IMG/VR virus record: IMGVR_UViG_3300037461_001096
Span: 75,068 to 139,067 of that record
From: a virus
DNA length: 64,000 nt
Strand: one strand, 5' to 3'
The notes below the pieces were generated by a model. That model was given only the letters and a program-made list of their open reading frames with translations. It had not been told where the DNA came from and did not search any database. A program made the position numbers and the translations under genes. The stretch's first letter is position 1; every line of letters begins with the position of its first letter. Of the stretch, positions 1-64,000 are shown piece by piece.

Positions 1-392
1 GGTGTATGGCCTTCCTGCTTAATAGCATAACTCCACGAGTCTACCCATTCACACGTCTTTTCGTTCGAAGCATTATGGCCGTTAAGGTTCAACCAAACTG
101 TCATCGGGGGCAGCTTCAATTTATCGATTGTGATTAGTGCAATGTTTGCGTCTTGAGCCCCAACACTTGAACTTGGAACCCAACCTGGGGCTCTAAATGG
201 AGTAGAAATCATTAGCCCTAGGCCCGAGTTAATAATCGTGGCAACTTCATCATTTGTTAGCCCGTACTTCCCATGAAGATGTCGTACAACAAAGGAAACA
301 TGTGAAACTCGAAGCATGTTACAGGCTGAAGCATCGAGCCTGCACACTGTATCAATTCCAACTGACGGTGGATTTACTGGTTTAACTTGCAT
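1..392 (-). CDS. Hypothetical protein, partial (runs off window start)
   Basis: Not in the ORF track. ATG at 392 with GGAG upstream, open frame MQVKPVNPPSVGIDTVCRLD... through to base 1. Confidence 0.7.
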   Translation of the reverse strand, partial: MQVKPVNPPSVGIDTVCRLDASACNMLRVSHVSFVVRHLHGKYGLTNDEVATIINSGLGLMISTPFRAPGWVPSSSVGAQDANIALITIDKLKLPPMTVWLNLNGHNASNEKTCEWVDSWSYAIKQEGHT

Positions 393-419
393 GTTGTCTC
401 CGTATTTCTAACGATTATG

Positions 420-437
420 GTCACACTCCAGTGTAAC
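420..437. promoter_or_regulatory. Imperfect palindrome, operator-like
   Basis: GTCACACT-CC-AGTGTAAC, 8-bp arms with one mismatch; on the minus strand it lies just upstream of a CATAAT (-10-like) and the 392 start. Confidence 0.35.
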
Positions 438-475
438 TAAGCAATAACACAAGTCTACATTCCGTTTTTACAGCA

Positions 476-799
476 TTAAGTTAGCATCACTTCTTCGATT
501 AAAACAACCTCGCATCCATTCATCGGGTGTGATCCTCCATATGTGATAGCCGAGCATTTTGGGCATCTATATACCATAACTGCCATGTGCTTACTAGGCC
601 CTTTTGCACTTAATTTAAATTTATTCTTTGAGACTAGACTAACCTCCACTTCGGCCAGATTGACAAAGTCTTCGACTGCCATACACGCATCGACAAATGC
701 CTGCTTTAGTGGCGTATCGATACCGTTTCCAGTAAGACCTGGAGCGATGTCGATGTCTGATTTATACTTGCGATTCCAAAATTTACCGTTGAATTTCAT
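476..799 (-). CDS. Hypothetical protein with C-terminal CxxC/HxxxxC zinc-ribbon-like motif
   Basis: ORF 476..853; better start ATG 799 (MKFNGKF) preceded by AGAGG; motif CPKC...HPMNGC. Confidence 0.7.
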   Translation of the reverse strand: MKFNGKFWNRKYKSDIDIAPGLTGNGIDTPLKQAFVDACMAVEDFVNLAEVEVSLVSKNKFKLSAKGPSKHMAVMVYRCPKCSAITYGGSHPMNGCEVVLIEEVMLT

Positions 800-840
800 G
801 CCTCTGTCTACTTGTGATAGGCTAAAATTTACGGCTAAAT

Positions 841-851
841 CACGAGATCTC
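841..851 (+). repeat. Direct repeat copy 1 (CACGAGATCTC), putative target-site duplication
   Basis: Identical 11-mer at 2619..2629; lies 6 nt beyond the stop codon of the nuclease-Mom gene. Confidence 0.75.
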
Positions 852-857
852 AAATTG

Positions 858-2621
858 TCATTTGTTCAGCAGATCACACCATCTCCATCTGGTTTTTCCA
901 TAATCCCAGATTTTTGTATATCCCTGGTTTCTTCTAAAACTGTTTTCAGTTTCATAACATCCTTCCGGCTTTCTAAGTGATGACTTGTGGTGTCTAACTC
1001 TATTTTTCACCCAATAGTAATCAGGACGTATTTGACCATCGTTACGAAATCCCATTAGCTCATAAACACGACCCGTAAACAGCCTGTTATCCGAAAATGT
1101 TATTATCGACTGTACGCCATTTGATTTCGTAAACAATTGCAAAATTTTAGACCAAATACCATGTACATGATATTTGGGGTTCATAGCCATTCTTGAGATT
1201 TCATATTCGCCAAAGCATTTCTGGCGCACAGGCTTACGGAATGAAATACACCCTATCAACTCTTCGGCGTGAAAAACTCCGTAGTGAATCGAAGATGGTG
1301 CACCGCCAATATAATGGAATTGTTCATAAAACTCGAAGGCATACTTGGCAGAAAGTACTTTAATAACACAATTGTTTGGACGAATTTTCTTAGGTTTATT
1401 GCAGCCAAGTCTATTGGCTATGATTGACTTCATTATATCGCATTTCTTTTCCCATTCATCTTCAAACAAAACGATTATGTTATATCCGTTTTCTTTCGCC
1501 AATGCGAATTTTCTGGCATCCCTTTGACGGGATAAGACCCCGGAGTGCCATCTCAAACCATTGAGTTCTATAAGCAATTTTTTGTCTGGAATGGCTATAT
1601 CGTACGGGACACCATTCACCAAAAATTCACATATAACATTTTCCCCGATAGATTTTATGAACTCTGCCAACTGTCGATTCCACCTGGGAATCGTGTCATT
1701 CGTACACCCACATGTGAGTGAAATACCACGTTTTATGGAGTGAAGGTACGGACGATATGTGTTTGAACAAGCTGGACAGATTGCCTTAAATGAGTCCGTT
1801 GTGTTGAAAACCACTTCTAATGGAACAACACCTCCAGGAGGAAAATCAGCTTTTGAAGCCGGGCATTTTATACCACGGATCTTCTCTTTGTTTTCTTCAT
1901 ACCATAAATCAACCAGAGTATGACACAGCCCACACTTTGTGGTAACGCGTCTAGTTATACTACCTATTTGAATGTTCTTAACGACGCCACAACGACACTT
2001 AAAAGGAAGTTTTTTCTTGCTTCCTGGTGACACAGTCGCTGATTCGCCATAATAAGTGAAATCAAAATACTCTTGACCGTGTTCGAGAAAGATTTCGTTG
2101 CATCTCCCACAAGTTTTGGCTAGTCCAGTAGTAACTGTTCTTATCGATCTCTCACTAGACTTACCGCATTTACACTGAAACAATAGTTTATTCGGAGAAT
2201 TTGCAAACACTTCAACAGTTTGACCTAGATACTTAAATCCAAAATATTCGTCGCCGTGTTTCAACGAGATTTTTGAACATTTACCACAGCTTCTGATTTT
2301 ACCATTGAAAACGAGTTTTGCCTGGACTGTCTTATCATTTCCACACGAACATCTGAACTGAATTAATTTATTACTACCAGCACTTATCTTGATATCCTGT
2401 CCGAGGTATGCCAGACTTCCGTACGTGTCTTTGTGTTTTAAAGTCACGTCATTGCAATGACCACATGTTTTCTGGCCATTTGATATATTGGCCACTTTTG
2501 CGGTAAACACGTGACCACACATACACTTAAATAACAGTTTTTTAGAACTCTTCGGATTTATTTCTATCGGATCTCCAACATAGGAGAAGTTTCCATACGT
2601 TATACTATGAGTCAAACGCAC
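858..2621 (-). CDS. Zinc-ribbon-repeat + PD-(D/E)xK (Vsr/DUF559-like) endonuclease + Mom-like GNAT domain (Hef-like homing endonuclease)
   Basis: Five CxC/CxxC...CGxC units; nuclease motif YDIAIPDKKLLIELNGLRWHS; C-terminal FHYIG..EISRM..TFSDNRLFTGRVYELMGF..PDYYW..IWDYGK. Likely GTG start at 2621 (track start 2696 overlaps the helicase). Confidence 0.8.
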   Translation of the reverse strand: MRLTHSITYGNFSYVGDPIEINPKSSKKLLFKCMCGHVFTAKVANISNGQKTCGHCNDVTLKHKDTYGSLAYLGQDIKISAGSNKLIQFRCSCGNDKTVQAKLVFNGKIRSCGKCSKISLKHGDEYFGFKYLGQTVEVFANSPNKLLFQCKCGKSSERSIRTVTTGLAKTCGRCNEIFLEHGQEYFDFTYYGESATVSPGSKKKLPFKCRCGVVKNIQIGSITRRVTTKCGLCHTLVDLWYEENKEKIRGIKCPASKADFPPGGVVPLEVVFNTTDSFKAICPACSNTYRPYLHSIKRGISLTCGCTNDTIPRWNRQLAEFIKSIGENVICEFLVNGVPYDIAIPDKKLLIELNGLRWHSGVLSRQRDARKFALAKENGYNIIVLFEDEWEKKCDIMKSIIANRLGCNKPKKIRPNNCVIKVLSAKYAFEFYEQFHYIGGAPSSIHYGVFHAEELIGCISFRKPVRQKCFGEYEISRMAMNPKYHVHGIWSKILQLFTKSNGVQSIITFSDNRLFTGRVYELMGFRNDGQIRPDYYWVKNRVRHHKSSLRKPEGCYETENSFRRNQGYTKIWDYGKTRWRWCDLLNK

Positions 2622-2629
2622 GAGATCTC
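2619..2629 (+). repeat. Direct repeat copy 2 (CACGAGATCTC); contains the probable GTG start
   Basis: Identical to 841..851; 2 nt after the helicase TAG on the minus strand. Confidence 0.75.
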
Positions 2630-2631
2630 TT

Positions 2632-5600
2632 CTAGATAAATAGGTCTTGTGTTTGAAGAGTGGAAATGAAATTTGACGCTGACACAATGCTATCATTGTT
2701 TATATCGATGAGCATGGATTCAATAGCTCTCATGCGTTTTGACATCCAAAAAATCTTGCCGATCATACGCTCGAATATGGGATTGTCTCTGTTTTTCAGA
2801 TTACCCATGTAAAATTTCCCCTCCTTGCGGAGTTGATCATTTAGATAAGTCCAAGTAATGACATCAGCGCTTTTCTCACAGTTGTGGGAAAAGAAACCAC
2901 CAGTCGAGTACTCATGATCGCCGGTCACTTCCAGGTCGAAAACTCGTCCGCTCCCAAATTTTTCAATGGAAGCAATTCGATGCGGTCTCATTTTGGTGGC
3001 CAGTGTCCGCAATTCTGAAACATCATTTCCGCCGACGTCATTTATGGTATTTAGTGTTTCCATGAAGGCATTGTGTGGAACATGATCATTGTCACTGTTC
3101 AAAACACGGTTGGTTTTCCTCGTGAACTGTCCTTGGTGCTTCGCACACACAGCACGTAGCGTTGATCCAACAGGCCATGATGTCGTGTTTTCAGCCTTGG
3201 TCAATGCTGAAAACTTATATACAAACTCCATCAGTTTTTCTTGTTTGCTTGGCTCAGTAAATCCAACTAACCTAGCAAACAACTCTCTCGAGTTGTGCGA
3301 TCTGATTCTGAGACATGCTTCATCGGATTTTTTACTATTTAAGGAGGCTCGTTTGTCATAAACGGTGGTTTCAATTCCAAGCTTGGCGAACAACAATTGC
3401 AGTTGCAACAGGGTGGGTTTCATTTCGTTTCTTAAACCAATATTCACAATTCCTTGTGAACTCACACACCCATAAGTATCCATGATGCCTTGAATGAAAG
3501 TAATTACCATCGACCTTGGCGCTTGCAGAATGACCAAGGGAATGCCTGGTCGGCGGTTCACACTGCGCACAAACACCCCATCGCCTGCATGCGCACCCAT
3601 CAGGTATGCAAGCTGTTCTGTAAGCTTGGACTGTGTAGAGAAAGAATGCTCGCCATGCTGGACTTCCAATGGCGGAAGGTCTGGTGATTCAATTGGGAAT
3701 TGGTTGTTATCGAAATCTGTCAGAATCATGTCTCCCAGTTGCATATCACTTACCTGTGCCCAAACAATTTTGCCATTCACCAGAGACCTGAATCTGTGCG
3801 ATCCTGTAACAACCGCTTCTTGACCTCTATTTGTTTTGAGTTTGAAAACTTCCCTAACTCCATTGTCGAAGCAATTCAAGACCTCTTTCCACCCTGTGGA
3901 ACTCCACACTCGGTGGACCCCTGGCTTTATCCGCTCTATCGGCACAAGGCCAAGCTGCGTTTGCACAAGCGTTCCTTCAATGTTACATTCATTGGCGTAG
4001 CTTATGGCGGCCATATCATAACGACCGTCATTTTTGTCGGCCCTAAGTTTACCCTGCCGGTTCATTTGAAATAGAGCAAGGACTGGCACACCTCGACCTC
4101 TGGCAAAATTTAGAGCCATCAGACGTCCATCACGCACAACAGCATTCTGGGTTGTCACAAAGTCTGATGTGCGATGGCGAGGTTTCACTAGCCCCAAGTG
4201 GTCAATAACCACTCCGTCGCAGCCCCATTTATTATGAAACATTTCAGCTTTGCGTCGGATCTCTAATATTCCGGCTTCATCTGGAGGACGCCATACGAAA
4301 AGCTTTCCCTTGGACGTTGCTTTAAAATCTTGTGCTACCTTCTTTAAACGTTCTTTATCCCTTGGGGAGAGCTCACCATCCCGCACTCTCCTATAATCAA
4401 GGCCAGTATATCTACGTTCTGGAGGAATTCCAATTCGTTCATCCTCCTTCCACCATTCTGTCACAAATTTTCCATGTGATGAATGGATAACATATAGCTG
4501 ACGTCGAAGTTGCTTGTATGGCATTTCAAGAATGGCATAAAAAATGTTTTTTCCATACACATATGCGTTATTATATGCATAGTTCAAAGCCAGGCTAGTG
4601 TTGTGAGTGATAATGTCGTCAACCACGAAAGAATGATGTTCTGGCACAGACATATCATATGTCATTTGTCTGCCCTTAGAAGCTATCGTACGGATTCTTT
4701 CCCAGCAGATGTCATTGTCAGCAGCGTTGCATGACTGCTGAGACACTGCAGGATGCATACCGGGCAAGGACGAGTGTGGGTTGTCATCCACAGAGTGTAG
4801 GCTGTTTGCTATTGAATCTGACTCATTTTGCTCGATTATATACGGTGTTAAAGTCAAAAACCTTCTTTTAGACTGTGTCTCAACTATTTTGACAATCCAA
4901 ACTGGACAAGATTTCCCGTTATACTTAATCTTATGACTTGTGATTGTCGATTTGATGCCTAAACGTAAAAGCAATGACTGTATGTCCACACATAGACCAT
5001 GCGATGCAGAATAATATTTTAAACCATTACGTTTATTCAAACTGACACGAGACCATAGAGCTCTGAGTAACAATATCACCTGATGTTCTGGTAATCCAAA
5101 GAATTCATCTGGTACACGCCTAAGACATCCTCCAGTTATCTCCACTTCCATATCCGTAAATTGCTCATTTGGATCCGGGACTAACATACTGCATGGTACG
5201 GCCACCAAATCACCCGGAGACAATTTGCCCAGGTATTTCCACCCATCAGGCGTCCAGAAACCATGGTTATTTGTGACTGTTGTAGCACGCCCCGATTCCA
5301 GTTTCACTTCATACACGTGTCTCACGCCATTTTGTAATACATGAGACACACGCGCCTGAACAAGTTTTGGTTCAGCACCTTCCTTATATAATGCTGTAAC
5401 GACAGGCATATCACCGGATTCAAACACCTCATCCATACGTCTACGCCGTTTAGCAGCATGATCGTAAATAATGGAAGATCCCGCTACGCATTTGAGCTCG
5501 CCTGCGAAAGCTGTGTGAATCCAGTATTCACCCTGACGGTGCCCCCGGCAAACCGCATCAACAGGTTCAAGACCGAATAGATTCCGACCCGCGTATTTGT

Positions 5601-6147
5601 CCGTCTTTTCTACAGTGTCGTATTCTTGAAGAATTTCTTCGGCATCGTCTGTCACTACACCTTCAAGTTTTTCACCCCCTTCAACTCTGGTGAAATCATG
5701 AAGTTTATCATAGACAAACCCAACAGCGTCTGTTATACCTTTTAAGACCTTCTTTCCATTCACAGGTTTATCAAGATTTCGTCCATGTTCAGCAACAACC
5801 GAGGCGTCGCGCATGAGAAGCATGAAATTTTTTACTTGTTGTTTATCCTCCTCGGCTCTGACAATGGCAAGATAATTTGTCCCAATAAATGGCTGGGCAT
5901 TCTTAATCTCGTCAAGCCGTGTCACGGCTTCTATGTTATCTTCTTTTTCGAAGAATTCACGGACGATCCCGAAATCTGGCGGGGCCGCCATTTGCCCATA
6001 AAATTTTCGAATATACTCCCAAATCGCTTTATCCTCAACAGAGGAAAAATCAATAACATGTTCTTGAAGTTTGTTCCAATTCTTCAAACAGTCTTCAGCA
6101 TCTGGAACAGTTCCGACTTGCATTAAGCTTCTCAGTATTCGATCCAA
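2632..6147 (-). CDS. dnaB: Replicative DnaB-like helicase with two inteins (about 505 aa after splicing)
   Basis: Walker A AGELK|T, ILEM, VVIDHLGLV, LFQMNR, YANE|CEKSAD, LKNRD motifs of SF4 helicases. Confidence 0.9.
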   Translation of the reverse strand: MDRILRSLMQVGTVPDAEDCLKNWNKLQEHVIDFSSVEDKAIWEYIRKFYGQMAAPPDFGIVREFFEKEDNIEAVTRLDEIKNAQPFIGTNYLAIVRAEEDKQQVKNFMLLMRDASVVAEHGRNLDKPVNGKKVLKGITDAVGFVYDKLHDFTRVEGGEKLEGVVTDDAEEILQEYDTVEKTDKYAGRNLFGLEPVDAVCRGHRQGEYWIHTAFAGELKCVAGSSIIYDHAAKRRRRMDEVFESGDMPVVTALYKEGAEPKLVQARVSHVLQNGVRHVYEVKLESGRATTVTNNHGFWTPDGWKYLGKLSPGDLVAVPCSMLVPDPNEQFTDMEVEITGGCLRRVPDEFFGLPEHQVILLLRALWSRVSLNKRNGLKYYSASHGLCVDIQSLLLRLGIKSTITSHKIKYNGKSCPVWIVKIVETQSKRRFLTLTPYIIEQNESDSIANSLHSVDDNPHSSLPGMHPAVSQQSCNAADNDICWERIRTIASKGRQMTYDMSVPEHHSFVVDDIITHNTSLALNYAYNNAYVYGKNIFYAILEMPYKQLRRQLYVIHSSHGKFVTEWWKEDERIGIPPERRYTGLDYRRVRDGELSPRDKERLKKVAQDFKATSKGKLFVWRPPDEAGILEIRRKAEMFHNKWGCDGVVIDHLGLVKPRHRTSDFVTTQNAVVRDGRLMALNFARGRGVPVLALFQMNRQGKLRADKNDGRYDMAAISYANECNIEGTLVQTQLGLVPIERIKPGVHRVWSSTGWKEVLNCFDNGVREVFKLKTNRGQEAVVTGSHRFRSLVNGKIVWAQVSDMQLGDMILTDFDNNQFPIESPDLPPLEVQHGEHSFSTQSKLTEQLAYLMGAHAGDGVFVRSVNRRPGIPLVILQAPRSMVITFIQGIMDTYGCVSSQGIVNIGLRNEMKPTLLQLQLLFAKLGIETTVYDKRASLNSKKSDEACLRIRSHNSRELFARLVGFTEPSKQEKLMEFVYKFSALTKAENTTSWPVGSTLRAVCAKHQGQFTRKTNRVLNSDNDHVPHNAFMETLNTINDVGGNDVSELRTLATKMRPHRIASIEKFGSGRVFDLEVTGDHEYSTGGFFSHNCEKSADVITWTYLNDQLRKEGKFYMGNLKNRDNPIFERMIGKIFWMSKRMRAIESMLIDINNDSIVSASNFISTLQTQDLFI
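2881..3987 (-). mobile_element. Intein 2 in DnaB (369 aa), degenerate LAGLIDADG endonuclease
   Basis: Starts CNIEGTLV, block B VTGSHRF, LAYLMGAHAGDG and FIQGIMDTYG motifs, ends VFDLEV...FSHN followed by Cys. Confidence 0.9.
4600..5490 (-). mobile_element. Intein 1 in DnaB Walker A (297 aa), partial LAGLIDADG remnant
   Basis: Starts CVAGSSII, block B VTNNHGF, ends TYDMSVPEHHSFVVDDIITHN followed by Thr of the P-loop. Confidence 0.92.
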
Positions 6148-6155
6148 ATTATCCC

Positions 6156-6947
6156 CTATTCTCTACCGAAATTTTTCTTTTTATTTATGCCTGACCCGTA
6201 TATTGATAAGTTGAAATTATCGTCATTATCAACGGTAGGTAGATCTTTTGGTTTAGGTTTTATCCGCTTTTTTGTGGAATCAGGTGTGGTAATAGGGCTT
6301 TCCGGTTCTGACTGACTAGACCCAACGGGGGCGAGGTCAAATAAACCAGTTGTTTGACCTCGTGGTAAAATTGGGGATATCCGAATTTTTGGGAAAATTT
6401 CGATTAGGTCCCACAGGGATTCTGAATAAGCTGGACTGTTAGATATGAAAGGTCTGTCCATATCAGACACAAGCCAAGTCGGTTTGTCCTGATCTGAACG
6501 AATAACCAGTGCTTCTTCAAGTGCGCCAGCGGCTGCCTTATTTGGCCTAGTTATAGCATTTAGACGAATTACAGCCAACCCGGGGGGCCCTATGAAGTCC
6601 CCAACATTCTCAAAAGAGACTTCGTTTTCACTCCTACTCTTTTTGGACATATTCCCAACATAAGCATGCAGAATTTCATTATCAGAAGTCACACGCACAA
6701 ACAGATTCACATGACGAAGCATAACGGCCTTCACAATTGCCTTCATATCCGCCCACATGGCCAGTATAAACAAAGACTTGCAAGTCTGGTCATGAAGCTT
6801 CGGTGTCAAATGCTCAGGACGAAGCTCGGCAATTCTTATATAGGGAGGCATAGATGCAGCCCGACGCCGCAAAAGAGCACAAATACATTCATATAGCTTG
6901 CCGTCTTTTTCCAGAATCCCAGATCCATTGCATTTGCACCCTTCCAT
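6156..6947 (-). CDS. DnaC/IstB-like helicase loader homolog, degenerate ATPase motifs
   Basis: N-terminal CKCNGSG...ECIC zinc motif, LEEALVIRSDQDKPTWLVSD resembling DnaC R...PTIITSN; adjacent to dnaB; ATG at 6947. Confidence 0.55.
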   Translation of the reverse strand: MEGCKCNGSGILEKDGKLYECICALLRRRAASMPPYIRIAELRPEHLTPKLHDQTCKSLFILAMWADMKAIVKAVMLRHVNLFVRVTSDNEILHAYVGNMSKKSRSENEVSFENVGDFIGPPGLAVIRLNAITRPNKAAAGALEEALVIRSDQDKPTWLVSDMDRPFISNSPAYSESLWDLIEIFPKIRISPILPRGQTTGLFDLAPVGSSQSEPESPITTPDSTKKRIKPKPKDLPTVDNDDNFNLSIYGSGINKKKNFGRE

Positions 6948-6948
6948 A

Positions 6949-9054
6949 TTAAATTTCAATCTCTGACAAATCTACAGTTGCGGCTTTCGCTTCGAATGGG
7001 TCTTCCTGGGGCTCGGAAGGGGCTTTCCCGATGCTTTTTACCTTCGAAGCTGGTTTAGCCTTCGCTGAAAAATTTGGAAGCTTCGAGGGGTTTTTTTGAC
7101 CTTCCTTTATCATAGATACTAACTCCATGGCGTCATCTTCGGGTACAAATTCAAGCCCTCCTTTTAGCCCCTCCCCGGCTACTTTGTCAGCTAATGCCTT
7201 CTTAGATTTGAGCTTCTTAATAACATAGTGATCTATGGTCTTACGGCCGTCTTTTCTCACCCCAACCAAATGTGTAGCAACTGTCATTGAGTGTTTACTT
7301 CCAATGCGGATCATACGACCAATGAGCTGCAAATAAGTCCCCCATGACCATGGAGAATCCAATAGAACAAAATGCTCAGCTGCTTGTAGATTAATAGACT
7401 CCGATCCGGCTTCCGTAATTAGAATAACATCTACTTCAGACTTTGGATCTTGAAAAATCTTCTTAGCCTTCTCTCGATCTGAGGATTGCTTTTCTTTTCC
7501 AGTAATCCTGACACACCGGATGCTTCTATCCTTCAAAGCCTGCTCAGTCAGAGAGATCATGCGCTCAAAACGGGAGAACACAATCACCTTTGCTCCATCG
7601 AGCTCATTTTCTAGCATCTCAAGCAGTGTTTGTATCTTGGGTGACTTTCCTTCCCACGGTTTCCCGTCACTATCATTCAAAAGGTTTGGCGCATCCACTG
7701 CCTCCTGGACAAAAGTCATGGCGCCTAAGACAGCTGCTGGGGACTCGTCTGGATCAGCGTCTTTGGCAAGCAAACCGGCTTCAGTCAAATCATATAACTC
7801 TTCCTGCAAATCTGTCAATTCACATTGAAGTTCTCGAGTAACTAAACGTGGGAGTTCAGTGGCTACGTCGTATTTTCGTCGCGAAAGATAAAACGGCTCT
7901 ATATTTCGTACGAATTTATCAAGATTCTTATATCCAACTACAATCGGAACAGAACGGCCGCCCCCGATACGTTGAAGCTTAGTAATACAAAATTCATTTT
8001 GAAACCATGTAACTCTCGGAAATAACCCGGGAACGACTATACGAAAAATGGAGAAGAACTCCATAAGACGATTCTTCACTGGAGTTGCCGTTAGGCCATA
8101 CACGCGTTCACAACATTTAGCAAGGTCTGCCGCAGCAGTATGTATTTTGCCCCTGTGGTTCTTAACCACGTGAGCCTCGTCCATAACGAGCATGAGCTTG
8201 GCTTCTGGATGCTGAGCTTGAAAAGCGCGAATATGACCAATAATACCCATAGAGATAACTGTGGGGTGTACAAGTTCTTCAAGTCTAGCAGCCTCTTTTT
8301 TCCAGATGGCTTCTGTACTAAGCAGCTTTGTCATGCGCTCAACTTGTTGTTCATCTTTATCATTCCATCCATTAGGACAGGTTGGTCTTGATTTTATACC
8401 TATTGCAGTGGATGTTTTTGCATAGTCCCAAATCTCAAAGGGTCTGGTATTGAACCAAGATTCAAAATCTGTATATGCTCCTGAGATTGCTGTCTTTGCT
8501 TCCTTCAAAATTTTGCGCAGCCTGGAAAGCTCTTTTTTATCTGCTACAGACGCCTTGTGATCAGATTTTCGAATCACAGATTCCTGCGCATCTTTTAGCA
8601 AGGCGTCGTATGTCATAATTAGGAGATGTTTTGCTGACCCATAACTTTCAAAAAATTTCGTATAAGTTTCATCTCGTTCATATGGCCCACCGTCTACCGT
8701 AACAGCCTCCATATCTTGAAGGAATTTTTTAGTCTCTGCTTCCCACTGATATAAAGAAGATTTCTTTGTTATAACAATTGGTACGTACTCGGGCTCTTTT
8801 AGCCACACATAACCTATTGCACCCAAAACTTCTAGCGTTTTACCCAGTCCAGTGTCGTCTGAGACTACCATGCGTGGCGACATCAGCAGGTTCATGATGC
8901 CGATTTTTTGATAATTTCTAACATTGACCGGAATTTCGACACCGTCATCGTCTATGTACTTGCTCTTCAAGAACGGGGAAGGCTTTAGGTTGATGTCCTT
9001 CATACTGCGTAATTTACGCAGTTCTTCCAGCATTTTAACTTCATTTGGCGTCAT
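6949..9054 (-). CDS. SNF2-family (SF2) helicase/ATPase
   Basis: DDTGLGKT, MDEAH, LTATPVKNRLME, KVIVFSRF, ESINLQAA, QLIGRMIRIG. Confidence 0.92.
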   Translation of the reverse strand: MTPNEVKMLEELRKLRSMKDINLKPSPFLKSKYIDDDGVEIPVNVRNYQKIGIMNLLMSPRMVVSDDTGLGKTLEVLGAIGYVWLKEPEYVPIVITKKSSLYQWEAETKKFLQDMEAVTVDGGPYERDETYTKFFESYGSAKHLLIMTYDALLKDAQESVIRKSDHKASVADKKELSRLRKILKEAKTAISGAYTDFESWFNTRPFEIWDYAKTSTAIGIKSRPTCPNGWNDKDEQQVERMTKLLSTEAIWKKEAARLEELVHPTVISMGIIGHIRAFQAQHPEAKLMLVMDEAHVVKNHRGKIHTAAADLAKCCERVYGLTATPVKNRLMEFFSIFRIVVPGLFPRVTWFQNEFCITKLQRIGGGRSVPIVVGYKNLDKFVRNIEPFYLSRRKYDVATELPRLVTRELQCELTDLQEELYDLTEAGLLAKDADPDESPAAVLGAMTFVQEAVDAPNLLNDSDGKPWEGKSPKIQTLLEMLENELDGAKVIVFSRFERMISLTEQALKDRSIRCVRITGKEKQSSDREKAKKIFQDPKSEVDVILITEAGSESINLQAAEHFVLLDSPWSWGTYLQLIGRMIRIGSKHSMTVATHLVGVRKDGRKTIDHYVIKKLKSKKALADKVAGEGLKGGLEFVPEDDAMELVSMIKEGQKNPSKLPNFSAKAKPASKVKSIGKAPSEPQEDPFEAKAATVDLSEIEI

Positions 9055-9152
9055 ATTAGTCTTTGGTTGTATTTTATGAACGCAAAACCAAACATAAGGT
9101 CAAGCATCAAATGATAATTAAACATGAGGCATAGACAGCCCCTGGGGAACAT

Positions 9153-9374
9153 TCACATCATACGCTGTTCATTTATCAATTCATTACACAAAAGACATAG
9201 GTCACAATCAATATCACACCACGCTGTGGCCCCACATTTCGGGCAGGTTATTATATATCTGGCCACAAACGCTGCAATCTCATGTGCCGTTATGTCTGCG
9301 ATGAGCTGCGCATCTGGTGCATTGGATAAAGCGTGTTTCAATATTTTTATTGCAGTTTTCTCTGGGTCATTCAT
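9153..9374 (-). CDS. Small Cys-rich (zinc-finger-like) protein
   Basis: 73 aa with CPKC, CxxxC, CLLC; AAGGG upstream. Confidence 0.6.
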   Translation of the reverse strand: MNDPEKTAIKILKHALSNAPDAQLIADITAHEIAAFVARYIITCPKCGATAWCDIDCDLCLLCNELINEQRMM

Positions 9375-9474
9375 GGATCTATCCCTTGTTACACTAGGCT
9401 TTGCTTATTCCCGTGCAGTATCGTAACAGACCTGACCGTTTTATGCCAGGATCCCGTGTTGAACGTATTAATGC

Positions 9475-10101
9475 TCAGTTAAAGCTAAAATAAGCTGCGA
9501 AGCTTACACTTGATTTAAATCCATCATATAGCATGGAGTACCCGGTATATAAACCAAAATTTTTTGTTAAGTCCAAACCGGGACCAGCACCAACACTTCG
9601 AATTCCTGTGAATGCGGACAGGTTTAAGGTTCCTAAATGGAAGAAATCCCATGATAGACCGGCGTCTAAAGGATAAACAACACCATCATCCCCTTTAATT
9701 TTTTGAATTAGCTCTGGGGCAAGAACCCCAGCCTGTGCCCGAATCCGAAGTCTAAACATAGGTTCGGGAGGCTCTGGTCTGTACCAAACATGAGGATTCA
9801 GTGTAACCCTCATATCTCTGTCTATATGCTTACCTATTCTGATTTTTGCTCGCAACGGTGAATTGACGCCACCGTTCACATACACACGTCCGTTCCAATC
9901 TCTTGTTACAATGAGGGAGTCTTGAAATTCAATTACGGCAGGAGACTTATGGATGTCGTCAAGCTCGTCAACCATTTTCCTTAATATATCAACCTGCTCT
10001 TTAGTGAGACATTTTCCACTACATGGCTCTGGATTTTGTGCAAATGCATCAATTGATAAGGTCATCAGCACTGTGAGAATGATGTAGAAGATGGATTTCA
10101 T
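9475..10101 (-). CDS. Secreted protein with C-terminal amphipathic beta-strands (possible outer-membrane / spanin-like)
   Basis: Signal peptide ending AFA|QN, short helical segment, Gly/aromatic alternating strands, terminal YFSFN. Confidence 0.6.
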   Translation of the reverse strand: MKSIFYIILTVLMTLSIDAFAQNPEPCSGKCLTKEQVDILRKMVDELDDIHKSPAVIEFQDSLIVTRDWNGRVYVNGGVNSPLRAKIRIGKHIDRDMRVTLNPHVWYRPEPPEPMFRLRIRAQAGVLAPELIQKIKGDDGVVYPLDAGLSWDFFHLGTLNLSAFTGIRSVGAGPGLDLTKNFGLYTGYSMLYDGFKSSVSFAAYFSFN

Positions 10102-10580
10102 TGCAAAATGTCCTTTACTTTATCAATATTTACACCACTATCGTTGTTTTTTAATTGATATACGTCCGGTGTTACTTCGATAACCTCAGATATATCGGTA
10201 TTTTTAATCCCAGTTGGTAAAGGTAAAATTACTTCCGTTTTATCCGGCTTAATAACTGTTATTGTATCAGGGTTGCTGAAGATACCAGGCTTTTTGATTT
10301 CAGTGCTCACTGGAGATTGTATGTATCCCCTGTCATCAGACTGTCCAGGTTGGATTGGGTCTCCTTTATCATTGACCCGTCCAGGTGGTGGAATAACTCT
10401 CACGCCCGGAGACGGTTTCTTACCAAATAATTTGTCTAGTAAGCCTCCAATTTGAACGTCATGGCCGAGAAATTTCATTGCCACTGCAGCAATGATTATA
10501 AAAACCGCCGCAGCTGTGGCAAGCGGATATTTCACCATAAGTTCATACAGACGTTTAAAAAAATTTTTTAGGTATTTCAT
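10098..10580 (-). CDS. Single-pass membrane protein with Pro-rich soluble domain
   Basis: Basic N-terminus then hydrophobic LATAAAVFIIIAAVAM; ATGA overlap with the next gene. Confidence 0.7.
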   Translation of the reverse strand: MKYLKNFFKRLYELMVKYPLATAAAVFIIIAAVAMKFLGHDVQIGGLLDKLFGKKPSPGVRVIPPPGRVNDKGDPIQPGQSDDRGYIQSPVSTEIKKPGIFSNPDTITVIKPDKTEVILPLPTGIKNTDISEVIEVTPDVYQLKNNDSGVNIDKVKDILQ

Positions 10581-10590
10581 CTTAACAACC

Positions 10591-13500
10591 TCATAATGCT
10601 GTTGATGGGGTCTTCAGACATGCCTGATTTCTGACCATCAGATCCTCGTCTACATATTTATATGTTGCTGGAGTTGCATTAAGACCTGTTTCAGCTCCAT
10701 AAAGCATTCCTAAATAAGATCCAGAACCAGGAATGGGGCCCGGTGTTGTTGGATGTTCTGGGGTACCAGTCCCATCAGTAAGTGATATACCGATATACCC
10801 AAAATCATCAAGAATACTCCAAAAAGAACAGCAGTTTCTGTCAAGAAATACAGCAGGAATTAAATTTTCATATCCAGTTCCTGTCCCTGCTGGGAAAATG
10901 TGAATCTGCCTTTTTCCATTTGACGGAGACGTATCCGCAGAGAAATTTTTCTTCAAAAGATTATCGACAATGTTTACTGAACAGAAATGATTTGCAGACT
11001 TATAATAATAAATAATCCCTGGTTTAGTACAATATCCTATATTATTTGCTGATATAAGGCCGCTTCTCTTAAGGTAAACGGTGGTAAGGTGGATACCACC
11101 GTATTTACAGTATTCAATATTATTTCTGGATATCTCGAACCCACCGGCACCGTCTGTTTCTTCTAGAAGATCAACTTCTATTCCATTGTTAGTGTACTGT
11201 ATGGTACAATCTGTAATTTTGAAATTGGTGTTATACCACGGGGCGTCCCAATTTCCGTCAACATAACACATAAATCCAGACCCGTCGTCTGCTGTAGACC
11301 CATCATTGAGTTTGAAGTCAATAATTGATGAGTTTTTGACGTGAATGTCACTAGCATTAAGCCTAACATGACCAATAGAAGACCACCCAGAACCGGATTT
11401 AATCGCATTGCGTCCCTGTAATATCATATGATCAATAACCCCGCTCGGTTTATATGTAAGACCGTTCCCAGTCATTGATTCCTGCCCAAGATTAAAAATG
11501 TGCCATCTATACCTTGGTAGATATCTGGATGACCCAGCATGCCCAGAATAATCATGACAGTTAACATTTCTTACGTCAAGTATATGACAGTATAATAAAT
11601 ATACGTCTCCTTCGCATATAGGGTTTCCGCCGCTATAACTTGCGCTCAGTTGCAACAGTCCAGTCATTTCAAGTCCATCGATCTTGATATCATCAGCCAT
11701 GACGGCCATACTACCCCATGGTTTGATGCCCACCCAGCTCCCATTAGGGGTACCACTAACACCGCCCTCATATAAACCGGCGTGCATAGCCCATGCTACA
11801 TCATAAGTTGGAGTTCCGTGAACTGACAACCCGGATGGGCCTGTAAGGTCATACTTACAGTTTTTAACTGTAACGCTCCTAGCACCATAAGCAATGGTGA
11901 AGGCATTTGTGTGTCCAACAGTGGTAGGCGGTTGATGTGTGAATGTTGTATTTTCAAAAGTAAGTGAGTCTATGTACATGTATGCGCCAGTTGTATCAGC
12001 GTTAGTTCCGTTTGCAGTTGGAAGAAGATGAAGCAAAACATTCATCCCACCTGCTGGTGTGTGGCATGCCACCGAGCAATCAGAATATGATACTTTGTCA
12101 ATAATTAGTCCATTCCCAGCCCGAACATCGTTTCCATTAGGATCTAAGTCCAAAATGCCAGTATTTGCATTCAAATTATTTCCGGACATTGTTGCAGTTC
12201 CTAATTGGAACAGACATCTATTGAATAAAACCCCAGCCATATGATAAACGCCACTGATGCCTGACACTGCTTTAATGAAAAAAGTTTGGATGCCAGTATT
12301 AGAGAAAAATCCACAATCTTCAAATACCAATGGTACGGCAGCGTTTGCCACATCAAGAATTGATACAGTAGGACCTATAACGTTAACATTGTTGAGTTGG
12401 CATCTTTTTATGAGTACTTGAACATTATCAGAATTTGAAAATGTCGCTGGTGCACGAATACACAGTTGTTCTATGGTGCAGTTGTCCGCATGTAATAGGG
12501 CACCTGACGTTGTTTCAACACCGTAAAACCCACTATTTGCTGTGATGCTAAGGTTCTCAAGTCTGAGACGACCGCCGTTACCATCTCTAGTGAAGGTTAT
12601 GGTGTTACCAGTTGATGGTTTTTGAATGGTGCAAACGGCCCCGGTCACCTGTCGACCGGTTCCTATAACAGTCAAATCCATACCTGAAACCGAGATGGTG
12701 CTGGTTGCTGTGTACGTCCCAGGCTTTACATATATGACAGCGCCTTTTACGCTTTTTAATACGAGAAATGCTATGGCATCCTGTACCGCTGTCGTGCCGT
12801 TGAAATCCCCAAATGTAGTAGACCCATTACCACAAGTCACATAGGCTCTGGCGTTTAAACTGCGGAGGATTGAATACTCCCCATCTATTTCAAAGGCATC
12901 TTTATCTGCCACACGAGGGATGAAGTCACCATTCAATGCTGTAGCTGAGGTGAGTTGGAGACGCTCACCAGAACCGCTACCTATAATGTTTTCATCTGAA
13001 AACATCATAGTACCAGCACTAGACAGCCAACCGTTATTTGCTATCTGAAATGTTGGCCCGTTGTCTGAGTTATCGGATGACACTGAAATCAAATCACTAA
13101 AGTCAGACCAAGGCGTGTTGTCTATATTAGACTGAAAACCAAGTCTAAGGCTTCCATCCTCCCCATGGGAAATTAACGTTGCCGCCTTACCTGAAATATC
13201 TTTGTTCCATTTTGAAGTGGACGAATTCCACCAAGCATTCCATGTCGAAACATATTTTCCAACAGCAGTTGACGAGTCAGCATAGTTTCGAAGGGAATAC
13301 GTGTTCTTTGTAGAAGACGGTGGATCTGTAATTGGGATTCCGTCTGATTTAAATAGCAAAGTTTTAACAGATGTGGCACCCTGTATATACGGAATGTTTA
13401 ATCTAGACGAGGACGGGTTCTCAATTCCACTGCCGATATTCATCACTCCAGTGGATAAATGCGGCAAGAAACTTGGAAATACGGTTGGTGTGATGAGGCC

Positions 13501-15144
13501 GTGTTTATCTAATAGCACTGGTTTATTGGAATTTTCGATACCATTATATATGGTATCAATTTGAGACACTGTGTCTTGATTCATAAATTCTTGTAGAGTC
13601 GTCGACTCAGCGTTTGGTACATCACCGAATTCCAGAGACTCTGGAATCAACATAACGATTGGCATGCCATACGCCCCAACCGGCCATGCGGGGGGAACTA
13701 CCGGGTGTTCCTCAATTGGGGCATACTTGGTAGTGTCTGGAACTAATCCCATTTTTGCGCACGTACCCGCAACGACATCCTCAATTTTAACAAAGAAATT
13801 CTCCATTTCTTCTGAAGATGAGTCGCAGAACGGATTAAAGATCTTAATCTCGGTACTTCCACTGACACTGCAGGTATTAGCGCCAGTTACAGTGCCGATT
13901 TGCATACCAAGCTTTGCTAGAGTTGTTTTGTTGGAACCAGACCCAATTTGCACCAAAGCAGATGGGCCAGTGGTTGACGATTTAACTTGAATATAATTTG
14001 CACTACCAACTTGGTGTACATATGCAACAATGCTACCGAACGCGGCATTGATTATATCAACAACACTTTGAGTAGATGATTCATTTGCATGAGCGGAAAA
14101 CGTAATGGTATGACTGGTTGCGTCAACCTTCAAAACAATTGAATCGGAATCATTAAGTTGGTACGGCTCAGGCACTTTGGCCGTTATACGAGGCGACGCG
14201 TCAGATGTGTTGAAGGCTGTGTTAATCGCATTCACCACATCAGTAACAGAGTTAATCGTTCCAAATGTAGTTTCGAAAGACCTTTCAGCACCATCAGCCA
14301 ACCCGTGAGTTATACGTAACTTGTATGTTCCTAAAGCAGAGAAATCCCCACTGCTACTTATTAGAGCCGGCTGGGTTAGCCCAAATGCAAAAAATGACAG
14401 AGTGATCGATGTTCCATTTGAACTAAGTCTTCCATACACTGTTTGTCCACCAACAGTGTTAACATACGAACCATCTTCTGCATATAAACCTGTGCTGGTT
14501 TGTGTAAGCACAGTTTCGCCGTTGGCGTATCGGAGCGGGAAGTACCCACCTCTCCCATCAAGGGAAGAAGTAATTATTCCACGTTTCTTAGCAGCGACCC
14601 CATACGCCGTTTTAGTACTAGCACCAAATTCGAGTCTCGAAAGCGTATTTTCTGTGTACCCAACATCTGTAATGATTGCCCAGGCCCCAGATCCAACATC
14701 AGCAGATGTTGGACCGACACTTGAAATTTGTACACTCCCATTGTTATCCGATGCGGCAACCTGATTGGTATACGTTGGGTTCAAAGCTCTATTAATCGCG
14801 CCTGAAACCTTGGCCGCGGTTAAAGATAGATCGCCGTCTATTGTTACAAAATCACCTGTTATGAATGTAACGACAATCGGGTTCCCACCGTTCAAACTCC
14901 GCATTTTGACGGCAAACGAGTCGCCTGCGTTTATATTAATGAATGGGCCGGGACTGTCTCCAATTAAAACTGCTGGACAGTTTTCTTCGGCTCCACCAAC
15001 AACACCCGTAACTGATGCATTTTTAAAATTTGTAAAATCACTGCCACTCAGCACCATCGTTGTGTCGTTCGGCTGTGATGGAAGTTGGTACTTGACGTAG
15101 TTTGTCCGCGGTTCGTTTACCTGAAATCCTCGAAGCCTTGCCAT
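10591..15144 (-). CDS. Tailspike / tail fibre with C-terminal right-handed beta-helix (pectin-lyase-like)
   Basis: GDFNGTTAVQDAI...VIYVKPGTY beta-helix entry motif followed by Asn/Cys-ladder repeats (ISRNNIEYC, ISANNIGYC). Confidence 0.8.
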   Translation of the reverse strand: MARLRGFQVNEPRTNYVKYQLPSQPNDTTMVLSGSDFTNFKNASVTGVVGGAEENCPAVLIGDSPGPFININAGDSFAVKMRSLNGGNPIVVTFITGDFVTIDGDLSLTAAKVSGAINRALNPTYTNQVAASDNNGSVQISSVGPTSADVGSGAWAIITDVGYTENTLSRLEFGASTKTAYGVAAKKRGIITSSLDGRGGYFPLRYANGETVLTQTSTGLYAEDGSYVNTVGGQTVYGRLSSNGTSITLSFFAFGLTQPALISSSGDFSALGTYKLRITHGLADGAERSFETTFGTINSVTDVVNAINTAFNTSDASPRITAKVPEPYQLNDSDSIVLKVDATSHTITFSAHANESSTQSVVDIINAAFGSIVAYVHQVGSANYIQVKSSTTGPSALVQIGSGSNKTTLAKLGMQIGTVTGANTCSVSGSTEIKIFNPFCDSSSEEMENFFVKIEDVVAGTCAKMGLVPDTTKYAPIEEHPVVPPAWPVGAYGMPIVMLIPESLEFGDVPNAESTTLQEFMNQDTVSQIDTIYNGIENSNKPVLLDKHGLITPTVFPSFLPHLSTGVMNIGSGIENPSSSRLNIPYIQGATSVKTLLFKSDGIPITDPPSSTKNTYSLRNYADSSTAVGKYVSTWNAWWNSSTSKWNKDISGKAATLISHGEDGSLRLGFQSNIDNTPWSDFSDLISVSSDNSDNGPTFQIANNGWLSSAGTMMFSDENIIGSGSGERLQLTSATALNGDFIPRVADKDAFEIDGEYSILRSLNARAYVTCGNGSTTFGDFNGTTAVQDAIAFLVLKSVKGAVIYVKPGTYTATSTISVSGMDLTVIGTGRQVTGAVCTIQKPSTGNTITFTRDGNGGRLRLENLSITANSGFYGVETTSGALLHADNCTIEQLCIRAPATFSNSDNVQVLIKRCQLNNVNVIGPTVSILDVANAAVPLVFEDCGFFSNTGIQTFFIKAVSGISGVYHMAGVLFNRCLFQLGTATMSGNNLNANTGILDLDPNGNDVRAGNGLIIDKVSYSDCSVACHTPAGGMNVLLHLLPTANGTNADTTGAYMYIDSLTFENTTFTHQPPTTVGHTNAFTIAYGARSVTVKNCKYDLTGPSGLSVHGTPTYDVAWAMHAGLYEGGVSGTPNGSWVGIKPWGSMAVMADDIKIDGLEMTGLLQLSASYSGGNPICEGDVYLLYCHILDVRNVNCHDYSGHAGSSRYLPRYRWHIFNLGQESMTGNGLTYKPSGVIDHMILQGRNAIKSGSGWSSIGHVRLNASDIHVKNSSIIDFKLNDGSTADDGSGFMCYVDGNWDAPWYNTNFKITDCTIQYTNNGIEVDLLEETDGAGGFEISRNNIEYCKYGGIHLTTVYLKRSGLISANNIGYCTKPGIIYYYKSANHFCSVNIVDNLLKKNFSADTSPSNGKRQIHIFPAGTGTGYENLIPAVFLDRNCCSFWSILDDFGYIGISLTDGTGTPEHPTTPGPIPGSGSYLGMLYGAETGLNATPATYKYVDEDLMVRNQACLKTPSTAL

Positions 15145-15275
15145 TCGAAATCTCCAGCAGAAGATTGAACAAAAAGATTATCTGTCTCTTAGGTAACAAT
15201 CTCTGCAAACTGGCATACGTTGTAACAATTCAAGTATGTCAACACACTTTACGGAAAAACCTGACATAATTAGTC

Positions 15276-18200
15276 TTACTTAAGAGCGTAAAAAACCTCA
15301 AGAACATCTGATGTAATCAGAGAAGGAAAAGACGTTAAGTATGTGATATCTCGATTTAGAGGTGGTCCACCGACAGTATAATCAACGCCATACTGAAGTT
15401 TAGATCCATTCAGCCAAGCCTGCACGGTGGCCGGGTCTAGAGGTGACCCACTCAATGCATCTGGAAAAAGTGTTTGCCCATCTGACGAAATAGTGATCGT
15501 TTCTTGTCGGAATGAACCCAAGTTTGGATCACTCGATCCAAAGAATATTGGATCGTCCCACACATCATTAACAAACATAGGCTTTGCAGTGGGTACAATG
15601 TCCATGTCAACACCACTCCTGCGCTTCTCAAGCGGTCGTCCCCAAATCCGGAATCTATCAGCAGCTGTGTACCCCTCGTTTACACCGGATGCGGAATGGG
15701 AAACCTCTGTCCCCCTGAAATAGGAAGGGGACGCGTGTGTAACGATGAACATCTGCAGTTCATGTCCCGGGTGGACTTCACTGGAGTTCACAACTTCTGG
15801 TTGAGAACGTACGAGATACGCGACACCAGACATAACAGCGCCAACTTCAAAGTTGGGTTTTGCCTTAGTTAGTTTAGCAACGATCCCAGATCCGGCCCAT
15901 GGAGACGTAACTGAGTATGCGGCTCCTCCCCTTGTTGTCTTAAAATTATACACATCAGTCGTAGAGCCAGTCCCATCAACGCGAATCAAAGCTTCGCCAC
16001 CATTTCCAGTGATGTTTGACGCGTTCCCGCAAACAAACTCGGTCCCTTCCCATCGTGGAATGCCGGCAACTGATGGGTCTTGAGCAGATTGAAACGGCTG
16101 GAACGAAAGCGTTCCAAGGGGAATCAACGCGGCATTTGATGCAGACCTTGTTTGGTATAAAGTTTTTCCAATGAAATCCTTATCCCGGAAATAAATTCCA
16201 AGAGGAAGATTGCTAACACATCCAGCGAACTCTGGATGTAAATCTCGGTCGTACGCTTCAGACATGGCCCCACGTTTCACTGCTGGTCTTGACGCAACTG
16301 AGGCGGCAGTCACTGGGAATTTTGGTGTTGCCCAGTCTTCATATCCGACACGATTAAGTGAAAACCTTCGATCCAGGTCAACTAAAGTTCCGGCATAGTC
16401 AGGAACCCCGTTAGGATTACTAACTGTGCTGAGCATTGGGATAGGTGTTGACCCGGATAGACGGCCAGTCCCAAGAGATGTCACAAACGGTAGGGATGTT
16501 AGAATTTCAAAACCGGCTTTATTTTTTAGGGTTAACGTATTCGGAGGTCCAAGTGGATGGTTAAAAATTGCCTGCGCTTCTCCAACCGATAGAGGTCCAA
16601 TTCTTTGTAGATCATCAGAGTGTGACCCCTGGGTCCCGAAGACATCACCTTGATACGGCATCCTACTATAATATACTGTGACTTCGTTATTGACGTAATT
16701 CAACGACATTGGAGCAGGCACAATGACTCCAACGGTGTTATCGCTAGATGTCGTGAAATTATTGACATCGACACTGATTGATCCGCCACTTATCATTTTG
16801 CATATCAGTAAACGAGCGTTCGTCTGCAAGAATCCCCTGTCAAAAGCAAATAGCGTGCATTCAACAAGGAAGTTTGAGTTATCAAATGTCGTTCCTGCCG
16901 GAGCTTTACTAAAATCGAGGGCGTCTGCACTTAAAACAAAAGTTAAGTCCCCGTTTGCATCAACACTGAGTAGGACTGTGGCAGCGTCACAGTCATCACG
17001 GAGCAGGTTTATACTCGTCCCAACACCACCAACGTATATCCTATTGTTGTCGAATGGACTCGCCGGGGATGGTACAACTGGATCTGTAATTGGATCTCTC
17101 AGATATACCCCTGTTATCCTGGCTGGAGCCAAAAATGGTGGGAATTGTATGCCCTTAAATGATCCACCAGAAGCAGAGCTAACTGTTGAATTGATATACT
17201 TTTGACCAAAAATAGACATACTTCCACTAGCTTGTCCGTATGTCTCGGACGGTACAGGCGTAACAATATAAAATCCTGGAGCCCCTGACGGGTAACAGAC
17301 GAGATTCCTGTTCCAATCTGATGTATTTGTAGCGGCAAATGGACCTTCTTTCGACATAAGTAAGAAGTTAAGTCCAGATGGAAAAATGCCGTTAGTGACT
17401 GGAATAATTGGGATATGATGCAATCCTGGCCGTGGCATCCACTCCATCGGCAGTTCGACATACCTCGTGTCAGCATAGTTTGCCGTACCAGAAGCTCGTT
17501 GACTATAAAATAAACTCAGTGGATCAGTAACTGAATAAACAGTTGTTAGTCCATCCTGGCTGAGTTTTGGCATGGGTCCTTGAAACGACGGTGAAAGTTG
17601 CGTCCCATACCAATTCAATCGGTATCCACTACGAACAAGCAATTTTGGGGTAAGCATATTTCGATATGGGGCTACATACACAGTCTTAGACCCCGGATCG
17701 ATCATAACCTCAGAAGTTATAGCTAGTGTTCTATTACGCCCGGTCTGAACGAGCGGAGAATCCCCAAGATAAGTTGGGATCATCCTGTTCATTGTGGGTA
17801 GACCAGGTCTTGTCATAACCTTTGATGAATTACTCGGGCTTCCAAGCCAATTCACAGCATGGATATGCTTCGGCTTATGGGACAAACCCCTCCCAGCACC
17901 ATATACAACGGCAAACTGGATGTGTAAGACCGTCGCTATAGCCAAATCCGTAGATGGAGATGTGAATCCATACATCGCGTCATCAAATTCAGTTAACTTT
18001 GTGCTGTCTGTACCTGAATTGAACTTGATCACAAGATCCCCAGAAGAATTAATTGAAACATCAATACCCTGACCATGCTTCATTATATGATTGCCAATCA
18101 GATCATATTCAACTAGGCCGTTTAGCATTGTTGGGTAACTAACGGTTGGAGCTGTATCTGGGTTAATTATATCCGGACCTTGTACAGGTGGGGGACCTGG

Positions 18201-20012
18201 GTCAGTAATATTTAATAACATCCCACCGTTTGGATCTGTTGTCATTCCTTCAAAGCGGAGTAAAACAGCATCCGGGTCTTCGCTTGGCAAAACAAACCTG
18301 ACTTGGTCTGCATCTGTTAATGGAAGGCCGGCCTGAAAGTCGGATAGTTTGATAGTAATTTCATCTCCGTTCCACCACCAGTCAACTCCGCCTTGCTGCC
18401 TATTACCTCCACCAGGTGTTTTGGTAGCTGCTGTCCAGCTGACAGTTGTGTTATACGGAGTAACGCCAATGGATAGGAGGTCACCGACGGTGCCAGCGTC
18501 CGATGGGATTCTCGCAACCGCTGAATAACGTTCTGTTACGACCGCGTCAGAAAAAGCTCTTCGGTTCCCGTTTGGTGCATCAAGGCGAGACAGTCCACCA
18601 ACGAAAGTGGTTGAATCAGTAATTCTGTCTCCATACAAAACAATCGATCCAGAAGAATTTGTTGACCCATAACGCTTCCAAGTAGTACGCAGGTTTCCTT
18701 TCAAAAGCTCAACCAAATTGGTCTTAAGCAATGTCCCATAGTCATAACTATCCAAGACAACATGTCGCATGTCGAGGATGTCAGTTAACGCGACCTGATC
18801 AGCAAATAAGCCGTCCGGCCTTGTTGTAACAAGAGTCAATGAGGCCCCCATTTTGTGATCTCGAATCACAGTTTGAAGGGCTCCGCGACTAATGTTTACA
18901 ACATATGCAGTCGGACTTGTCTGAACAATGCTGTCAACCTTAATGACCTCATCATCGATCTTAAAATACGCCTCACCAAAGTTTGTCATAGTGGTGAGAA
19001 CTGTCCCAACAATGCTTGTCAGAGTGAACGAAAAATCGGTGGCGAGCAGATCTGATGGTAGAGATACGCCTGTTGTATAAATAGTCACCCCGTTTCTATC
19101 AGAAGCTTGGCTATTTCTATTGAAGGCTCCAGAAAGATTCCCAATGTCAGAAAACCCAGCGGAGTTTCGCCGGAATACCGTGCAAAGTGGAATTGCGTAC
19201 ACATATCCGTCTACAGTTCCAAATGTAGACGGATCCCCCGTCCCAGCCCTCCACAACCCTGGGTCTCCAAGAGTTTGGCGCATGTTCTGAAATGCTGTAG
19301 AACTTGGAGACGATAGCATGCCTTGGGCAAAAACAAGGGTTGGGTCAAATCCCTCCGGATTCTGCGCCATGTTAACATCTGCAACGACTCGAATCCTATA
19401 TTGGATTTGAACACGTCCAGTTGTCTCATAATTAAGATCTGGATCAACAATGCCGTCCGGCAAAAATGAGAAACCACCCTCAACGTTCCCAAAGCGCCAC
19501 ACATATCCGCGCTGGGGTTTGCCTGGAGCGACAGCCGAAGTAGGGTCTGAATCAATTCTAGCAAGCCATACCTCAAGAAACACAAATTCAGCGCGGTTAC
19601 CACCTGTAGATGTGTTCGGAGGATTAAGAGCAATTTTATTCCATGTATCAACATCATTTGGGACAAGGGGAGGGCTTCCAGTGCGTGTTCCAGCCACCGG
19701 GACCATCCACCCGTTTACGACTGCCCAAGCAAGATTTCTAATCTCAGTTGATGAATTTCGTCCGAAATAAAACTGATTTGAATATGAAGCATCAGTTTTG
19801 AAATCCCCATATGGATTTGATAAATCCGCTAACCAACCAGACGGATACCTCGACCTCATGGTTTCGGCCCGAGCCTCGAGGTCCATAAGAGAGATTAAAT
19901 TTAATTCAGCATCACAAGGTGGCTTTGTCTTTCGAAAGACAACGGTCGCAAACTGGCGATCCCTATCGTCAATATATCGTGAAACGCCTGGTCCAAGAGG
20001 ATTCGTCGGCAT
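15276..20012 (-). CDS. Large virion structural (fibre/baseplate-associated) protein, 1578 aa
   Basis: N-terminal region paralogous to 20762..23326; C-terminal WLNG..QYGVDYTV small beta domain; structural cluster context. Confidence 0.7.
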   Translation of the reverse strand: MPTNPLGPGVSRYIDDRDRQFATVVFRKTKPPCDAELNLISLMDLEARAETMRSRYPSGWLADLSNPYGDFKTDASYSNQFYFGRNSSTEIRNLAWAVVNGWMVPVAGTRTGSPPLVPNDVDTWNKIALNPPNTSTGGNRAEFVFLEVWLARIDSDPTSAVAPGKPQRGYVWRFGNVEGGFSFLPDGIVDPDLNYETTGRVQIQYRIRVVADVNMAQNPEGFDPTLVFAQGMLSSPSSTAFQNMRQTLGDPGLWRAGTGDPSTFGTVDGYVYAIPLCTVFRRNSAGFSDIGNLSGAFNRNSQASDRNGVTIYTTGVSLPSDLLATDFSFTLTSIVGTVLTTMTNFGEAYFKIDDEVIKVDSIVQTSPTAYVVNISRGALQTVIRDHKMGASLTLVTTRPDGLFADQVALTDILDMRHVVLDSYDYGTLLKTNLVELLKGNLRTTWKRYGSTNSSGSIVLYGDRITDSTTFVGGLSRLDAPNGNRRAFSDAVVTERYSAVARIPSDAGTVGDLLSIGVTPYNTTVSWTAATKTPGGGNRQQGGVDWWWNGDEITIKLSDFQAGLPLTDADQVRFVLPSEDPDAVLLRFEGMTTDPNGGMLLNITDPGPPPVQGPDIINPDTAPTVSYPTMLNGLVEYDLIGNHIMKHGQGIDVSINSSGDLVIKFNSGTDSTKLTEFDDAMYGFTSPSTDLAIATVLHIQFAVVYGAGRGLSHKPKHIHAVNWLGSPSNSSKVMTRPGLPTMNRMIPTYLGDSPLVQTGRNRTLAITSEVMIDPGSKTVYVAPYRNMLTPKLLVRSGYRLNWYGTQLSPSFQGPMPKLSQDGLTTVYSVTDPLSLFYSQRASGTANYADTRYVELPMEWMPRPGLHHIPIIPVTNGIFPSGLNFLLMSKEGPFAATNTSDWNRNLVCYPSGAPGFYIVTPVPSETYGQASGSMSIFGQKYINSTVSSASGGSFKGIQFPPFLAPARITGVYLRDPITDPVVPSPASPFDNNRIYVGGVGTSINLLRDDCDAATVLLSVDANGDLTFVLSADALDFSKAPAGTTFDNSNFLVECTLFAFDRGFLQTNARLLICKMISGGSISVDVNNFTTSSDNTVGVIVPAPMSLNYVNNEVTVYYSRMPYQGDVFGTQGSHSDDLQRIGPLSVGEAQAIFNHPLGPPNTLTLKNKAGFEILTSLPFVTSLGTGRLSGSTPIPMLSTVSNPNGVPDYAGTLVDLDRRFSLNRVGYEDWATPKFPVTAASVASRPAVKRGAMSEAYDRDLHPEFAGCVSNLPLGIYFRDKDFIGKTLYQTRSASNAALIPLGTLSFQPFQSAQDPSVAGIPRWEGTEFVCGNASNITGNGGEALIRVDGTGSTTDVYNFKTTRGGAAYSVTSPWAGSGIVAKLTKAKPNFEVGAVMSGVAYLVRSQPEVVNSSEVHPGHELQMFIVTHASPSYFRGTEVSHSASGVNEGYTAADRFRIWGRPLEKRRSGVDMDIVPTAKPMFVNDVWDDPIFFGSSDPNLGSFRQETITISSDGQTLFPDALSGSPLDPATVQAWLNGSKLQYGVDYTVGGPPLNRDITYLTSFPSLITSDVLEVFYALK

Positions 20013-20111
20013 TCGTACAGCTCCGTATTAGTCAAACGCAATAACCACCAAAAGGTCGCATAAGTGGCCTAGTTGAACCATACCCGAAAATTTAACAGCC
20101 AGACAGAAGGG

Positions 20112-20765
20112 TTATTCTCCCGTCTTAAACATCATCATCCAATCTGACAAGTAGACTGTGTATGAAGAACCGTTATAAAATCCAACAACGAAATCATCCG
20201 GTAACGCCAGTGTTCTAAGTTCATCCGGAACAACATCTTCGATGAGCACAAGAGCGTCGGTATACAAACTAACTTGAACATTTAACAGAGAAGGATCGAT
20301 AAAATTTTGTCCTCCTTCATCGAAATTATAAAATCTACAACTGTAATCAATGTTATTGTAGCTTGTTTCCTTAGAGCCATAAATAAACGTATTGAAGTGA
20401 AAAACGTATTTGGAAACATTAGAGACTGAATGAACTTGTGTGTATAATTCCCCTCCAGGACGGATTGATGTGGTCTTTGCAACCCCTCCACATGTGATCA
20501 AAGTCGAGTTAACAGTATCACAGTCACTTCCATCAATAAATTCTTCAGCAACCGGGGAGGTATCTATATATGGTTGATATAATAACTTGAGCGCTTCGAA
20601 TTTAGCGTTAATGAATTGATTAATGGTAGACCCATTCGGAAGAATAGATTCCGGAATGTCGATTGGACAGTCACATACAATAATGTCTGAAGGTATCGGA
20701 AAGACAAGCTTGGAATTTGCGACACGCCCGATGATTGTTCCATCTGATTTGGCCAGAAACTTCAT
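20112..20765 (-). CDS. Hypothetical virion protein
   Basis: 217-aa ORF coupled by ATGA overlap to the upstream structural gene. Confidence 0.7.
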   Translation of the reverse strand: MKFLAKSDGTIIGRVANSKLVFPIPSDIIVCDCPIDIPESILPNGSTINQFINAKFEALKLLYQPYIDTSPVAEEFIDGSDCDTVNSTLITCGGVAKTTSIRPGGELYTQVHSVSNVSKYVFHFNTFIYGSKETSYNNIDYSCRFYNFDEGGQNFIDPSLLNVQVSLYTDALVLIEDVVPDELRTLALPDDFVVGFYNGSSYTVYLSDWMMMFKTGE

Positions 20766-23326
20766 TGAGTGAGTCTCCTGGAATTTATAAGATTTCCACG
20801 TGTCCTATAAATTGACACACATCCTGAACTTGATGTTGGTAAAACCGAAATTGACGACAACGAATCCGTCCCATAGGTTGTAAACAATGCAAGGACCAAA
20901 GTTCCTGGTCGGATTTGATTTGTATCCGTTGACACAACTTCCATAAGTGCTGGGTAAACAGCACGATGAGGAAAATCTGAACCCATGTCTTCAATACCTC
21001 TAAACTCCACCACGTCGTTTACACCAATCCGGGGCCAGAAGTACCTTCCATCACTGTCAACAACTGTGTCCCCAACATTCCGAAGTAAAACTTCACTATT
21101 TTTCAGATAGGTAAATTTTGAGGGAACATAAGCAAAACCGCTGTTAACCGGTGCAGAGTCTGGCATGATTACACCAACAGGACTGCTTCCAACACTCCCC
21201 TCTCCATCACCATTAGCCATTGGAATTTGACTAATTCCGTTTAAATCCCAGTCAGGAGTGTCAGGACTTGCCGACGATCCTGTCACCATTAGCATATGCG
21301 GAGATATGGCTCTAAGTCGAAGTTTCATTTGGTAAGTTCCGCTGGGAACTTCCACTGACTGATTGGCTCTAGCAGTATAAAAGACGTCATACCAAGTTCC
21401 GGGTCCAGCTGGTAGGGGAGGGGACGGAATAAGCTGAGTGTATGTAACATTTACGACTGTGTTTGCCGGAACTGTATGAGACAGTTGAATTTTTGTATAT
21501 GTAGTATTGATAGTGTAGTTTGTTGTTCCATATGATGGATTAATTCCATCATCTATTGTAACTGAACCGGACAGTCGATTAGGCAACATGACATAGTCAC
21601 CAGTCGATGAGGCAAACACGTTGTCTGACTCCGATTCACAAAGAAGAGATAGAGACAACTCCCTATGGAACCACTGTATCGACCATAGAGAACTATCCAA
21701 AAGAAGTCGTGATAAATCTGGGAGAGCCTCAACATAAGCCGGATCAATCCATGCATCCAACGATTCAGGCATCCATACCTGTCCGTCTTCCACGGGTGTT
21801 CTCTCGAGCCCACAGTCCCCTGGGTACCCGATCGCTAATTCAACATAGGCATACACATCTCCGGACGCGGATATGTCTGTGAAATTTATTGTGACTTCAT
21901 CAGAACTCAAGTCGATAACATCTGCATAAATTACTCCATTCGTTGGGTCAAGCCCATCCACTTCTTGGGTTGAATTTACCGTCAGTCTAAGTTTTCTGAC
22001 TTCTAGAAATTTAGTCCCTGAAGGAACTAATGATGATAAATCGACTGAGGATCCATACCAAACAATAGGCATGTCATCCATGCCTATAACTACTGTTGAA
22101 TAAGGGGACATGACCTGCTTTTTGCAAACAATTGTCTCGGTCACAGCGCGATCAGAAAACAAACGCCTGACGCCGTCTGGTGTTTGACGTCCTGACGGAG
22201 CTAGCGTATTGTGAACAAATACTGAGGTTCCGCCGCAATTGCTTGGCGAAAGAATTTCTGATTGAGTCGCTAGCTGGTTTTGAATCAGATAATTGAAATT
22301 TCGAGTAAGAGCTTCTTGAAAATTACTGGTCGCGGCTTTACGTAAATCTTTCACATCTTTATCAACGATTTGGTCAGCAAATAGCCCATCAGGCCTGTCA
22401 GATGTTCCGACTGCTATTAAGACTCCACCGTTTAAATTTATGCTTCTATCAAATCCATCACTGTTTCGTCTATATACCGCGCACAATGGGATAGCATACA
22501 CATAACCGTCAACTGTTCCAAGGTCAGAGGCCGACGTAGAATCACCGTCTCCAGCTCTCCATAAACCCGGATCCCCAGTGACTCTCTCGTATGGGTATGA
22601 CGTAGAATCACCGTCAACATCGCTACTATTCAAGTATGGAACTGTGTTGGCCATAACGCCATCTGGCGCTTCTGGATAAGTTCCTTCTATACTTCCCCAT
22701 GAAATTACCCTGTACCTATATTGGATCTGAACTCGAGCTTGAGTTTCATCAAGATACGTCGGATCGATTAAGTCGTCAACAAGATTCCTGTTTCCAACGG
22801 AGTCTGGGGCTTTTGCGTTACCATGCCGTAGAATTTGTCCGGATACGCTTTTGTTATCCCCAGACCCAGCTGTAACCAAAGCCCTCCAAACTTCGAGTAT
22901 CACAAGTTCTGAATCTCTACCGGTTGAAGGAGGCCCAGATAGCTGGATTTTATTCCAACCATTAGTTTCAGTGTCAGAATATTCAAATCTGACACTCCAT
23001 CCATTTACAACCAAATCGGATGCGGCCATCATGAACGCATTTTCATATCCAGGACTTATGGAGAACATGAAGTCTGGGCCGACAGCCGAATACTCGTAAA
23101 AATCCCCACTTAAAAAACCAGACGGGACTGTTTGACGCACATGCTGGCCGAGGCCATAAGCTGAAGTAATCTCATTCTGAAGATTTAACTCCCAGTCATT
23201 AACTGGTTTATTGAACTGGAATACGACTCCTTCCCAAGAATGATCTTCAGCCGTGTAAGCACCGGCTCCGGCAACAATGGTCTGTGGGTTTTGGCTTACA
23301 CCTGGGCCAAGCTGTTTATATGCCAT
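20762..23326 (-). CDS. Virion structural protein, paralog of the 1578-aa protein
   Basis: Shared LGPGVS, LEVW, RVQIQYR, GDPGLWRAG, GTVDGYVYAIPLC, RPDGLFADQ blocks. Confidence 0.75.
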   Translation of the reverse strand: MAYKQLGPGVSQNPQTIVAGAGAYTAEDHSWEGVVFQFNKPVNDWELNLQNEITSAYGLGQHVRQTVPSGFLSGDFYEYSAVGPDFMFSISPGYENAFMMAASDLVVNGWSVRFEYSDTETNGWNKIQLSGPPSTGRDSELVILEVWRALVTAGSGDNKSVSGQILRHGNAKAPDSVGNRNLVDDLIDPTYLDETQARVQIQYRYRVISWGSIEGTYPEAPDGVMANTVPYLNSSDVDGDSTSYPYERVTGDPGLWRAGDGDSTSASDLGTVDGYVYAIPLCAVYRRNSDGFDRSINLNGGVLIAVGTSDRPDGLFADQIVDKDVKDLRKAATSNFQEALTRNFNYLIQNQLATQSEILSPSNCGGTSVFVHNTLAPSGRQTPDGVRRLFSDRAVTETIVCKKQVMSPYSTVVIGMDDMPIVWYGSSVDLSSLVPSGTKFLEVRKLRLTVNSTQEVDGLDPTNGVIYADVIDLSSDEVTINFTDISASGDVYAYVELAIGYPGDCGLERTPVEDGQVWMPESLDAWIDPAYVEALPDLSRLLLDSSLWSIQWFHRELSLSLLCESESDNVFASSTGDYVMLPNRLSGSVTIDDGINPSYGTTNYTINTTYTKIQLSHTVPANTVVNVTYTQLIPSPPLPAGPGTWYDVFYTARANQSVEVPSGTYQMKLRLRAISPHMLMVTGSSASPDTPDWDLNGISQIPMANGDGEGSVGSSPVGVIMPDSAPVNSGFAYVPSKFTYLKNSEVLLRNVGDTVVDSDGRYFWPRIGVNDVVEFRGIEDMGSDFPHRAVYPALMEVVSTDTNQIRPGTLVLALFTTYGTDSLSSISVLPTSSSGCVSIYRTRGNLINSRRLTQ

Positions 23327-23329
23327 TTC

Positions 23330-25400
23330 TCAGATCGATCCAATAAGAGGGTTGTGGATTGTTTCAACAATACCGGTGTAAATTAACATATGCAACAAAT
23401 AAATTTGGAGATAATAAGATGGACCTGACCTGTGCTGCTAACATTGATGAATGCCTAATAAGATTTCATATTTTCCAAACGTCTACGCCTGAGTTATTTG
23501 GTTATATTTACGTTTAGATGGACTTGCAAATAAAACAAATTTCTTTTTTTCTTTACCCCAAACTTTAGTATAATTATTTTCCTCTGCGTATTGACGTTCA
23601 GTTCTTCCCATTTTTACAGCGTGATTATATAAAGTTTTCTTGTGTAAAACAAACCCTTGATCGTTGACATAGCAATAATCAGGTTGCACAGTTCCGATAC
23701 ATAGCCAATTTGAGACTGAGTATATAGTTCCGATATGACCATATGTCATATCGGCAAATGATACAAAAGCTTTTATGTTAGTAAAGCTAGATGATGCCAG
23801 CTTCACCGCTCTACAAATAAACCACGAAGCAAGATTCTTTTTATGGAAATTTGGATGAATACAAAATCTGTCTAGCTCAAGCAATGAGTTTGGTTCCATT
23901 TCCATAGAAGTAGCCACTTCTTTACGTATAATTGGAGTAAACTTACATACAGCAATGAGTTCATTGTCCAAAAACGCGCCATATGAAATTTTATTGTGTC
24001 TACCAAACCCAGCATAATGGTAAGCATTTAGAAAATTTGCAGCCTCTTTTGATTCCAATGATCGAATGCTGAGTTGAGAAAAAGAAAATGAAACTGGTTC
24101 AATAACTGGTATATCACCAGTTATAAAATTTTTTATCTTATCTGCTACACATTCCGGATTTATGAAATCACGTTCAAGTAAGTATAACAACCTTGCCTGT
24201 GGTTTAGACCTTTCTAGATAGGCAAGTTTAGCCGAATCACGAGATTGTCTACCCGGTAAAGAGTGCCAGTACTCACCTTGACATTCTATGAATATATCTA
24301 AATCTGGTAAAACAAAATCAAATATCCATGGACCAGTTGGAACTTGACTTTGATAATTCAATTGCATGGCACTCAATATTGTAGCGGTGATTTTCTCTAA
24401 AGATGATAAACGACGAATTTGCATAGAACGGTGTATGCCCATTTTATGCTGATATTTAGGGTCAAGCCACATTTCTTTGCTTTGACATGAACGTGTGTGC
24501 CTATATGCTGGATCATGCCACAATTTACAAATTGATTCAATCATACGGCGTTTGTACTCTGCATCTTGCCATCTTGCTTTAGCTGCAGCAGATGCTTTCG
24601 CCCTGTACTCAGGTTGCTTCCACTTTTCAGTAATTATGGCCGCCAGTTGTTGGCGATATTCAGGGCTTGCCCACATCTTTTCATATTTGGCTCTAAAATC
24701 TGGGTTCAGCCACAGTTTACTTTGTGCTAACTTGCTCGCTTGTCGACGTTCTGGTGTCCAGGTTTCACGTTGTTTAATTGACTGGTTTAACCTGTAAGCC
24801 GGGTCTAGCCATTTGGCTGTCATTGCAGCAGAAATTGCGGACCGGCGTGCTGGGTCAGCCATAACAGTAGTTTGAATAGCTGCTGCTTTGAGTCGAAATT
24901 CTGGTGTTTTGAAATCTGCTTGAGCTTGTCTAAACTCAGGCTTACGCCAAAGTTCAAGTTTGGCTTCTCTTTGTTTCTCTGCGTATTGAGGATCTTCCCA
25001 TAGTTGTTTACTAGTTTTAGACAGCTGCTCCCGCCTGGCGGGAGTTTGTGCTCGCAAACATCTCTCAATATGTTTGCGAGCAAATTCTGTATCCTTCCAT
25101 AAATTCTTGCGAATGGTAATCTGCTGTTCACGAAATTGTTCATTTTGCCACATGGACTTATAAAATGAACGTTTTTCTTCAGTCCACGACCGTTTAACAA
25201 CGCATGAATTACATATAACAACACCTTGCTTTCGTAAGCGTGCCTTCAGGTTGATTATTTTTATATGTAATTCACAGCCACAGTCTACACATGTAGACAC
25301 CACCATTGACGCATTGTTTATTGGCTGTCCGTATCTATTAGTAGTTTTAGTTAAGTCCAATGAAGGTAGTAATATACTAATATCAGATCGCATCCCAATA
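23330..25400 (-). mobile_element. Putative inserted nuclease/Mom-like cassette B flanked by imperfect 16/18-bp direct repeats
   Basis: TCAGATCGATCCAATA (23330..23345) vs TCAGATCGCATCCCAATA (25383..25400); non-structural gene inside the tail gene cluster. Confidence 0.45.
23483..25393 (-). CDS. Trp-helical-repeat + PD-(D/E)xK endonuclease + Mom-like GNAT domain protein
   Basis: N-terminal CVDC/CNSC, about 14 W-x-[DN]-P-x-[YF]-R repeats, FDFVLPDLDIFIECQGEYWHS, then YHYAG..ELDRFC..NLASWFI..VSFADMTYGHIGTIYSVSNW. Confidence 0.85.
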   Translation of the reverse strand: MRSDISILLPSLDLTKTTNRYGQPINNASMVVSTCVDCGCELHIKIINLKARLRKQGVVICNSCVVKRSWTEEKRSFYKSMWQNEQFREQQITIRKNLWKDTEFARKHIERCLRAQTPARREQLSKTSKQLWEDPQYAEKQREAKLELWRKPEFRQAQADFKTPEFRLKAAAIQTTVMADPARRSAISAAMTAKWLDPAYRLNQSIKQRETWTPERRQASKLAQSKLWLNPDFRAKYEKMWASPEYRQQLAAIITEKWKQPEYRAKASAAAKARWQDAEYKRRMIESICKLWHDPAYRHTRSCQSKEMWLDPKYQHKMGIHRSMQIRRLSSLEKITATILSAMQLNYQSQVPTGPWIFDFVLPDLDIFIECQGEYWHSLPGRQSRDSAKLAYLERSKPQARLLYLLERDFINPECVADKIKNFITGDIPVIEPVSFSFSQLSIRSLESKEAANFLNAYHYAGFGRHNKISYGAFLDNELIAVCKFTPIIRKEVATSMEMEPNSLLELDRFCIHPNFHKKNLASWFICRAVKLASSSFTNIKAFVSFADMTYGHIGTIYSVSNWLCIGTVQPDYCYVNDQGFVLHKKTLYNHAVKMGRTERQYAEENNYTKVWGKEKKKFVLFASPSKRKYNQITQA

Positions 25401-25407
25401 CATTACA

Positions 25408-26070
25408 TTAAGTGGTCAAGCGCCACGTCCATGATAACGTGCTACTGGGTGGTTTGTTTATTGAAGGAAATGTTACATAGTTCACCAGGATATCTTTCCC
25501 GGTTACGTCAACAGTTGGATCGTACGTTCCATTTGGAGGTAAAATTGGATTCCGGAGTGCCATATTCGTATCAATATCACCACCAAGTAAACCCATTTCC
25601 GTGATGGCCCCAACTGCCTCAGATTCGGTGAAAGTGGTTGTGAAATCAACAATGTGTGTTCGAACTCCAGAAATTGACCCTCCAGCATCGATGAAATTTG
25701 TTGACGCAATGGCCTTTCTTCCTAATTCATTATATAATGAGCGTTGTGCAGAATTAGCTGGGGGTGGATTCATTGGGTCCCATGAAATATCCCCGGTCCC
25801 AACAGCTAGGGCGTATACACCAAAATTCGGAATGCATTGATTTGGCGTCGCCGTTCCAGTCCCCTTCAAAAATGTGGCTAGAAGAATTCCGGCGTCCAGA
25901 GTCACAACATTTTTGTGATGACCGCGAGTCTCCTCTCCAGTTTCCGAGTTCCTAAGGACCCAAAAAACCTCGCCATTCAAATATCGCCGTGGATATTTAT
26001 CAACAGAAAGACTCGACAAAGCAAACCTGGTGGGTCTGTCTTTTGCTCTCTTGAAGACTTCTCGGATCAT
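25408..26070 (-). CDS. Tail-collar/fibre-attachment-like baseplate protein
   Basis: KNVVT..LAVGTG..LYNELGRK..FTESEAVGAITEMGLLGG pattern typical of tail-collar fibre N-terminal domains. Confidence 0.65.
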   Translation of the reverse strand: MIREVFKRAKDRPTRFALSSLSVDKYPRRYLNGEVFWVLRNSETGEETRGHHKNVVTLDAGILLATFLKGTGTATPNQCIPNFGVYALAVGTGDISWDPMNPPPANSAQRSLYNELGRKAIASTNFIDAGGSISGVRTHIVDFTTTFTESEAVGAITEMGLLGGDIDTNMALRNPILPPNGTYDPTVDVTGKDILVNYVTFPSINKPPSSTLSWTWRLTT

Positions 26071-26079
26071 CTTGAGCTC

Positions 26080-26481
26080 CTAGACAAGAACAATTTGCGT
26101 CTCCATTGTACCAGTATCGGTAAGTATGCCGCGAATAGCGTACCCTGTCTTGTTATTTGTAAGGCCAAACCAGCTGCTATTCAGCACGGGTTTATATGAG
26201 GTGGAAAAATCTGGTGGCCAAGCCCTTCCAGAGGGTGAAGCCGGTTCAGGACCGAGAACAAATGGACGCAGCCCATTTTTGACAGATGGGCTGCGATATC
26301 TATTAGCTGTGTAAGAAACAATTGAAACTGATGAAACGTCTATCTGAACACCGTTATTTGGTCTAACGGCCGGTGAGAAAAAAACAAATCCTGGGGTTGT
26401 ATCAGCTGATACAGCAGGCGTAGACGGCAGCAAACGGAATTTCAGTATTGATACAGGATTGCCGAACCGTTCAGTACTCAT
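26080..26481 (-). CDS. Hypothetical protein (structural cluster)
   Basis: 133-aa ORF with ATGA overlap to the upstream gene. Confidence 0.65.
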   Translation of the reverse strand: MSTERFGNPVSILKFRLLPSTPAVSADTTPGFVFFSPAVRPNNGVQIDVSSVSIVSYTANRYRSPSVKNGLRPFVLGPEPASPSGRAWPPDFSTSYKPVLNSSWFGLTNNKTGYAIRGILTDTGTMETQIVLV

Positions 26482-29400
26482 GGGTCCTCGATAACCGACA
26501 GTCGCAGTGTTTGATCTGCTTCATCGTATACTAAATTATACGTGTGAAATTCTCCATCATCCCAGTTAAATGAAATCTTATCCAACACAGTTCCAGATAC
26601 CATATCTTGTAGTTTAACATATTTATACGATCCGCCATCCCCCCACCCAATAGCAGCAACAAAACCCGGGGCACCCTCATTATTTGCAGCACAACACACC
26701 CCAACAAAGATCCCAGAATCTTCTCCATCAAGAATTCCTGTTGCATTAATTCTAATTCTGGTGGTTACATTGAACCCAGTGGATGGGAGTACCGGGTACC
26801 CGGCTTTACTTGCGTACATTGTTTTGGATGACCCGGAAACGCCATATCGTAGAAAATCTTCCCCACCAATTTCCATCTGAGATATTGTTACTTGGGATGG
26901 GTCATCTGATGTCACAAACCATGAGGAATGATGCGGGATCTCGAACCCGAGTTTATATAATGCGGTTCCACCGTTAACTAAAATTGACGAAGCCGTGCCA
27001 GAAGTCGGACTTGTCAGTCTGATTTCGGTTCCAGTAACATATGCCAGACTTGGAACAAAGCTGTTAATTCTAGAAACAACTGCTGAAACACTGGTGTCTG
27101 ATGAGTCAAAAACTACTTTTACAGGAGGAGTGTGGTCAACCTCCAAAATGAGCGTATCCTCGTCAACAATCAACGCAGCGTTTGCACCTTCACTAACAAG
27201 GGTTGCTTTTTCTGGTAGAAGCGTTCCATCGTATAGCAAGGATTTGTTCGACTGATTTTGGATAGATCCGATATGCCACGTCTCCCCATCTGAAAATGGA
27301 CTAACCAAACCTTCTGTTCCTGTTTCTTCCTTCCAAAATTTCATTCCTTCGTACAAGATGCCATCTGGAGGTTCAATTCTGATCAATGCCGCTGATCCAT
27401 GAACCCCGGATTGATCCCTATGGTTATCATAACAAAGTTTGATCTGATTCAGAAGATCAGTGCCTGACTCCAAATCTGTTGCATCAGCTATAGTGACAAC
27501 ATTAACCGAATCATTTGAAACATGAACATTGCAAGTGCGTAGAATAGATGTTCTATGCGCATTGAAATGCACCTTGAGCTCGTTTGCAAGCACAATCAAA
27601 GTAGAAAGATCGGTTGCATCTTCTGACGTAACTATATTTTGTTCATCGATTTCAACATGGGAAATCTTATAAACAAGGTGGGCGTTCAATTTAGCTTTAA
27701 TATCGTTAGCCAAATTGATTGCCATGTTCAATTGATATGGAATAAGATCTTGATCTATCACATCTTCTTTTTCTTTTGTTGTTGAGTCTCGAGCGATAAC
27801 TGGATGCACATAATAACCGGCAATATGTGCATTATACATTGCTTTAACATCATTCACCAAAGAGCAGCAACTGGGAACGTCATAAGCTGTTCCCTTTGTA
27901 ACAAGGTTATACTGGTCGTCGAATTGATGAGTTTCCGAAGCTGTTATGTGTTGATTAAACAGAGACTTCAGTTCATTTGCCAACGAAACAATGTATGAAA
28001 CATTGAGGGTAACTGAGTATTTGGCAGTTTTTCCATGCCACTTGTCTGAAGCTGCATGAAGTGCGAATTTACCCTTCAGGCTATTAAGCAAAACTTGACA
28101 TGAAGTCAAATCAGACGCGTCAGGATTTGTTTCAAGATTTGTGTCAAAATATGGCGCAGCGTCTGGAATGAAATGGAAGCATCCCTTATCCAGATGCTGG
28201 TTGTACTTAACAAGTATCTCATTTGCAAGATCTGTGCAGGTTGAAACATCCACGGGATCTGGAGAAGTTAAAACAGTCAGCAAATCTTTGGGATCATGAT
28301 ATAACCCAACCGTGCTGGTGACATGTGCATTAAATACTGACTTAAACTCGGTTAATCTATTTACAAGGGTTGTCAAATCGGTTGCATCAGGTGTAGTTAT
28401 AACATTGACCGTATCGTTTGATATATGAACATCTCCAATAAGTGGAATATTTCTGACTCTATGCGATTCATACAGTGACCCAGAGTCGTTGGCTGCTGCC
28501 AACAGCAAACCGAGTATTGAAGTATACCCCGAGGCGTTCGGTACCACAGTATAATTCACAAGATCGTTTTCATAACCTCCTAAAAAGCCATTCGTATTCA
28601 TGAAGTTATCGGCTGAAATTGTTCCGGCCGCAGTAACTCTCTTAATAAATCCTCCTTGTGATTCTAAATCCTGAGACATTGGAACAGGAGGCACTCCCTC
28701 CCCAAGAATCGTAAACGCTGGAACTGATATGTCTGACATAAAGTCATCTTCTGGAGTCCCACCGGAGTAAACTGAAAAGCCATAATGTGGATGACTAACT
28801 TGAGTTTCGATATGCTCTGGGGAGGCCATAACATTGGCCCGGTTCAAAGTATGATGGGACGGAACAAGTCTATCAGTCAAAGTAAGCTTTCCTAGCGAAT
28901 AATTTAAAAGCGACCACTTTCCTCTGCTAATCTCTGTCGGGTCTAAGGCCCCCCACGCGATCACCGACCTTCCATTGGAAATATTTTTTAAAAAACTAGA
29001 TGAAGTTGGCGGAAGGGTAATTGGGTTGTAACTCATCGAAATAGACGGGACACTAGACCCGTTTATATAGACAGCTACAGATCCAACTGGATCTCGTACA
29101 ATTCTATATGTTGTCGGAATTGTCCAGTCCAAATTCGAAACAGCCCACGATCCGAAAAGTGTTGGGTCCCCTCCTTTATAAATGCCAACATACATATTAT
29201 TCGTGTATGCAGGGATAGCAAGCTTGCTATCCCGAAACACAGCAACTGAACTCCAATCTGTGACTGACATGGACGTTTTCATATCCACATTTGATACGGC
29301 TTCTCCGCCCGATCCAAACACAATTGATGGCGTTCCACTAGATGCAGAGCCAAGTGCTGAATACGTTGGGGTTCCAGCAGAAGGAGATAGTATGGAACCA

Positions 29401-32400
29401 TCAGCGTATATAAATAACTGATCAGCTGTTTTATTTGTGAATATGTTGAAACTGTGTGGTTTTTCATCGTTCCAAGTGAATGCGTATTGGGCTATTGGAA
29501 CGAGGGAACCTGTTCCTGAAAAATACGAAACAAGATTTAGAAATGGCAGTCCTTGTGAGTCCACCGAAAGGTGTAACTCAACATTTTTACCTCCGTACCC
29601 CTCATCAATGTTCGCCAATGCTCCGCAAAAACGAAGATCAATCATCGGACCAACACCGGGAACGGCATCCCCCGGAGTATAACTAATAACAGCAACTCTG
29701 AAGTCTAGTTTCCAATCGGAAGACGGGTCAACTGACCCGAATATAATTGTCTTATTGTCCATAGTGAAAACAGCATAGTCAGCTGATTCATCTGTAATAC
29801 GCATAACCGGCGCATATGCTGTCCCAATCATAGACGTTTCGGCAGCACCTGATTTTTTCCACGGCACAGTTTCAGAATCTGGAGGGTTATCACCAAACCA
29901 CGAAACTCTTGGTTCCGGGTTAGAATCTTTACCAAAATGTCTTCCAACACTAAGGCCTAGTTTGGTGGCGGCATTGCCTGCAGAAGATCCTCCAACTATC
30001 GTTATATAAGAAGATGACCCACTTCCCCAAATTAGCTGAACATGATTTGATCCATCGTCACTGGCTATATCCTCCCCCATAGCTGCGTTGATAACAGAAG
30101 AAACGTCTGAAGCCAGAGTCATTACAGAACTGAAAGTGATGACTTTAGGTGTGTTACCATTGAGTCCAATGAGAATTTTGTCCCCTGAAGATATAGAGAA
30201 AGAGCTAGCAGTCCCAACGACTTTTGCCGGCATAGGATTGAAGTACAGAAATGCAAAATGCACTGATTGCTGACCGTCATCGATATATAATCCGTGACCT
30301 TTCTCACTCATGCTGAATGTGAAATATTCTATCGAAGCATCAAATTCCACAACACTTAACGTTGAAGGAGAAAGCATGGGTTCAAATCTCATGTAGCCAC
30401 GGAAGGCACCAGAACTAGCTCCCATGGCAACCAGTTCAGTTGAATCAGCCGTACAAGTTGACTCAACTTGAACCCCACCTCCCGAAACAACTCGCTCCGT
30501 CCCACCATGCCCGAGTGTAATCCAAGGAGCTACAGGATCGGATTCCGGTACAGTATTCACATCTAAAACGACCGATTTATTGTCCTCTATGAGATTTGAG
30601 TCTAACGGGTTGATATTCGCTCGAATTAATCCCCAGTAATTATTCGATGTTGCTTCTCTGCTAATAGACCCGAAAAAGACTTGTTGAACCGAGTCAAATT
30701 TCCCACCAAAGTCAGATATTGACGGAAGCAAATTCTTCGAAACAGAAACCAACGGTTCAGTATCTCCGCTCATATATAGATGGATATCACCAGATGGATC
30801 TCTGTATAGTCGATATGTGCTCAAAATTTCCCAATTGACAGCCGCAGATTCCCAATTCTCTTGAAATTCGTAAGCGCCCAAGTTAGTAAGTATTCCAACT
30901 TGTTGGACTTGATGAACCTCATTATAGATGTCATTTACAAAATGAATGTCATCTGCCGTTCTATGTAAATTGAAATTATATTTCAGACTGTTTACAAGCA
31001 AAATCGCTGAGTCTAGATCCGAAGCGTCAGGATTTGACTCTATACTCGTTGTGTCTATAGCTTTATGAACACCGGCAGTAGCCAGTGTTGGATCTGCCTT
31101 AGAGAGATGAAGGTTGAATTTCAGTTTGATTGCGTTGAGTAGAATGATCAAAGACTCAAGGCTGGTTGCGTCAACTATTTCAATGGCATCAGCGCTATCA
31201 TTGGGATTGTGAACTGTTGGCTGAATAAGATGTGTGTTGAAGCTAGCCTTGACGCTGTTTGCCAACACAACCGCAGACGTCAAATTTGTCGCATCAGTAA
31301 TGACAAATCCAACGAGAGCAACACGATATCCGTCAGAAAGACCGAAGCCAACACCAGTGAAAGCACCGTCGGGTGTGTAGTCATTTTCAACGCGAACCCT
31401 GAAAGCTGCTGATACAATGCTGTCTGATATTATATCAGAATTATGTGTATAAAACGGGGGGCGATTGATAATACCGGACTGGAAATCCTGATCTGAAATA
31501 AGTAACAAATTATTGGAGAGGGTCGTAGTGCCAACCCCTTCTAAAACCCACGGGTCCGGGGCATTTTGTGGTAAAACATTCGGATCCCACGAAATAGTTG
31601 TTTCCTTAACAACCGTGCTTAGGACTGGATACTTGATCTTCGTAACTGGGGAATTTGTTAACAGCTTTTTCGGATCATTTATAGTGGCAGAATACGCCCT
31701 CTCATACGCTTTATATTTCCACCCAATTTTTGCCGGAGAGACCGCAGAAATCAAATCCGGGGTGTTTCCTGGGTCAATTAAATAAGAACGAGCCTTATAT
31801 CTATGAGACGGGAACCCCATGATGCCATTGTTGGCGTCCTGATTTAGAACAAACTCTGGTGAGTTCAATCTGAGAAAACGAGCTGGTGGATTATTTAGGT
31901 AATTATAGTCTATGAGTACACTGTCCCCGGAAGAGGGCTTATATGGAAGAACTACGGCACCGATCATACCAAAGACGGCGTCAGCAGTGACGAGGTTTCC
32001 ATTTACACGAACGGTCACATCATCCGGAGAGTCTGCTACTGTTCCAAGTCTAGGGTCAAGAAGCGTCCAAACAAACGGCCCGACAAGCGACCCGGGAGAC
32101 GACTGAACAGCTACTTTTATAGCCGAGGTACCGACGCGACTATCCGAATCACCAAGATAATGGGATCTTCTTTCAAGTCTGTGACTTTCATAAGCTACGC
32201 GTAGTTGATTTGCTAGTGTAATAGCATCCGACTCTGATTGAGCGTCTGCAATCGTGATCGGATTCCAAATATCAGCATTAGTATGAAAATCGTCACCAAC
32301 GTTTGCCATATGGTTAACAAGGCAAGATTTAATCTGATTCAGCAGTGTTATAGATGTCGACAAGTCTGAAGCAACCGCGCTGGATATGTTCACAACGTCG

Positions 32401-32810
32401 TTCACAACATGCGTCAAATATGGGGACGGTAAACGCATATCTCTATGAACAAGATGCTGGTTGAAAGCCGACTTCAAAGCATTTGCAAGAGTTATGATCC
32501 TTTGAAGTGTCAACATCGGGTCATATGTTTTAAAATTCGCCCCCTCCAATTCAGCTGTTACAGAATTCAAGACTTTGGATATTAAGAATGTTCCATCATT
32601 TCTTCCACCACTGCTTCCGGAAAAAGACAAAAGTCTCCCCTCATCTGATGAAGTCAGACTAACTGACAAGATTCGCACAGTTGTGGGAGATAGGATTATG
32701 AGGTCAGATCCGGTAAGGAGCGCAAGTGGGCTCTTCACTATCGGAGCTCGACGCGTGAATAAAATCCGATCCGCGACTGAGCTGATTCCAGACAACGAAA
32801 CGGATGTCAC
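26478..32810 (-). CDS. Giant virion protein (2110 aa) with ConA/LamG-like domains, His-helical repeats and 'IN'-type domains
   Basis: GTG start with GAGGAGG RBS; 15 [FY]NxH...H repeats; repeated P....PW and W...[HT][TS]Y motifs. Confidence 0.8.
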   Translation of the reverse strand: MTSVSLSGISSVADRILFTRRAPIVKSPLALLTGSDLIILSPTTVRILSVSLTSSDEGRLLSFSGSSGGRNDGTFLISKVLNSVTAELEGANFKTYDPMLTLQRIITLANALKSAFNQHLVHRDMRLPSPYLTHVVNDVVNISSAVASDLSTSITLLNQIKSCLVNHMANVGDDFHTNADIWNPITIADAQSESDAITLANQLRVAYESHRLERRSHYLGDSDSRVGTSAIKVAVQSSPGSLVGPFVWTLLDPRLGTVADSPDDVTVRVNGNLVTADAVFGMIGAVVLPYKPSSGDSVLIDYNYLNNPPARFLRLNSPEFVLNQDANNGIMGFPSHRYKARSYLIDPGNTPDLISAVSPAKIGWKYKAYERAYSATINDPKKLLTNSPVTKIKYPVLSTVVKETTISWDPNVLPQNAPDPWVLEGVGTTTLSNNLLLISDQDFQSGIINRPPFYTHNSDIISDSIVSAAFRVRVENDYTPDGAFTGVGFGLSDGYRVALVGFVITDATNLTSAVVLANSVKASFNTHLIQPTVHNPNDSADAIEIVDATSLESLIILLNAIKLKFNLHLSKADPTLATAGVHKAIDTTSIESNPDASDLDSAILLVNSLKYNFNLHRTADDIHFVNDIYNEVHQVQQVGILTNLGAYEFQENWESAAVNWEILSTYRLYRDPSGDIHLYMSGDTEPLVSVSKNLLPSISDFGGKFDSVQQVFFGSISREATSNNYWGLIRANINPLDSNLIEDNKSVVLDVNTVPESDPVAPWITLGHGGTERVVSGGGVQVESTCTADSTELVAMGASSGAFRGYMRFEPMLSPSTLSVVEFDASIEYFTFSMSEKGHGLYIDDGQQSVHFAFLYFNPMPAKVVGTASSFSISSGDKILIGLNGNTPKVITFSSVMTLASDVSSVINAAMGEDIASDDGSNHVQLIWGSGSSSYITIVGGSSAGNAATKLGLSVGRHFGKDSNPEPRVSWFGDNPPDSETVPWKKSGAAETSMIGTAYAPVMRITDESADYAVFTMDNKTIIFGSVDPSSDWKLDFRVAVISYTPGDAVPGVGPMIDLRFCGALANIDEGYGGKNVELHLSVDSQGLPFLNLVSYFSGTGSLVPIAQYAFTWNDEKPHSFNIFTNKTADQLFIYADGSILSPSAGTPTYSALGSASSGTPSIVFGSGGEAVSNVDMKTSMSVTDWSSVAVFRDSKLAIPAYTNNMYVGIYKGGDPTLFGSWAVSNLDWTIPTTYRIVRDPVGSVAVYINGSSVPSISMSYNPITLPPTSSSFLKNISNGRSVIAWGALDPTEISRGKWSLLNYSLGKLTLTDRLVPSHHTLNRANVMASPEHIETQVSHPHYGFSVYSGGTPEDDFMSDISVPAFTILGEGVPPVPMSQDLESQGGFIKRVTAAGTISADNFMNTNGFLGGYENDLVNYTVVPNASGYTSILGLLLAAANDSGSLYESHRVRNIPLIGDVHISNDTVNVITTPDATDLTTLVNRLTEFKSVFNAHVTSTVGLYHDPKDLLTVLTSPDPVDVSTCTDLANEILVKYNQHLDKGCFHFIPDAAPYFDTNLETNPDASDLTSCQVLLNSLKGKFALHAASDKWHGKTAKYSVTLNVSYIVSLANELKSLFNQHITASETHQFDDQYNLVTKGTAYDVPSCCSLVNDVKAMYNAHIAGYYVHPVIARDSTTKEKEDVIDQDLIPYQLNMAINLANDIKAKLNAHLVYKISHVEIDEQNIVTSEDATDLSTLIVLANELKVHFNAHRTSILRTCNVHVSNDSVNVVTIADATDLESGTDLLNQIKLCYDNHRDQSGVHGSAALIRIEPPDGILYEGMKFWKEETGTEGLVSPFSDGETWHIGSIQNQSNKSLLYDGTLLPEKATLVSEGANAALIVDEDTLILEVDHTPPVKVVFDSSDTSVSAVVSRINSFVPSLAYVTGTEIRLTSPTSGTASSILVNGGTALYKLGFEIPHHSSWFVTSDDPSQVTISQMEIGGEDFLRYGVSGSSKTMYASKAGYPVLPSTGFNVTTRIRINATGILDGEDSGIFVGVCCAANNEGAPGFVAAIGWGDGGSYKYVKLQDMVSGTVLDKISFNWDDGEFHTYNLVYDEADQTLRLSVIEDP

Positions 32811-32823
32811 TTTTCCTCCTCAA

Positions 32824-35214
32824 TTACACAAGCAAATTTCCAGCCAGGTCTTGGAAACCAAAAGCCTCGACAGAATAACTGGCTGTGTTCATTCTTGAAA
32901 CGCGAACCGAAGCCACACGACTGTTTAACCAACTAGCCTCAAGTAGAAATGGGTTTGGACTTCCAGTGATTGACACATACGGCATGCTAGGATCTGATTC
33001 TAGCATGATAACCAACGATTGCATTGGTTTAGACATATAAAGCTCAACAGAATCCGATAAAATATATGGGTCTAGGTTTTCTGGGTTAATCCCTGGTCTA
33101 GAAACAGCAGACACCAAAACGGGGGGCGTATCTATGCCAGTGAAATTCGTTGTGATCCTTCCAGGAACAACTCGAACTGATGTATTTGTGTAATTATCCC
33201 ACCAGATTTTTGAGACAGGCATTGTTAAAGAAACCGAAACATCATTCTTGAAGCCTGAAGCCTCGATCATAATCATATCCTTTACTCCTACAGACACAAC
33301 TCCCTTTCCAGGAAAGTCATGATATATAGGAAGATCAGGAGATGTAGAACCATTTGGATACAACCCGGAAGAGTTGTGATTTGTTAGCCGGTTTTGCATG
33401 ACTTCTATAAGATTCGATAAGCTATCCAAGTCTGATGCAACAGGTGCGTCAATAGCCTCATCGTTACCATAATGGAAGGGAGTGGATATCATATGAGAAC
33501 TTAATTTCTCTTTAAATGCATTCGCTTTATCGATAATATCAGATAGGTTCATAACCTGGGCGAAATCGGAGATTGATACAGTATTTACTGTATCAAGAAT
33601 TGGGTGCCCCGCTCCAGTGTATGGAGATAAACTTGGATCACTAATATGCATGCTATATGCTTGAATGGCGTTATTCAACGCCCAAAGAGCGTTTGGTAAA
33701 GATGACATAGTGCGTATCTGTGCAAGTAAGCGGGAGTTCGTTTGTGTCAGAAGTGCTGAATCAGCATAACAAATTTCAACGCCAGACTGCATTCTGACTG
33801 CAGCTCCCCTAACCAACGGAGAAACTGACAACAAAGACGGGTCACTAGCCGCTGATAAAATCTGAATGCCAGGAGGGTAACTAACACTTAGAGAACTTCC
33901 TGCATCTTCACTGCTGATAGTGTCCACAGACAAAAAGAAATCGGCGTGGGTCACATTAGTCGAAAAGTGCAAATCAGCATACCATGTATACGGATCAGAC
34001 ACAGCCGCGGCATTCGAAGAAGACGCAAAATTTGAAATTTTATCAAGTGGAGTGTATGAGTTTGATAAACTCAAAATATAATTTGACTGAATGTGATTAT
34101 TAAACTTAGCCTTTATAAGATTCGCTATACTTATTGCAGATGCTAGATCTGGGAGGCTCACTTTGTTGATCTGATTCAAATAATCTTGATACTTGTGCTC
34201 CGGGATTTGTTCAAGATGACTAATTAGAATGTCTTCCTCATCTAGCAGAAGAGTGCACACAGTGTCAAGATCAGTTGCCGTCGGTTCAGTCACAATGTTT
34301 TTTGTATCTGTGACAGTGTGGGCATGAGACAAAAAATGGGCGTTTAGTCTGGTCTTTATCTCATTTGCCAGAATGAGTAAAGAACTCAAGTCGGATGCAT
34401 CTGATGACGTGACCTCATTATCTAGATCAGCAGCAGCATGAGCCCCATCTTGATAACAGTGCCACTTAGATTCGTTCAAAACGTCCGACTCAAGCATCGG
34501 ACAGTTGAAAAAAACTCTCATTGTGGCGACGGAAAACTCTGCAGCATTGCTTACATCAACCACATGAGCGTGTGTGATTGTTGCCTGTTTTAGATCGCTA
34601 AATGTTGACGCGTCATATGCTAAAGACAGCCCAATGGTTCCAGAACTTAAATTCCCTGAGGCGTCATATACGTCGTCAAAATCAACGCTCCATGGCCCCG
34701 ATGGCCCTGATGGCTCAGAAACAAAAGTCATCCTTATGGCTTTTTCGGGGCGTCCTACGGCCCATGGAACCAAAGTCATCAACAGACTTTCAGTTGGGCC
34801 AGTCAATGTAGCAGTTGCAGACGAAGACGTTTGAGCAACGTCTCTGTCAAAAATTAAGTCCACACAGCCACGAAGAGACTGATACGCCCCGAGAATAATC
34901 GGAGCATTAACATCAGTTGCATAAAAAACAAATGGTTGATCAGTAACCGGTTGACCCCCATCGGAAAACAGACCAGTAACCAAACAACTATATGTAGCCC
35001 CGAGGGTAAGAGACGCAGAAAGAGTTAAAGCGACAGATAGACGGTCCGAGTCATAGTATTCAGCTGCAATGATGGTGGGAACAGGAGAAGCGCCTCCAAC
35101 AACTGAAGTTAGTTCATACGCCCCAACGTCGTCGGCTGAAGCCATCGGGGCATTGAATTTGACCCTGATTTGCTTAGAGCCAATATCATGAACGAATATT
35201 CCAACTCCTGTCAT
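32824..35214 (-). CDS. Virion protein with Ig-like (Big) domains and His-helical repeats
   Basis: IRVKFNAPM, VDLIFDRDV, MRVFFNCPM, VELYMSKPM plus DASGN/DLAGN Ig-like ends; six His repeats. Confidence 0.75.
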   Translation of the reverse strand: MTGVGIFVHDIGSKQIRVKFNAPMASADDVGAYELTSVVGGASPVPTIIAAEYYDSDRLSVALTLSASLTLGATYSCLVTGLFSDGGQPVTDQPFVFYATDVNAPIILGAYQSLRGCVDLIFDRDVAQTSSSATATLTGPTESLLMTLVPWAVGRPEKAIRMTFVSEPSGPSGPWSVDFDDVYDASGNLSSGTIGLSLAYDASTFSDLKQATITHAHVVDVSNAAEFSVATMRVFFNCPMLESDVLNESKWHCYQDGAHAAADLDNEVTSSDASDLSSLLILANEIKTRLNAHFLSHAHTVTDTKNIVTEPTATDLDTVCTLLLDEEDILISHLEQIPEHKYQDYLNQINKVSLPDLASAISIANLIKAKFNNHIQSNYILSLSNSYTPLDKISNFASSSNAAAVSDPYTWYADLHFSTNVTHADFFLSVDTISSEDAGSSLSVSYPPGIQILSAASDPSLLSVSPLVRGAAVRMQSGVEICYADSALLTQTNSRLLAQIRTMSSLPNALWALNNAIQAYSMHISDPSLSPYTGAGHPILDTVNTVSISDFAQVMNLSDIIDKANAFKEKLSSHMISTPFHYGNDEAIDAPVASDLDSLSNLIEVMQNRLTNHNSSGLYPNGSTSPDLPIYHDFPGKGVVSVGVKDMIMIEASGFKNDVSVSLTMPVSKIWWDNYTNTSVRVVPGRITTNFTGIDTPPVLVSAVSRPGINPENLDPYILSDSVELYMSKPMQSLVIMLESDPSMPYVSITGSPNPFLLEASWLNSRVASVRVSRMNTASYSVEAFGFQDLAGNLLV

Positions 35215-35243
35215 TGCTTGCCTTTCCGACTACAATTTTAGCA

Positions 35244-36047
35244 TTACCAATCAGCGCTGTGATCTTCTCCAGAAACGGAAACCGACTTTTTTGTTCCCAG
35301 TAAATCAATACCATCTATTCCATCAACGAACCTTCGGAAATCTTCGTACCCATAATTCGATAAAGCAAAGCTGAAAGCATCTTTTATTTTTACTGGTTCA
35401 ATGGACGTCTGGTTCCCAGTATACTCGTCTTGGAGAACAAATTTCAATCTATATAAAGTGTGGGCCGGTCGGATAATATCCAATAAAATTCTCACATTCT
35501 TTTCGGCAAGAAAAACGTCGATTGATCCAGGGGATGTAAGCAAAACATCAACGTTAAAAGTATTTTCGTCGGAAATATCAAAGCCAGACCCTGACTTTCG
35601 CGCTTCCGCATAGTTTTCTGTAACTATAACTTGCATGCCATTTGTGACAAGTTCCACGGCTCTTTGCATGCTCGTTGGAACACTTCCTGCGAAATAAACA
35701 CTAACGAGATTTCTAAGAAAATTAGCAAAGTCTATGTCTGCCAATCCAGGATTTGCCATTTCTTTGGGAAATAGCATAGATCCAAGAACCTGATATAAAA
35801 ACTCGGCACGAGTTGTTCTATAATCAGTATCAGCACGAATGTCATCCATAGCTATTCGGATTCTAGCCATAGACAAAGCCATCGCCTTAATTTCTCTGGC
35901 ATAGTTTGGGCCGTCAACAGTCGACTGCCAGTAAGACGATAGCATTGCAAGAAGAACACGGAAATTGTTTTCAGCTTCTTGATTCAGGCGATTTAAATAC
36001 TCTTCGCCTGCTTCATAAGCATTTAGATTTGCGCGCACTATCGGCAT
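35244..36047 (-). CDS. Baseplate wedge subunit (P2 gpI / YmfQ-like)
   Basis: ILLDIIRPAHT motif, directly downstream of the J-like gene. Confidence 0.65.
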   Translation of the reverse strand: MPIVRANLNAYEAGEEYLNRLNQEAENNFRVLLAMLSSYWQSTVDGPNYAREIKAMALSMARIRIAMDDIRADTDYRTTRAEFLYQVLGSMLFPKEMANPGLADIDFANFLRNLVSVYFAGSVPTSMQRAVELVTNGMQVIVTENYAEARKSGSGFDISDENTFNVDVLLTSPGSIDVFLAEKNVRILLDIIRPAHTLYRLKFVLQDEYTGNQTSIEPVKIKDAFSFALSNYGYEDFRRFVDGIDGIDLLGTKKSVSVSGEDHSADW

Positions 36048-36055
36048 GAAGCCTC

Positions 36056-39000
36056 CTATGCCGATTTATACGTCAGTACGACGTCACCAGGTGTCAAATA
36101 CTCAATTGGGGAAACAGTGACATCTCGTACGCCACGATCTCCAAAAACAACATACGTGGCAGCAAAGGAATGGTTGGATGGAGTATCGTACGGAGTGGTG
36201 CTAGCGTCGAGTGACACAAGAACTTTATTCGCTGTCCTACTCAATCTCTCTGAAACGATCTCATCTGCTGGGAATAACGCCGCCAGAGTGATATCATCGG
36301 AATATCCTTGGATAACAGCTCCAGTAGACCCGATGATCCACCACCTATTTAGCCCACGACCTACATCATAGAGTGACGGTGATTTTTCCATCACAAGCTC
36401 ATCTTTATATACGCCAGTGTGTAGATAGTCTGGTCCGCCTCCATCGATGGTATTGAACGGAAGGGGTTGGGTCATAATGTAAACGGCGTTAGCTCCATAA
36501 CTAAGAGACGACAAGAATTTACTGTCAGAATAAACCTTCTCTCTAATACGATACGCCCCATCTTTTAGTGTAAACCTCGTTAAAGGTTGAACGAGATAAT
36601 CAACCCCGTTTATGGTCTCCATGGATCCAGTAGCATCTGATTGATGGATTGGATTTCCGAGACCTCGGATGTTTACAAGGTTAGTTAAGGATGTTCTTAT
36701 ATTTGAATCAACATAAAATTGAACAGCGTTCGGCATTAATTGAATTGTCGCGGCCAAAGACAATGGATTTTCAAGGGATTGTTTAACGGCTACATCAGCT
36801 GTCACATGCTTCGTTGCTGACACCGCTGAGTTTACACGTTGTAGCACATCATTGATAACATAAGTCATCACGAAATTTTCATCATGTTGATAGTCAACCG
36901 ATACAGTGTCACCACTATTAATGTTAGAAGCCGCTGTTCTTACAATTTTAACCGAAGTTGTCTGGGTTCCTTCAACAACTAGATAATCCGGATTTGCTGA
37001 CAACGGACCTTCATATTTAATTAGACGATCCTGACTATATACAACGAGTGTGTAAGTATTAATGCCTACTGATCTAAGAGACTCTTCAAATTCAGCAATC
37101 AACACGTGTTGTTCATCATTCACTTGAACTGCTTGACCTGGTGGGATGCCCCCGACTTGGTTAACTGACACATAATCCTGTGCTAGGGTGCTTTCCCCCT
37201 CAAGTAGGGGGTCCTGGGTCTTGTAAAGTGAATATCCTTCAGTCGAGTCTAAAGTTCCAGAAAGTTCACCAACTACGGATGTAACTCTGTTTATTGGCTG
37301 CAACGACGCAATAAATTTATTGTTGCTGCGATATCTATAATCTCCCTCCACAAAATCATCGAACATTGTTGTGGGCTGTGGTATCGCAGTATTGATTTGG
37401 ATCGTGTTATAATCAATAATTGTCACACCCGTCAAGTCGTATGCTTGGGTTGGCGTGACTGAGTGATTACGAAATCCAAGCCCCTGTGAAGGATTATTGA
37501 GCATTTCTTGGACTGGATTTGAAATGTTTAGTCTCGAATCTTTTGCTCGGAATATTAAGGCGGCGGCATCGACAACTTCAAATCTCATGTTTTGAGCAAC
37601 AGTAAACTGGAATGCGAAACTTTCACTTACTGTCTGCTCGATGACTCCCTTTACATATATGTCTACTTTTCCTCCAGTATGCTTCTTCCGAATTGGGTCC
37701 CAGTCTCTCATCATGAAAGGATCGCCGGATTTTACGATCTTTGTTTCAATGACCCCTGGAACCCCAACGGAAACTTTATAATATCCACCTTCAGTTCCAG
37801 TATCAAGAGCTAGCAGAGATTTCATTGCATATTCTGCAAGTTCTGTGTTAGTTTGTGTATCTCTGCCGAAGCTGGAAGCCGTTGTATTTATGGTCTTAAA
37901 TCCAGTAGCCCCGGAAACTACCGTGTCAAGTGTTCCTGCTGAAATATTCCCAATGGACCCGGGCACCTCAGCAATCATTTCAACTTGAACTTCATACCGT
38001 GAAGTTTTGACATTCCAATATTGTCCAGCCGTGCTTGCATACATGAAAACAGCCCCGCGGGACACAAATCTCGGGGCAGACGTATTCGTCGATGACGAAA
38101 CCACTGCATTTTGTGACACAAGCATGTCTTGTACTGGTGTCGTTGTGGTATAGAAAGTTTGGACGACAGTAGCACTTCTAGGTCCGAGTCTTGGGGAGCC
38201 AAAATTTTGTGCTAAAGAATCGAAGGCACCATCAATTAAATTCTGAGTTGTGACGTTGTCGGCCAGATTCAAAGCTGATCGCAAAGCTGTCTTATACTGA
38301 GAACTGTCAACGTTGATGCTAGACCCTATCATATTTGGATCGTCAATAGCAAGCAAGGCCGTGAACGACTTAGCCCTGTGAACAAAGTCCAAAAGAAAAT
38401 AGACACGCTGTACTTCATTAGCAAACGGTTCAATATGGACTTCGCGAACTGTTGAACCTGGAATCAGTGATAGGGATGGTTCAACAGATTGAATTTCCCC
38501 GATGTACTCTTGAGCAATTTTAGACTGAGTTCTTATATTTAAGCCTCGAACCACTTGATTAAGGGGGAGAGGGGCTGCCGAAAGTTCAGAAGAAAAACGG
38601 CTTTCTATATAATCCCCAGTTGTCTTGTCGAAATATAAAGCAGTTACGACATAGAATAACGGATCTTCTATCCCAACCACTCCAAATGTATCGGAGTTCA
38701 AAATGCCAGAACCAATACTAGACGCTCTGTTGTGGCTGAAGACAAATCGTTTGACCGGAATTCTAGATGATATATTTACAGATAGCTTGTAATTCTTGTT
38801 CCCTAGAAGAGGGACCCAGTTTACTGATTTTCTAGCTACAACTAAGCCGGTCGCTGGACTGGTGGCGTCTGTAACAATCTGAAGATCACTGCTACCGTCT
38901 ATGTCAGATAAGTCATACTCAAATGACCCAATCGGATCTTCTATAAAATCCGAAATAGTCGGAGAACTCGACTGAATCATATAAGCATTAACCCTGAGAT

Positions 39001-39481
39001 ACCCAGACCCGGTTCCTCCGGTTCCGGTCGATGCATATATGTTATATCCGCTTGCTGTATCCGTAGACACATCAGACCAAAGTATGTCAACGGATTTGGC
39101 ACGTCTATTGACCGAAACACCAGTTGGAGACTGAACAATCATTTCAAGATCGGCATCAGTCATCATATCCACTGTAATCATGGCTGGGGAACTGACCCCG
39201 CCAGCCATATCAACAGCTCTGAGCCGAATTGTATTGGTTCCGTACTCTAAAGAGAGTCCGTCTGGGAAACTTGATAAATTCGGGATTGTGAAAGATCCCG
39301 GAAGAATTTCTATGAGTGTTGGATCCGAAATGAATCCAGCCCCATTCATATCAATTTGGATGTCAACCGTATTTGTGTCAATAGTACCTGTAAACACCAG
39401 CCCGCTTACATTCGACGTTATGCTAAGCGAGGCAGTTGTTCCGGAACCGTCCGGATAATTCAGTTTCGGGGTGGTGGCCAT
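36056..39481 (-). CDS. Baseplate J-like wedge protein with N-terminal Ig/FN3-like domains
   Basis: PGSTVREVHIEP, DSLAQNFGSPR, AEVPGSIGNISAG, FGRDTQTNTEL, GKVDIYV; start ATG 39481 (MATTPK). Confidence 0.85.
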   Translation of the reverse strand: MATTPKLNYPDGSGTTASLSITSNVSGLVFTGTIDTNTVDIQIDMNGAGFISDPTLIEILPGSFTIPNLSSFPDGLSLEYGTNTIRLRAVDMAGGVSSPAMITVDMMTDADLEMIVQSPTGVSVNRRAKSVDILWSDVSTDTASGYNIYASTGTGGTGSGYLRVNAYMIQSSSPTISDFIEDPIGSFEYDLSDIDGSSDLQIVTDATSPATGLVVARKSVNWVPLLGNKNYKLSVNISSRIPVKRFVFSHNRASSIGSGILNSDTFGVVGIEDPLFYVVTALYFDKTTGDYIESRFSSELSAAPLPLNQVVRGLNIRTQSKIAQEYIGEIQSVEPSLSLIPGSTVREVHIEPFANEVQRVYFLLDFVHRAKSFTALLAIDDPNMIGSSINVDSSQYKTALRSALNLADNVTTQNLIDGAFDSLAQNFGSPRLGPRSATVVQTFYTTTTPVQDMLVSQNAVVSSSTNTSAPRFVSRGAVFMYASTAGQYWNVKTSRYEVQVEMIAEVPGSIGNISAGTLDTVVSGATGFKTINTTASSFGRDTQTNTELAEYAMKSLLALDTGTEGGYYKVSVGVPGVIETKIVKSGDPFMMRDWDPIRKKHTGGKVDIYVKGVIEQTVSESFAFQFTVAQNMRFEVVDAAALIFRAKDSRLNISNPVQEMLNNPSQGLGFRNHSVTPTQAYDLTGVTIIDYNTIQINTAIPQPTTMFDDFVEGDYRYRSNNKFIASLQPINRVTSVVGELSGTLDSTEGYSLYKTQDPLLEGESTLAQDYVSVNQVGGIPPGQAVQVNDEQHVLIAEFEESLRSVGINTYTLVVYSQDRLIKYEGPLSANPDYLVVEGTQTTSVKIVRTAASNINSGDTVSVDYQHDENFVMTYVINDVLQRVNSAVSATKHVTADVAVKQSLENPLSLAATIQLMPNAVQFYVDSNIRTSLTNLVNIRGLGNPIHQSDATGSMETINGVDYLVQPLTRFTLKDGAYRIREKVYSDSKFLSSLSYGANAVYIMTQPLPFNTIDGGGPDYLHTGVYKDELVMEKSPSLYDVGRGLNRWWIIGSTGAVIQGYSDDITLAALFPADEIVSERLSRTANKVLVSLDASTTPYDTPSNHSFAATYVVFGDRGVRDVTVSPIEYLTPGDVVLTYKSA

Positions 39482-39509
39482 GCACCAACAATACCTATAA
39501 AAATTGGCT

Positions 39510-40649
39510 TCAACCGCGCAATAGGAAACTGGACTCAGAACCCCCAAGTGTGTAGGGATTTGGGTTTCCTATAATCCTTTTCAGTGGAACTAAAACTCGA
39601 CTTCTGCACGCTATTGTGATGTTTATCAATGCTACTGTCGGATCATTCGGAAGAACGGAAACACCGATAGACTTGATTGACATTGGATACTCGGCATCTG
39701 TGACTTGTTGATTTGGGTTCTGATTTTGCTGCATTTTAATGTTTTGGTAAGCCGCAAAAGCTTGACTGGCATCCATTGTCAACATGGAATTGACAGTGTT
39801 CTTAGCAGTCGATCCTTTTCCACCAATTCTATCGATAAGTTTTGAGCCGAGCCATGGCCATTTCCAATGTGATCCAAGTCTAGTAAATAAGAATTTGTCC
39901 AGTTCTTGGGACAGTAAATCAGTGTCCCTTACAGTTTCATAAGACCCGTTTTTTACGCTATAATCGAATTCTATTCTTGTTCCACCGCATCTCCTACAAA
40001 AATTGGCATATGTCACATAACTCAAGTGTATGGTGGGTTTCTTGTTCGGAACGACACCATGAAATTTGATAACTTTTTCCAAAGGAAGAAACTCGGAAAA
40101 TTTTTCTATTGTCCATGGGGGAAATAAGACCTTCCCTGAAACAACCCTTCCAGGGGCAATCCCAAGTCTTGAATATGCTCCTAATGTCCGTCCAGTCGTT
40201 GGGAGTGACTGGGTCTTGTCAGTCCATCTAGGATCAACAAAAGAAAAAGCTGCCCCATTAATCGGGTTCTTCGACTGGACGACTACCCTATTATTCATCA
40301 CGGAAAATGCTAAAAGCGGGATTTTCCTGGAAAGATCTTCAGCAAGATCCTGAGCCTTTACATTTCCAGTAATAAGTTGGACAAACGTAGGAAGGTCTTT
40401 ACCTATTTTAACATATATGAGATCGTTCAAATCGCGCTTGATCCGATATGGACCTGGATTCAAAAAAGCAACAGAAGCATACGAAACTAAACCTGATGGT
40501 GGAATCTCGACACCGTCAACCCATAAAGTTACTTTTTGATTTACAGGCGGGGCCCTGAATCTGACCATTCCAGATATACCATCGTAGGTACCGGTCTCTC
40601 TACGAATTTCGTGGCTACATATTTTTTGTAACGCAAAATCGTAGCTCAT
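39510..40649 (-). CDS. Baseplate wedge gp25-like protein with N-terminal extensions
   Basis: C-terminal LLSQELDKFLFTRLGSHWKWPWLGS.L gp25-like motif; CRRC; upstream of the J-like gene. Confidence 0.65.
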   Translation of the reverse strand: MSYDFALQKICSHEIRRETGTYDGISGMVRFRAPPVNQKVTLWVDGVEIPPSGLVSYASVAFLNPGPYRIKRDLNDLIYVKIGKDLPTFVQLITGNVKAQDLAEDLSRKIPLLAFSVMNNRVVVQSKNPINGAAFSFVDPRWTDKTQSLPTTGRTLGAYSRLGIAPGRVVSGKVLFPPWTIEKFSEFLPLEKVIKFHGVVPNKKPTIHLSYVTYANFCRRCGGTRIEFDYSVKNGSYETVRDTDLLSQELDKFLFTRLGSHWKWPWLGSKLIDRIGGKGSTAKNTVNSMLTMDASQAFAAYQNIKMQQNQNPNQQVTDAEYPMSIKSIGVSVLPNDPTVALINITIACRSRVLVPLKRIIGNPNPYTLGGSESSFLLRG

Positions 40650-41350
40650 AGCCCACCATGTCCACCACGTTGATGCCCACTTGCAGCAACCTCGACAGCG
40701 TCTACCATGGTCGGGTCGACAATATTCCCAATCTGGAGTCCGTGTCTATCTCCTTCTCGAATTGGGACATTCATTCTTCCAGGTTCAAACATAGTTGTTT
40801 CTACATCAACAATTTGCTCATCGATAACAAAGCCGTTGATGAGTCCGTCTATCATATCATATTCTTGTTGAAGCTGGTCGGCATAATCCATGGCTCTTTT
40901 GATTTTAAACTCTAGGTGCTCCCTCTTTGATTTTATAACCTCAAGTTGCCATTTTTTCAACGCTTCCACGGCTAAACCAAGAGATCTATCAAAACGTTGA
41001 GACCCCCGGTCAAGCCTTCCGTTTGAATACGATGGGGAGCTGCTCATGTCCACCCCACGATGTAAAAAGACCGGTTTGTCTCGAATTCTTAACAACATAT
41101 CATTTTCTGGCACACCACCGAGCATTCTATACGCCAAAAGAAGCTTCCCTATATACGTTCTGGGGGCGGCAGTAAAAGAAATTGGTGTCATGTTATCGTC
41201 ATCATAGACACATGACACCTGACCGGTCCGCGCAATTTCCGCTTTGAGCCACGTCAAACGGGCTCCCAACTCTTCTCTTTGAACGACTGTAAAATCCTTA
41301 AAGTCGTCCCACTGAGCTTTGGTAAAAGTTCCGAAAAAGTTATAAGCCAT
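40646..41350 (-). CDS. Hypothetical helical protein (structural cluster)
   Basis: 234-aa ORF, AAGG upstream, coupled to the gp25-like gene. Confidence 0.75.
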   Translation of the reverse strand: MAYNFFGTFTKAQWDDFKDFTVVQREELGARLTWLKAEIARTGQVSCVYDDDNMTPISFTAAPRTYIGKLLLAYRMLGGVPENDMLLRIRDKPVFLHRGVDMSSSPSYSNGRLDRGSQRFDRSLGLAVEALKKWQLEVIKSKREHLEFKIKRAMDYADQLQQEYDMIDGLINGFVIDEQIVDVETTMFEPGRMNVPIREGDRHGLQIGNIVDPTMVDAVEVAASGHQRGGHGGL

Positions 41351-41389
41351 AAATATCTACCTTGCTTGAGTATAGAGGTCTTTGGCTAT

Positions 41390-41423
41390 CATAGTTCACA
41401 TAATGATTGAAAAGTGAACTATG
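41390..41423. terminator. Intergenic stem-loop (10-bp stem)
   Basis: CATAGTTCAC-N14-GTGAACTATG; no clear U-tract. Confidence 0.35.
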
Positions 41424-41437
41424 GCCGTGATAAACCT

Positions 41438-43684
41438 TCATTTTGAACCAACCGTTAGAAGAAATTTCAAAGCCTCCAGTGCTTTTGTAAACCCAGGACC
41501 AGGGCCACCGGCTGTCATTATAAGACCTGAATGTAAGCCGAATGGCTTATCCCCTGGTTTATTCTGTGAGTCCATCAATCCTTGAATGAGACTGTTTACC
41601 CCATCAGTTCCTGACACCCATAAGGAACTGACTGACACTTCAATATTTAGCATTTCAATTAAGGCGATTATGGCCCTAACAAGTTGTTCTAAGTCTCGAA
41701 TTCTTTGAATAAGCGTTTCAATGATATCTGTTATTTCTTTCAGGGCACTTTCTATAGCCTTTAAAAGCGCCAGAATCCACTGCTCAAAATCATATAAGAA
41801 TGGAACAATTGCAGGGAATAAGTCCCCAATGGTTACTGAGTACCATTGAAGATAGTTAACTGGCCCAATAGACAGGGCTAGACGCAAAAAATCGGCTAAG
41901 TCATTTCGCTCATCAACGCTAACACTTATTCCGGCCGAAGCTGGCCCTGGCAATAACGGAAGTGGGCCGTCATACGCTTTTCCTGGAATCTCGGCATATC
42001 TTGGATTTTCTTTTTCAAGATAACTGAGTATTTCTTCATTAGTTTTATCAGTCACATCTCCAAGAACGCCAAACAGCCCCCAATGAGACTTCACCGTTCC
42101 TGTTGTTTGATTATCCGGCGAGTATGACTTAACGCCTCCCATGCCAGCAACAGTGAACTCGTATCCAACTGCTCCAAGGATTTTTTCAACTGTTCCTTTG
42201 ACGCCAGCGGCCCATAATTTTCCAAGCCTCATCATTAACTGTGGCTTTGTCCGAATTTTTTCGACTATCGGATTTACGATTCTTCTAATTGTTGGTTTTA
42301 GAAATGGAAATTTAACAAAAGAATCGGATGTATTGTTATCATATTTAATTACCCCAATTTGACCAGCAATGACTGACAAAGTGCCCCAACCCGTTTTCTG
42401 ATAAATGACAGTAGAGTTATCATCTGCCGTAGGATATGGAAGTTCAAAATTCAAGAGGAGAGCGGCAAGAACAGAATTAAGCAAATCCTTATATAAATCA
42501 AATATGTCCGAATCAGACATACTCAGTGGAACAAATCCTTTAACAGTAGCACTGGGCTTTCCCATAACTACATTTTTGCCATAGTTGACAACCCAGCCAT
42601 ACTGTGAATCTTGTTTTACAAAATTTTCTCGGGCGTCGTCCGGTGTTGTTATATAGTCATTTCGAACATATAAATCATTCAGTTTACCCATATAGGTTCG
42701 AACTCTATAATAATAAATTTTTCCTTCTTCTACATCTGTGTCAATATATCGATACGTTCCAGTCACCCCACCAAGATAAGTAATATTATCAGCCTTTCTT
42801 CGTGTACGGAAGAATTTATAAGCCCCTCCCCCACGTTCTTTCACAGCTATCTTTGTTGACACAGATGGGATGTTATATTTCGCTGCCATTCTTGCAACGC
42901 GGGTCCCCTGAGTCTTGGAATCGAATTTAGCGTATACATATTCTCCTGTTGGATGCGTAGCGTCAGTTCGTTCAATGATAAATTTTTGTCCAAGATTATA
43001 ACTCGGTAAAGATGCAGCTATTTGTCCAACAAGAGTTGGAGACCCGATTCCAGCTGCAGATGTTGGCATCTTCCATTCTAGAACAAGCTTTGGGGTTGTT
43101 GTTCCTGTCACTTTTTGGTATAACTGCCAAAACTGGGTAGCAGGGCCTCCATTTTGCGTTGGAGTACTAACCTTTAGATCGACAGGGGCAGCAAGCCCAA
43201 CATCGTCCATCGGGTGCTTTATTAAATCCAACAGGGCAATTACTTCACTGAGCAGGTCCGCTGGGGACTCGGCCCCAATATATAAAATACTCATCATCGC
43301 ATTCATGCCGGCGGTATACTGCGGCCTGAAAGGATCAGTTTCGTCATAAAATTTTCCGATTACTTTTGCCTCGAAACCTTTGTATCCACCAGATACCGAA
43401 TTAAACACAGCGCGAAGATCAGATCGTCGAAAATCGGGACGGACAAGCAAAACTGCAAATCCAGTGGATTTTATTTGATTAATGATCGCTCTAATTGACG
43501 CTAGCAGTAAGGCTATGATTGCCCTAAGTGGGTTCAACAAATCCAGTGAGAATACTTTAATTAAAGCAAGCAAAGCCTCCAGGATAGCCTCAACCGATTC
43601 TAAAACAGTTAATAAGCTCTGTAGTGGAGGCTTAAGCTTCCCTAGTGGGTCTATATTTATTTTCAGGCTGGACCAGTCAGACAT
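41438..43684 (-). CDS. Virion protein with amphipathic helical termini and an FN3-like central domain
   Basis: Leu/Ile heptad helices at both ends; YRYIDTDVEEGKIYYYRVR FN3-like motif. Confidence 0.7.
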   Translation of the reverse strand: MSDWSSLKINIDPLGKLKPPLQSLLTVLESVEAILEALLALIKVFSLDLLNPLRAIIALLLASIRAIINQIKSTGFAVLLVRPDFRRSDLRAVFNSVSGGYKGFEAKVIGKFYDETDPFRPQYTAGMNAMMSILYIGAESPADLLSEVIALLDLIKHPMDDVGLAAPVDLKVSTPTQNGGPATQFWQLYQKVTGTTTPKLVLEWKMPTSAAGIGSPTLVGQIAASLPSYNLGQKFIIERTDATHPTGEYVYAKFDSKTQGTRVARMAAKYNIPSVSTKIAVKERGGGAYKFFRTRRKADNITYLGGVTGTYRYIDTDVEEGKIYYYRVRTYMGKLNDLYVRNDYITTPDDARENFVKQDSQYGWVVNYGKNVVMGKPSATVKGFVPLSMSDSDIFDLYKDLLNSVLAALLLNFELPYPTADDNSTVIYQKTGWGTLSVIAGQIGVIKYDNNTSDSFVKFPFLKPTIRRIVNPIVEKIRTKPQLMMRLGKLWAAGVKGTVEKILGAVGYEFTVAGMGGVKSYSPDNQTTGTVKSHWGLFGVLGDVTDKTNEEILSYLEKENPRYAEIPGKAYDGPLPLLPGPASAGISVSVDERNDLADFLRLALSIGPVNYLQWYSVTIGDLFPAIVPFLYDFEQWILALLKAIESALKEITDIIETLIQRIRDLEQLVRAIIALIEMLNIEVSVSSLWVSGTDGVNSLIQGLMDSQNKPGDKPFGLHSGLIMTAGGPGPGFTKALEALKFLLTVGSK

Positions 43685-43974
43685 TATTTTCCACCCATTC
43701 GCTGCCTTGCCTGTAAGTGTTCTTCAAGCTTTGCCTTCTCAAAGTCGATCATCTTTTCAACCCCATCTTTCAATAATTTCAAAAATTCAACAAGAGTTGG
43801 ATTTGGCTGAAATTTCTGGTTATGAGCCCACGCTGGACTTATGCTATCGCATCCAAGGTCAGAGCTTTCCGTTGATTGTCTGTTATTTTCGTCAGTATGT
43901 CCAACGCTTGAGCAGTCGCTCTCGTCTGGAGTTGAAGAAGACCTGTCTCTTTGTTGGTTCTCTGATCTATCCAT
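43684..43974 (-). CDS. Small protein overlapping the 3' end of the 1774-aa gene
   Basis: GAGGT RBS before ATG 43974; helical C-terminal half fills the gap to the next gene with a TAATG coupling. Confidence 0.55.
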   Translation of the reverse strand: MDRSENQQRDRSSSTPDESDCSSVGHTDENNRQSTESSDLGCDSISPAWAHNQKFQPNPTLVEFLKLLKDGVEKMIDFEKAKLEEHLQARQRMGGK

Positions 43975-46900
43975 AGATACCTCATGTCATAAAGATTGTC
44001 ACCGTCTCGAAGAAGGCTGGTCAGACTTGGAATATTTCCGCCAGACCCCAGCATCCCAGAGAGATCTTTTTGTCTCTGTTGGACCACTGTTGCTCTTGCA
44101 ACAACGTCATCGTATGTTGGAGAAAATGACTGCGTAAGCTTCAAGAATGTCAGGGTATTTCGATAAAAGCACGCAACAAATTTGAATTCCAACTCTTGTA
44201 GGAATGCCCACGGGTTGATAATTGAATATTGTCCAGTAGCCCCAGCAATCAAAGGTGGATATGGAGACGAGTTAACTGTAACTGTGTTTCCAGACGCTGA
44301 AGAAATTTTCCATAGACCTCGGCTCAGTCCACTTTTCACCCAAAGAAGTTTTCCTTCTGTTCCAGAAAGACTGGACGACGACGTCCATACAGACTCCGAA
44401 GTGGAGGTTCCATAACCGGATGATATTTGTTCCCCAAACATTGTTACAGCATTGTCTAAGCAAGCCAGCTCAAAGTTCAAAAACTTAATTTCATCATTCA
44501 ATGTATACTGAATATTTGTTACAGATCCAACAATAAAACTACTTCCGGTTAAGTCCAACCCCGTTAAATGACTGTTCAATACGACATAAGTTGGGAAAAT
44601 TTTAGAAACTGTAGCAACTTGTCCGCTGTTTGGTCCATCAACAAATTGAATGACATCTCCAATGGCAAGATTTTTTCCGAAGATACTAACGACTGTGATA
44701 TTTGGTCCAACAAATTCATGCTTTGCAATCCCAGCTCGAAGTAAGGAAAGCTCCTTTAACAGCATATTCAATTCACAGTTTAAACGCGTTCTAGGGATTG
44801 AAAGTCGCCCGGAGTCATTTGCCTCCGAGCCGTCTAATGCAGGGACACGTTTTGGTTTCATGTCAACATTTGAAAATGAAACCGAGGCTTCTACAATTTC
44901 ATTTCCGACAAGTGGGTTGTTTTTAAACGGGAAACCAGACGGCATTTTGAAATATAGAATTTGCCCATTATCCGGAGTATAAGTATAATCAATTCCCGGA
45001 ACATACATATTTTGCATGTTTTTGTCACCACTAAAATCAGGAGGGTCTGGGGGGACTTGGGCTAAGCCTCCAATTTGTGGCATGGGTGTGGAAATATTTG
45101 TGTGCACAATATAAGGATTCACTAGATCAATGGATAAGATCTCTCCGTCAGCAAGCTTGTTCCCCTCGAGGTCAAACACTTGAATTTTTTGATCATTTAA
45201 AAATGGTGATACCAGATTTGTTGGGTCCCCATTCGTTCCAGACGACGGGGAACTTCCTCCTCTAAGAATTTCAGCAAAATTTATGGCATCCGCAGTTGAA
45301 TCAATAGTAAACCAAGTTCCGCTGGGCGTTACAGTCGATGATGTAAAGAAAGCCGACGCTCTTGATGTTGTGGTTGTTCCGACTGATGTTATATTCTTAA
45401 TTTTATAACTTCCAACTTGATCCCCATTTTTAGAAGAGATTATATCCTGAATGTAAGCAGCCCCAATGGAAACTGTTGGGAACAGTCTCGACAGGACGTT
45501 TGGATCCGACATCTTTCCATATACGGGAATTAAAACAGTTCTTAACGGGAATGATGAACTCATCGAAATTGTGTCGTAAAGCTTCACCTCATCATCTATG
45601 TCATTTTTGATTGACTGATAATCTGTTACTTTATGTACGATTCCATCGTACCGGAATCGACCGGAGCTCCCACCGACAATTCTTCCATCAACAAAAGATA
45701 AAATATCTTCGTATATGTTTATAACATCATGGTAGAATTTGAGAAATCTACTGGCCACCACGTCCATACTCTGGTAAAAAGTAGAGAAATACCAAGGGCT
45801 AGGAAGTCCAGCATCTTTTGTCTGTTGTGATGATATACTTACGACATTCGGGCCTGAGCTCAATATCGATGTGTTACTCGTGGCAAGAGATTTCGCTTCC
45901 GGCAAGAGAGAAACGATAGTCTCAACACGATAGAAGAATGAATCTGGCGCATGTAAGTCATAATCCATCCTAAGCTGTTGCGAAATCAGTCCATTTGAGT
46001 TATCGGGGGCAATCTCATAAGCAAAATTGACCTCAAATTTAGTGCCTATTGGTTGGAATACTCTAGCCACATACATGACACGAAGTATATCCCCAAAAGT
46101 AACAGGGGCCCGAAGTTTGAAAATGCCATCATCACCAAGGGAATAGTCAATATCTTTCTGTAAAACAGATGAAGACGTTTTCCCCATTTTTGCCAGGACG
46201 AATCCTCGCGATATATGAGCCGATCTCAGCGTGGAGAAATCGCCCAATGGATCTGCAATCGGGCGAATTGTCCGTTTAACTATTGGGGTTATATAATTTC
46301 TACGTGCAGATCCGGCAGTGCTAACAGTTGTTATGTTAGAGGCAGCGTCATAGGATGACCCTAAGACCCAGTATGGGTCATCGTCAAAGTCTATAACTGT
46401 TCCAATTCTATAATTCGAAGTTGAATTTCCATGAATTCTAACACTATTGGTTCCAAATACGAAGATCTCAACAGTGTTTGTTTCCTCGATCATATATGAC
46501 GGCGTATGCATTGGAGCAATGAAAGAAAGCGCGTGCCGCTGATTAATCACATCACAAACTTTGATCGATGACCCGTCCGCGACTGACGCTTGTGCAAATG
46601 AAATAGTTGTGATATCTGAAGTTAAATCATATACTGATGACGTAGTATAAAGTATATCCTTGTTTTCTATCAAAATAGCGCCACCAGGCTTAAAAATGTT
46701 AGTTTGATTTCCACTTACTGTGAGTGTTCGCTGCCCCGAAGAGCCACCAGGCACAGGTCCCAGTATTTTAAGCGAGTCGTTCTCTATCGGAGAATATAGT
46801 AAATTAAACGATAACTCTCCACCATTTGCTTCTTTGACCCAGTAATCAATCGTTACAGGCCCACTTGTTAATGCATTTTGCAATGTGATAACGCCAGGAG

Positions 46901-49163
46901 AAGAAAGAGAATAAGTCGTTGGATCCTGGGTTATACCCTGGATATATAAAGACACTGGACTATCTAGACTAAGTGTCTTTCCGGCAGAATTGAATATAAT
47001 TGTTCTAGACCCAACAGTATAAGCAGGAACCTCTTGACTAATTTTAAACGATGCCGTCTCTGTTCTTTGTGTGGATGTAACAGTGACACCATCATCTGAT
47101 GTGTCAAGAGATACATAATTAACCCGAAAAACTTCTCCTGGCCTGGCTGCAAGAGAAAAACCAACTTGCCCAACATTTTCTTTCACTGAATATTGACCGA
47201 CGTCAACTTTAGTGAATGGGCCTGACAGTCCAGTTGGGCTCCTATATAAGGAAAACCTTTTAGGTACCGACGAGACCGGAGCCCAGATTCTGTCTGCAAT
47301 GATTTCATCCGTAGCTCTAACGGAAGCGGACACGGTCTCTGCGCTGAGAAACGGTGGATCTACAGTTATAACTGTAGATGACTTGACTCCAATTATATCC
47401 CGAATACCAGAGTTAGACCCGGTTAGAATGAGGAGTCGCTTATTAATATCTGAAGCGTTGAACGATGGAGACGTTGCGGTGAATGTGCTGTTATAAGCAG
47501 ATCCAGAAATATCTCTCGAATTAGCATCACCTTCCCCAATGGGCTCAACAAATTCAATTACCCCCGCCGAAGCATTCAAATCGAAGTCTGACATAGACAA
47601 AAGAACATCATTCATCTTTATTTGAACACCACGAGTGCTCAAAGCCGCGTTATCAAGCTTGATAAATGACTGACTCTGCGGGAGGGTGAATGCTCTCGGG
47701 TGCGCACGATATGTGAATTTAAGTCTTTTTGTATCCAAATCTAGAAGATACCCCAACCCGGGTAATGACGGGTTAGTGGCGTCAACAAGATTTCCAACAT
47801 ATTTACCAGTCCCCATCTCGACCTTCAGCTTAAGATTCGAGTTAACGGTAGGAACTGTCGGGAGCATCATGAATGGAAACCCAGGAATATTATCGGTTAA
47901 AAGTTGAGAAACTTTATATATGACCGTGAAATCTGGTGCTACAGATGGTCCTGGGCCGTTAGCCCCAGATCTCCTCATCCGAACGGCGACACCAGGGGCC
48001 CCCACAGACAGCAATGCATCAACATATCCAAAGGTCCACAAACGAAAACTGGTGACATCAGACGCCGACAGAAAAACGTTTCCAGTGTCTTTATCTAGAT
48101 AAAACCACCCAGCAGACGGAGGATTGGATGGATACCCATTAGAGGATTGAAAAATCTGTGCACACGAAAAATAGTTTCTGATATTTCCACTTTTTTCGGC
48201 AAATACAATAAACTTGACAGAATCATCGCTACCAATTGCCACAGGAATGTTGAACGATGGATTCGGCCATCCAGACGATAAAGTTATCCCACTTTGTCTT
48301 GATAAAGCAGCCGATCCAATAAACAAACCGTCATAATAGACAGTCTCTTCAGGATTTGCTGTTATATCAGCTGCAGAGAACTTTAGCTTTCCGGTATCAG
48401 CCGACCACAATACCGTTCCAATAGAGACGGATCCCATAGAACTCTCTGTTGGAACTTCGATCGGGGTTAAATATGGTCCGTATCCGATCCGGATTCTCGG
48501 GGTCTGACCCGAAGCTGGCCTCGGATTCATGAAAATGCGGTAATCTGTTGTAGAAAAAGCTGGTAACGACCCGATTGCTCCCTTACTTTGCATTCTCGAA
48601 ACAAATGACTGTCCCGTGAACAGGACTGGTTTATTCTGATGTAAAACTGTGTCAACAGCACTAAAATTTAGCTGTCCGCTACTATTCACTTCAACAGTGA
48701 GAGATGGTAGACTGGATGGATCTGAAAAAGCTCCGGATCCTACAAAAACTAATGAAAAGGAAATGCGCGGAGTTTCATCAATATATAAATCGAATGGGGC
48801 GGAGCTTTTTTTTGAAGGATCCGGAACTGGAATTGTTAGACGAGTGCTGTTTGATAGATCCCCAACGGCACGTGGAGCCATCCCTGGCATTGATAGCCAT
48901 CTACCAGAAAAGGTGTCATAGTCAAATCTCACAATTCCTGGGTCATTCCTTGTCCAATAAAACAGCAAACTCGGATCTGCAATGTCCAATTCATTTTTAG
49001 CTGGGTCCAATGAGCCGGCAATGACAGCATACTCGGCCCGTTCAGTCATTGTATTTAAAATGTTTTGACTAATTAAGACACTGTCTGGAGGATGTGTATA
49101 AACATTGTTACCAGTACTATAGCGAATACCTTCTAACAGAATACCACTCATATCAAGAGTCAT
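43839..49163 (-). CDS. Large baseplate/virion structural protein (1774 aa)
   Basis: Beta-rich repeats (DYS/DYT small domains), helical DGRIVGG..GRFRY segment, position next to the spike. Confidence 0.7.
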   Translation of the reverse strand: MTLDMSGILLEGIRYSTGNNVYTHPPDSVLISQNILNTMTERAEYAVIAGSLDPAKNELDIADPSLLFYWTRNDPGIVRFDYDTFSGRWLSMPGMAPRAVGDLSNSTRLTIPVPDPSKKSSAPFDLYIDETPRISFSLVFVGSGAFSDPSSLPSLTVEVNSSGQLNFSAVDTVLHQNKPVLFTGQSFVSRMQSKGAIGSLPAFSTTDYRIFMNPRPASGQTPRIRIGYGPYLTPIEVPTESSMGSVSIGTVLWSADTGKLKFSAADITANPEETVYYDGLFIGSAALSRQSGITLSSGWPNPSFNIPVAIGSDDSVKFIVFAEKSGNIRNYFSCAQIFQSSNGYPSNPPSAGWFYLDKDTGNVFLSASDVTSFRLWTFGYVDALLSVGAPGVAVRMRRSGANGPGPSVAPDFTVIYKVSQLLTDNIPGFPFMMLPTVPTVNSNLKLKVEMGTGKYVGNLVDATNPSLPGLGYLLDLDTKRLKFTYRAHPRAFTLPQSQSFIKLDNAALSTRGVQIKMNDVLLSMSDFDLNASAGVIEFVEPIGEGDANSRDISGSAYNSTFTATSPSFNASDINKRLLILTGSNSGIRDIIGVKSSTVITVDPPFLSAETVSASVRATDEIIADRIWAPVSSVPKRFSLYRSPTGLSGPFTKVDVGQYSVKENVGQVGFSLAARPGEVFRVNYVSLDTSDDGVTVTSTQRTETASFKISQEVPAYTVGSRTIIFNSAGKTLSLDSPVSLYIQGITQDPTTYSLSSPGVITLQNALTSGPVTIDYWVKEANGGELSFNLLYSPIENDSLKILGPVPGGSSGQRTLTVSGNQTNIFKPGGAILIENKDILYTTSSVYDLTSDITTISFAQASVADGSSIKVCDVINQRHALSFIAPMHTPSYMIEETNTVEIFVFGTNSVRIHGNSTSNYRIGTVIDFDDDPYWVLGSSYDAASNITTVSTAGSARRNYITPIVKRTIRPIADPLGDFSTLRSAHISRGFVLAKMGKTSSSVLQKDIDYSLGDDGIFKLRAPVTFGDILRVMYVARVFQPIGTKFEVNFAYEIAPDNSNGLISQQLRMDYDLHAPDSFFYRVETIVSLLPEAKSLATSNTSILSSGPNVVSISSQQTKDAGLPSPWYFSTFYQSMDVVASRFLKFYHDVINIYEDILSFVDGRIVGGSSGRFRYDGIVHKVTDYQSIKNDIDDEVKLYDTISMSSSFPLRTVLIPVYGKMSDPNVLSRLFPTVSIGAAYIQDIISSKNGDQVGSYKIKNITSVGTTTTSRASAFFTSSTVTPSGTWFTIDSTADAINFAEILRGGSSPSSGTNGDPTNLVSPFLNDQKIQVFDLEGNKLADGEILSIDLVNPYIVHTNISTPMPQIGGLAQVPPDPPDFSGDKNMQNMYVPGIDYTYTPDNGQILYFKMPSGFPFKNNPLVGNEIVEASVSFSNVDMKPKRVPALDGSEANDSGRLSIPRTRLNCELNMLLKELSLLRAGIAKHEFVGPNITVVSIFGKNLAIGDVIQFVDGPNSGQVATVSKIFPTYVVLNSHLTGLDLTGSSFIVGSVTNIQYTLNDEIKFLNFELACLDNAVTMFGEQISSGYGTSTSESVWTSSSSLSGTEGKLLWVKSGLSRGLWKISSASGNTVTVNSSPYPPLIAGATGQYSIINPWAFLQELEFKFVACFYRNTLTFLKLTQSFSPTYDDVVARATVVQQRQKDLSGMLGSGGNIPSLTSLLRDGDNLYDMRYLWIDQRTNKETGLLQLQTRATAQALDILTKITDNQRKALTLDAIA

Positions 49164-49186
49164 GTTGGACGATACTCACAAGGGAG

Positions 49187-49768
49187 TTATAATAACTTAC
49201 CAGATCCAATACCTGAAGAGGGTATTATACTTGGCGGTCCAGCGATAGCTATTATCCCAATAGCCGTTGGCAGGACAGAGTCTAATGCTTTAGCTATGGC
49301 CGTCGCTAATCGGGGGGCGGCCGTACCGGTCATTCCGGCACTAAGAAAAGCTGCCGTGAATATTCCAACAGCTGCTGTAGTATTAGGTGTAATCTGCAGT
49401 TTTCCGGTCCCAACCCCGACAGATGGGTGTAACGTGTTTATTATAGCTGTCGATAAAGCTGTCGAGTATCCAATAGATACCCCAAGCGCGATCTGTGGCA
49501 TTGAAAGTCCGGAAATTCCGTGTCCAGGCAAAAATCCAGAGAGCGCAGTAAACAAAATTGACTGTGGGATTAACACGCCAATGCCGATTCCCTTACCAGC
49601 ACCGGCAGTCCCAATATCAATCGTCCCTACATTCATGGCGGTTTTGCCATATGTACATAAAGCATTTGTCAGGCCAAGTGTTAACCTACCACTTCCAGTA
49701 CCGATAGCCCCAGCCGACAGAAGCCCAGTCCTGACAAGAGCACCAACGGAAATAGGGTCAAGTGGCAT
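49187..49768 (-). CDS. Gly/Ala-rich hydrophobic protein following the spike (possible spike tip)
   Basis: TGATG coupling to the spike gene; two internal half-repeats ending in G-x-G-x-G-K motifs. Confidence 0.65.
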   Translation of the reverse strand: MPLDPISVGALVRTGLLSAGAIGTGSGRLTLGLTNALCTYGKTAMNVGTIDIGTAGAGKGIGIGVLIPQSILFTALSGFLPGHGISGLSMPQIALGVSIGYSTALSTAIINTLHPSVGVGTGKLQITPNTTAAVGIFTAAFLSAGMTGTAAPRLATAIAKALDSVLPTAIGIIAIAGPPSIIPSSGIGSGKLL

Positions 49769-52005
49769 CAGGGGCCTATGAGACATGTTGGCATACCCAT
49801 TAAGGGTATACCGGTAATGTAATCCAGAGATGGAATCGGGGGCCCCATAACCCCAGTCACCACATTCCCAACAACAGACATCCCGATTTTCACCATGGGG
49901 GCTTGGACCAAGGCCATTGACCCAGAAGCCATCATGTTTACCCCAGCTGCAAGTGAAGAAATAGCTCCAGTTGCATTCATGGTTATCGCCCCGCCAGAAG
50001 TTATCGCCGTAGCCCCACCTGATGTAACTGATACGGCTCCGCCAGCGGTCATGGTTAGCGTACCAGCTCCAACTGTTACTGCGTAAGCACCAGCCACCAC
50101 AGTAGTGCTATGTGTACCAGCAACAACGGTTGTTGAATCGACGCCGGCTACTGTCATCTTTGTACAACCTGTATAAGTCGTTGTTATTCGTAGTCTAGCA
50201 AACGACTCAGAAGCTTTATCCAAACATGTAATGTCATAAGAACCAAGACTACGAAGTACGTATCCACCAGTGCCAATATTTCTACGGGCCCCTTCAGCTT
50301 CAAGTGCTGAAACACCCCCACACATAATAACCTGGCCACTTCCTGCGCTGATGACATGTGACCCGCCGACCGAAACATACTCAGTTCCAGAAATCACTGT
50401 TTCTCGACCCTGAAGGCCAGCGTAGGTTGTTTTGACCTTGCCACGATAAGTGACATCTACAGATACAGAGTCTTCACCGTCAGATGAATCGTCTTTAAAT
50501 GATCCAAGATCAAGCTTCACCCCTCCAAGCGTCCTTAGATTTAAACTGACCCTATCAGAATTCGCCCCAAGAAAAGCTTTTACCCCTCCAATCGTGTTGA
50601 CATCAACCGATTGCATGGACCCCCTGGCAGCAGGCACATTCCAAAATACACGTCCCTCCTTTGTAACGGCAAAGACGTATTCTACAGCATCATCTATTGG
50701 GGGGCTTATCCTAAAAAGTCTGGCTAAAGCAATTGTATCTGCTTGAGACGGTTCTTGTGCTGTGTCAACAGCAAAAAGTTCTGCCTGTGGACTTTCCATG
50801 TCATCATTTGATTTGAACATCGACATGGATAAAATTCTGGAGTATAAAGCCCGGCCGGCGTCCGAAAATGGATCGTTTCCTACAACAGTTCCTTTCACGT
50901 CCTCAATGAAAACACGTTTCAAAAGATTATCTACTTGTATCCCATCGCCCTCCTCCGTAACAGACATCACCCCATTGTGAGTATGAAAGATGTCGGAACG
51001 GTCTTCAACATAGCATTCGTCTGTTTCATCAAAACGTTTGTCATGGGTTCCATGAACTATATAGCTTTGACGACGACCATCCGACGTGACAACAAATGGA
51101 TATATAGGGTCAGTTTGGTCTGGTAGGGTCACCTTGCCAGTGGAGTCAATAAACCCGAAGTTTGTAAGAATTGAAAAAGCAGAGCTTGCTGGGTCTATTT
51201 GGTCAACCAGAACAGTTGACCAAATACCGTCTTCATTCTGAATATCCTTAGTCTTTTCATATAAAACGTCTTCTATTGTCTTTGACCCAATCATACCTGG
51301 CTCTCTGTCTTTAACAGAGAGAAGTAAGTCTGGAAGTAGATTAAAGGCATTCCTACGAATTAAACCACGTCTATAAAATCCGGCCCCACTGCTGACGAAT
51401 TCATTTATAGTCTGTAGTATAGACGTTTGATCCGAATCTCTTAGTTTAAATTCATTTCCAGCTCTATTTTGGAGGGTTGAGTCCCTATCAAGAATAAAAT
51501 CGGCTCCCTGGCTCGATGATGCCAGAAAATCTCCGCTATAGGCCTTTCTGGCTTTTAGACGAATCGTATCGAGGTTATATCTTGGATCTTTTGCTAAATC
51601 AGGTATGATTCTAATGGCTTCTTTGGCTTCCTGCGGATCACATACTGAAAACGGTTCATATTGCCTGGCCGGAAACGTCCCAGTCGTTAAAAAAGCAACA
51701 ATTTGTGGTCTAAAGTTTCGGTTACCAAATTCTGCCCATTCAACCAACACCTTTGTCCCGGGCTCTGGTATGCACCCCGCCCAAGATCGTGGCCCACTTC
51801 CAGCTGGAGCCGGAAGTGGTACATCATGCCATTCTTTAGCTGCTCCAAGATGGAGAGCGACAGAACAAACCATCGTCTCAACATCCACATGAATTATATG
51901 TCCAGTCCAAAGAAATGTATGCGCGTCCCTGGACTGAAGTGATCTCTGTCGTACTCCGCCAATATTCGGATCTGGAACTGGAGGGCCAAAATCTTTCGGG
52001 GGCAT
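49768..52005 (-). CDS. Baseplate central spike (gp5/gpV/VgrG-like)
   Basis: N-terminal OB-like GHIIHVD...IPEPGTKVLV; C-terminal 8-residue beta-helix repeats (STTVVAG, ITSGGAIT). Confidence 0.8.
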   Translation of the reverse strand: MPPKDFGPPVPDPNIGGVRQRSLQSRDAHTFLWTGHIIHVDVETMVCSVALHLGAAKEWHDVPLPAPAGSGPRSWAGCIPEPGTKVLVEWAEFGNRNFRPQIVAFLTTGTFPARQYEPFSVCDPQEAKEAIRIIPDLAKDPRYNLDTIRLKARKAYSGDFLASSSQGADFILDRDSTLQNRAGNEFKLRDSDQTSILQTINEFVSSGAGFYRRGLIRRNAFNLLPDLLLSVKDREPGMIGSKTIEDVLYEKTKDIQNEDGIWSTVLVDQIDPASSAFSILTNFGFIDSTGKVTLPDQTDPIYPFVVTSDGRRQSYIVHGTHDKRFDETDECYVEDRSDIFHTHNGVMSVTEEGDGIQVDNLLKRVFIEDVKGTVVGNDPFSDAGRALYSRILSMSMFKSNDDMESPQAELFAVDTAQEPSQADTIALARLFRISPPIDDAVEYVFAVTKEGRVFWNVPAARGSMQSVDVNTIGGVKAFLGANSDRVSLNLRTLGGVKLDLGSFKDDSSDGEDSVSVDVTYRGKVKTTYAGLQGRETVISGTEYVSVGGSHVISAGSGQVIMCGGVSALEAEGARRNIGTGGYVLRSLGSYDITCLDKASESFARLRITTTYTGCTKMTVAGVDSTTVVAGTHSTTVVAGAYAVTVGAGTLTMTAGGAVSVTSGGATAITSGGAITMNATGAISSLAAGVNMMASGSMALVQAPMVKIGMSVVGNVVTGVMGPPIPSLDYITGIPLMGMPTCLIGP

Positions 52006-52039
52006 GCGTCACTCTAACCTTACTATTGTAATATCAATC

Positions 52040-52414
52040 GTGTTGATTATCCAAGCCGTAACAATAAACGGGGAAATCCTAGAAAAAGGGAAATGGAATA
52101 TAGAGACGCTAAACAACGTCCCTATCAATACTGGTCACAGTGTTTGCATTAGTTTATACACATCAGATAAAGATTTACTGAATTATATACAAAGACAAAA
52201 CAAAAGCGAATGCTGTTTAGATAAGTCAAAAAACGGAGAAATATCTATCATTGCAACTTTCATAGTAAAAGAAATACGTCATATGATAGATAGGTATACA
52301 TTTCAATCATTATGCACTATTGAACCGATCAATAGATTTGTGGAACAGGCGGTCCTGTTTTTACTAAATCCAGGAAAATGTGATAAACGTTTTGTTGAAA
52401 CAGTTCACGGTTAG
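52040..52414 (+). CDS. Orphan AT-rich gene on the opposite strand
   Basis: Only plausible plus-strand gene; fills the hub-spike gap; in-frame GTG at 52040 (track start 52004). Confidence 0.55.
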   Translation: MLIIQAVTINGEILEKGKWNIETLNNVPINTGHSVCISLYTSDKDLLNYIQRQNKSECCLDKSKNGEISIIATFIVKEIRHMIDRYTFQSLCTIEPINRFVEQAVLFLLNPGKCDKRFVETVHG

Positions 52415-55400
52415 GGGTTAGTCTTCGGAGAACGTGGACTTGGTGGAACTTCTCCGCTATCATGAACAGTTTCATAAACTGGATTTGTTGGGCCTGCAAA
52501 TTCAAATGGATCGGTTATGACGACCGGTGGTGTTGTGAATGGGGCGGGGGTTATTGGCTGTGGCTGACCTGGAGGTGGCTTCCCGCTAGTTTCATTAGTG
52601 GTAGAACCTATGGGTTCTGGCTGATTTGTGAATGTTTCCCCTCCTCCAAAAAAGCCGGTACCACTGGTGCTTATGCCTACCCCGTGCTGTGCAACACTGC
52701 TTGCCAAACTTCTAGTAAAACCTTGTTGACTTAGATTTCTTTTCCATTGTTTAAAATCATCTTCGACTTGCGCGAGACGTTTGTTCTGTTCATCTGCTGT
52801 TTTAGCAAAGTCATCATAAGCTGCCTCTGTATTGCTCCAGTCCCAATTAATTTGATCTTGAAGAGTTTGCAAAGCTTGAGGGTCCCCCAATGAGACTCTG
52901 TCAAACAAGGATCCGCCAGAAGCTCCCAAAACGCTATTTGGGTCTATATAGTCTGTAGAATTGAATGCTGGATCGTATTCTTCATATTCAGCATTCAAAT
53001 CCGAGCCGCTGTTTAAAGCCTCGCGGTCTTCATTAGAGTTTAGATCGTCCATGAATTTATTGGTCAAGTATTCGTTTAATCTTTTAAAAAAGTCCGGGAA
53101 ACTCGTGACCCCGATTGTTGGATCATCGTTCCCGCTCATCTTAACAGTATTTTCCAATCCAACGTCATAATCCTTCGCTCTTTCACTCGCTTTTCCAGCA
53201 GATGAAGGTTTAACGTCATACTGAGCCGGAGGGTAAGAATTCTCTCCTACCTTTTCTCTAAAAGAATCTATAACATTCCCGTCCCCATCTTTTTTCGAAT
53301 AGATGGCAAATTTCTCATTCTTTTTTATATCTTCAATGGTGGACTCTGAGTCTGAAGAGATGGGGCGCATTCTAACTGATTCAATGGCGTTTGTGTCTTC
53401 TCCTGTGAACGCATCCTTGTATACAAATCCCTGGAGTGTATACGGATTCGCGTTAGTTTTATAAGTTGTAGACCTAGACGGTGACAAAATTTCATCGAGA
53501 ACATTCCTTGGGAAAATTGAAAACCATTGAAACCTCCCAATTGTGCAGCTACAGTTAGGGAATCCGACTTCATCTAGTCCATTAGCCATAGTTGGTTGAA
53601 GTTCCCAAAATGTTTTTGCTCTCCTGGTTGCATCGGCTTCAATGAAAACAGCCCCGATGTTTGAGTTTGCACTTATCGCATGATTTATTGCAGATGAATA
53701 CGTGTTAACATTAGTCAATGTTGTAAACGATCCGTTATTTGAAGCTCCTGTAATCCAATCTTCCGGCTGCATAGTCTCAAACGTCTCTGCAGCCAATGGT
53801 TGACTTGCGTTTTTCAGGTCTGTTGGGGGATTGGTTGTGATCATTCCTCCAGAAGGAGAAAACTGAATTTGTATACTATTGGCCCCAGGGCTATTCTCAG
53901 AAGCAGCAAACTTAAGCCTGAGTTGTCCTCTATCTATAAAAACACCCCTTCCGTATCTATGATGACCTATCACCTCAAAACCAAATTCGTCAGATACAGG
54001 TCTAACAGAAACATTTAAATTATTTAATATCTTAAACCCGTCTTTAGATGCTCTTAATGTATAGATCTCCTTTTCAATTTCAGCAATTTGCTTCTCAAGA
54101 GCATCAATTTCAGCCCTTATGGAATCAACCAAAGATGCTTTTTGTTTTTCATCTGCAGTATACTTATCTGGCTCCAAAGTGGCTTGTGTTTTTCCCTTAT
54201 GGTTTTTGACAATTGTTTGGTTTAAATCTTGTTGGGCTTTACCGAGTTCTCTTTTCTTGGCGATCACCTGCGGTTTCAGCCCGTTGTTTGAGTCATAACC
54301 TGAACCTGATCTTCTTCGTCCAGGATTAACAAAGTCAAGACTTTTTCTCAGCTCAGCTATTCTTTTATCAAGTTCAGAATTTCGATTTGCCATATACGAT
54401 TCAGCATTTGGATATCCATCAAAGCCATTATTTACCTGAGAATCAGCTGGTGGTGGATCTGTTGCTGCGTCAGGGGCGCTAGCTTTAGACTTACCGTTCG
54501 CCTTTGGTATCGAGGGGTTCCCAGATAGAGCTCCGCTCTTGTCGGCTGGGTCTGACGATTTATCCCCCCATACGACAGAAGTAACTGGGATCAAAACCAT
54601 TTCTTTGAAGTCACCACTAGTATCGACAGCATAATCATAGAGGCCGGAGTTCGTCATACCAGCCTCATACCTATGGTATCTGATCCTTTGTAAAATTCCG
54701 GCCCTACGATTATCATTTAATTGTTTGAAAGTTTCTCTTACAACCTTGTCATACTTGAACTTCATTGGCCTTTCTACAGGTTTACCACCTTTTCTTCCAG
54801 CAGCGCTTCCTTTTTCTGATGTGGTCTTTGCCAGAGATTTGTCATCATACGTTGTTCTATACACCATAACAACGTTTGGGTATCCAAGAATTTTTCCAGT
54901 ATTTGGGTCTCTGATAATTAACGGTGTATTGCTTGGTTCACCCTGTATATTTTCTGATCCAAGACCGGCTGTCTGCCCGATCCCCCCATCAAAGCTTATT
55001 TTATAAGTATTGATATTCCATACTTTAGTGGCGTTGTTTTTTTCTTCTTTCTTTTTTTGTGAAGAAACCCTTTCGATTTTTCCCATATTCGATGGGGCTA
55101 TAAATTTAGAACGCTTAGCCACTAAAGTTAAAGTAGTTGTTGCTTGACCCCCAGGCGAAAAGTTATGGGATACCCCGTTTACATAGAAAAACGAATCATA
55201 ATACGGAATCCATACAGGAAACCCCATACGAATTTCTGGACGCATGGGAATGGTTATAGTTCCATTGTGCCGCTTTGCATTAACACGATCTATCATATCA
55301 ACAAGGAACCAGAATAGTTTTCTGGGATTCCCAGCCCATTCACACTGAAAGTCCATTCGACGCCATCCATACCGTTTCAGTAGATGCCAGTCAACCACAC

Positions 55401-56592
55401 CGGTTCTGGGAACTGTGATGTCGGTATTGAGACCATAGTCCATAACTCCGCCAAACGCGTTGCCGCTCGACGTCATATGGGTAACAACTTCCTGCTCAGA
55501 ATCATTTATGTTATCATCAATAATTTCAAAATCCTGAATCCAAGAGACGGGTTTATTCGGGATAACGTTAAGATTGTAAAACGGTGGCTTAAACACGATG
55601 TCGCCGGTCGTGTCGCAATAAAATTCATACTGGATCTGATCTCTCGCCTGCAAAGCAACAGATAACTTGCTTTGTGTGTCATTCTGAAAAAACTGAACGT
55701 CGCCAGCTCTGTCTAGTTCTTTCTTAAACGCTGTAATTTCATGAGGCTGGACCTTAAACTCAGCTGTTTCTTTATTCTCGTTTAAAATATCAACTTCGTT
55801 TTTAAATATTGAATGCGATATCCGAAGTGGGGATATATCTCCGTCCCCTTCGAATGTATATGCAATTCCAGATGTTCCATACAGAACAAGAGAGTTCCAT
55901 ATGTTTCCAAATTTCATTTGCCAATATGCCATCACATCTTTGGCATAATTTCCCACAACAGCCTCTTCCGGGCCAACTTCAGGTTTAAAAGATGTATAGG
56001 AGCCGTCAGTAATGGAAAAGTCTCCCATTGACTCACGTGCTAATGACACAATGATCGTATATGGGTTTAAACCAGCGAATTGATTTTGGAACAGGGTATA
56101 ATTAGTACTCGCGCCTTCTGGACCGACAAAAGCTGGGTTGAGAATTACGTTAGTCTTCTCCCACCAGTGTAAGATATCCTTACACGACAAAGTATATGTT
56201 GTCACTCCGTTAGACCAACTTTTAGATATATTAATAACCATCCCCAAGAAGATTCTATAATACTGAGGGATTCCTCCTACTGTATAATACCCTTTTGCAT
56301 AAATCTCAAGTTCCATCATTGGGATGATGACAAAGTTTCCCTCGACAAAAAACTCGTTGACATCAGTATCCGGAATAGAAAGATTTACTGTAGCAGACCC
56401 GGGTGGAGAATCAACTGACGCTTCAGTAGATATTCCGGTGATATATTTATTCAGATTGACTTCTTTCATGCATTCGCCACAGGTAACAACAGTAGTCTGA
56501 CCCTGTATAGCAACATATGCATCAGGAGCCATAGTAATATACGGCCTTCGGTTTTCTTCCCAGGTACCCTTGAAGGCTGAAACACGAGGCAT
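52411..56592 (-). CDS. Baseplate hub protein (gp27/gp44-like) with long C-terminal extension
   Basis: SATVNLS, EIYAKG, YTLSCKD, EFYCDTTGDIVFKPPFYN, YGWR, GTITIPMRPEIRMG, YVNGVSHNF..TTTLTL; AGGAG RBS before ATG 56592. Confidence 0.85.
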   Translation of the reverse strand: MPRVSAFKGTWEENRRPYITMAPDAYVAIQGQTTVVTCGECMKEVNLNKYITGISTEASVDSPPGSATVNLSIPDTDVNEFFVEGNFVIIPMMELEIYAKGYYTVGGIPQYYRIFLGMVINISKSWSNGVTTYTLSCKDILHWWEKTNVILNPAFVGPEGASTNYTLFQNQFAGLNPYTIIVSLARESMGDFSITDGSYTSFKPEVGPEEAVVGNYAKDVMAYWQMKFGNIWNSLVLYGTSGIAYTFEGDGDISPLRISHSIFKNEVDILNENKETAEFKVQPHEITAFKKELDRAGDVQFFQNDTQSKLSVALQARDQIQYEFYCDTTGDIVFKPPFYNLNVIPNKPVSWIQDFEIIDDNINDSEQEVVTHMTSSGNAFGGVMDYGLNTDITVPRTGVVDWHLLKRYGWRRMDFQCEWAGNPRKLFWFLVDMIDRVNAKRHNGTITIPMRPEIRMGFPVWIPYYDSFFYVNGVSHNFSPGGQATTTLTLVAKRSKFIAPSNMGKIERVSSQKKKEEKNNATKVWNINTYKISFDGGIGQTAGLGSENIQGEPSNTPLIIRDPNTGKILGYPNVVMVYRTTYDDKSLAKTTSEKGSAAGRKGGKPVERPMKFKYDKVVRETFKQLNDNRRAGILQRIRYHRYEAGMTNSGLYDYAVDTSGDFKEMVLIPVTSVVWGDKSSDPADKSGALSGNPSIPKANGKSKASAPDAATDPPPADSQVNNGFDGYPNAESYMANRNSELDKRIAELRKSLDFVNPGRRRSGSGYDSNNGLKPQVIAKKRELGKAQQDLNQTIVKNHKGKTQATLEPDKYTADEKQKASLVDSIRAEIDALEKQIAEIEKEIYTLRASKDGFKILNNLNVSVRPVSDEFGFEVIGHHRYGRGVFIDRGQLRLKFAASENSPGANSIQIQFSPSGGMITTNPPTDLKNASQPLAAETFETMQPEDWITGASNNGSFTTLTNVNTYSSAINHAISANSNIGAVFIEADATRRAKTFWELQPTMANGLDEVGFPNCSCTIGRFQWFSIFPRNVLDEILSPSRSTTYKTNANPYTLQGFVYKDAFTGEDTNAIESVRMRPISSDSESTIEDIKKNEKFAIYSKKDGDGNVIDSFREKVGENSYPPAQYDVKPSSAGKASERAKDYDVGLENTVKMSGNDDPTIGVTSFPDFFKRLNEYLTNKFMDDLNSNEDREALNSGSDLNAEYEEYDPAFNSTDYIDPNSVLGASGGSLFDRVSLGDPQALQTLQDQINWDWSNTEAAYDDFAKTADEQNKRLAQVEDDFKQWKRNLSQQGFTRSLASSVAQHGVGISTSGTGFFGGGETFTNQPEPIGSTTNETSGKPPPGQPQPITPAPFTTPPVVITDPFEFAGPTNPVYETVHDSGEVPPSPRSPKTNP

Positions 56593-56593
56593 A

Positions 56594-58267
56594 TCAACTC
56601 CTATGGATATCGTATCGAACAGTAAACTCGAAGGAATATGCAAGATTGTGCGGTTTATCCGCGGCGTCTGTTATAGCAAACGAATCAAAAGATCCAATAT
56701 ATAAGTGATCATCATATATTATATAAACGGATCCAACCAAAGACGCAGTTCCGTCAGATTCACCGGGAAATCCATAGAGCACGCCGTTGTTCTTATACAA
56801 AAGAACAAGAGACATCAAATTTCTATAGCTAAGGCTATGAACACGATTGTAATTAGTTAGGCCTCCAGATATGTCAGTAGGTATGGCGTATTGGGCAGCG
56901 CTCACCCCACTGGCATTTATTCTTACCGGTCGTTCCAACCATGTATGAACAATATTTCCGTTTCTGGTTTTTATCCCAAAATCGACAGCGTTTTCATAAT
57001 TTCTTTTGAATTCCTGCGGATTGATAAGCAAAACTAGAGGGGGAATCTGTTCCATGAGAGTTATGGAATGAGAAAACATTTCTATGTTTTCTTGTAATTT
57101 CTCAAATCTCGCTGTATCTGCTGATATATTTCGACCCCAAATTGAACCTAACGGGTCTTCGGGATCCGTTGACCCACCAAATGCCTGGATACGCTGGTTG
57201 GGGTCTACAGAAGACAGATTAGTCATACTGGAATTCGAGTCATCGGGATATTCATTTCTGTAAGATTGTAACTGTTTTTCAAGACTCTTAATATAGAACC
57301 CACTACCTCCAATGCTAGTTGGCCCAATTGTTTTATCAAAGTATGCGGAACCGTCTTTACCGTTTAGTAACGCCGTTGCATACTGTTCAGCATCTTTAGC
57401 ATCCTTAAACCCAGGATATCTATTAACTAAAAGACTCAGCCATGATGAAACACCATCCTGCATAGTTCCATGCGAACGGAATGCAACAAGGTATGGAACC
57501 CCTTTTGATGTGTCGGTATCAATATAAGTATTTTCCCGTTTTAAGTTTTCATAAAATTTTTTATTTCCTGATTTGGTCGGGTCAGCCACTACCATTTTTC
57601 CAGCTAGTCTTCCTGTTCCAGGCATAGCCCATATTGTATCGTTTGGTTTTATAGGTTTTCCAGTTTTCGGGTCAAGTTCGTGTGTCACCCCATGAGAATC
57701 TACGTAGAAAACATTATTCCCGGTTCCAGGAATCTCGACCGTGTCTCCTTCTATAGAACCTGGGCCTGCATGGACTCCGCCTATATTATTATTAAGAGTT
57801 CTCAAAAGAGGAGCTTTGACATACGTTCCATCTCTTCTAAACCAACCTGACGTAGCTCCCATTTCAGCCCAGGCGTGGGCGCAAAGAAGAGACAAGAGTT
57901 CATCTGATGGCGAAGACCCAGTTAGTCTGGTAAATTCGTCTATGACAGTTTGACGAAATTCATCCCGACTAAATGATGTTGTTTGTTTAGCGTCAACGCC
58001 GCTTCCCTTCTTTTTTGACGTATTTTTTGGCTTTCTCTCCTGTGGAGGAGCTTCAGCAAGGGGAACAACCGCTGGACATCTCATCACTGGATAATAATTT
58101 ATGTTATTCGGCGGCGGGATTAGGCCTATTACCATAGTCTTCCAATTTGTAGAAGATGTTATGGTAACAAATGCTCCATCGAGACCTTCAAAACCCACAG
58201 CCGGATGAAATCCAATAATTCTCAGGCTCTCCAACAAATCTTGGAACGACTTTTCTGAACTCATCAT
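56594..58267 (-). CDS. Tube-initiator-like protein fused to a GH73/FlgJ-like peptidoglycan hydrolase domain
   Basis: AHAWAEMG, NNNIGG, FRSH..MQDG..WL.LL.NRY, A.QYATAL..AYF; C-terminal LLINPQEF..TRNG..W..INASG..YIGSFDSF..YSFEF. Confidence 0.65.
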   Translation of the reverse strand: MMSSEKSFQDLLESLRIIGFHPAVGFEGLDGAFVTITSSTNWKTMVIGLIPPPNNINYYPVMRCPAVVPLAEAPPQERKPKNTSKKKGSGVDAKQTTSFSRDEFRQTVIDEFTRLTGSSPSDELLSLLCAHAWAEMGATSGWFRRDGTYVKAPLLRTLNNNIGGVHAGPGSIEGDTVEIPGTGNNVFYVDSHGVTHELDPKTGKPIKPNDTIWAMPGTGRLAGKMVVADPTKSGNKKFYENLKRENTYIDTDTSKGVPYLVAFRSHGTMQDGVSSWLSLLVNRYPGFKDAKDAEQYATALLNGKDGSAYFDKTIGPTSIGGSGFYIKSLEKQLQSYRNEYPDDSNSSMTNLSSVDPNQRIQAFGGSTDPEDPLGSIWGRNISADTARFEKLQENIEMFSHSITLMEQIPPLVLLINPQEFKRNYENAVDFGIKTRNGNIVHTWLERPVRINASGVSAAQYAIPTDISGGLTNYNRVHSLSYRNLMSLVLLYKNNGVLYGFPGESDGTASLVGSVYIIYDDHLYIGSFDSFAITDAADKPHNLAYSFEFTVRYDIHRS

Positions 58268-58419
58268 GAAAATCCGTTTATGAAAGCCTTCACCTTATCG
58301 AAATTTAAACTTCCGGGTTCATGGAATATTTATATTTAAGATTCTTAAAATTATTCATCTGAAACGTTTTCTAGATGACTTTCAGAAGCAACAGTAACAG
58401 TTGGGTTAATAAGTCAACC

Positions 58420-59172
58420 CTAACTTTCTGAAGAGTTTTTCAGAATAGCGTCAACTTCCGGATCCGTAGGCTGACTTTGGTTCTTTAAGTCTATGAAGTG
58501 CTGCTCGATGTCAGCTTCAGTCACCCCTGGTGTCTCCTCCACAAGAGGAACCATGTTTTGCACTGGAAGGTTGTATACTGTCCCTACAACCTTGAATTCC
58601 CATGATACTTTGAACTGAAACGGAGTATCTGAAGTTTCAGATATTTCGAAAGTGGCAAAATACCCATTATAAATTCCACGATCATACATGCACATAATTT
58701 GACTACGTAAAACCGGGGCCCCATTTGAACCGAAAATCTGACCATTGGACCTAAACAAATCAAGAAGGTCTTGAGTGCGCTCCCATGCCATAGTTCCGCG
58801 TCGTCCTCTGAAGTGCCGAATGATGCCAGCCCCACGCCCGGGCCCATAATCAAAGCTTTCAGAATCTGATGTTAACCCAGAGTCTGGACCGAGGAACGCT
58901 CCTGTTGATCCATCAGCAGATAAGGTATCTAGTTCATCTGGCCAAACAAATTCAACAAATCCGCCTCTTGTCATCACAACATTCTTGTTTTTGTTGAATT
59001 GCTCTTGTAAAGATTCAGGGTTCACATGTAAAGCAAGAAGATATGGCCACAAAGGACCATGTTCTCCGACTTTAGTAACCTGGAATAGCATAGCCCGCCC
59101 GATTCCATTACCAACCGATGAAGCCTCGTTAGCTGATGGAAACGGCATACGTGGGAGATGTATGCGTGGCAT
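58420..59172 (-). CDS. Tail tube-initiator-like protein (paralog of the C-terminus of 56594..58267)
   Basis: LHVNPESL..TRGG..W.DELDTLSADG..YNGYFATFEISE..PF...WEF. Confidence 0.7.
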   Translation of the reverse strand: MPRIHLPRMPFPSANEASSVGNGIGRAMLFQVTKVGEHGPLWPYLLALHVNPESLQEQFNKNKNVVMTRGGFVEFVWPDELDTLSADGSTGAFLGPDSGLTSDSESFDYGPGRGAGIIRHFRGRRGTMAWERTQDLLDLFRSNGQIFGSNGAPVLRSQIMCMYDRGIYNGYFATFEISETSDTPFQFKVSWEFKVVGTVYNLPVQNMVPLVEETPGVTEADIEQHFIDLKNQSQPTDPEVDAILKNSSES

Positions 59173-59208
59173 GTTATTGAACCCTGGTCATCTGAAGTTT
59201 ATTATCTA

Positions 59209-59246
59209 TTGTGTGCATTAATTCTAAATAGAATTAATGCACACAA
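59209..59246. repeat. Perfect 18-bp inverted repeat (hairpin/cruciform; possible terminator or processing site)
   Basis: TTGTGTGCATTAATTCTA-AA-TAGAATTAATGCACACAA directly downstream of the tape measure gene. Confidence 0.85.
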
Positions 59247-59260
59247 CGTGTAAAAAGTCG

Positions 59261-62200
59261 TTATGGACGCTCAGACTGACGATATAACTCTTCCCGTATA
59301 GCCACAGCTATAGCCCTTGGGTCTTGTGCGCCATTCACATTTATGGTCGCGTTTACTGTCACGCTTTTTCCAGGTTTTTCTCCCCTTGGAGAAACGAATT
59401 CACCTTGTTGAAGTCTGTAGTTTCCTGTGACTGGAATGGACCCACCAAAATCCATAGTTGCATAAGTAACCGGATCAACTTCATTCTTAAATTTTTCAAC
59501 GCCAACCGAGCCCCAGTCACTGCCTGGGGCGTTGATTAATTTATCCATACGTACGCCTGCTTTTACGAGATCAGCAGAGTTTTCACTTATAAATTTTTTG
59601 TTTCCGTCGGACATTCCTGTAAGTAAAGCAAACAAAAAGATTGTTAGGTTATCAGATAAGACATCATTGAGTGTATCTCTAATATTCTTCCCACCGCCAA
59701 CAATTTCATTCAAGAATTTACTCTTTATCAGTTGGACCTTATCTAAGTGTTTATTAATGCTATCAGTATTCATGCTAATACCCATGAGCTGGGTATGAAT
59801 GTTATCCAAGATTTTAGACGATTCGGTAAGCGTGTCTGACTGAACTTTCGCTGTTTCAGCAGTAGCTACAACAGCTTTTGTGTCAACAGATTCTGTAGGG
59901 GAACCGGTCGGGACTAGAACGCCCGCCATAGCTCCAGTACCAGCTTTAACCGCTCCAGCTCCGGTGGATCCCTTTCCTGCGAAATATTTCTCAGAAAAAC
60001 CTGGCGCAACATCGGCTGCGGCTGCGGCTGCGGCTGCGGCTGCGTCTTTTTCATTCTTCTTACTGGTTATACCTACCCCATAGGTTCCTGGTCTCCGAGT
60101 CAGACCTTTATACCCAGCTATCCTAGCTGCTTCTTCACTTGGACCCTGCTCCTCTGTTATTCTTTGTCCAAGTTCCATTATTCCTTTCACACCCATAGTC
60201 TCACCAAATGACCTCTGGGCCCATTTTACATCTTCTTCGGAAAGATTGACCCCCCTACTTGTTAATTCATACCATTTGGCTGCATCTTTATCGGACATTT
60301 CGGAAAATTTTCCACCGTATTTAATCTGATCAAAAATTTCCTGCATATTTTTGGTAAAATATGCAGGGTCAAGAACACCAGCAGCGTCTCCGATGCCACC
60401 TGTTCTGGCTCTTGTAGCGACTGCTTCACCAAATATTCTAGCATCTTCAGCAAGTGCCCTTTGCCTTGTTGCTGACTCTTGTGAAAGTTTAAGCTGCTCT
60501 TGTAAAAATTTTTTATTTTCAGGATCTTCAGTTTTCTTTATGGCGTCAGCATATTTTGCTGCATCCGTCTCAAATCCAGTTGCCATCAAGTTCGATTTAT
60601 CAATATAATCTTTTGTCCAATCTTTTGCGGTGGCGACTGCTTGTCGGGAATTTTCAGGCGACACAAGATAAGAGTATATACCATCTAGAAAATCAAGTAA
60701 CGGCTGAAATGCACTGTATATTTTTTCGAGTAGAAACCCGAGTACATTGGTTATCTTATCGTCTATAGACAACGTCGCTGTGGTTTGCTCAGCAGCCAAG
60801 TCTTCCATAGTCTGCCGAACGTCCATAGCTTCAATATGCTCAGCCGAAGCCTCAAATAAAATCTTTTCCTGCTCTTCTTTGTTCAAACTTGAAAAAATTC
60901 TTAACGCTTCTTCCTGGCTAGTAACCGATTTATTAAGGGCCATCATACGCCTGGCTATTCCTTCATTCAGGCTCTTGCTACTTGTCATCCCAGCTTTTTG
61001 TATTTGATCACTCCATATCTCCATGGACGAGTGCGTCTTACGCATCGCTTCATATTGCTCATTGCTTATCCCAAGCTGGGCGATTACATGTTCGTTTAAT
61101 CCATCAAATCCTTTCCCAAACCTCTGACTCACTCTCTTTAAAATTTGATATGTTTCACCTATACCAGCGCCACGAAGAGCCGTTGCCAGATTTAGCTCAC
61201 CGCCTTTTTTACGAGTCGCTTCATATGAAGCTAATTTCATAGCTTCACCAATCTGAGTTCCAGACAACTGCTTCCCCGATGCTTGCAACCGATTTATTAA
61301 GGCGGCCATACCTTCTTCACCGCCTCGCATCGCTACTTGAAATTCACCTACGTCGGCCCCCATACTCTTTGCCAAAGACCCACCTCTTGTCTTAAACCCC
61401 TCCTCCAAAGCCTTGTCAACAAAACCTTTTCCAGCAACGAATACAGTCTTCAAACGTTGTTTATAATCGACTCCGCTAAACCCCCTTGAGAAAGCATCCA
61501 TGAATTGTTTAACATCTCTTGGACTCATGGTTTTAGACAGTAATTTGATCGTCCCGGTGAGCTCTTCAAGTCTATTTCTATATAGTTCAACTTCTGGTGT
61601 AACAGATTTGAAGATCTCCATAAACTTCGTCATAGGCATGTTTGCCGTGGCTGCTGATTTAACAATGCCTTGCATTAGATCTTGAACTTGACTGGCACCA
61701 TATCCCATTTCTGTCTGAAACTGACCCATCATAGAAGCCGCTTCCTCGGCCTCCATGCCAAGGGCTCTCCCATATACTATTGCACTGGTGGCAAACTGTT
61801 CCATCTGCCTTCCAACGTCTCCCATTTCTGCAAACGCCTGTCTTGTTTTAACAATAGACCCGGTAGACGCTTTCGCATATGAGTTTATTATCTTTAGAAC
61901 ATCTTCAGAACTTTTCCCAAATCTCAGCATAGACCAATGAGCGCCAATGGCTGAATCTCGCATCTCATCCATAACAGCCCGATACCCACTGGCGTCGCCA
62001 ACCATGTCGTTAGCGTACCCAACTCCCTGAATTAATGCCTTGTTCAATGTGGTCATACTATCACTGGCTTTTTTAACTATCTCAACCACAGCAGCAAATC
62101 CAGCAATAGCAGCAGCAGCAACGCCAACTACCGCCCCAAGTCTACCTATTACAGCAATTCCGGCCTCAGCTCCAACTCCTCCAGCTTTTTCCAAACCACC

Positions 62201-62821
62201 ACGGGCAACTCTCCCCTCAACTCCTTTCCGAATGTCACCGCCAACCCCACTGATAACTCCCTTTAAACTTCCACTTTTTAACCCTCCAATTATTTTATCC
62301 TTAATTCCACTCCACATATCGCTTGTATTGAATTTAGCAGCTTCTTCAAGCCTCTCTTTATATTTAATCTGAGTTCTTGTAAGCTTTTCAAGTTGTTTAA
62401 TCTCTTTTATGCGAACTAAACGTTCCTTGTTGATTTGGTCAGTTAGGAGTTTAGTGTTTTTTAATTGTACTCCTATCTGCTCGGCTATCCCTTTCCTTGC
62501 GCCGGGAGCAGCCTTTCCATACGCTTCTAATAGTTCCCCTGCTTTATCATGAGCTACTTCAAGTTCATCCGCTAATTTCCCAAATTTCCCAAGACTAGAC
62601 GTGGCTGCTGTGCCGAGTTTTTTAGCAAATGCAGCAGCAGCGTCCGAGATAACACGAAGTTCCGATGTAATGGATGTCGTCTGTTTTGCAACCTTTGTCC
62701 AGTCAACATTCATCCCCCTGAGCTTACGCTGTAATTCTTTGAATTCTCTCTCGGCCTGAAGAAGTGACTTCTCGTCTACTTTAGCCCTAATACCAACATC
62801 GACGGTGGTTTTTTCAGCCAT
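59261..62821 (-). CDS. Tail tape measure protein
   Basis: 1186 aa, Ala/Gly/Lys-rich helical, hydrophobic AVVGVAAAAIAGFAAVV segment, C-terminal VNATINVNGAQDP..IA..IREEL. Confidence 0.85.
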   Translation of the reverse strand: MAEKTTVDVGIRAKVDEKSLLQAEREFKELQRKLRGMNVDWTKVAKQTTSITSELRVISDAAAAFAKKLGTAATSSLGKFGKLADELEVAHDKAGELLEAYGKAAPGARKGIAEQIGVQLKNTKLLTDQINKERLVRIKEIKQLEKLTRTQIKYKERLEEAAKFNTSDMWSGIKDKIIGGLKSGSLKGVISGVGGDIRKGVEGRVARGGLEKAGGVGAEAGIAVIGRLGAVVGVAAAAIAGFAAVVEIVKKASDSMTTLNKALIQGVGYANDMVGDASGYRAVMDEMRDSAIGAHWSMLRFGKSSEDVLKIINSYAKASTGSIVKTRQAFAEMGDVGRQMEQFATSAIVYGRALGMEAEEAASMMGQFQTEMGYGASQVQDLMQGIVKSAATANMPMTKFMEIFKSVTPEVELYRNRLEELTGTIKLLSKTMSPRDVKQFMDAFSRGFSGVDYKQRLKTVFVAGKGFVDKALEEGFKTRGGSLAKSMGADVGEFQVAMRGGEEGMAALINRLQASGKQLSGTQIGEAMKLASYEATRKKGGELNLATALRGAGIGETYQILKRVSQRFGKGFDGLNEHVIAQLGISNEQYEAMRKTHSSMEIWSDQIQKAGMTSSKSLNEGIARRMMALNKSVTSQEEALRIFSSLNKEEQEKILFEASAEHIEAMDVRQTMEDLAAEQTTATLSIDDKITNVLGFLLEKIYSAFQPLLDFLDGIYSYLVSPENSRQAVATAKDWTKDYIDKSNLMATGFETDAAKYADAIKKTEDPENKKFLQEQLKLSQESATRQRALAEDARIFGEAVATRARTGGIGDAAGVLDPAYFTKNMQEIFDQIKYGGKFSEMSDKDAAKWYELTSRGVNLSEEDVKWAQRSFGETMGVKGIMELGQRITEEQGPSEEAARIAGYKGLTRRPGTYGVGITSKKNEKDAAAAAAAAAADVAPGFSEKYFAGKGSTGAGAVKAGTGAMAGVLVPTGSPTESVDTKAVVATAETAKVQSDTLTESSKILDNIHTQLMGISMNTDSINKHLDKVQLIKSKFLNEIVGGGKNIRDTLNDVLSDNLTIFLFALLTGMSDGNKKFISENSADLVKAGVRMDKLINAPGSDWGSVGVEKFKNEVDPVTYATMDFGGSIPVTGNYRLQQGEFVSPRGEKPGKSVTVNATINVNGAQDPRAIAVAIREELYRQSERP
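60015..60044 (+). repeat. (GCTGCG)5 in-frame microsatellite encoding Ala10 in the tape measure protein
   Basis: Five perfect hexamers; protein KDAAAAAAAAAADV. Confidence 0.9.
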
Positions 62822-62822
62822 T

Positions 62823-63992
62823 TTATCTACCTCTTAGGCCTGACCGGTCAATATCCGCTGCGGATATATCGGGAGGGGAAGAAGCCTCTATAGGAGGATG
62901 AATCATCAAAGCTTGCATTCGCTTCACATACTCGTCAGCGTCTTCCCGATTCAAAACTCTGGCGCCTCCCCCAGCTGTTGGCGTACCGGCTGTCAGTAAT
63001 CGGTTTGGTATAGCTGCAATTTGCCTGCTCTGTTTTGCCATGACTTCCCGTTCTACCTTGACACGACGGAAATGATCCGCAACAGCTTTATCATGCCAAT
63101 CCTTTTCACCAGATAAAGCCGAAGATAACTGGTCTGCTAACTCTTCTGCTGTCTCTGCTTTGAAACGTCCTTCAACAACAGCACGCCGTCCGTCCGGCAA
63201 AGTTATGGTTCCCTGAAGAGACTCCACGGGCTTACCTGAACTGGCACCGATATACTCACGCAAAACATTTATCTTATTTTCTTCGATTTCTTGACGTTCC
63301 CTATTCTTCCTAGCTCTGTCTTGTTCATCAACAGACATCATTCCTTTCCCGGCGAAACACGATCCGATAAATTTCGCGTGGTTCCAATCAGTTTCAGCAT
63401 CATTTTTCTCGTCTAGTGCCTCATTCATGGCGATCCATGTTTGCTGACAATAATTCATCCCTAGCTCTGATGTCCCGGGGATGCCGGTGGCTTCAAGCGA
63501 ATGGATCGGAAGCTTCTTTAAGTACAGCCATTTATACCTAGATCTAGACTCATGTACATAGGCTTCAACAAGCGGATGAAGTCTATGTGCTTTTTTATTC
63601 AGAAAATTCAGATTGTCAACTATTTTATCTTGATAAGCTGACGGGATTTTAGATATAAGTTCAATAAGCTTATCAATGTTCTCAGCTCTCTTGAACAACA
63701 CATTTCTACCCATAGCTACGAATAAGCTATATGCAATAAATGCCGCTTTAAACTGAACATTGGTTTCTGCTGCGCCCGGGGGACGCATATAGTTGATATT
63801 TCTGATTTCTTGATGGTTTAGAGTCTTAAAGACAAAACTATTGCCTATGAGGTTAGCTGGGCTTGATAAAAACCCAACAAATAGATATTCTTCAAGATCT
63901 TTCCATACAGCTTCATCGAGTCCTTTATATTTTTCAGGAATTTTAATCTGAATACGCTGCCGGGCAGCGTTGCCACCCTGCGCGTCAGTCAT
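62823..63992 (-). CDS. Probable tail assembly chaperone
   Basis: Immediately upstream of the tape measure gene; FVFKTLNHQE motif and helical composition; call is mainly positional. Confidence 0.55.
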   Translation of the reverse strand: MTDAQGGNAARQRIQIKIPEKYKGLDEAVWKDLEEYLFVGFLSSPANLIGNSFVFKTLNHQEIRNINYMRPPGAAETNVQFKAAFIAYSLFVAMGRNVLFKRAENIDKLIELISKIPSAYQDKIVDNLNFLNKKAHRLHPLVEAYVHESRSRYKWLYLKKLPIHSLEATGIPGTSELGMNYCQQTWIAMNEALDEKNDAETDWNHAKFIGSCFAGKGMMSVDEQDRARKNRERQEIEENKINVLREYIGASSGKPVESLQGTITLPDGRRAVVEGRFKAETAEELADQLSSALSGEKDWHDKAVADHFRRVKVEREVMAKQSRQIAAIPNRLLTAGTPTAGGGARVLNREDADEYVKRMQALMIHPPIEASSPPDISAADIDRSGLRGR

Positions 63993-64000
63993 GATGATTA

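What the first reader, a model, noticed from the sequence alone, without database searches (positions are those of the whole stretch)
841..25400. Two nuclease + Mom-like modifier cassettes, each bracketed by direct repeats on a GATC-containing palindrome: candidate new selfish element
Seen: genes 858..2621 and 23483..25393 share the order repeat array -> PD-(D/E)xK nuclease -> Mom-like GNAT. Each is flanked by a direct repeat that overlaps its own start codon, and both repeats carry an 8-bp palindrome containing GATC (GAGATCTC; GATCGATC). Deleting one repeat plus the gene leaves a short, normal-looking intergenic spacer in both cases. Established: Mu Mom is a GNAT-fold adenine-hypermodifying enzyme, and free-standing homing endonucleases spread by gene conversion, which does not normally create target-site duplications. 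Inference: a single-polypeptide cut-and-protect (restriction-modification-like) element that inserts via a staggered cut and uses the duplicated target as its start site.
Basis: partly seen in the sequence, partly recalled or inferred. Interest (0 to 1): 0.85.

Follow-up and report, generated by a model that had tools for sequence, protein, structure and literature searches.

The report
Hef-type homing endonucleases carrying Mom domain
The two genes are members of an already described family of selfish phage nucleases (Hef-like homing endonucleases) fused to a Mom-like DNA-modifying domain, and the short repeats beside them are real but do not look like the family's way of inserting.

Summary
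The window is part of a 139-kb fragment of a jumbo phage. The nuclease profile matches I-Bth0305I, the prototype of the EDxHD homing endonucleases, at E 1.8e-9. A confident model of the C-terminal half of gene 858..2621 (pLDDT 94.5) has Mu Mom (8bv8) as its best structural match. Six Mom active-site residues are kept in 14 of 14 family members aligned.

This family is already known. Gene 858..2621 aligns over 89-95% of its length with the 'Hef' homing endonucleases of Campylobacter phages. Iyer et al. 2021 already described jumbo-phage nuclease-Mom fusions as predicted restriction-plus-protection units. The fragment holds 8 paralogs and a complete 362-kb relative holds at least 13, mostly at different sites.

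The flanking repeats exist and are mildly unlikely by chance (7 of 2000 and 5 of 2000 shuffles). They are absent from the other 6 paralogs here and from 7 of 8 checked in the relative. A clean filled-versus-empty pair in Acinetobacter phages also lacks them. No empty allele of either locus could be found. Other first-stage notes of this scan, on the same genome, list the upstream paralogs.

The parts
858..2621 (-). Gene A (M4): Hef-type homing-endonuclease gene, 587 aa from the GTG at 2621. An alternative ATG at 2696 would overlap the helicase gene by 65 nt.
   Evidence: ORF, translation. PHROG 559 matches the full length at E 7e-72. It is 26% identical over 89-95% of its length to Campylobacter phage Hef proteins.
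1731..2621 (-). Gene A N-terminal array of treble-clef Zn-ribbon repeats (CxCG...CGxC units), the presumed DNA-recognition module.
   Evidence: Pfam DUF4379 at E 2.4e-10. The repeats are visible in the translation. This is the least conserved part between paralogs, 37% against L015.
1416..1730 (-). Gene A Vsr-like (EDxHD) nuclease domain.
   Evidence: The family profile A2 hits I-Bth0305I (3r3p) at E 1.8e-9. The single sequence aligns its WHS histidine and FEDEW aspartate to the catalytic H213 and D222 positions.
861..1415 (-). Gene A Mom-like GNAT domain.
   Evidence: Pfam Mom at 31.2 bits against a cut-off of 27.1. The AlphaFold2 model has pLDDT 94.5. Foldseek's top hit is Mu Mom 8bv8 at E 9.2e-8. 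H58, Y59, R111, S124, D149, R151 and Y159 are kept.
2619..2629 (-). Upstream copy of the 11-mer GAGATCTCGTG, 2 nt after the helicase stop. Its GTG is the likely start of gene A.
841..851 (-). Downstream copy of the 11-mer GAGATCTCGTG, 6 nt after the stop of gene A and 41 nt before the ATG (799) of the next ORF.
23483..25393 (-). Gene B (M5): 636 aa, with an N-terminal Zn ribbon plus a helical W-x-[DN]-P-x-[YF]-R repeat array, then a Vsr-like nuclease, then a Mom domain.
   Evidence: Homologues 44-48% identical cover 93-98% of the long form, which supports the ATG at 25393.
24041..24355 (-). Gene B Vsr-like nuclease domain.
   Evidence: It aligns with the gene A nuclease. Pfam hits to MTES_1575 and DUF559 are weak. 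One source names homologues 'very-short-patch-repair endonuclease'.
23486..24040 (-). Gene B Mom domain.
   Evidence: Pfam Mom at 81.1 bits. It matches the Mu Mom chain 8bv8_A at E 9.5e-7. H58, Y59, R111, S124, D149 and Y159 are kept; position 151 is T instead of R.
25383..25400 (-). Upstream copy of the imperfect repeat (TATTGGGATGCGATCTGA), which holds the ATG of gene B. It has no 8-bp palindrome.
23330..23345 (-). Downstream copy of the imperfect repeat (TATTGGATCGATCTGA, holding GATCGATC). It ends 3 nt before the ATG (23326) of the 854-aa gene and lies 137 nt after the stop of gene B.
2632..6147 (-). Context: a DnaB-like helicase gene directly upstream of gene A. It carries intein and LAGLIDADG insertions, so it is a classic target of mobile elements.
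   Evidence: PHROG 19. Pfam Intein_splicing, LAGLIDADG_3 and DnaB_C. It has two segments that are absent from relatives L021 and L022.

Best explanation
Both genes are free-standing homing-endonuclease genes of the Hef type. Each protein has three parts: a variable DNA-recognition array, a Vsr-like EDxHD nuclease, and a C-terminal Mom-like GNAT domain that is very probably still catalytic.

**Shown here**
- The domain identities and folds.
- Conservation of the nuclease and Mom active-site residues.
- Membership of a multi-copy family whose positions differ between related jumbo phages.
- Intergenic placement next to conserved genes.

**Inferred**
- The nuclease cuts a specific, probably pseudo-palindromic, site in phage genomes that lack the gene.
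- The gene then spreads by recombinational repair (homing), which leaves no target-site duplication.
- The Mom-like domain modifies adenines in DNA. This would either shield the carrier genome from its own nuclease or from host restriction.

The 11-bp and roughly 17-bp flanking repeats are best seen as local accidents or as scars of the two particular insertion events, for example illegitimate recombination at microhomology. They are not the family's insertion mechanism.
For: **Domains**
- The profile of 68 family members hits I-Bth0305I (3r3p) at E 1.8e-9, and the catalytic H and D align.
- The model of gene A residues 323-612 has pLDDT 94.5 and pTM 0.90. Its best structural match is Mu Mom 8bv8, followed by GNAT acetyltransferases.
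- H58, Y59, R111, S124, D149 and Y159 of Mom are kept in 14 of 14 jumbo-phage members aligned. R111 and S124 are shown essential in PMC13219725 (passages read).
- The Mom-like part is the best conserved segment in 5 of 6 paralog or ortholog pairs.

**Family**
- Gene A aligns over 89-95% of its length with annotated Hef proteins.
- The 290-aa nuclease-plus-Mom module is found in 403 phage records, and 366 of them cover at least 80% of it. Annotations include 'Hef-like homing endonuclease' and 'nuclease/acetyltransferase'.
- Hef of phage U5 is cited as an active homing endonuclease (PMC2988022 and PMC3322345, passages read).
- Hef-type enzymes are placed in the EDxHD family by PMC3239194 (passages read).

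**Mobility**
- There are 8 copies in this 139-kb record, at least 13 in a 362-kb relative, and 0 in a 240-kb relative.
- Only the M2/L009 pair was clearly syntenic, among the 8 G001 copies whose surroundings were compared.
- The interval downstream of the helicase differs in each of the relatives found.
- In Acinetobacter phages the gp24/gp23 spacer is found empty, filled with a Hef-like gene, or filled with a different endonuclease gene.
Against: - No cleavage, homing or DNA modification has been shown for these proteins.
- I could not read the U5 Hef paper. I did not verify that U5 Hef itself has the Mom-like domain; I only saw GenBank notes that Campylobacter Hefs resemble it, in one case at the C-terminus.
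- Pfam's Mom model does not score the Campylobacter Hefs at E up to 0.1. It misses 3 of the 8 paralogs here (searches compared).
- R151, reported as essential in Mu Mom, is replaced in gene B and in 6 other members among the 14 aligned.
- One pair, M2/L009, is syntenic at about 60% identity. That fits a stably kept, useful gene as well as it fits a parasite.
- Genes A and B rank 5th and 4th of 123 ORFs for start/stop-flank similarity. Pure chance does not explain that comfortably.
Confidence: 0.72

Rival explanations
1. Domesticated restriction-plus-protection weapon, as predicted by Iyer et al. 2021. The Mom domain marks the phage's own DNA, and the fused nuclease destroys unmarked host DNA or DNA of co-infecting phages. 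The genes are kept for the phage's benefit and are not themselves mobile. The many paralogs, with different recognition arrays, would widen the range of targets.
For: - The published prediction for jumbo phages (PMC7824862, passages read).
- Mom active-site residues are kept in 14 of 14 members.
- The Mom part is the most conserved segment in 5 of 6 pairs, and the arrays are the most divergent.
- M2 and L009 are syntenic orthologs flanked by conserved genes.
- Two nuclease types, HNH and Vsr-like, are joined to the same Mom domain.
Against: - Positions differ between related genomes for the other copies compared, and copy number ranges from 0 to at least 13.
- The same intergenic sites are found empty or holding unrelated endonuclease genes.
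- Relatives of gene A are annotated after an experimentally active homing endonuclease.
- This reading and the homing reading do not exclude each other, since homing endonucleases also serve in competition between phages.
Confidence: 0.2
2. This is a new kind of element that inserts at a staggered cut made by its own nuclease. The insertion duplicates 11-18 bp of a GATC-containing palindromic target, and the upstream copy then supplies the start codon.
For: - Both genes have a direct repeat that spans the start codon and recurs after the stop. They rank 4th and 5th of 123 ORFs, with 7 of 2000 and 5 of 2000 shuffles reaching their scores.
- The only two GAGATCTC sites in 139 kb flank gene A.
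- Removing one copy plus the gene leaves plausible spacers of 54 and 26 nt.
- EDxHD enzymes are dimers that recognise pseudo-palindromes.
Against: - There are no such repeats at the other 6 paralogs in this record, and 7 of 8 tested in the relative have none.
- A Hef-like filled/empty pair shows no duplication.
- Campylobacter Hef copy-number variants arise by recombination between the ends of paralogs.
- I-Bth0305I leaves 2-nt overhangs.
- No transposase and no terminal inverted repeats are present.
- The gene B repeat needs two gaps and has its palindrome in one copy only.
- Relatives carry no GAGATCTC at the helicase site.
Confidence: 0.08

Closest known systems
Hef ('homing endonuclease-like function') of T4-related phage U5, and the Hef-like free-standing endonucleases annotated in Campylobacter (NCTC12673 Hef53/58/59/60), Dickeya LIMEstone, Acinetobacter and PA5oct phages
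   Same: - Same three-part architecture: Zn-ribbon array, Vsr-like nuclease, C-terminal roughly 185-aa domain.
- Gene A aligns with these proteins over 89-95% of its length.
- They are free-standing and intergenic, lie beside conserved genes, and occur in many copies per genome (8-11 places in Campylobacter phages; 5 in PA5oct).
   Different: - Only about 26-36% identical to gene A.
- Gene B replaces the Zn-ribbon array with a helical repeat array.
- Two paralogs outside the window use tandem HNH domains instead of the Vsr-like nuclease.
- The Campylobacter proteins have drifted further from Mom: no Pfam Mom hit, and Y59 and R151 are replaced.
I-Bth0305I, prototype of the EDxHD (Vsr-like) homing endonucleases (PDB 3r3p)
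   Same: Homologous nuclease domain (E 1.8e-9 with the family profile). The catalytic H and D align.
   Different: I-Bth0305I is intron-encoded, uses NUMOD/HTH DNA-binding motifs, and has no GNAT domain (PMC3239194, passages read).
Mom of phage Mu (PDB 8bv8), the Gly-tRNA-dependent adenine N6 modifying enzyme
   Same: - Closest solved structure to the gene A C-terminal domain.
- Direct sequence match for gene B (E 9.5e-7).
- The active-site residues are kept.
   Different: - Mu Mom is a stand-alone 241-aa protein under Com and Dam control.
- Here the domain is the tail of a nuclease.
- The dimer residue W48 and also W181 are not kept, and R151 is kept in only half of the members.
Jumbo-phage REase-Mom fusions described by Iyer, Anantharaman, Krishnan, Burroughs and Aravind 2021 (Viruses 13:63)
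   Same: The same observation and the same functional prediction: Mom protects and the fused nuclease restricts. The paper also notes several copies per genome.
   Different: In the passages I read, that paper does not link the fusions to the Hef homing endonucleases or discuss their mobility. Its supplements could not be opened.
Single-chain restriction-modification enzymes (Type IIG/IIC)
   Same: One polypeptide that would both cut DNA and modify DNA.
   Different: The modification domain is a GNAT acyl or aminoacyl transferase, not a methyltransferase. Nothing here shows that the nuclease is blocked by the modification.

Membership tests
Hef-type / EDxHD (Vsr-like) homing endonucleases | Vsr-like nuclease domain with the conserved catalytic acidic and histidine residues | tested here: met
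   The family profile hits 3r3p at E 1.8e-9. The H of WHS and the D of FEDEW align to H213 and D222. The D, E, H and D columns are invariant or nearly so in 68 sequences. Gene B aligns to gene A across this domain.
Hef-type / EDxHD (Vsr-like) homing endonucleases | Full-length similarity to proteins named Hef | tested here: met
   Gene A is 26% identical over 89-95% of its length to Campylobacter phage Hef proteins, and PHROG 559 matches it full-length at E 7e-72. Gene B matches only over nuclease plus Mom, 40-46% of its length.
Hef-type / EDxHD (Vsr-like) homing endonucleases | Free-standing gene whose presence varies between related genomes | tested here: met
   Copy numbers are 8, at least 13 and 0 in three related records. 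The positions of the other copies compared are not shared. The relatives found lack gene A at the helicase site. The relatives are only 47-89% identical in protein, so no allele-level comparison was possible.
Hef-type / EDxHD (Vsr-like) homing endonucleases | Site-specific cleavage near its own locus, and homing in mixed infection | not testable with these tools
   This needs biochemistry and phage crosses.
Mom family (Pfam PF25680) | Score above the curated Pfam cut-off | tested here: met
   Gene B scores 81.1 bits and gene A 31.2 bits, against a cut-off of 27.1.
Mom family (Pfam PF25680) | GNAT fold closest to Mu Mom | tested here: met
   Model of the gene A C-terminal half: top hits are 8bv8_A and 8bv8_B at E 9.2e-8 and 2.9e-7, followed by GNATs. 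Gene B was not modelled.
Mom family (Pfam PF25680) | Residues needed for Mom activity (H58, Y59, R111, S124, D149, R151, Y159) | tested here: met
   Gene A keeps all seven. Gene B keeps six and has T at position 151. The residue list comes from PMC13219725.
Mom family (Pfam PF25680) | HTH-like insertion (Mom residues about 175-209) needed for activity | tested here: inconclusive
   The sequence alignment runs through this region at similar length. I did not check the insertion in the model.
Mom family (Pfam PF25680) | Adenine N6 modification of DNA | not testable with these tools
   This needs LC-MS or single-molecule sequencing kinetics.
Transposable element that makes target-site duplications | Transposase or integrase, and terminal inverted repeats | tested here: not met
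   Only the nuclease, Zn-ribbon and GNAT domains were found. No inverted repeat lies at the cassette ends.
Transposable element that makes target-site duplications | Flanking duplications at most copies, with a single copy in empty sites | tested here: not met
   2 of 8 copies here have repeats. In the relative, 7 of 8 tested have none and 1 is borderline. The Acinetobacter filled/empty pair shows none. Empty alleles of these two loci were not found.

The most novel reading that the evidence does not exclude
The fusion would be a self-immunising homing endonuclease.
- The dimeric Vsr-like nuclease recognises a short GATC-centred palindrome such as GAGATCTC.
- The Mom-like domain of the same protein aminoacylates an adenine in that palindrome on the carrier genome, so the element can keep intact target copies on both of its flanks.
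- Those two flanking copies are the regenerated sites of a cut-and-rejoin insertion of the cassette, much like cloning a fragment into a restriction site.

This would be a way for a nuclease gene to move that is neither classical homing nor transposition.
Probability: 0.06. Interest if true: 0.75.

Novelty: new member of a known kind. Interest (0 to 1): 0.3.

Why it matters
Hef-like genes are common in large phages. The nuclease-plus-Mom module is in 403 of 50,697 phage records, and here the family fills about a tenth of a 139-kb fragment.

If the conserved Mom-like domain really modifies DNA, a widespread class of homing endonucleases carries its own protection or anti-restriction activity. 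That would bear on how such genes avoid killing their carrier and on how phages compete. The idea is already in print as a prediction, and Mom's chemistry has recently been solved, so these proteins are ready-made test cases.

The specific claim that made this finding look new, insertion with target-site duplication, is not supported.

Tried and rejected
**1. Close relatives in the phage collection by DNA**
- There was no megablast match for window 1-9000 or for 20000-29000.

**2. Empty alleles**
- The helicase protein found 2 IMG/VR loci and 4 metagenome loci. The 854-aa neighbour of gene B found 1 locus.
- All are too diverged for an allele comparison: 47-89% protein identity, and 66-78% DNA identity in the three metagenome loci compared by blastn.
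- Each carries different content at the site.
- Searching with gene A itself gave only 28-49% identical relatives.

**3. Sequencing runs**
- Two runs hold the stretch. One is probably the source. The other holds a few short identical contigs, one of them inside gene A.
- There were no joints that skip the gene. These are contigs, so rare variants would not show.

**4. Promoter and terminator scans**
- Around both genes, promoter-like sites were at chance level. Terminator-like sites were somewhat above the shuffles (5 found against means of 2.0 and 1.3), and none marks the end of a cassette.

**5. Motif avoidance**
- GAGATCTC occurs 2 times and GATCGATC 3 times, against 1.97 expected. GATC occurs 570 times against 524 expected. 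There is no sign of selection on these motifs.

**6. The repeat finder**
- It did not list the exact 11-mer pair although searches show it. I rely on the direct reads.

**7. Campylobacter Hef58/59/60 as a model for insertion junctions**
- The variants differ by recombination between homologous ends of tandem paralogs, so they say nothing about first insertion.

**8. Literature**
- I searched for a paper linking Hef to Mom. None of the listed titles, abstracts or passages I read makes that link. That covers only the held library.
- The supplements of PMC7824862 and PMC13219725 could not be seen and may list such fusions.

**9. Rejected: the Mom-like domain as a dead structural remnant**
- Its catalytic residues and its above-average conservation argue against this.

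Full report
**Setting.** The window is bases 75068-139067 of a 139,067-bp virus record that CheckV rates 33% complete. It is therefore a fragment of a jumbo phage. Almost all long ORFs in the window lie on the minus strand. Most find no PHROG family; the exceptions include two helicases.

**The two genes.**
- Gene A (858..2621, or 2696 if the upstream ATG is used) and gene B (23483..25393) translate without stops.
- In gene A, Pfam finds treble-clef Zn-ribbon repeats, a sub-threshold Vsr/MTES_1575-type nuclease and the Mom family at 31.2 bits (cut-off 27.1).
- In gene B it finds weak nuclease hits and Mom at 81.1 bits.
- PHROG 559 ('HNH endonuclease') covers gene A end to end at E 7e-72. PHROG 3339 ('homing endonuclease') and PHROG 1384 ('Mom-like DNA modification protein') also hit both genes.
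- The two proteins align over nuclease plus Mom at 25% identity, E 5e-18.
- The N-terminal arrays differ. Gene A has CxCG...CGxC units. Gene B has one Zn ribbon followed by about ten short helical W-x-[DN]-P-x-[YF]-R units (read).

**Fold and active sites.**
- A profile of 68 family members hits the catalytic domain of I-Bth0305I (3r3p) at E 1.8e-9. I-Bth0305I is the prototype of the Vsr-like 'EDxHD' homing endonucleases.
- Gene A alone aligns its WHS histidine and FEDEW aspartate with the H213 and D222 positions of that enzyme.
- AlphaFold2 on gene A residues 323-612 with that alignment gave pLDDT 94.5 and pTM 0.90.
- Foldseek against the PDB ranks the Mu Mom crystal structure 8bv8 first (E 9.2e-8), followed by GNAT acetyltransferases. 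Gene B matches the Mom chain directly by sequence (E 9.5e-7).
- The 2026 Mom paper (PMC13219725; abstract and passages read) names H58, Y59, R111, S124, D149, R151 and Y159 as active-site residues. It reports R111 and S124 as essential and the R151A variant as inactive.
- I aligned Mu Mom with 14 jumbo-phage family members and two Campylobacter Hefs. H58, Y59, R111, S124, D149 and Y159 are kept in 14 of 14 jumbo-phage members. R151 is kept in 7 of 14, including gene A but not gene B. W48 and W181 are kept in none.
- In six paralog or ortholog pairs the Mom-like segment is the most conserved part in five (for example 73% against 52-55% for M2/L009, and 51% against 25-36% for gene B/L011). The arrays are the least conserved part.
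- The domain therefore looks functional, not vestigial.

**The family is known.**
- tblastn of gene A against 50,697 phage records finds 401 records. In 38 of them one place covers at least 80% of the protein. The best are Campylobacter phage proteins annotated 'Hef' or 'Hef-like homing endonuclease', with 8-11 places per genome.
- The 290-aa nuclease-plus-Mom module alone is in 403 records, 366 of them at 80% coverage or more. Annotations include 'homing endonuclease', 'Hef-like homing endonuclease' (PA5oct, 5 places) and 'putative nuclease/acetyltransferase protein'.
- GenBank notes on NCTC12673 Hef53, Hef59 and Hef60 say they resemble Hef of phage U5, for Hef60 at the C-terminus.
- Hef of U5 is cited as an active endonuclease that cleaves near its own locus and replaces mobE between nrdA and nrdB (PMC3322345 and PMC2988022, passages read).
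- The original paper, Sandegren et al. 2005, is not held. Anything beyond those passages would be recall.
- Taylor et al. 2011 place 'bacteriophage Hef type homing endonucleases' in the Vsr-like family (PMC3239194).
- Iyer et al. [quoted passage not shown]
- The cut-and-protect idea is thus in print. Six literature searches found no paper that explicitly equates Hef's C-terminal domain with Mom. The Campylobacter Hefs themselves score no Pfam Mom hit at E up to 0.1.
- Metagenomic relatives are many. For gene A there are 16,766 cluster representatives at E up to 0.001 and 489 at E up to 1e-30. For gene B, 65 of the 76 hits carry PF25680, many of them on contigs of 170-430 kb.

**Copy number and mobility.**
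- The Pfam Mom model finds 5 genes in the record. A profile of the Hef-like C-terminal domain (A1) finds 8.
- Besides A and B, the members lie at record positions 27372-29057, 34398-36320, 48207-49835, 51039-52742, 55485-57260 and 59860-61656.
- Two of these, 48207 and 51039, have tandem HNH domains instead of the Vsr-like nuclease.
- A complete 362.5-kb relative (G001, 47-66% protein identity in flanking genes) has at least 13, counting the union. A 240-kb relative (G002) has none.
- I compared flanking genes for 8 copies in G001. Only M2/L009 are clearly syntenic, with neighbours 65-80% identical. The G001 copy closest to gene A (39.5% identical) lies where this record has a sigma-factor-like gene. 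The copies closest to gene B lie in regions with no other shared genes.
- The interval downstream of the helicase is different in each relative found:
  - 4 nt in L022;
  - a 67-aa ORF in G001 and L020;
  - other genes in L021;
  - gene A plus two more ORFs here.
- This is the pattern expected of free-standing homing endonuclease genes. The helicase beside gene A itself carries intein and LAGLIDADG insertions.

**The repeats.**
- The 11-mer beside gene A is exact and occurs only at those two places in 139 kb.
- The gene B repeat has 16 matches with two 1-nt gaps, and its palindrome is in one copy only.
- A local-alignment test compared 50 nt around the start with 200 nt after the stop for 123 ORFs. 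Genes B and A rank 4th and 5th. The first three places belong to a repeated intergenic element at the left end of the record. Shuffles reach the observed scores 5 of 2000 and 7 of 2000 times.
- By my own arithmetic (not a call), two of five named family members falling in the top five of 123 has a hypergeometric probability of about 0.012.
- Against this:
  - M1, M2 and M3 rank 102nd, 101st and 120th, and the three other paralogs are not in the top 20.
  - In G001, 7 of 8 genes tested show nothing (190-998 of 1000 shuffles reach them) and one is borderline (20 of 1000).
  - Wide windows give exact words of 11 nt or more for 7 of 99 ORFs.
  - Gene A's start codon was picked with the repeat in view.

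**An allele-level test in a related system.**
- In Acinetobacter T4-like phages a Hef-like gene ('putative nuclease/acetyltransferase', about 30% identical to the gene A module) sits between gp24 and gp23.
- Among 95 records that match this locus, some lack the gene and some hold a different endonuclease gene.
- The filled allele (Berthold) and the empty allele (AB-Navy71) are collinear up to the gp24 start codon and again from the shared terminator. Between these points a 38-nt spacer is replaced by the gene and its leader.
- No direct repeat brackets the insert: 932 of 1000 and 805 of 1000 shuffles reach the best local match.
- In Campylobacter phages the Hef58/59/60 array varies by recombination between homologous paralog ends.
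- I-Bth0305I is a dimer that cuts a 14-bp pseudo-palindrome with 2-nt 5' overhangs. This fits a palindromic target but not an 11-18-bp duplication.
- No transposase domain and no terminal inverted repeats were found.

**What could not be done.**
- No close relative (above about 90% DNA identity) of either locus exists in the collections I could reach.
- The two sequencing runs holding the stretch gave only contigs, with no joint across the gene.
- Whether an empty site keeps one repeat copy therefore remains untested for these two loci.

**Verdict.**
It is wrong in calling them a new kind of element, and probably wrong about the insertion mechanism.
- Most likely mechanism: site-specific cleavage by the array-guided Vsr-like nuclease, spread by recombinational repair, and adenine modification by the Mom-like domain. 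The last two steps are inferred, not shown.
- The flanking repeats remain a small unexplained residue. My estimate is about even odds between chance and scars of the individual insertion events.

Noticed in passing
window 2632-6147 (-): The DnaB-like helicase is 1171 aa, against 871 aa in relative G001 and about 500 aa in L021 and L022. The two extra segments carry Pfam Intein_splicing (2 stretches) and LAGLIDADG_3. It therefore probably holds two inteins, directly next to the Hef-like gene.
   Followed up: partly
G000:C1 about 1-9200 (outside the window): A repeated GC-rich intergenic element with a CGATCG core brackets several short genes. It gave the top scores in my repeat controls, with shared words of 15-24 nt.
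   Followed up: no
G000:C1:19542-20876 (-), outside the window: A 444-aa ORF that reads like a sigma-70-type factor (judged by eye from the sequence, not tested). It lies exactly where relative G001 carries a Hef-like gene, between two conserved neighbours.
   Followed up: no
window 23483-25393 (-): The public gene call for gene B is 556 aa, starting 80 codons downstream. Homologues that cover 93-98% of the 636-aa form, and a conserved N-terminal Zn ribbon, support the longer form.
   Followed up: partly
L034:4360-4440 (Acinetobacter phage Berthold): The Hef-like ORF ends inside the loop of the hairpin terminator that it shares with the converging gp23 gene. The empty allele has the same hairpin with a shorter loop.
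   Followed up: no
window 10591-20012, 26478-32810, 43839-49163 and 52411-56643 (-): Five ORFs of 1410-2110 aa. For the two that were scanned (10591-15144 and 15276-20012), the only PHROG hit is a weak 'tail protein' match for one. The others were not scanned.
   Followed up: no
G000:C1:61776-62612 (-), outside the window: A 278-aa ORF with motifs that I recall from orotidine-5'-phosphate decarboxylase (sequence). It was not tested with any profile.
   Followed up: no
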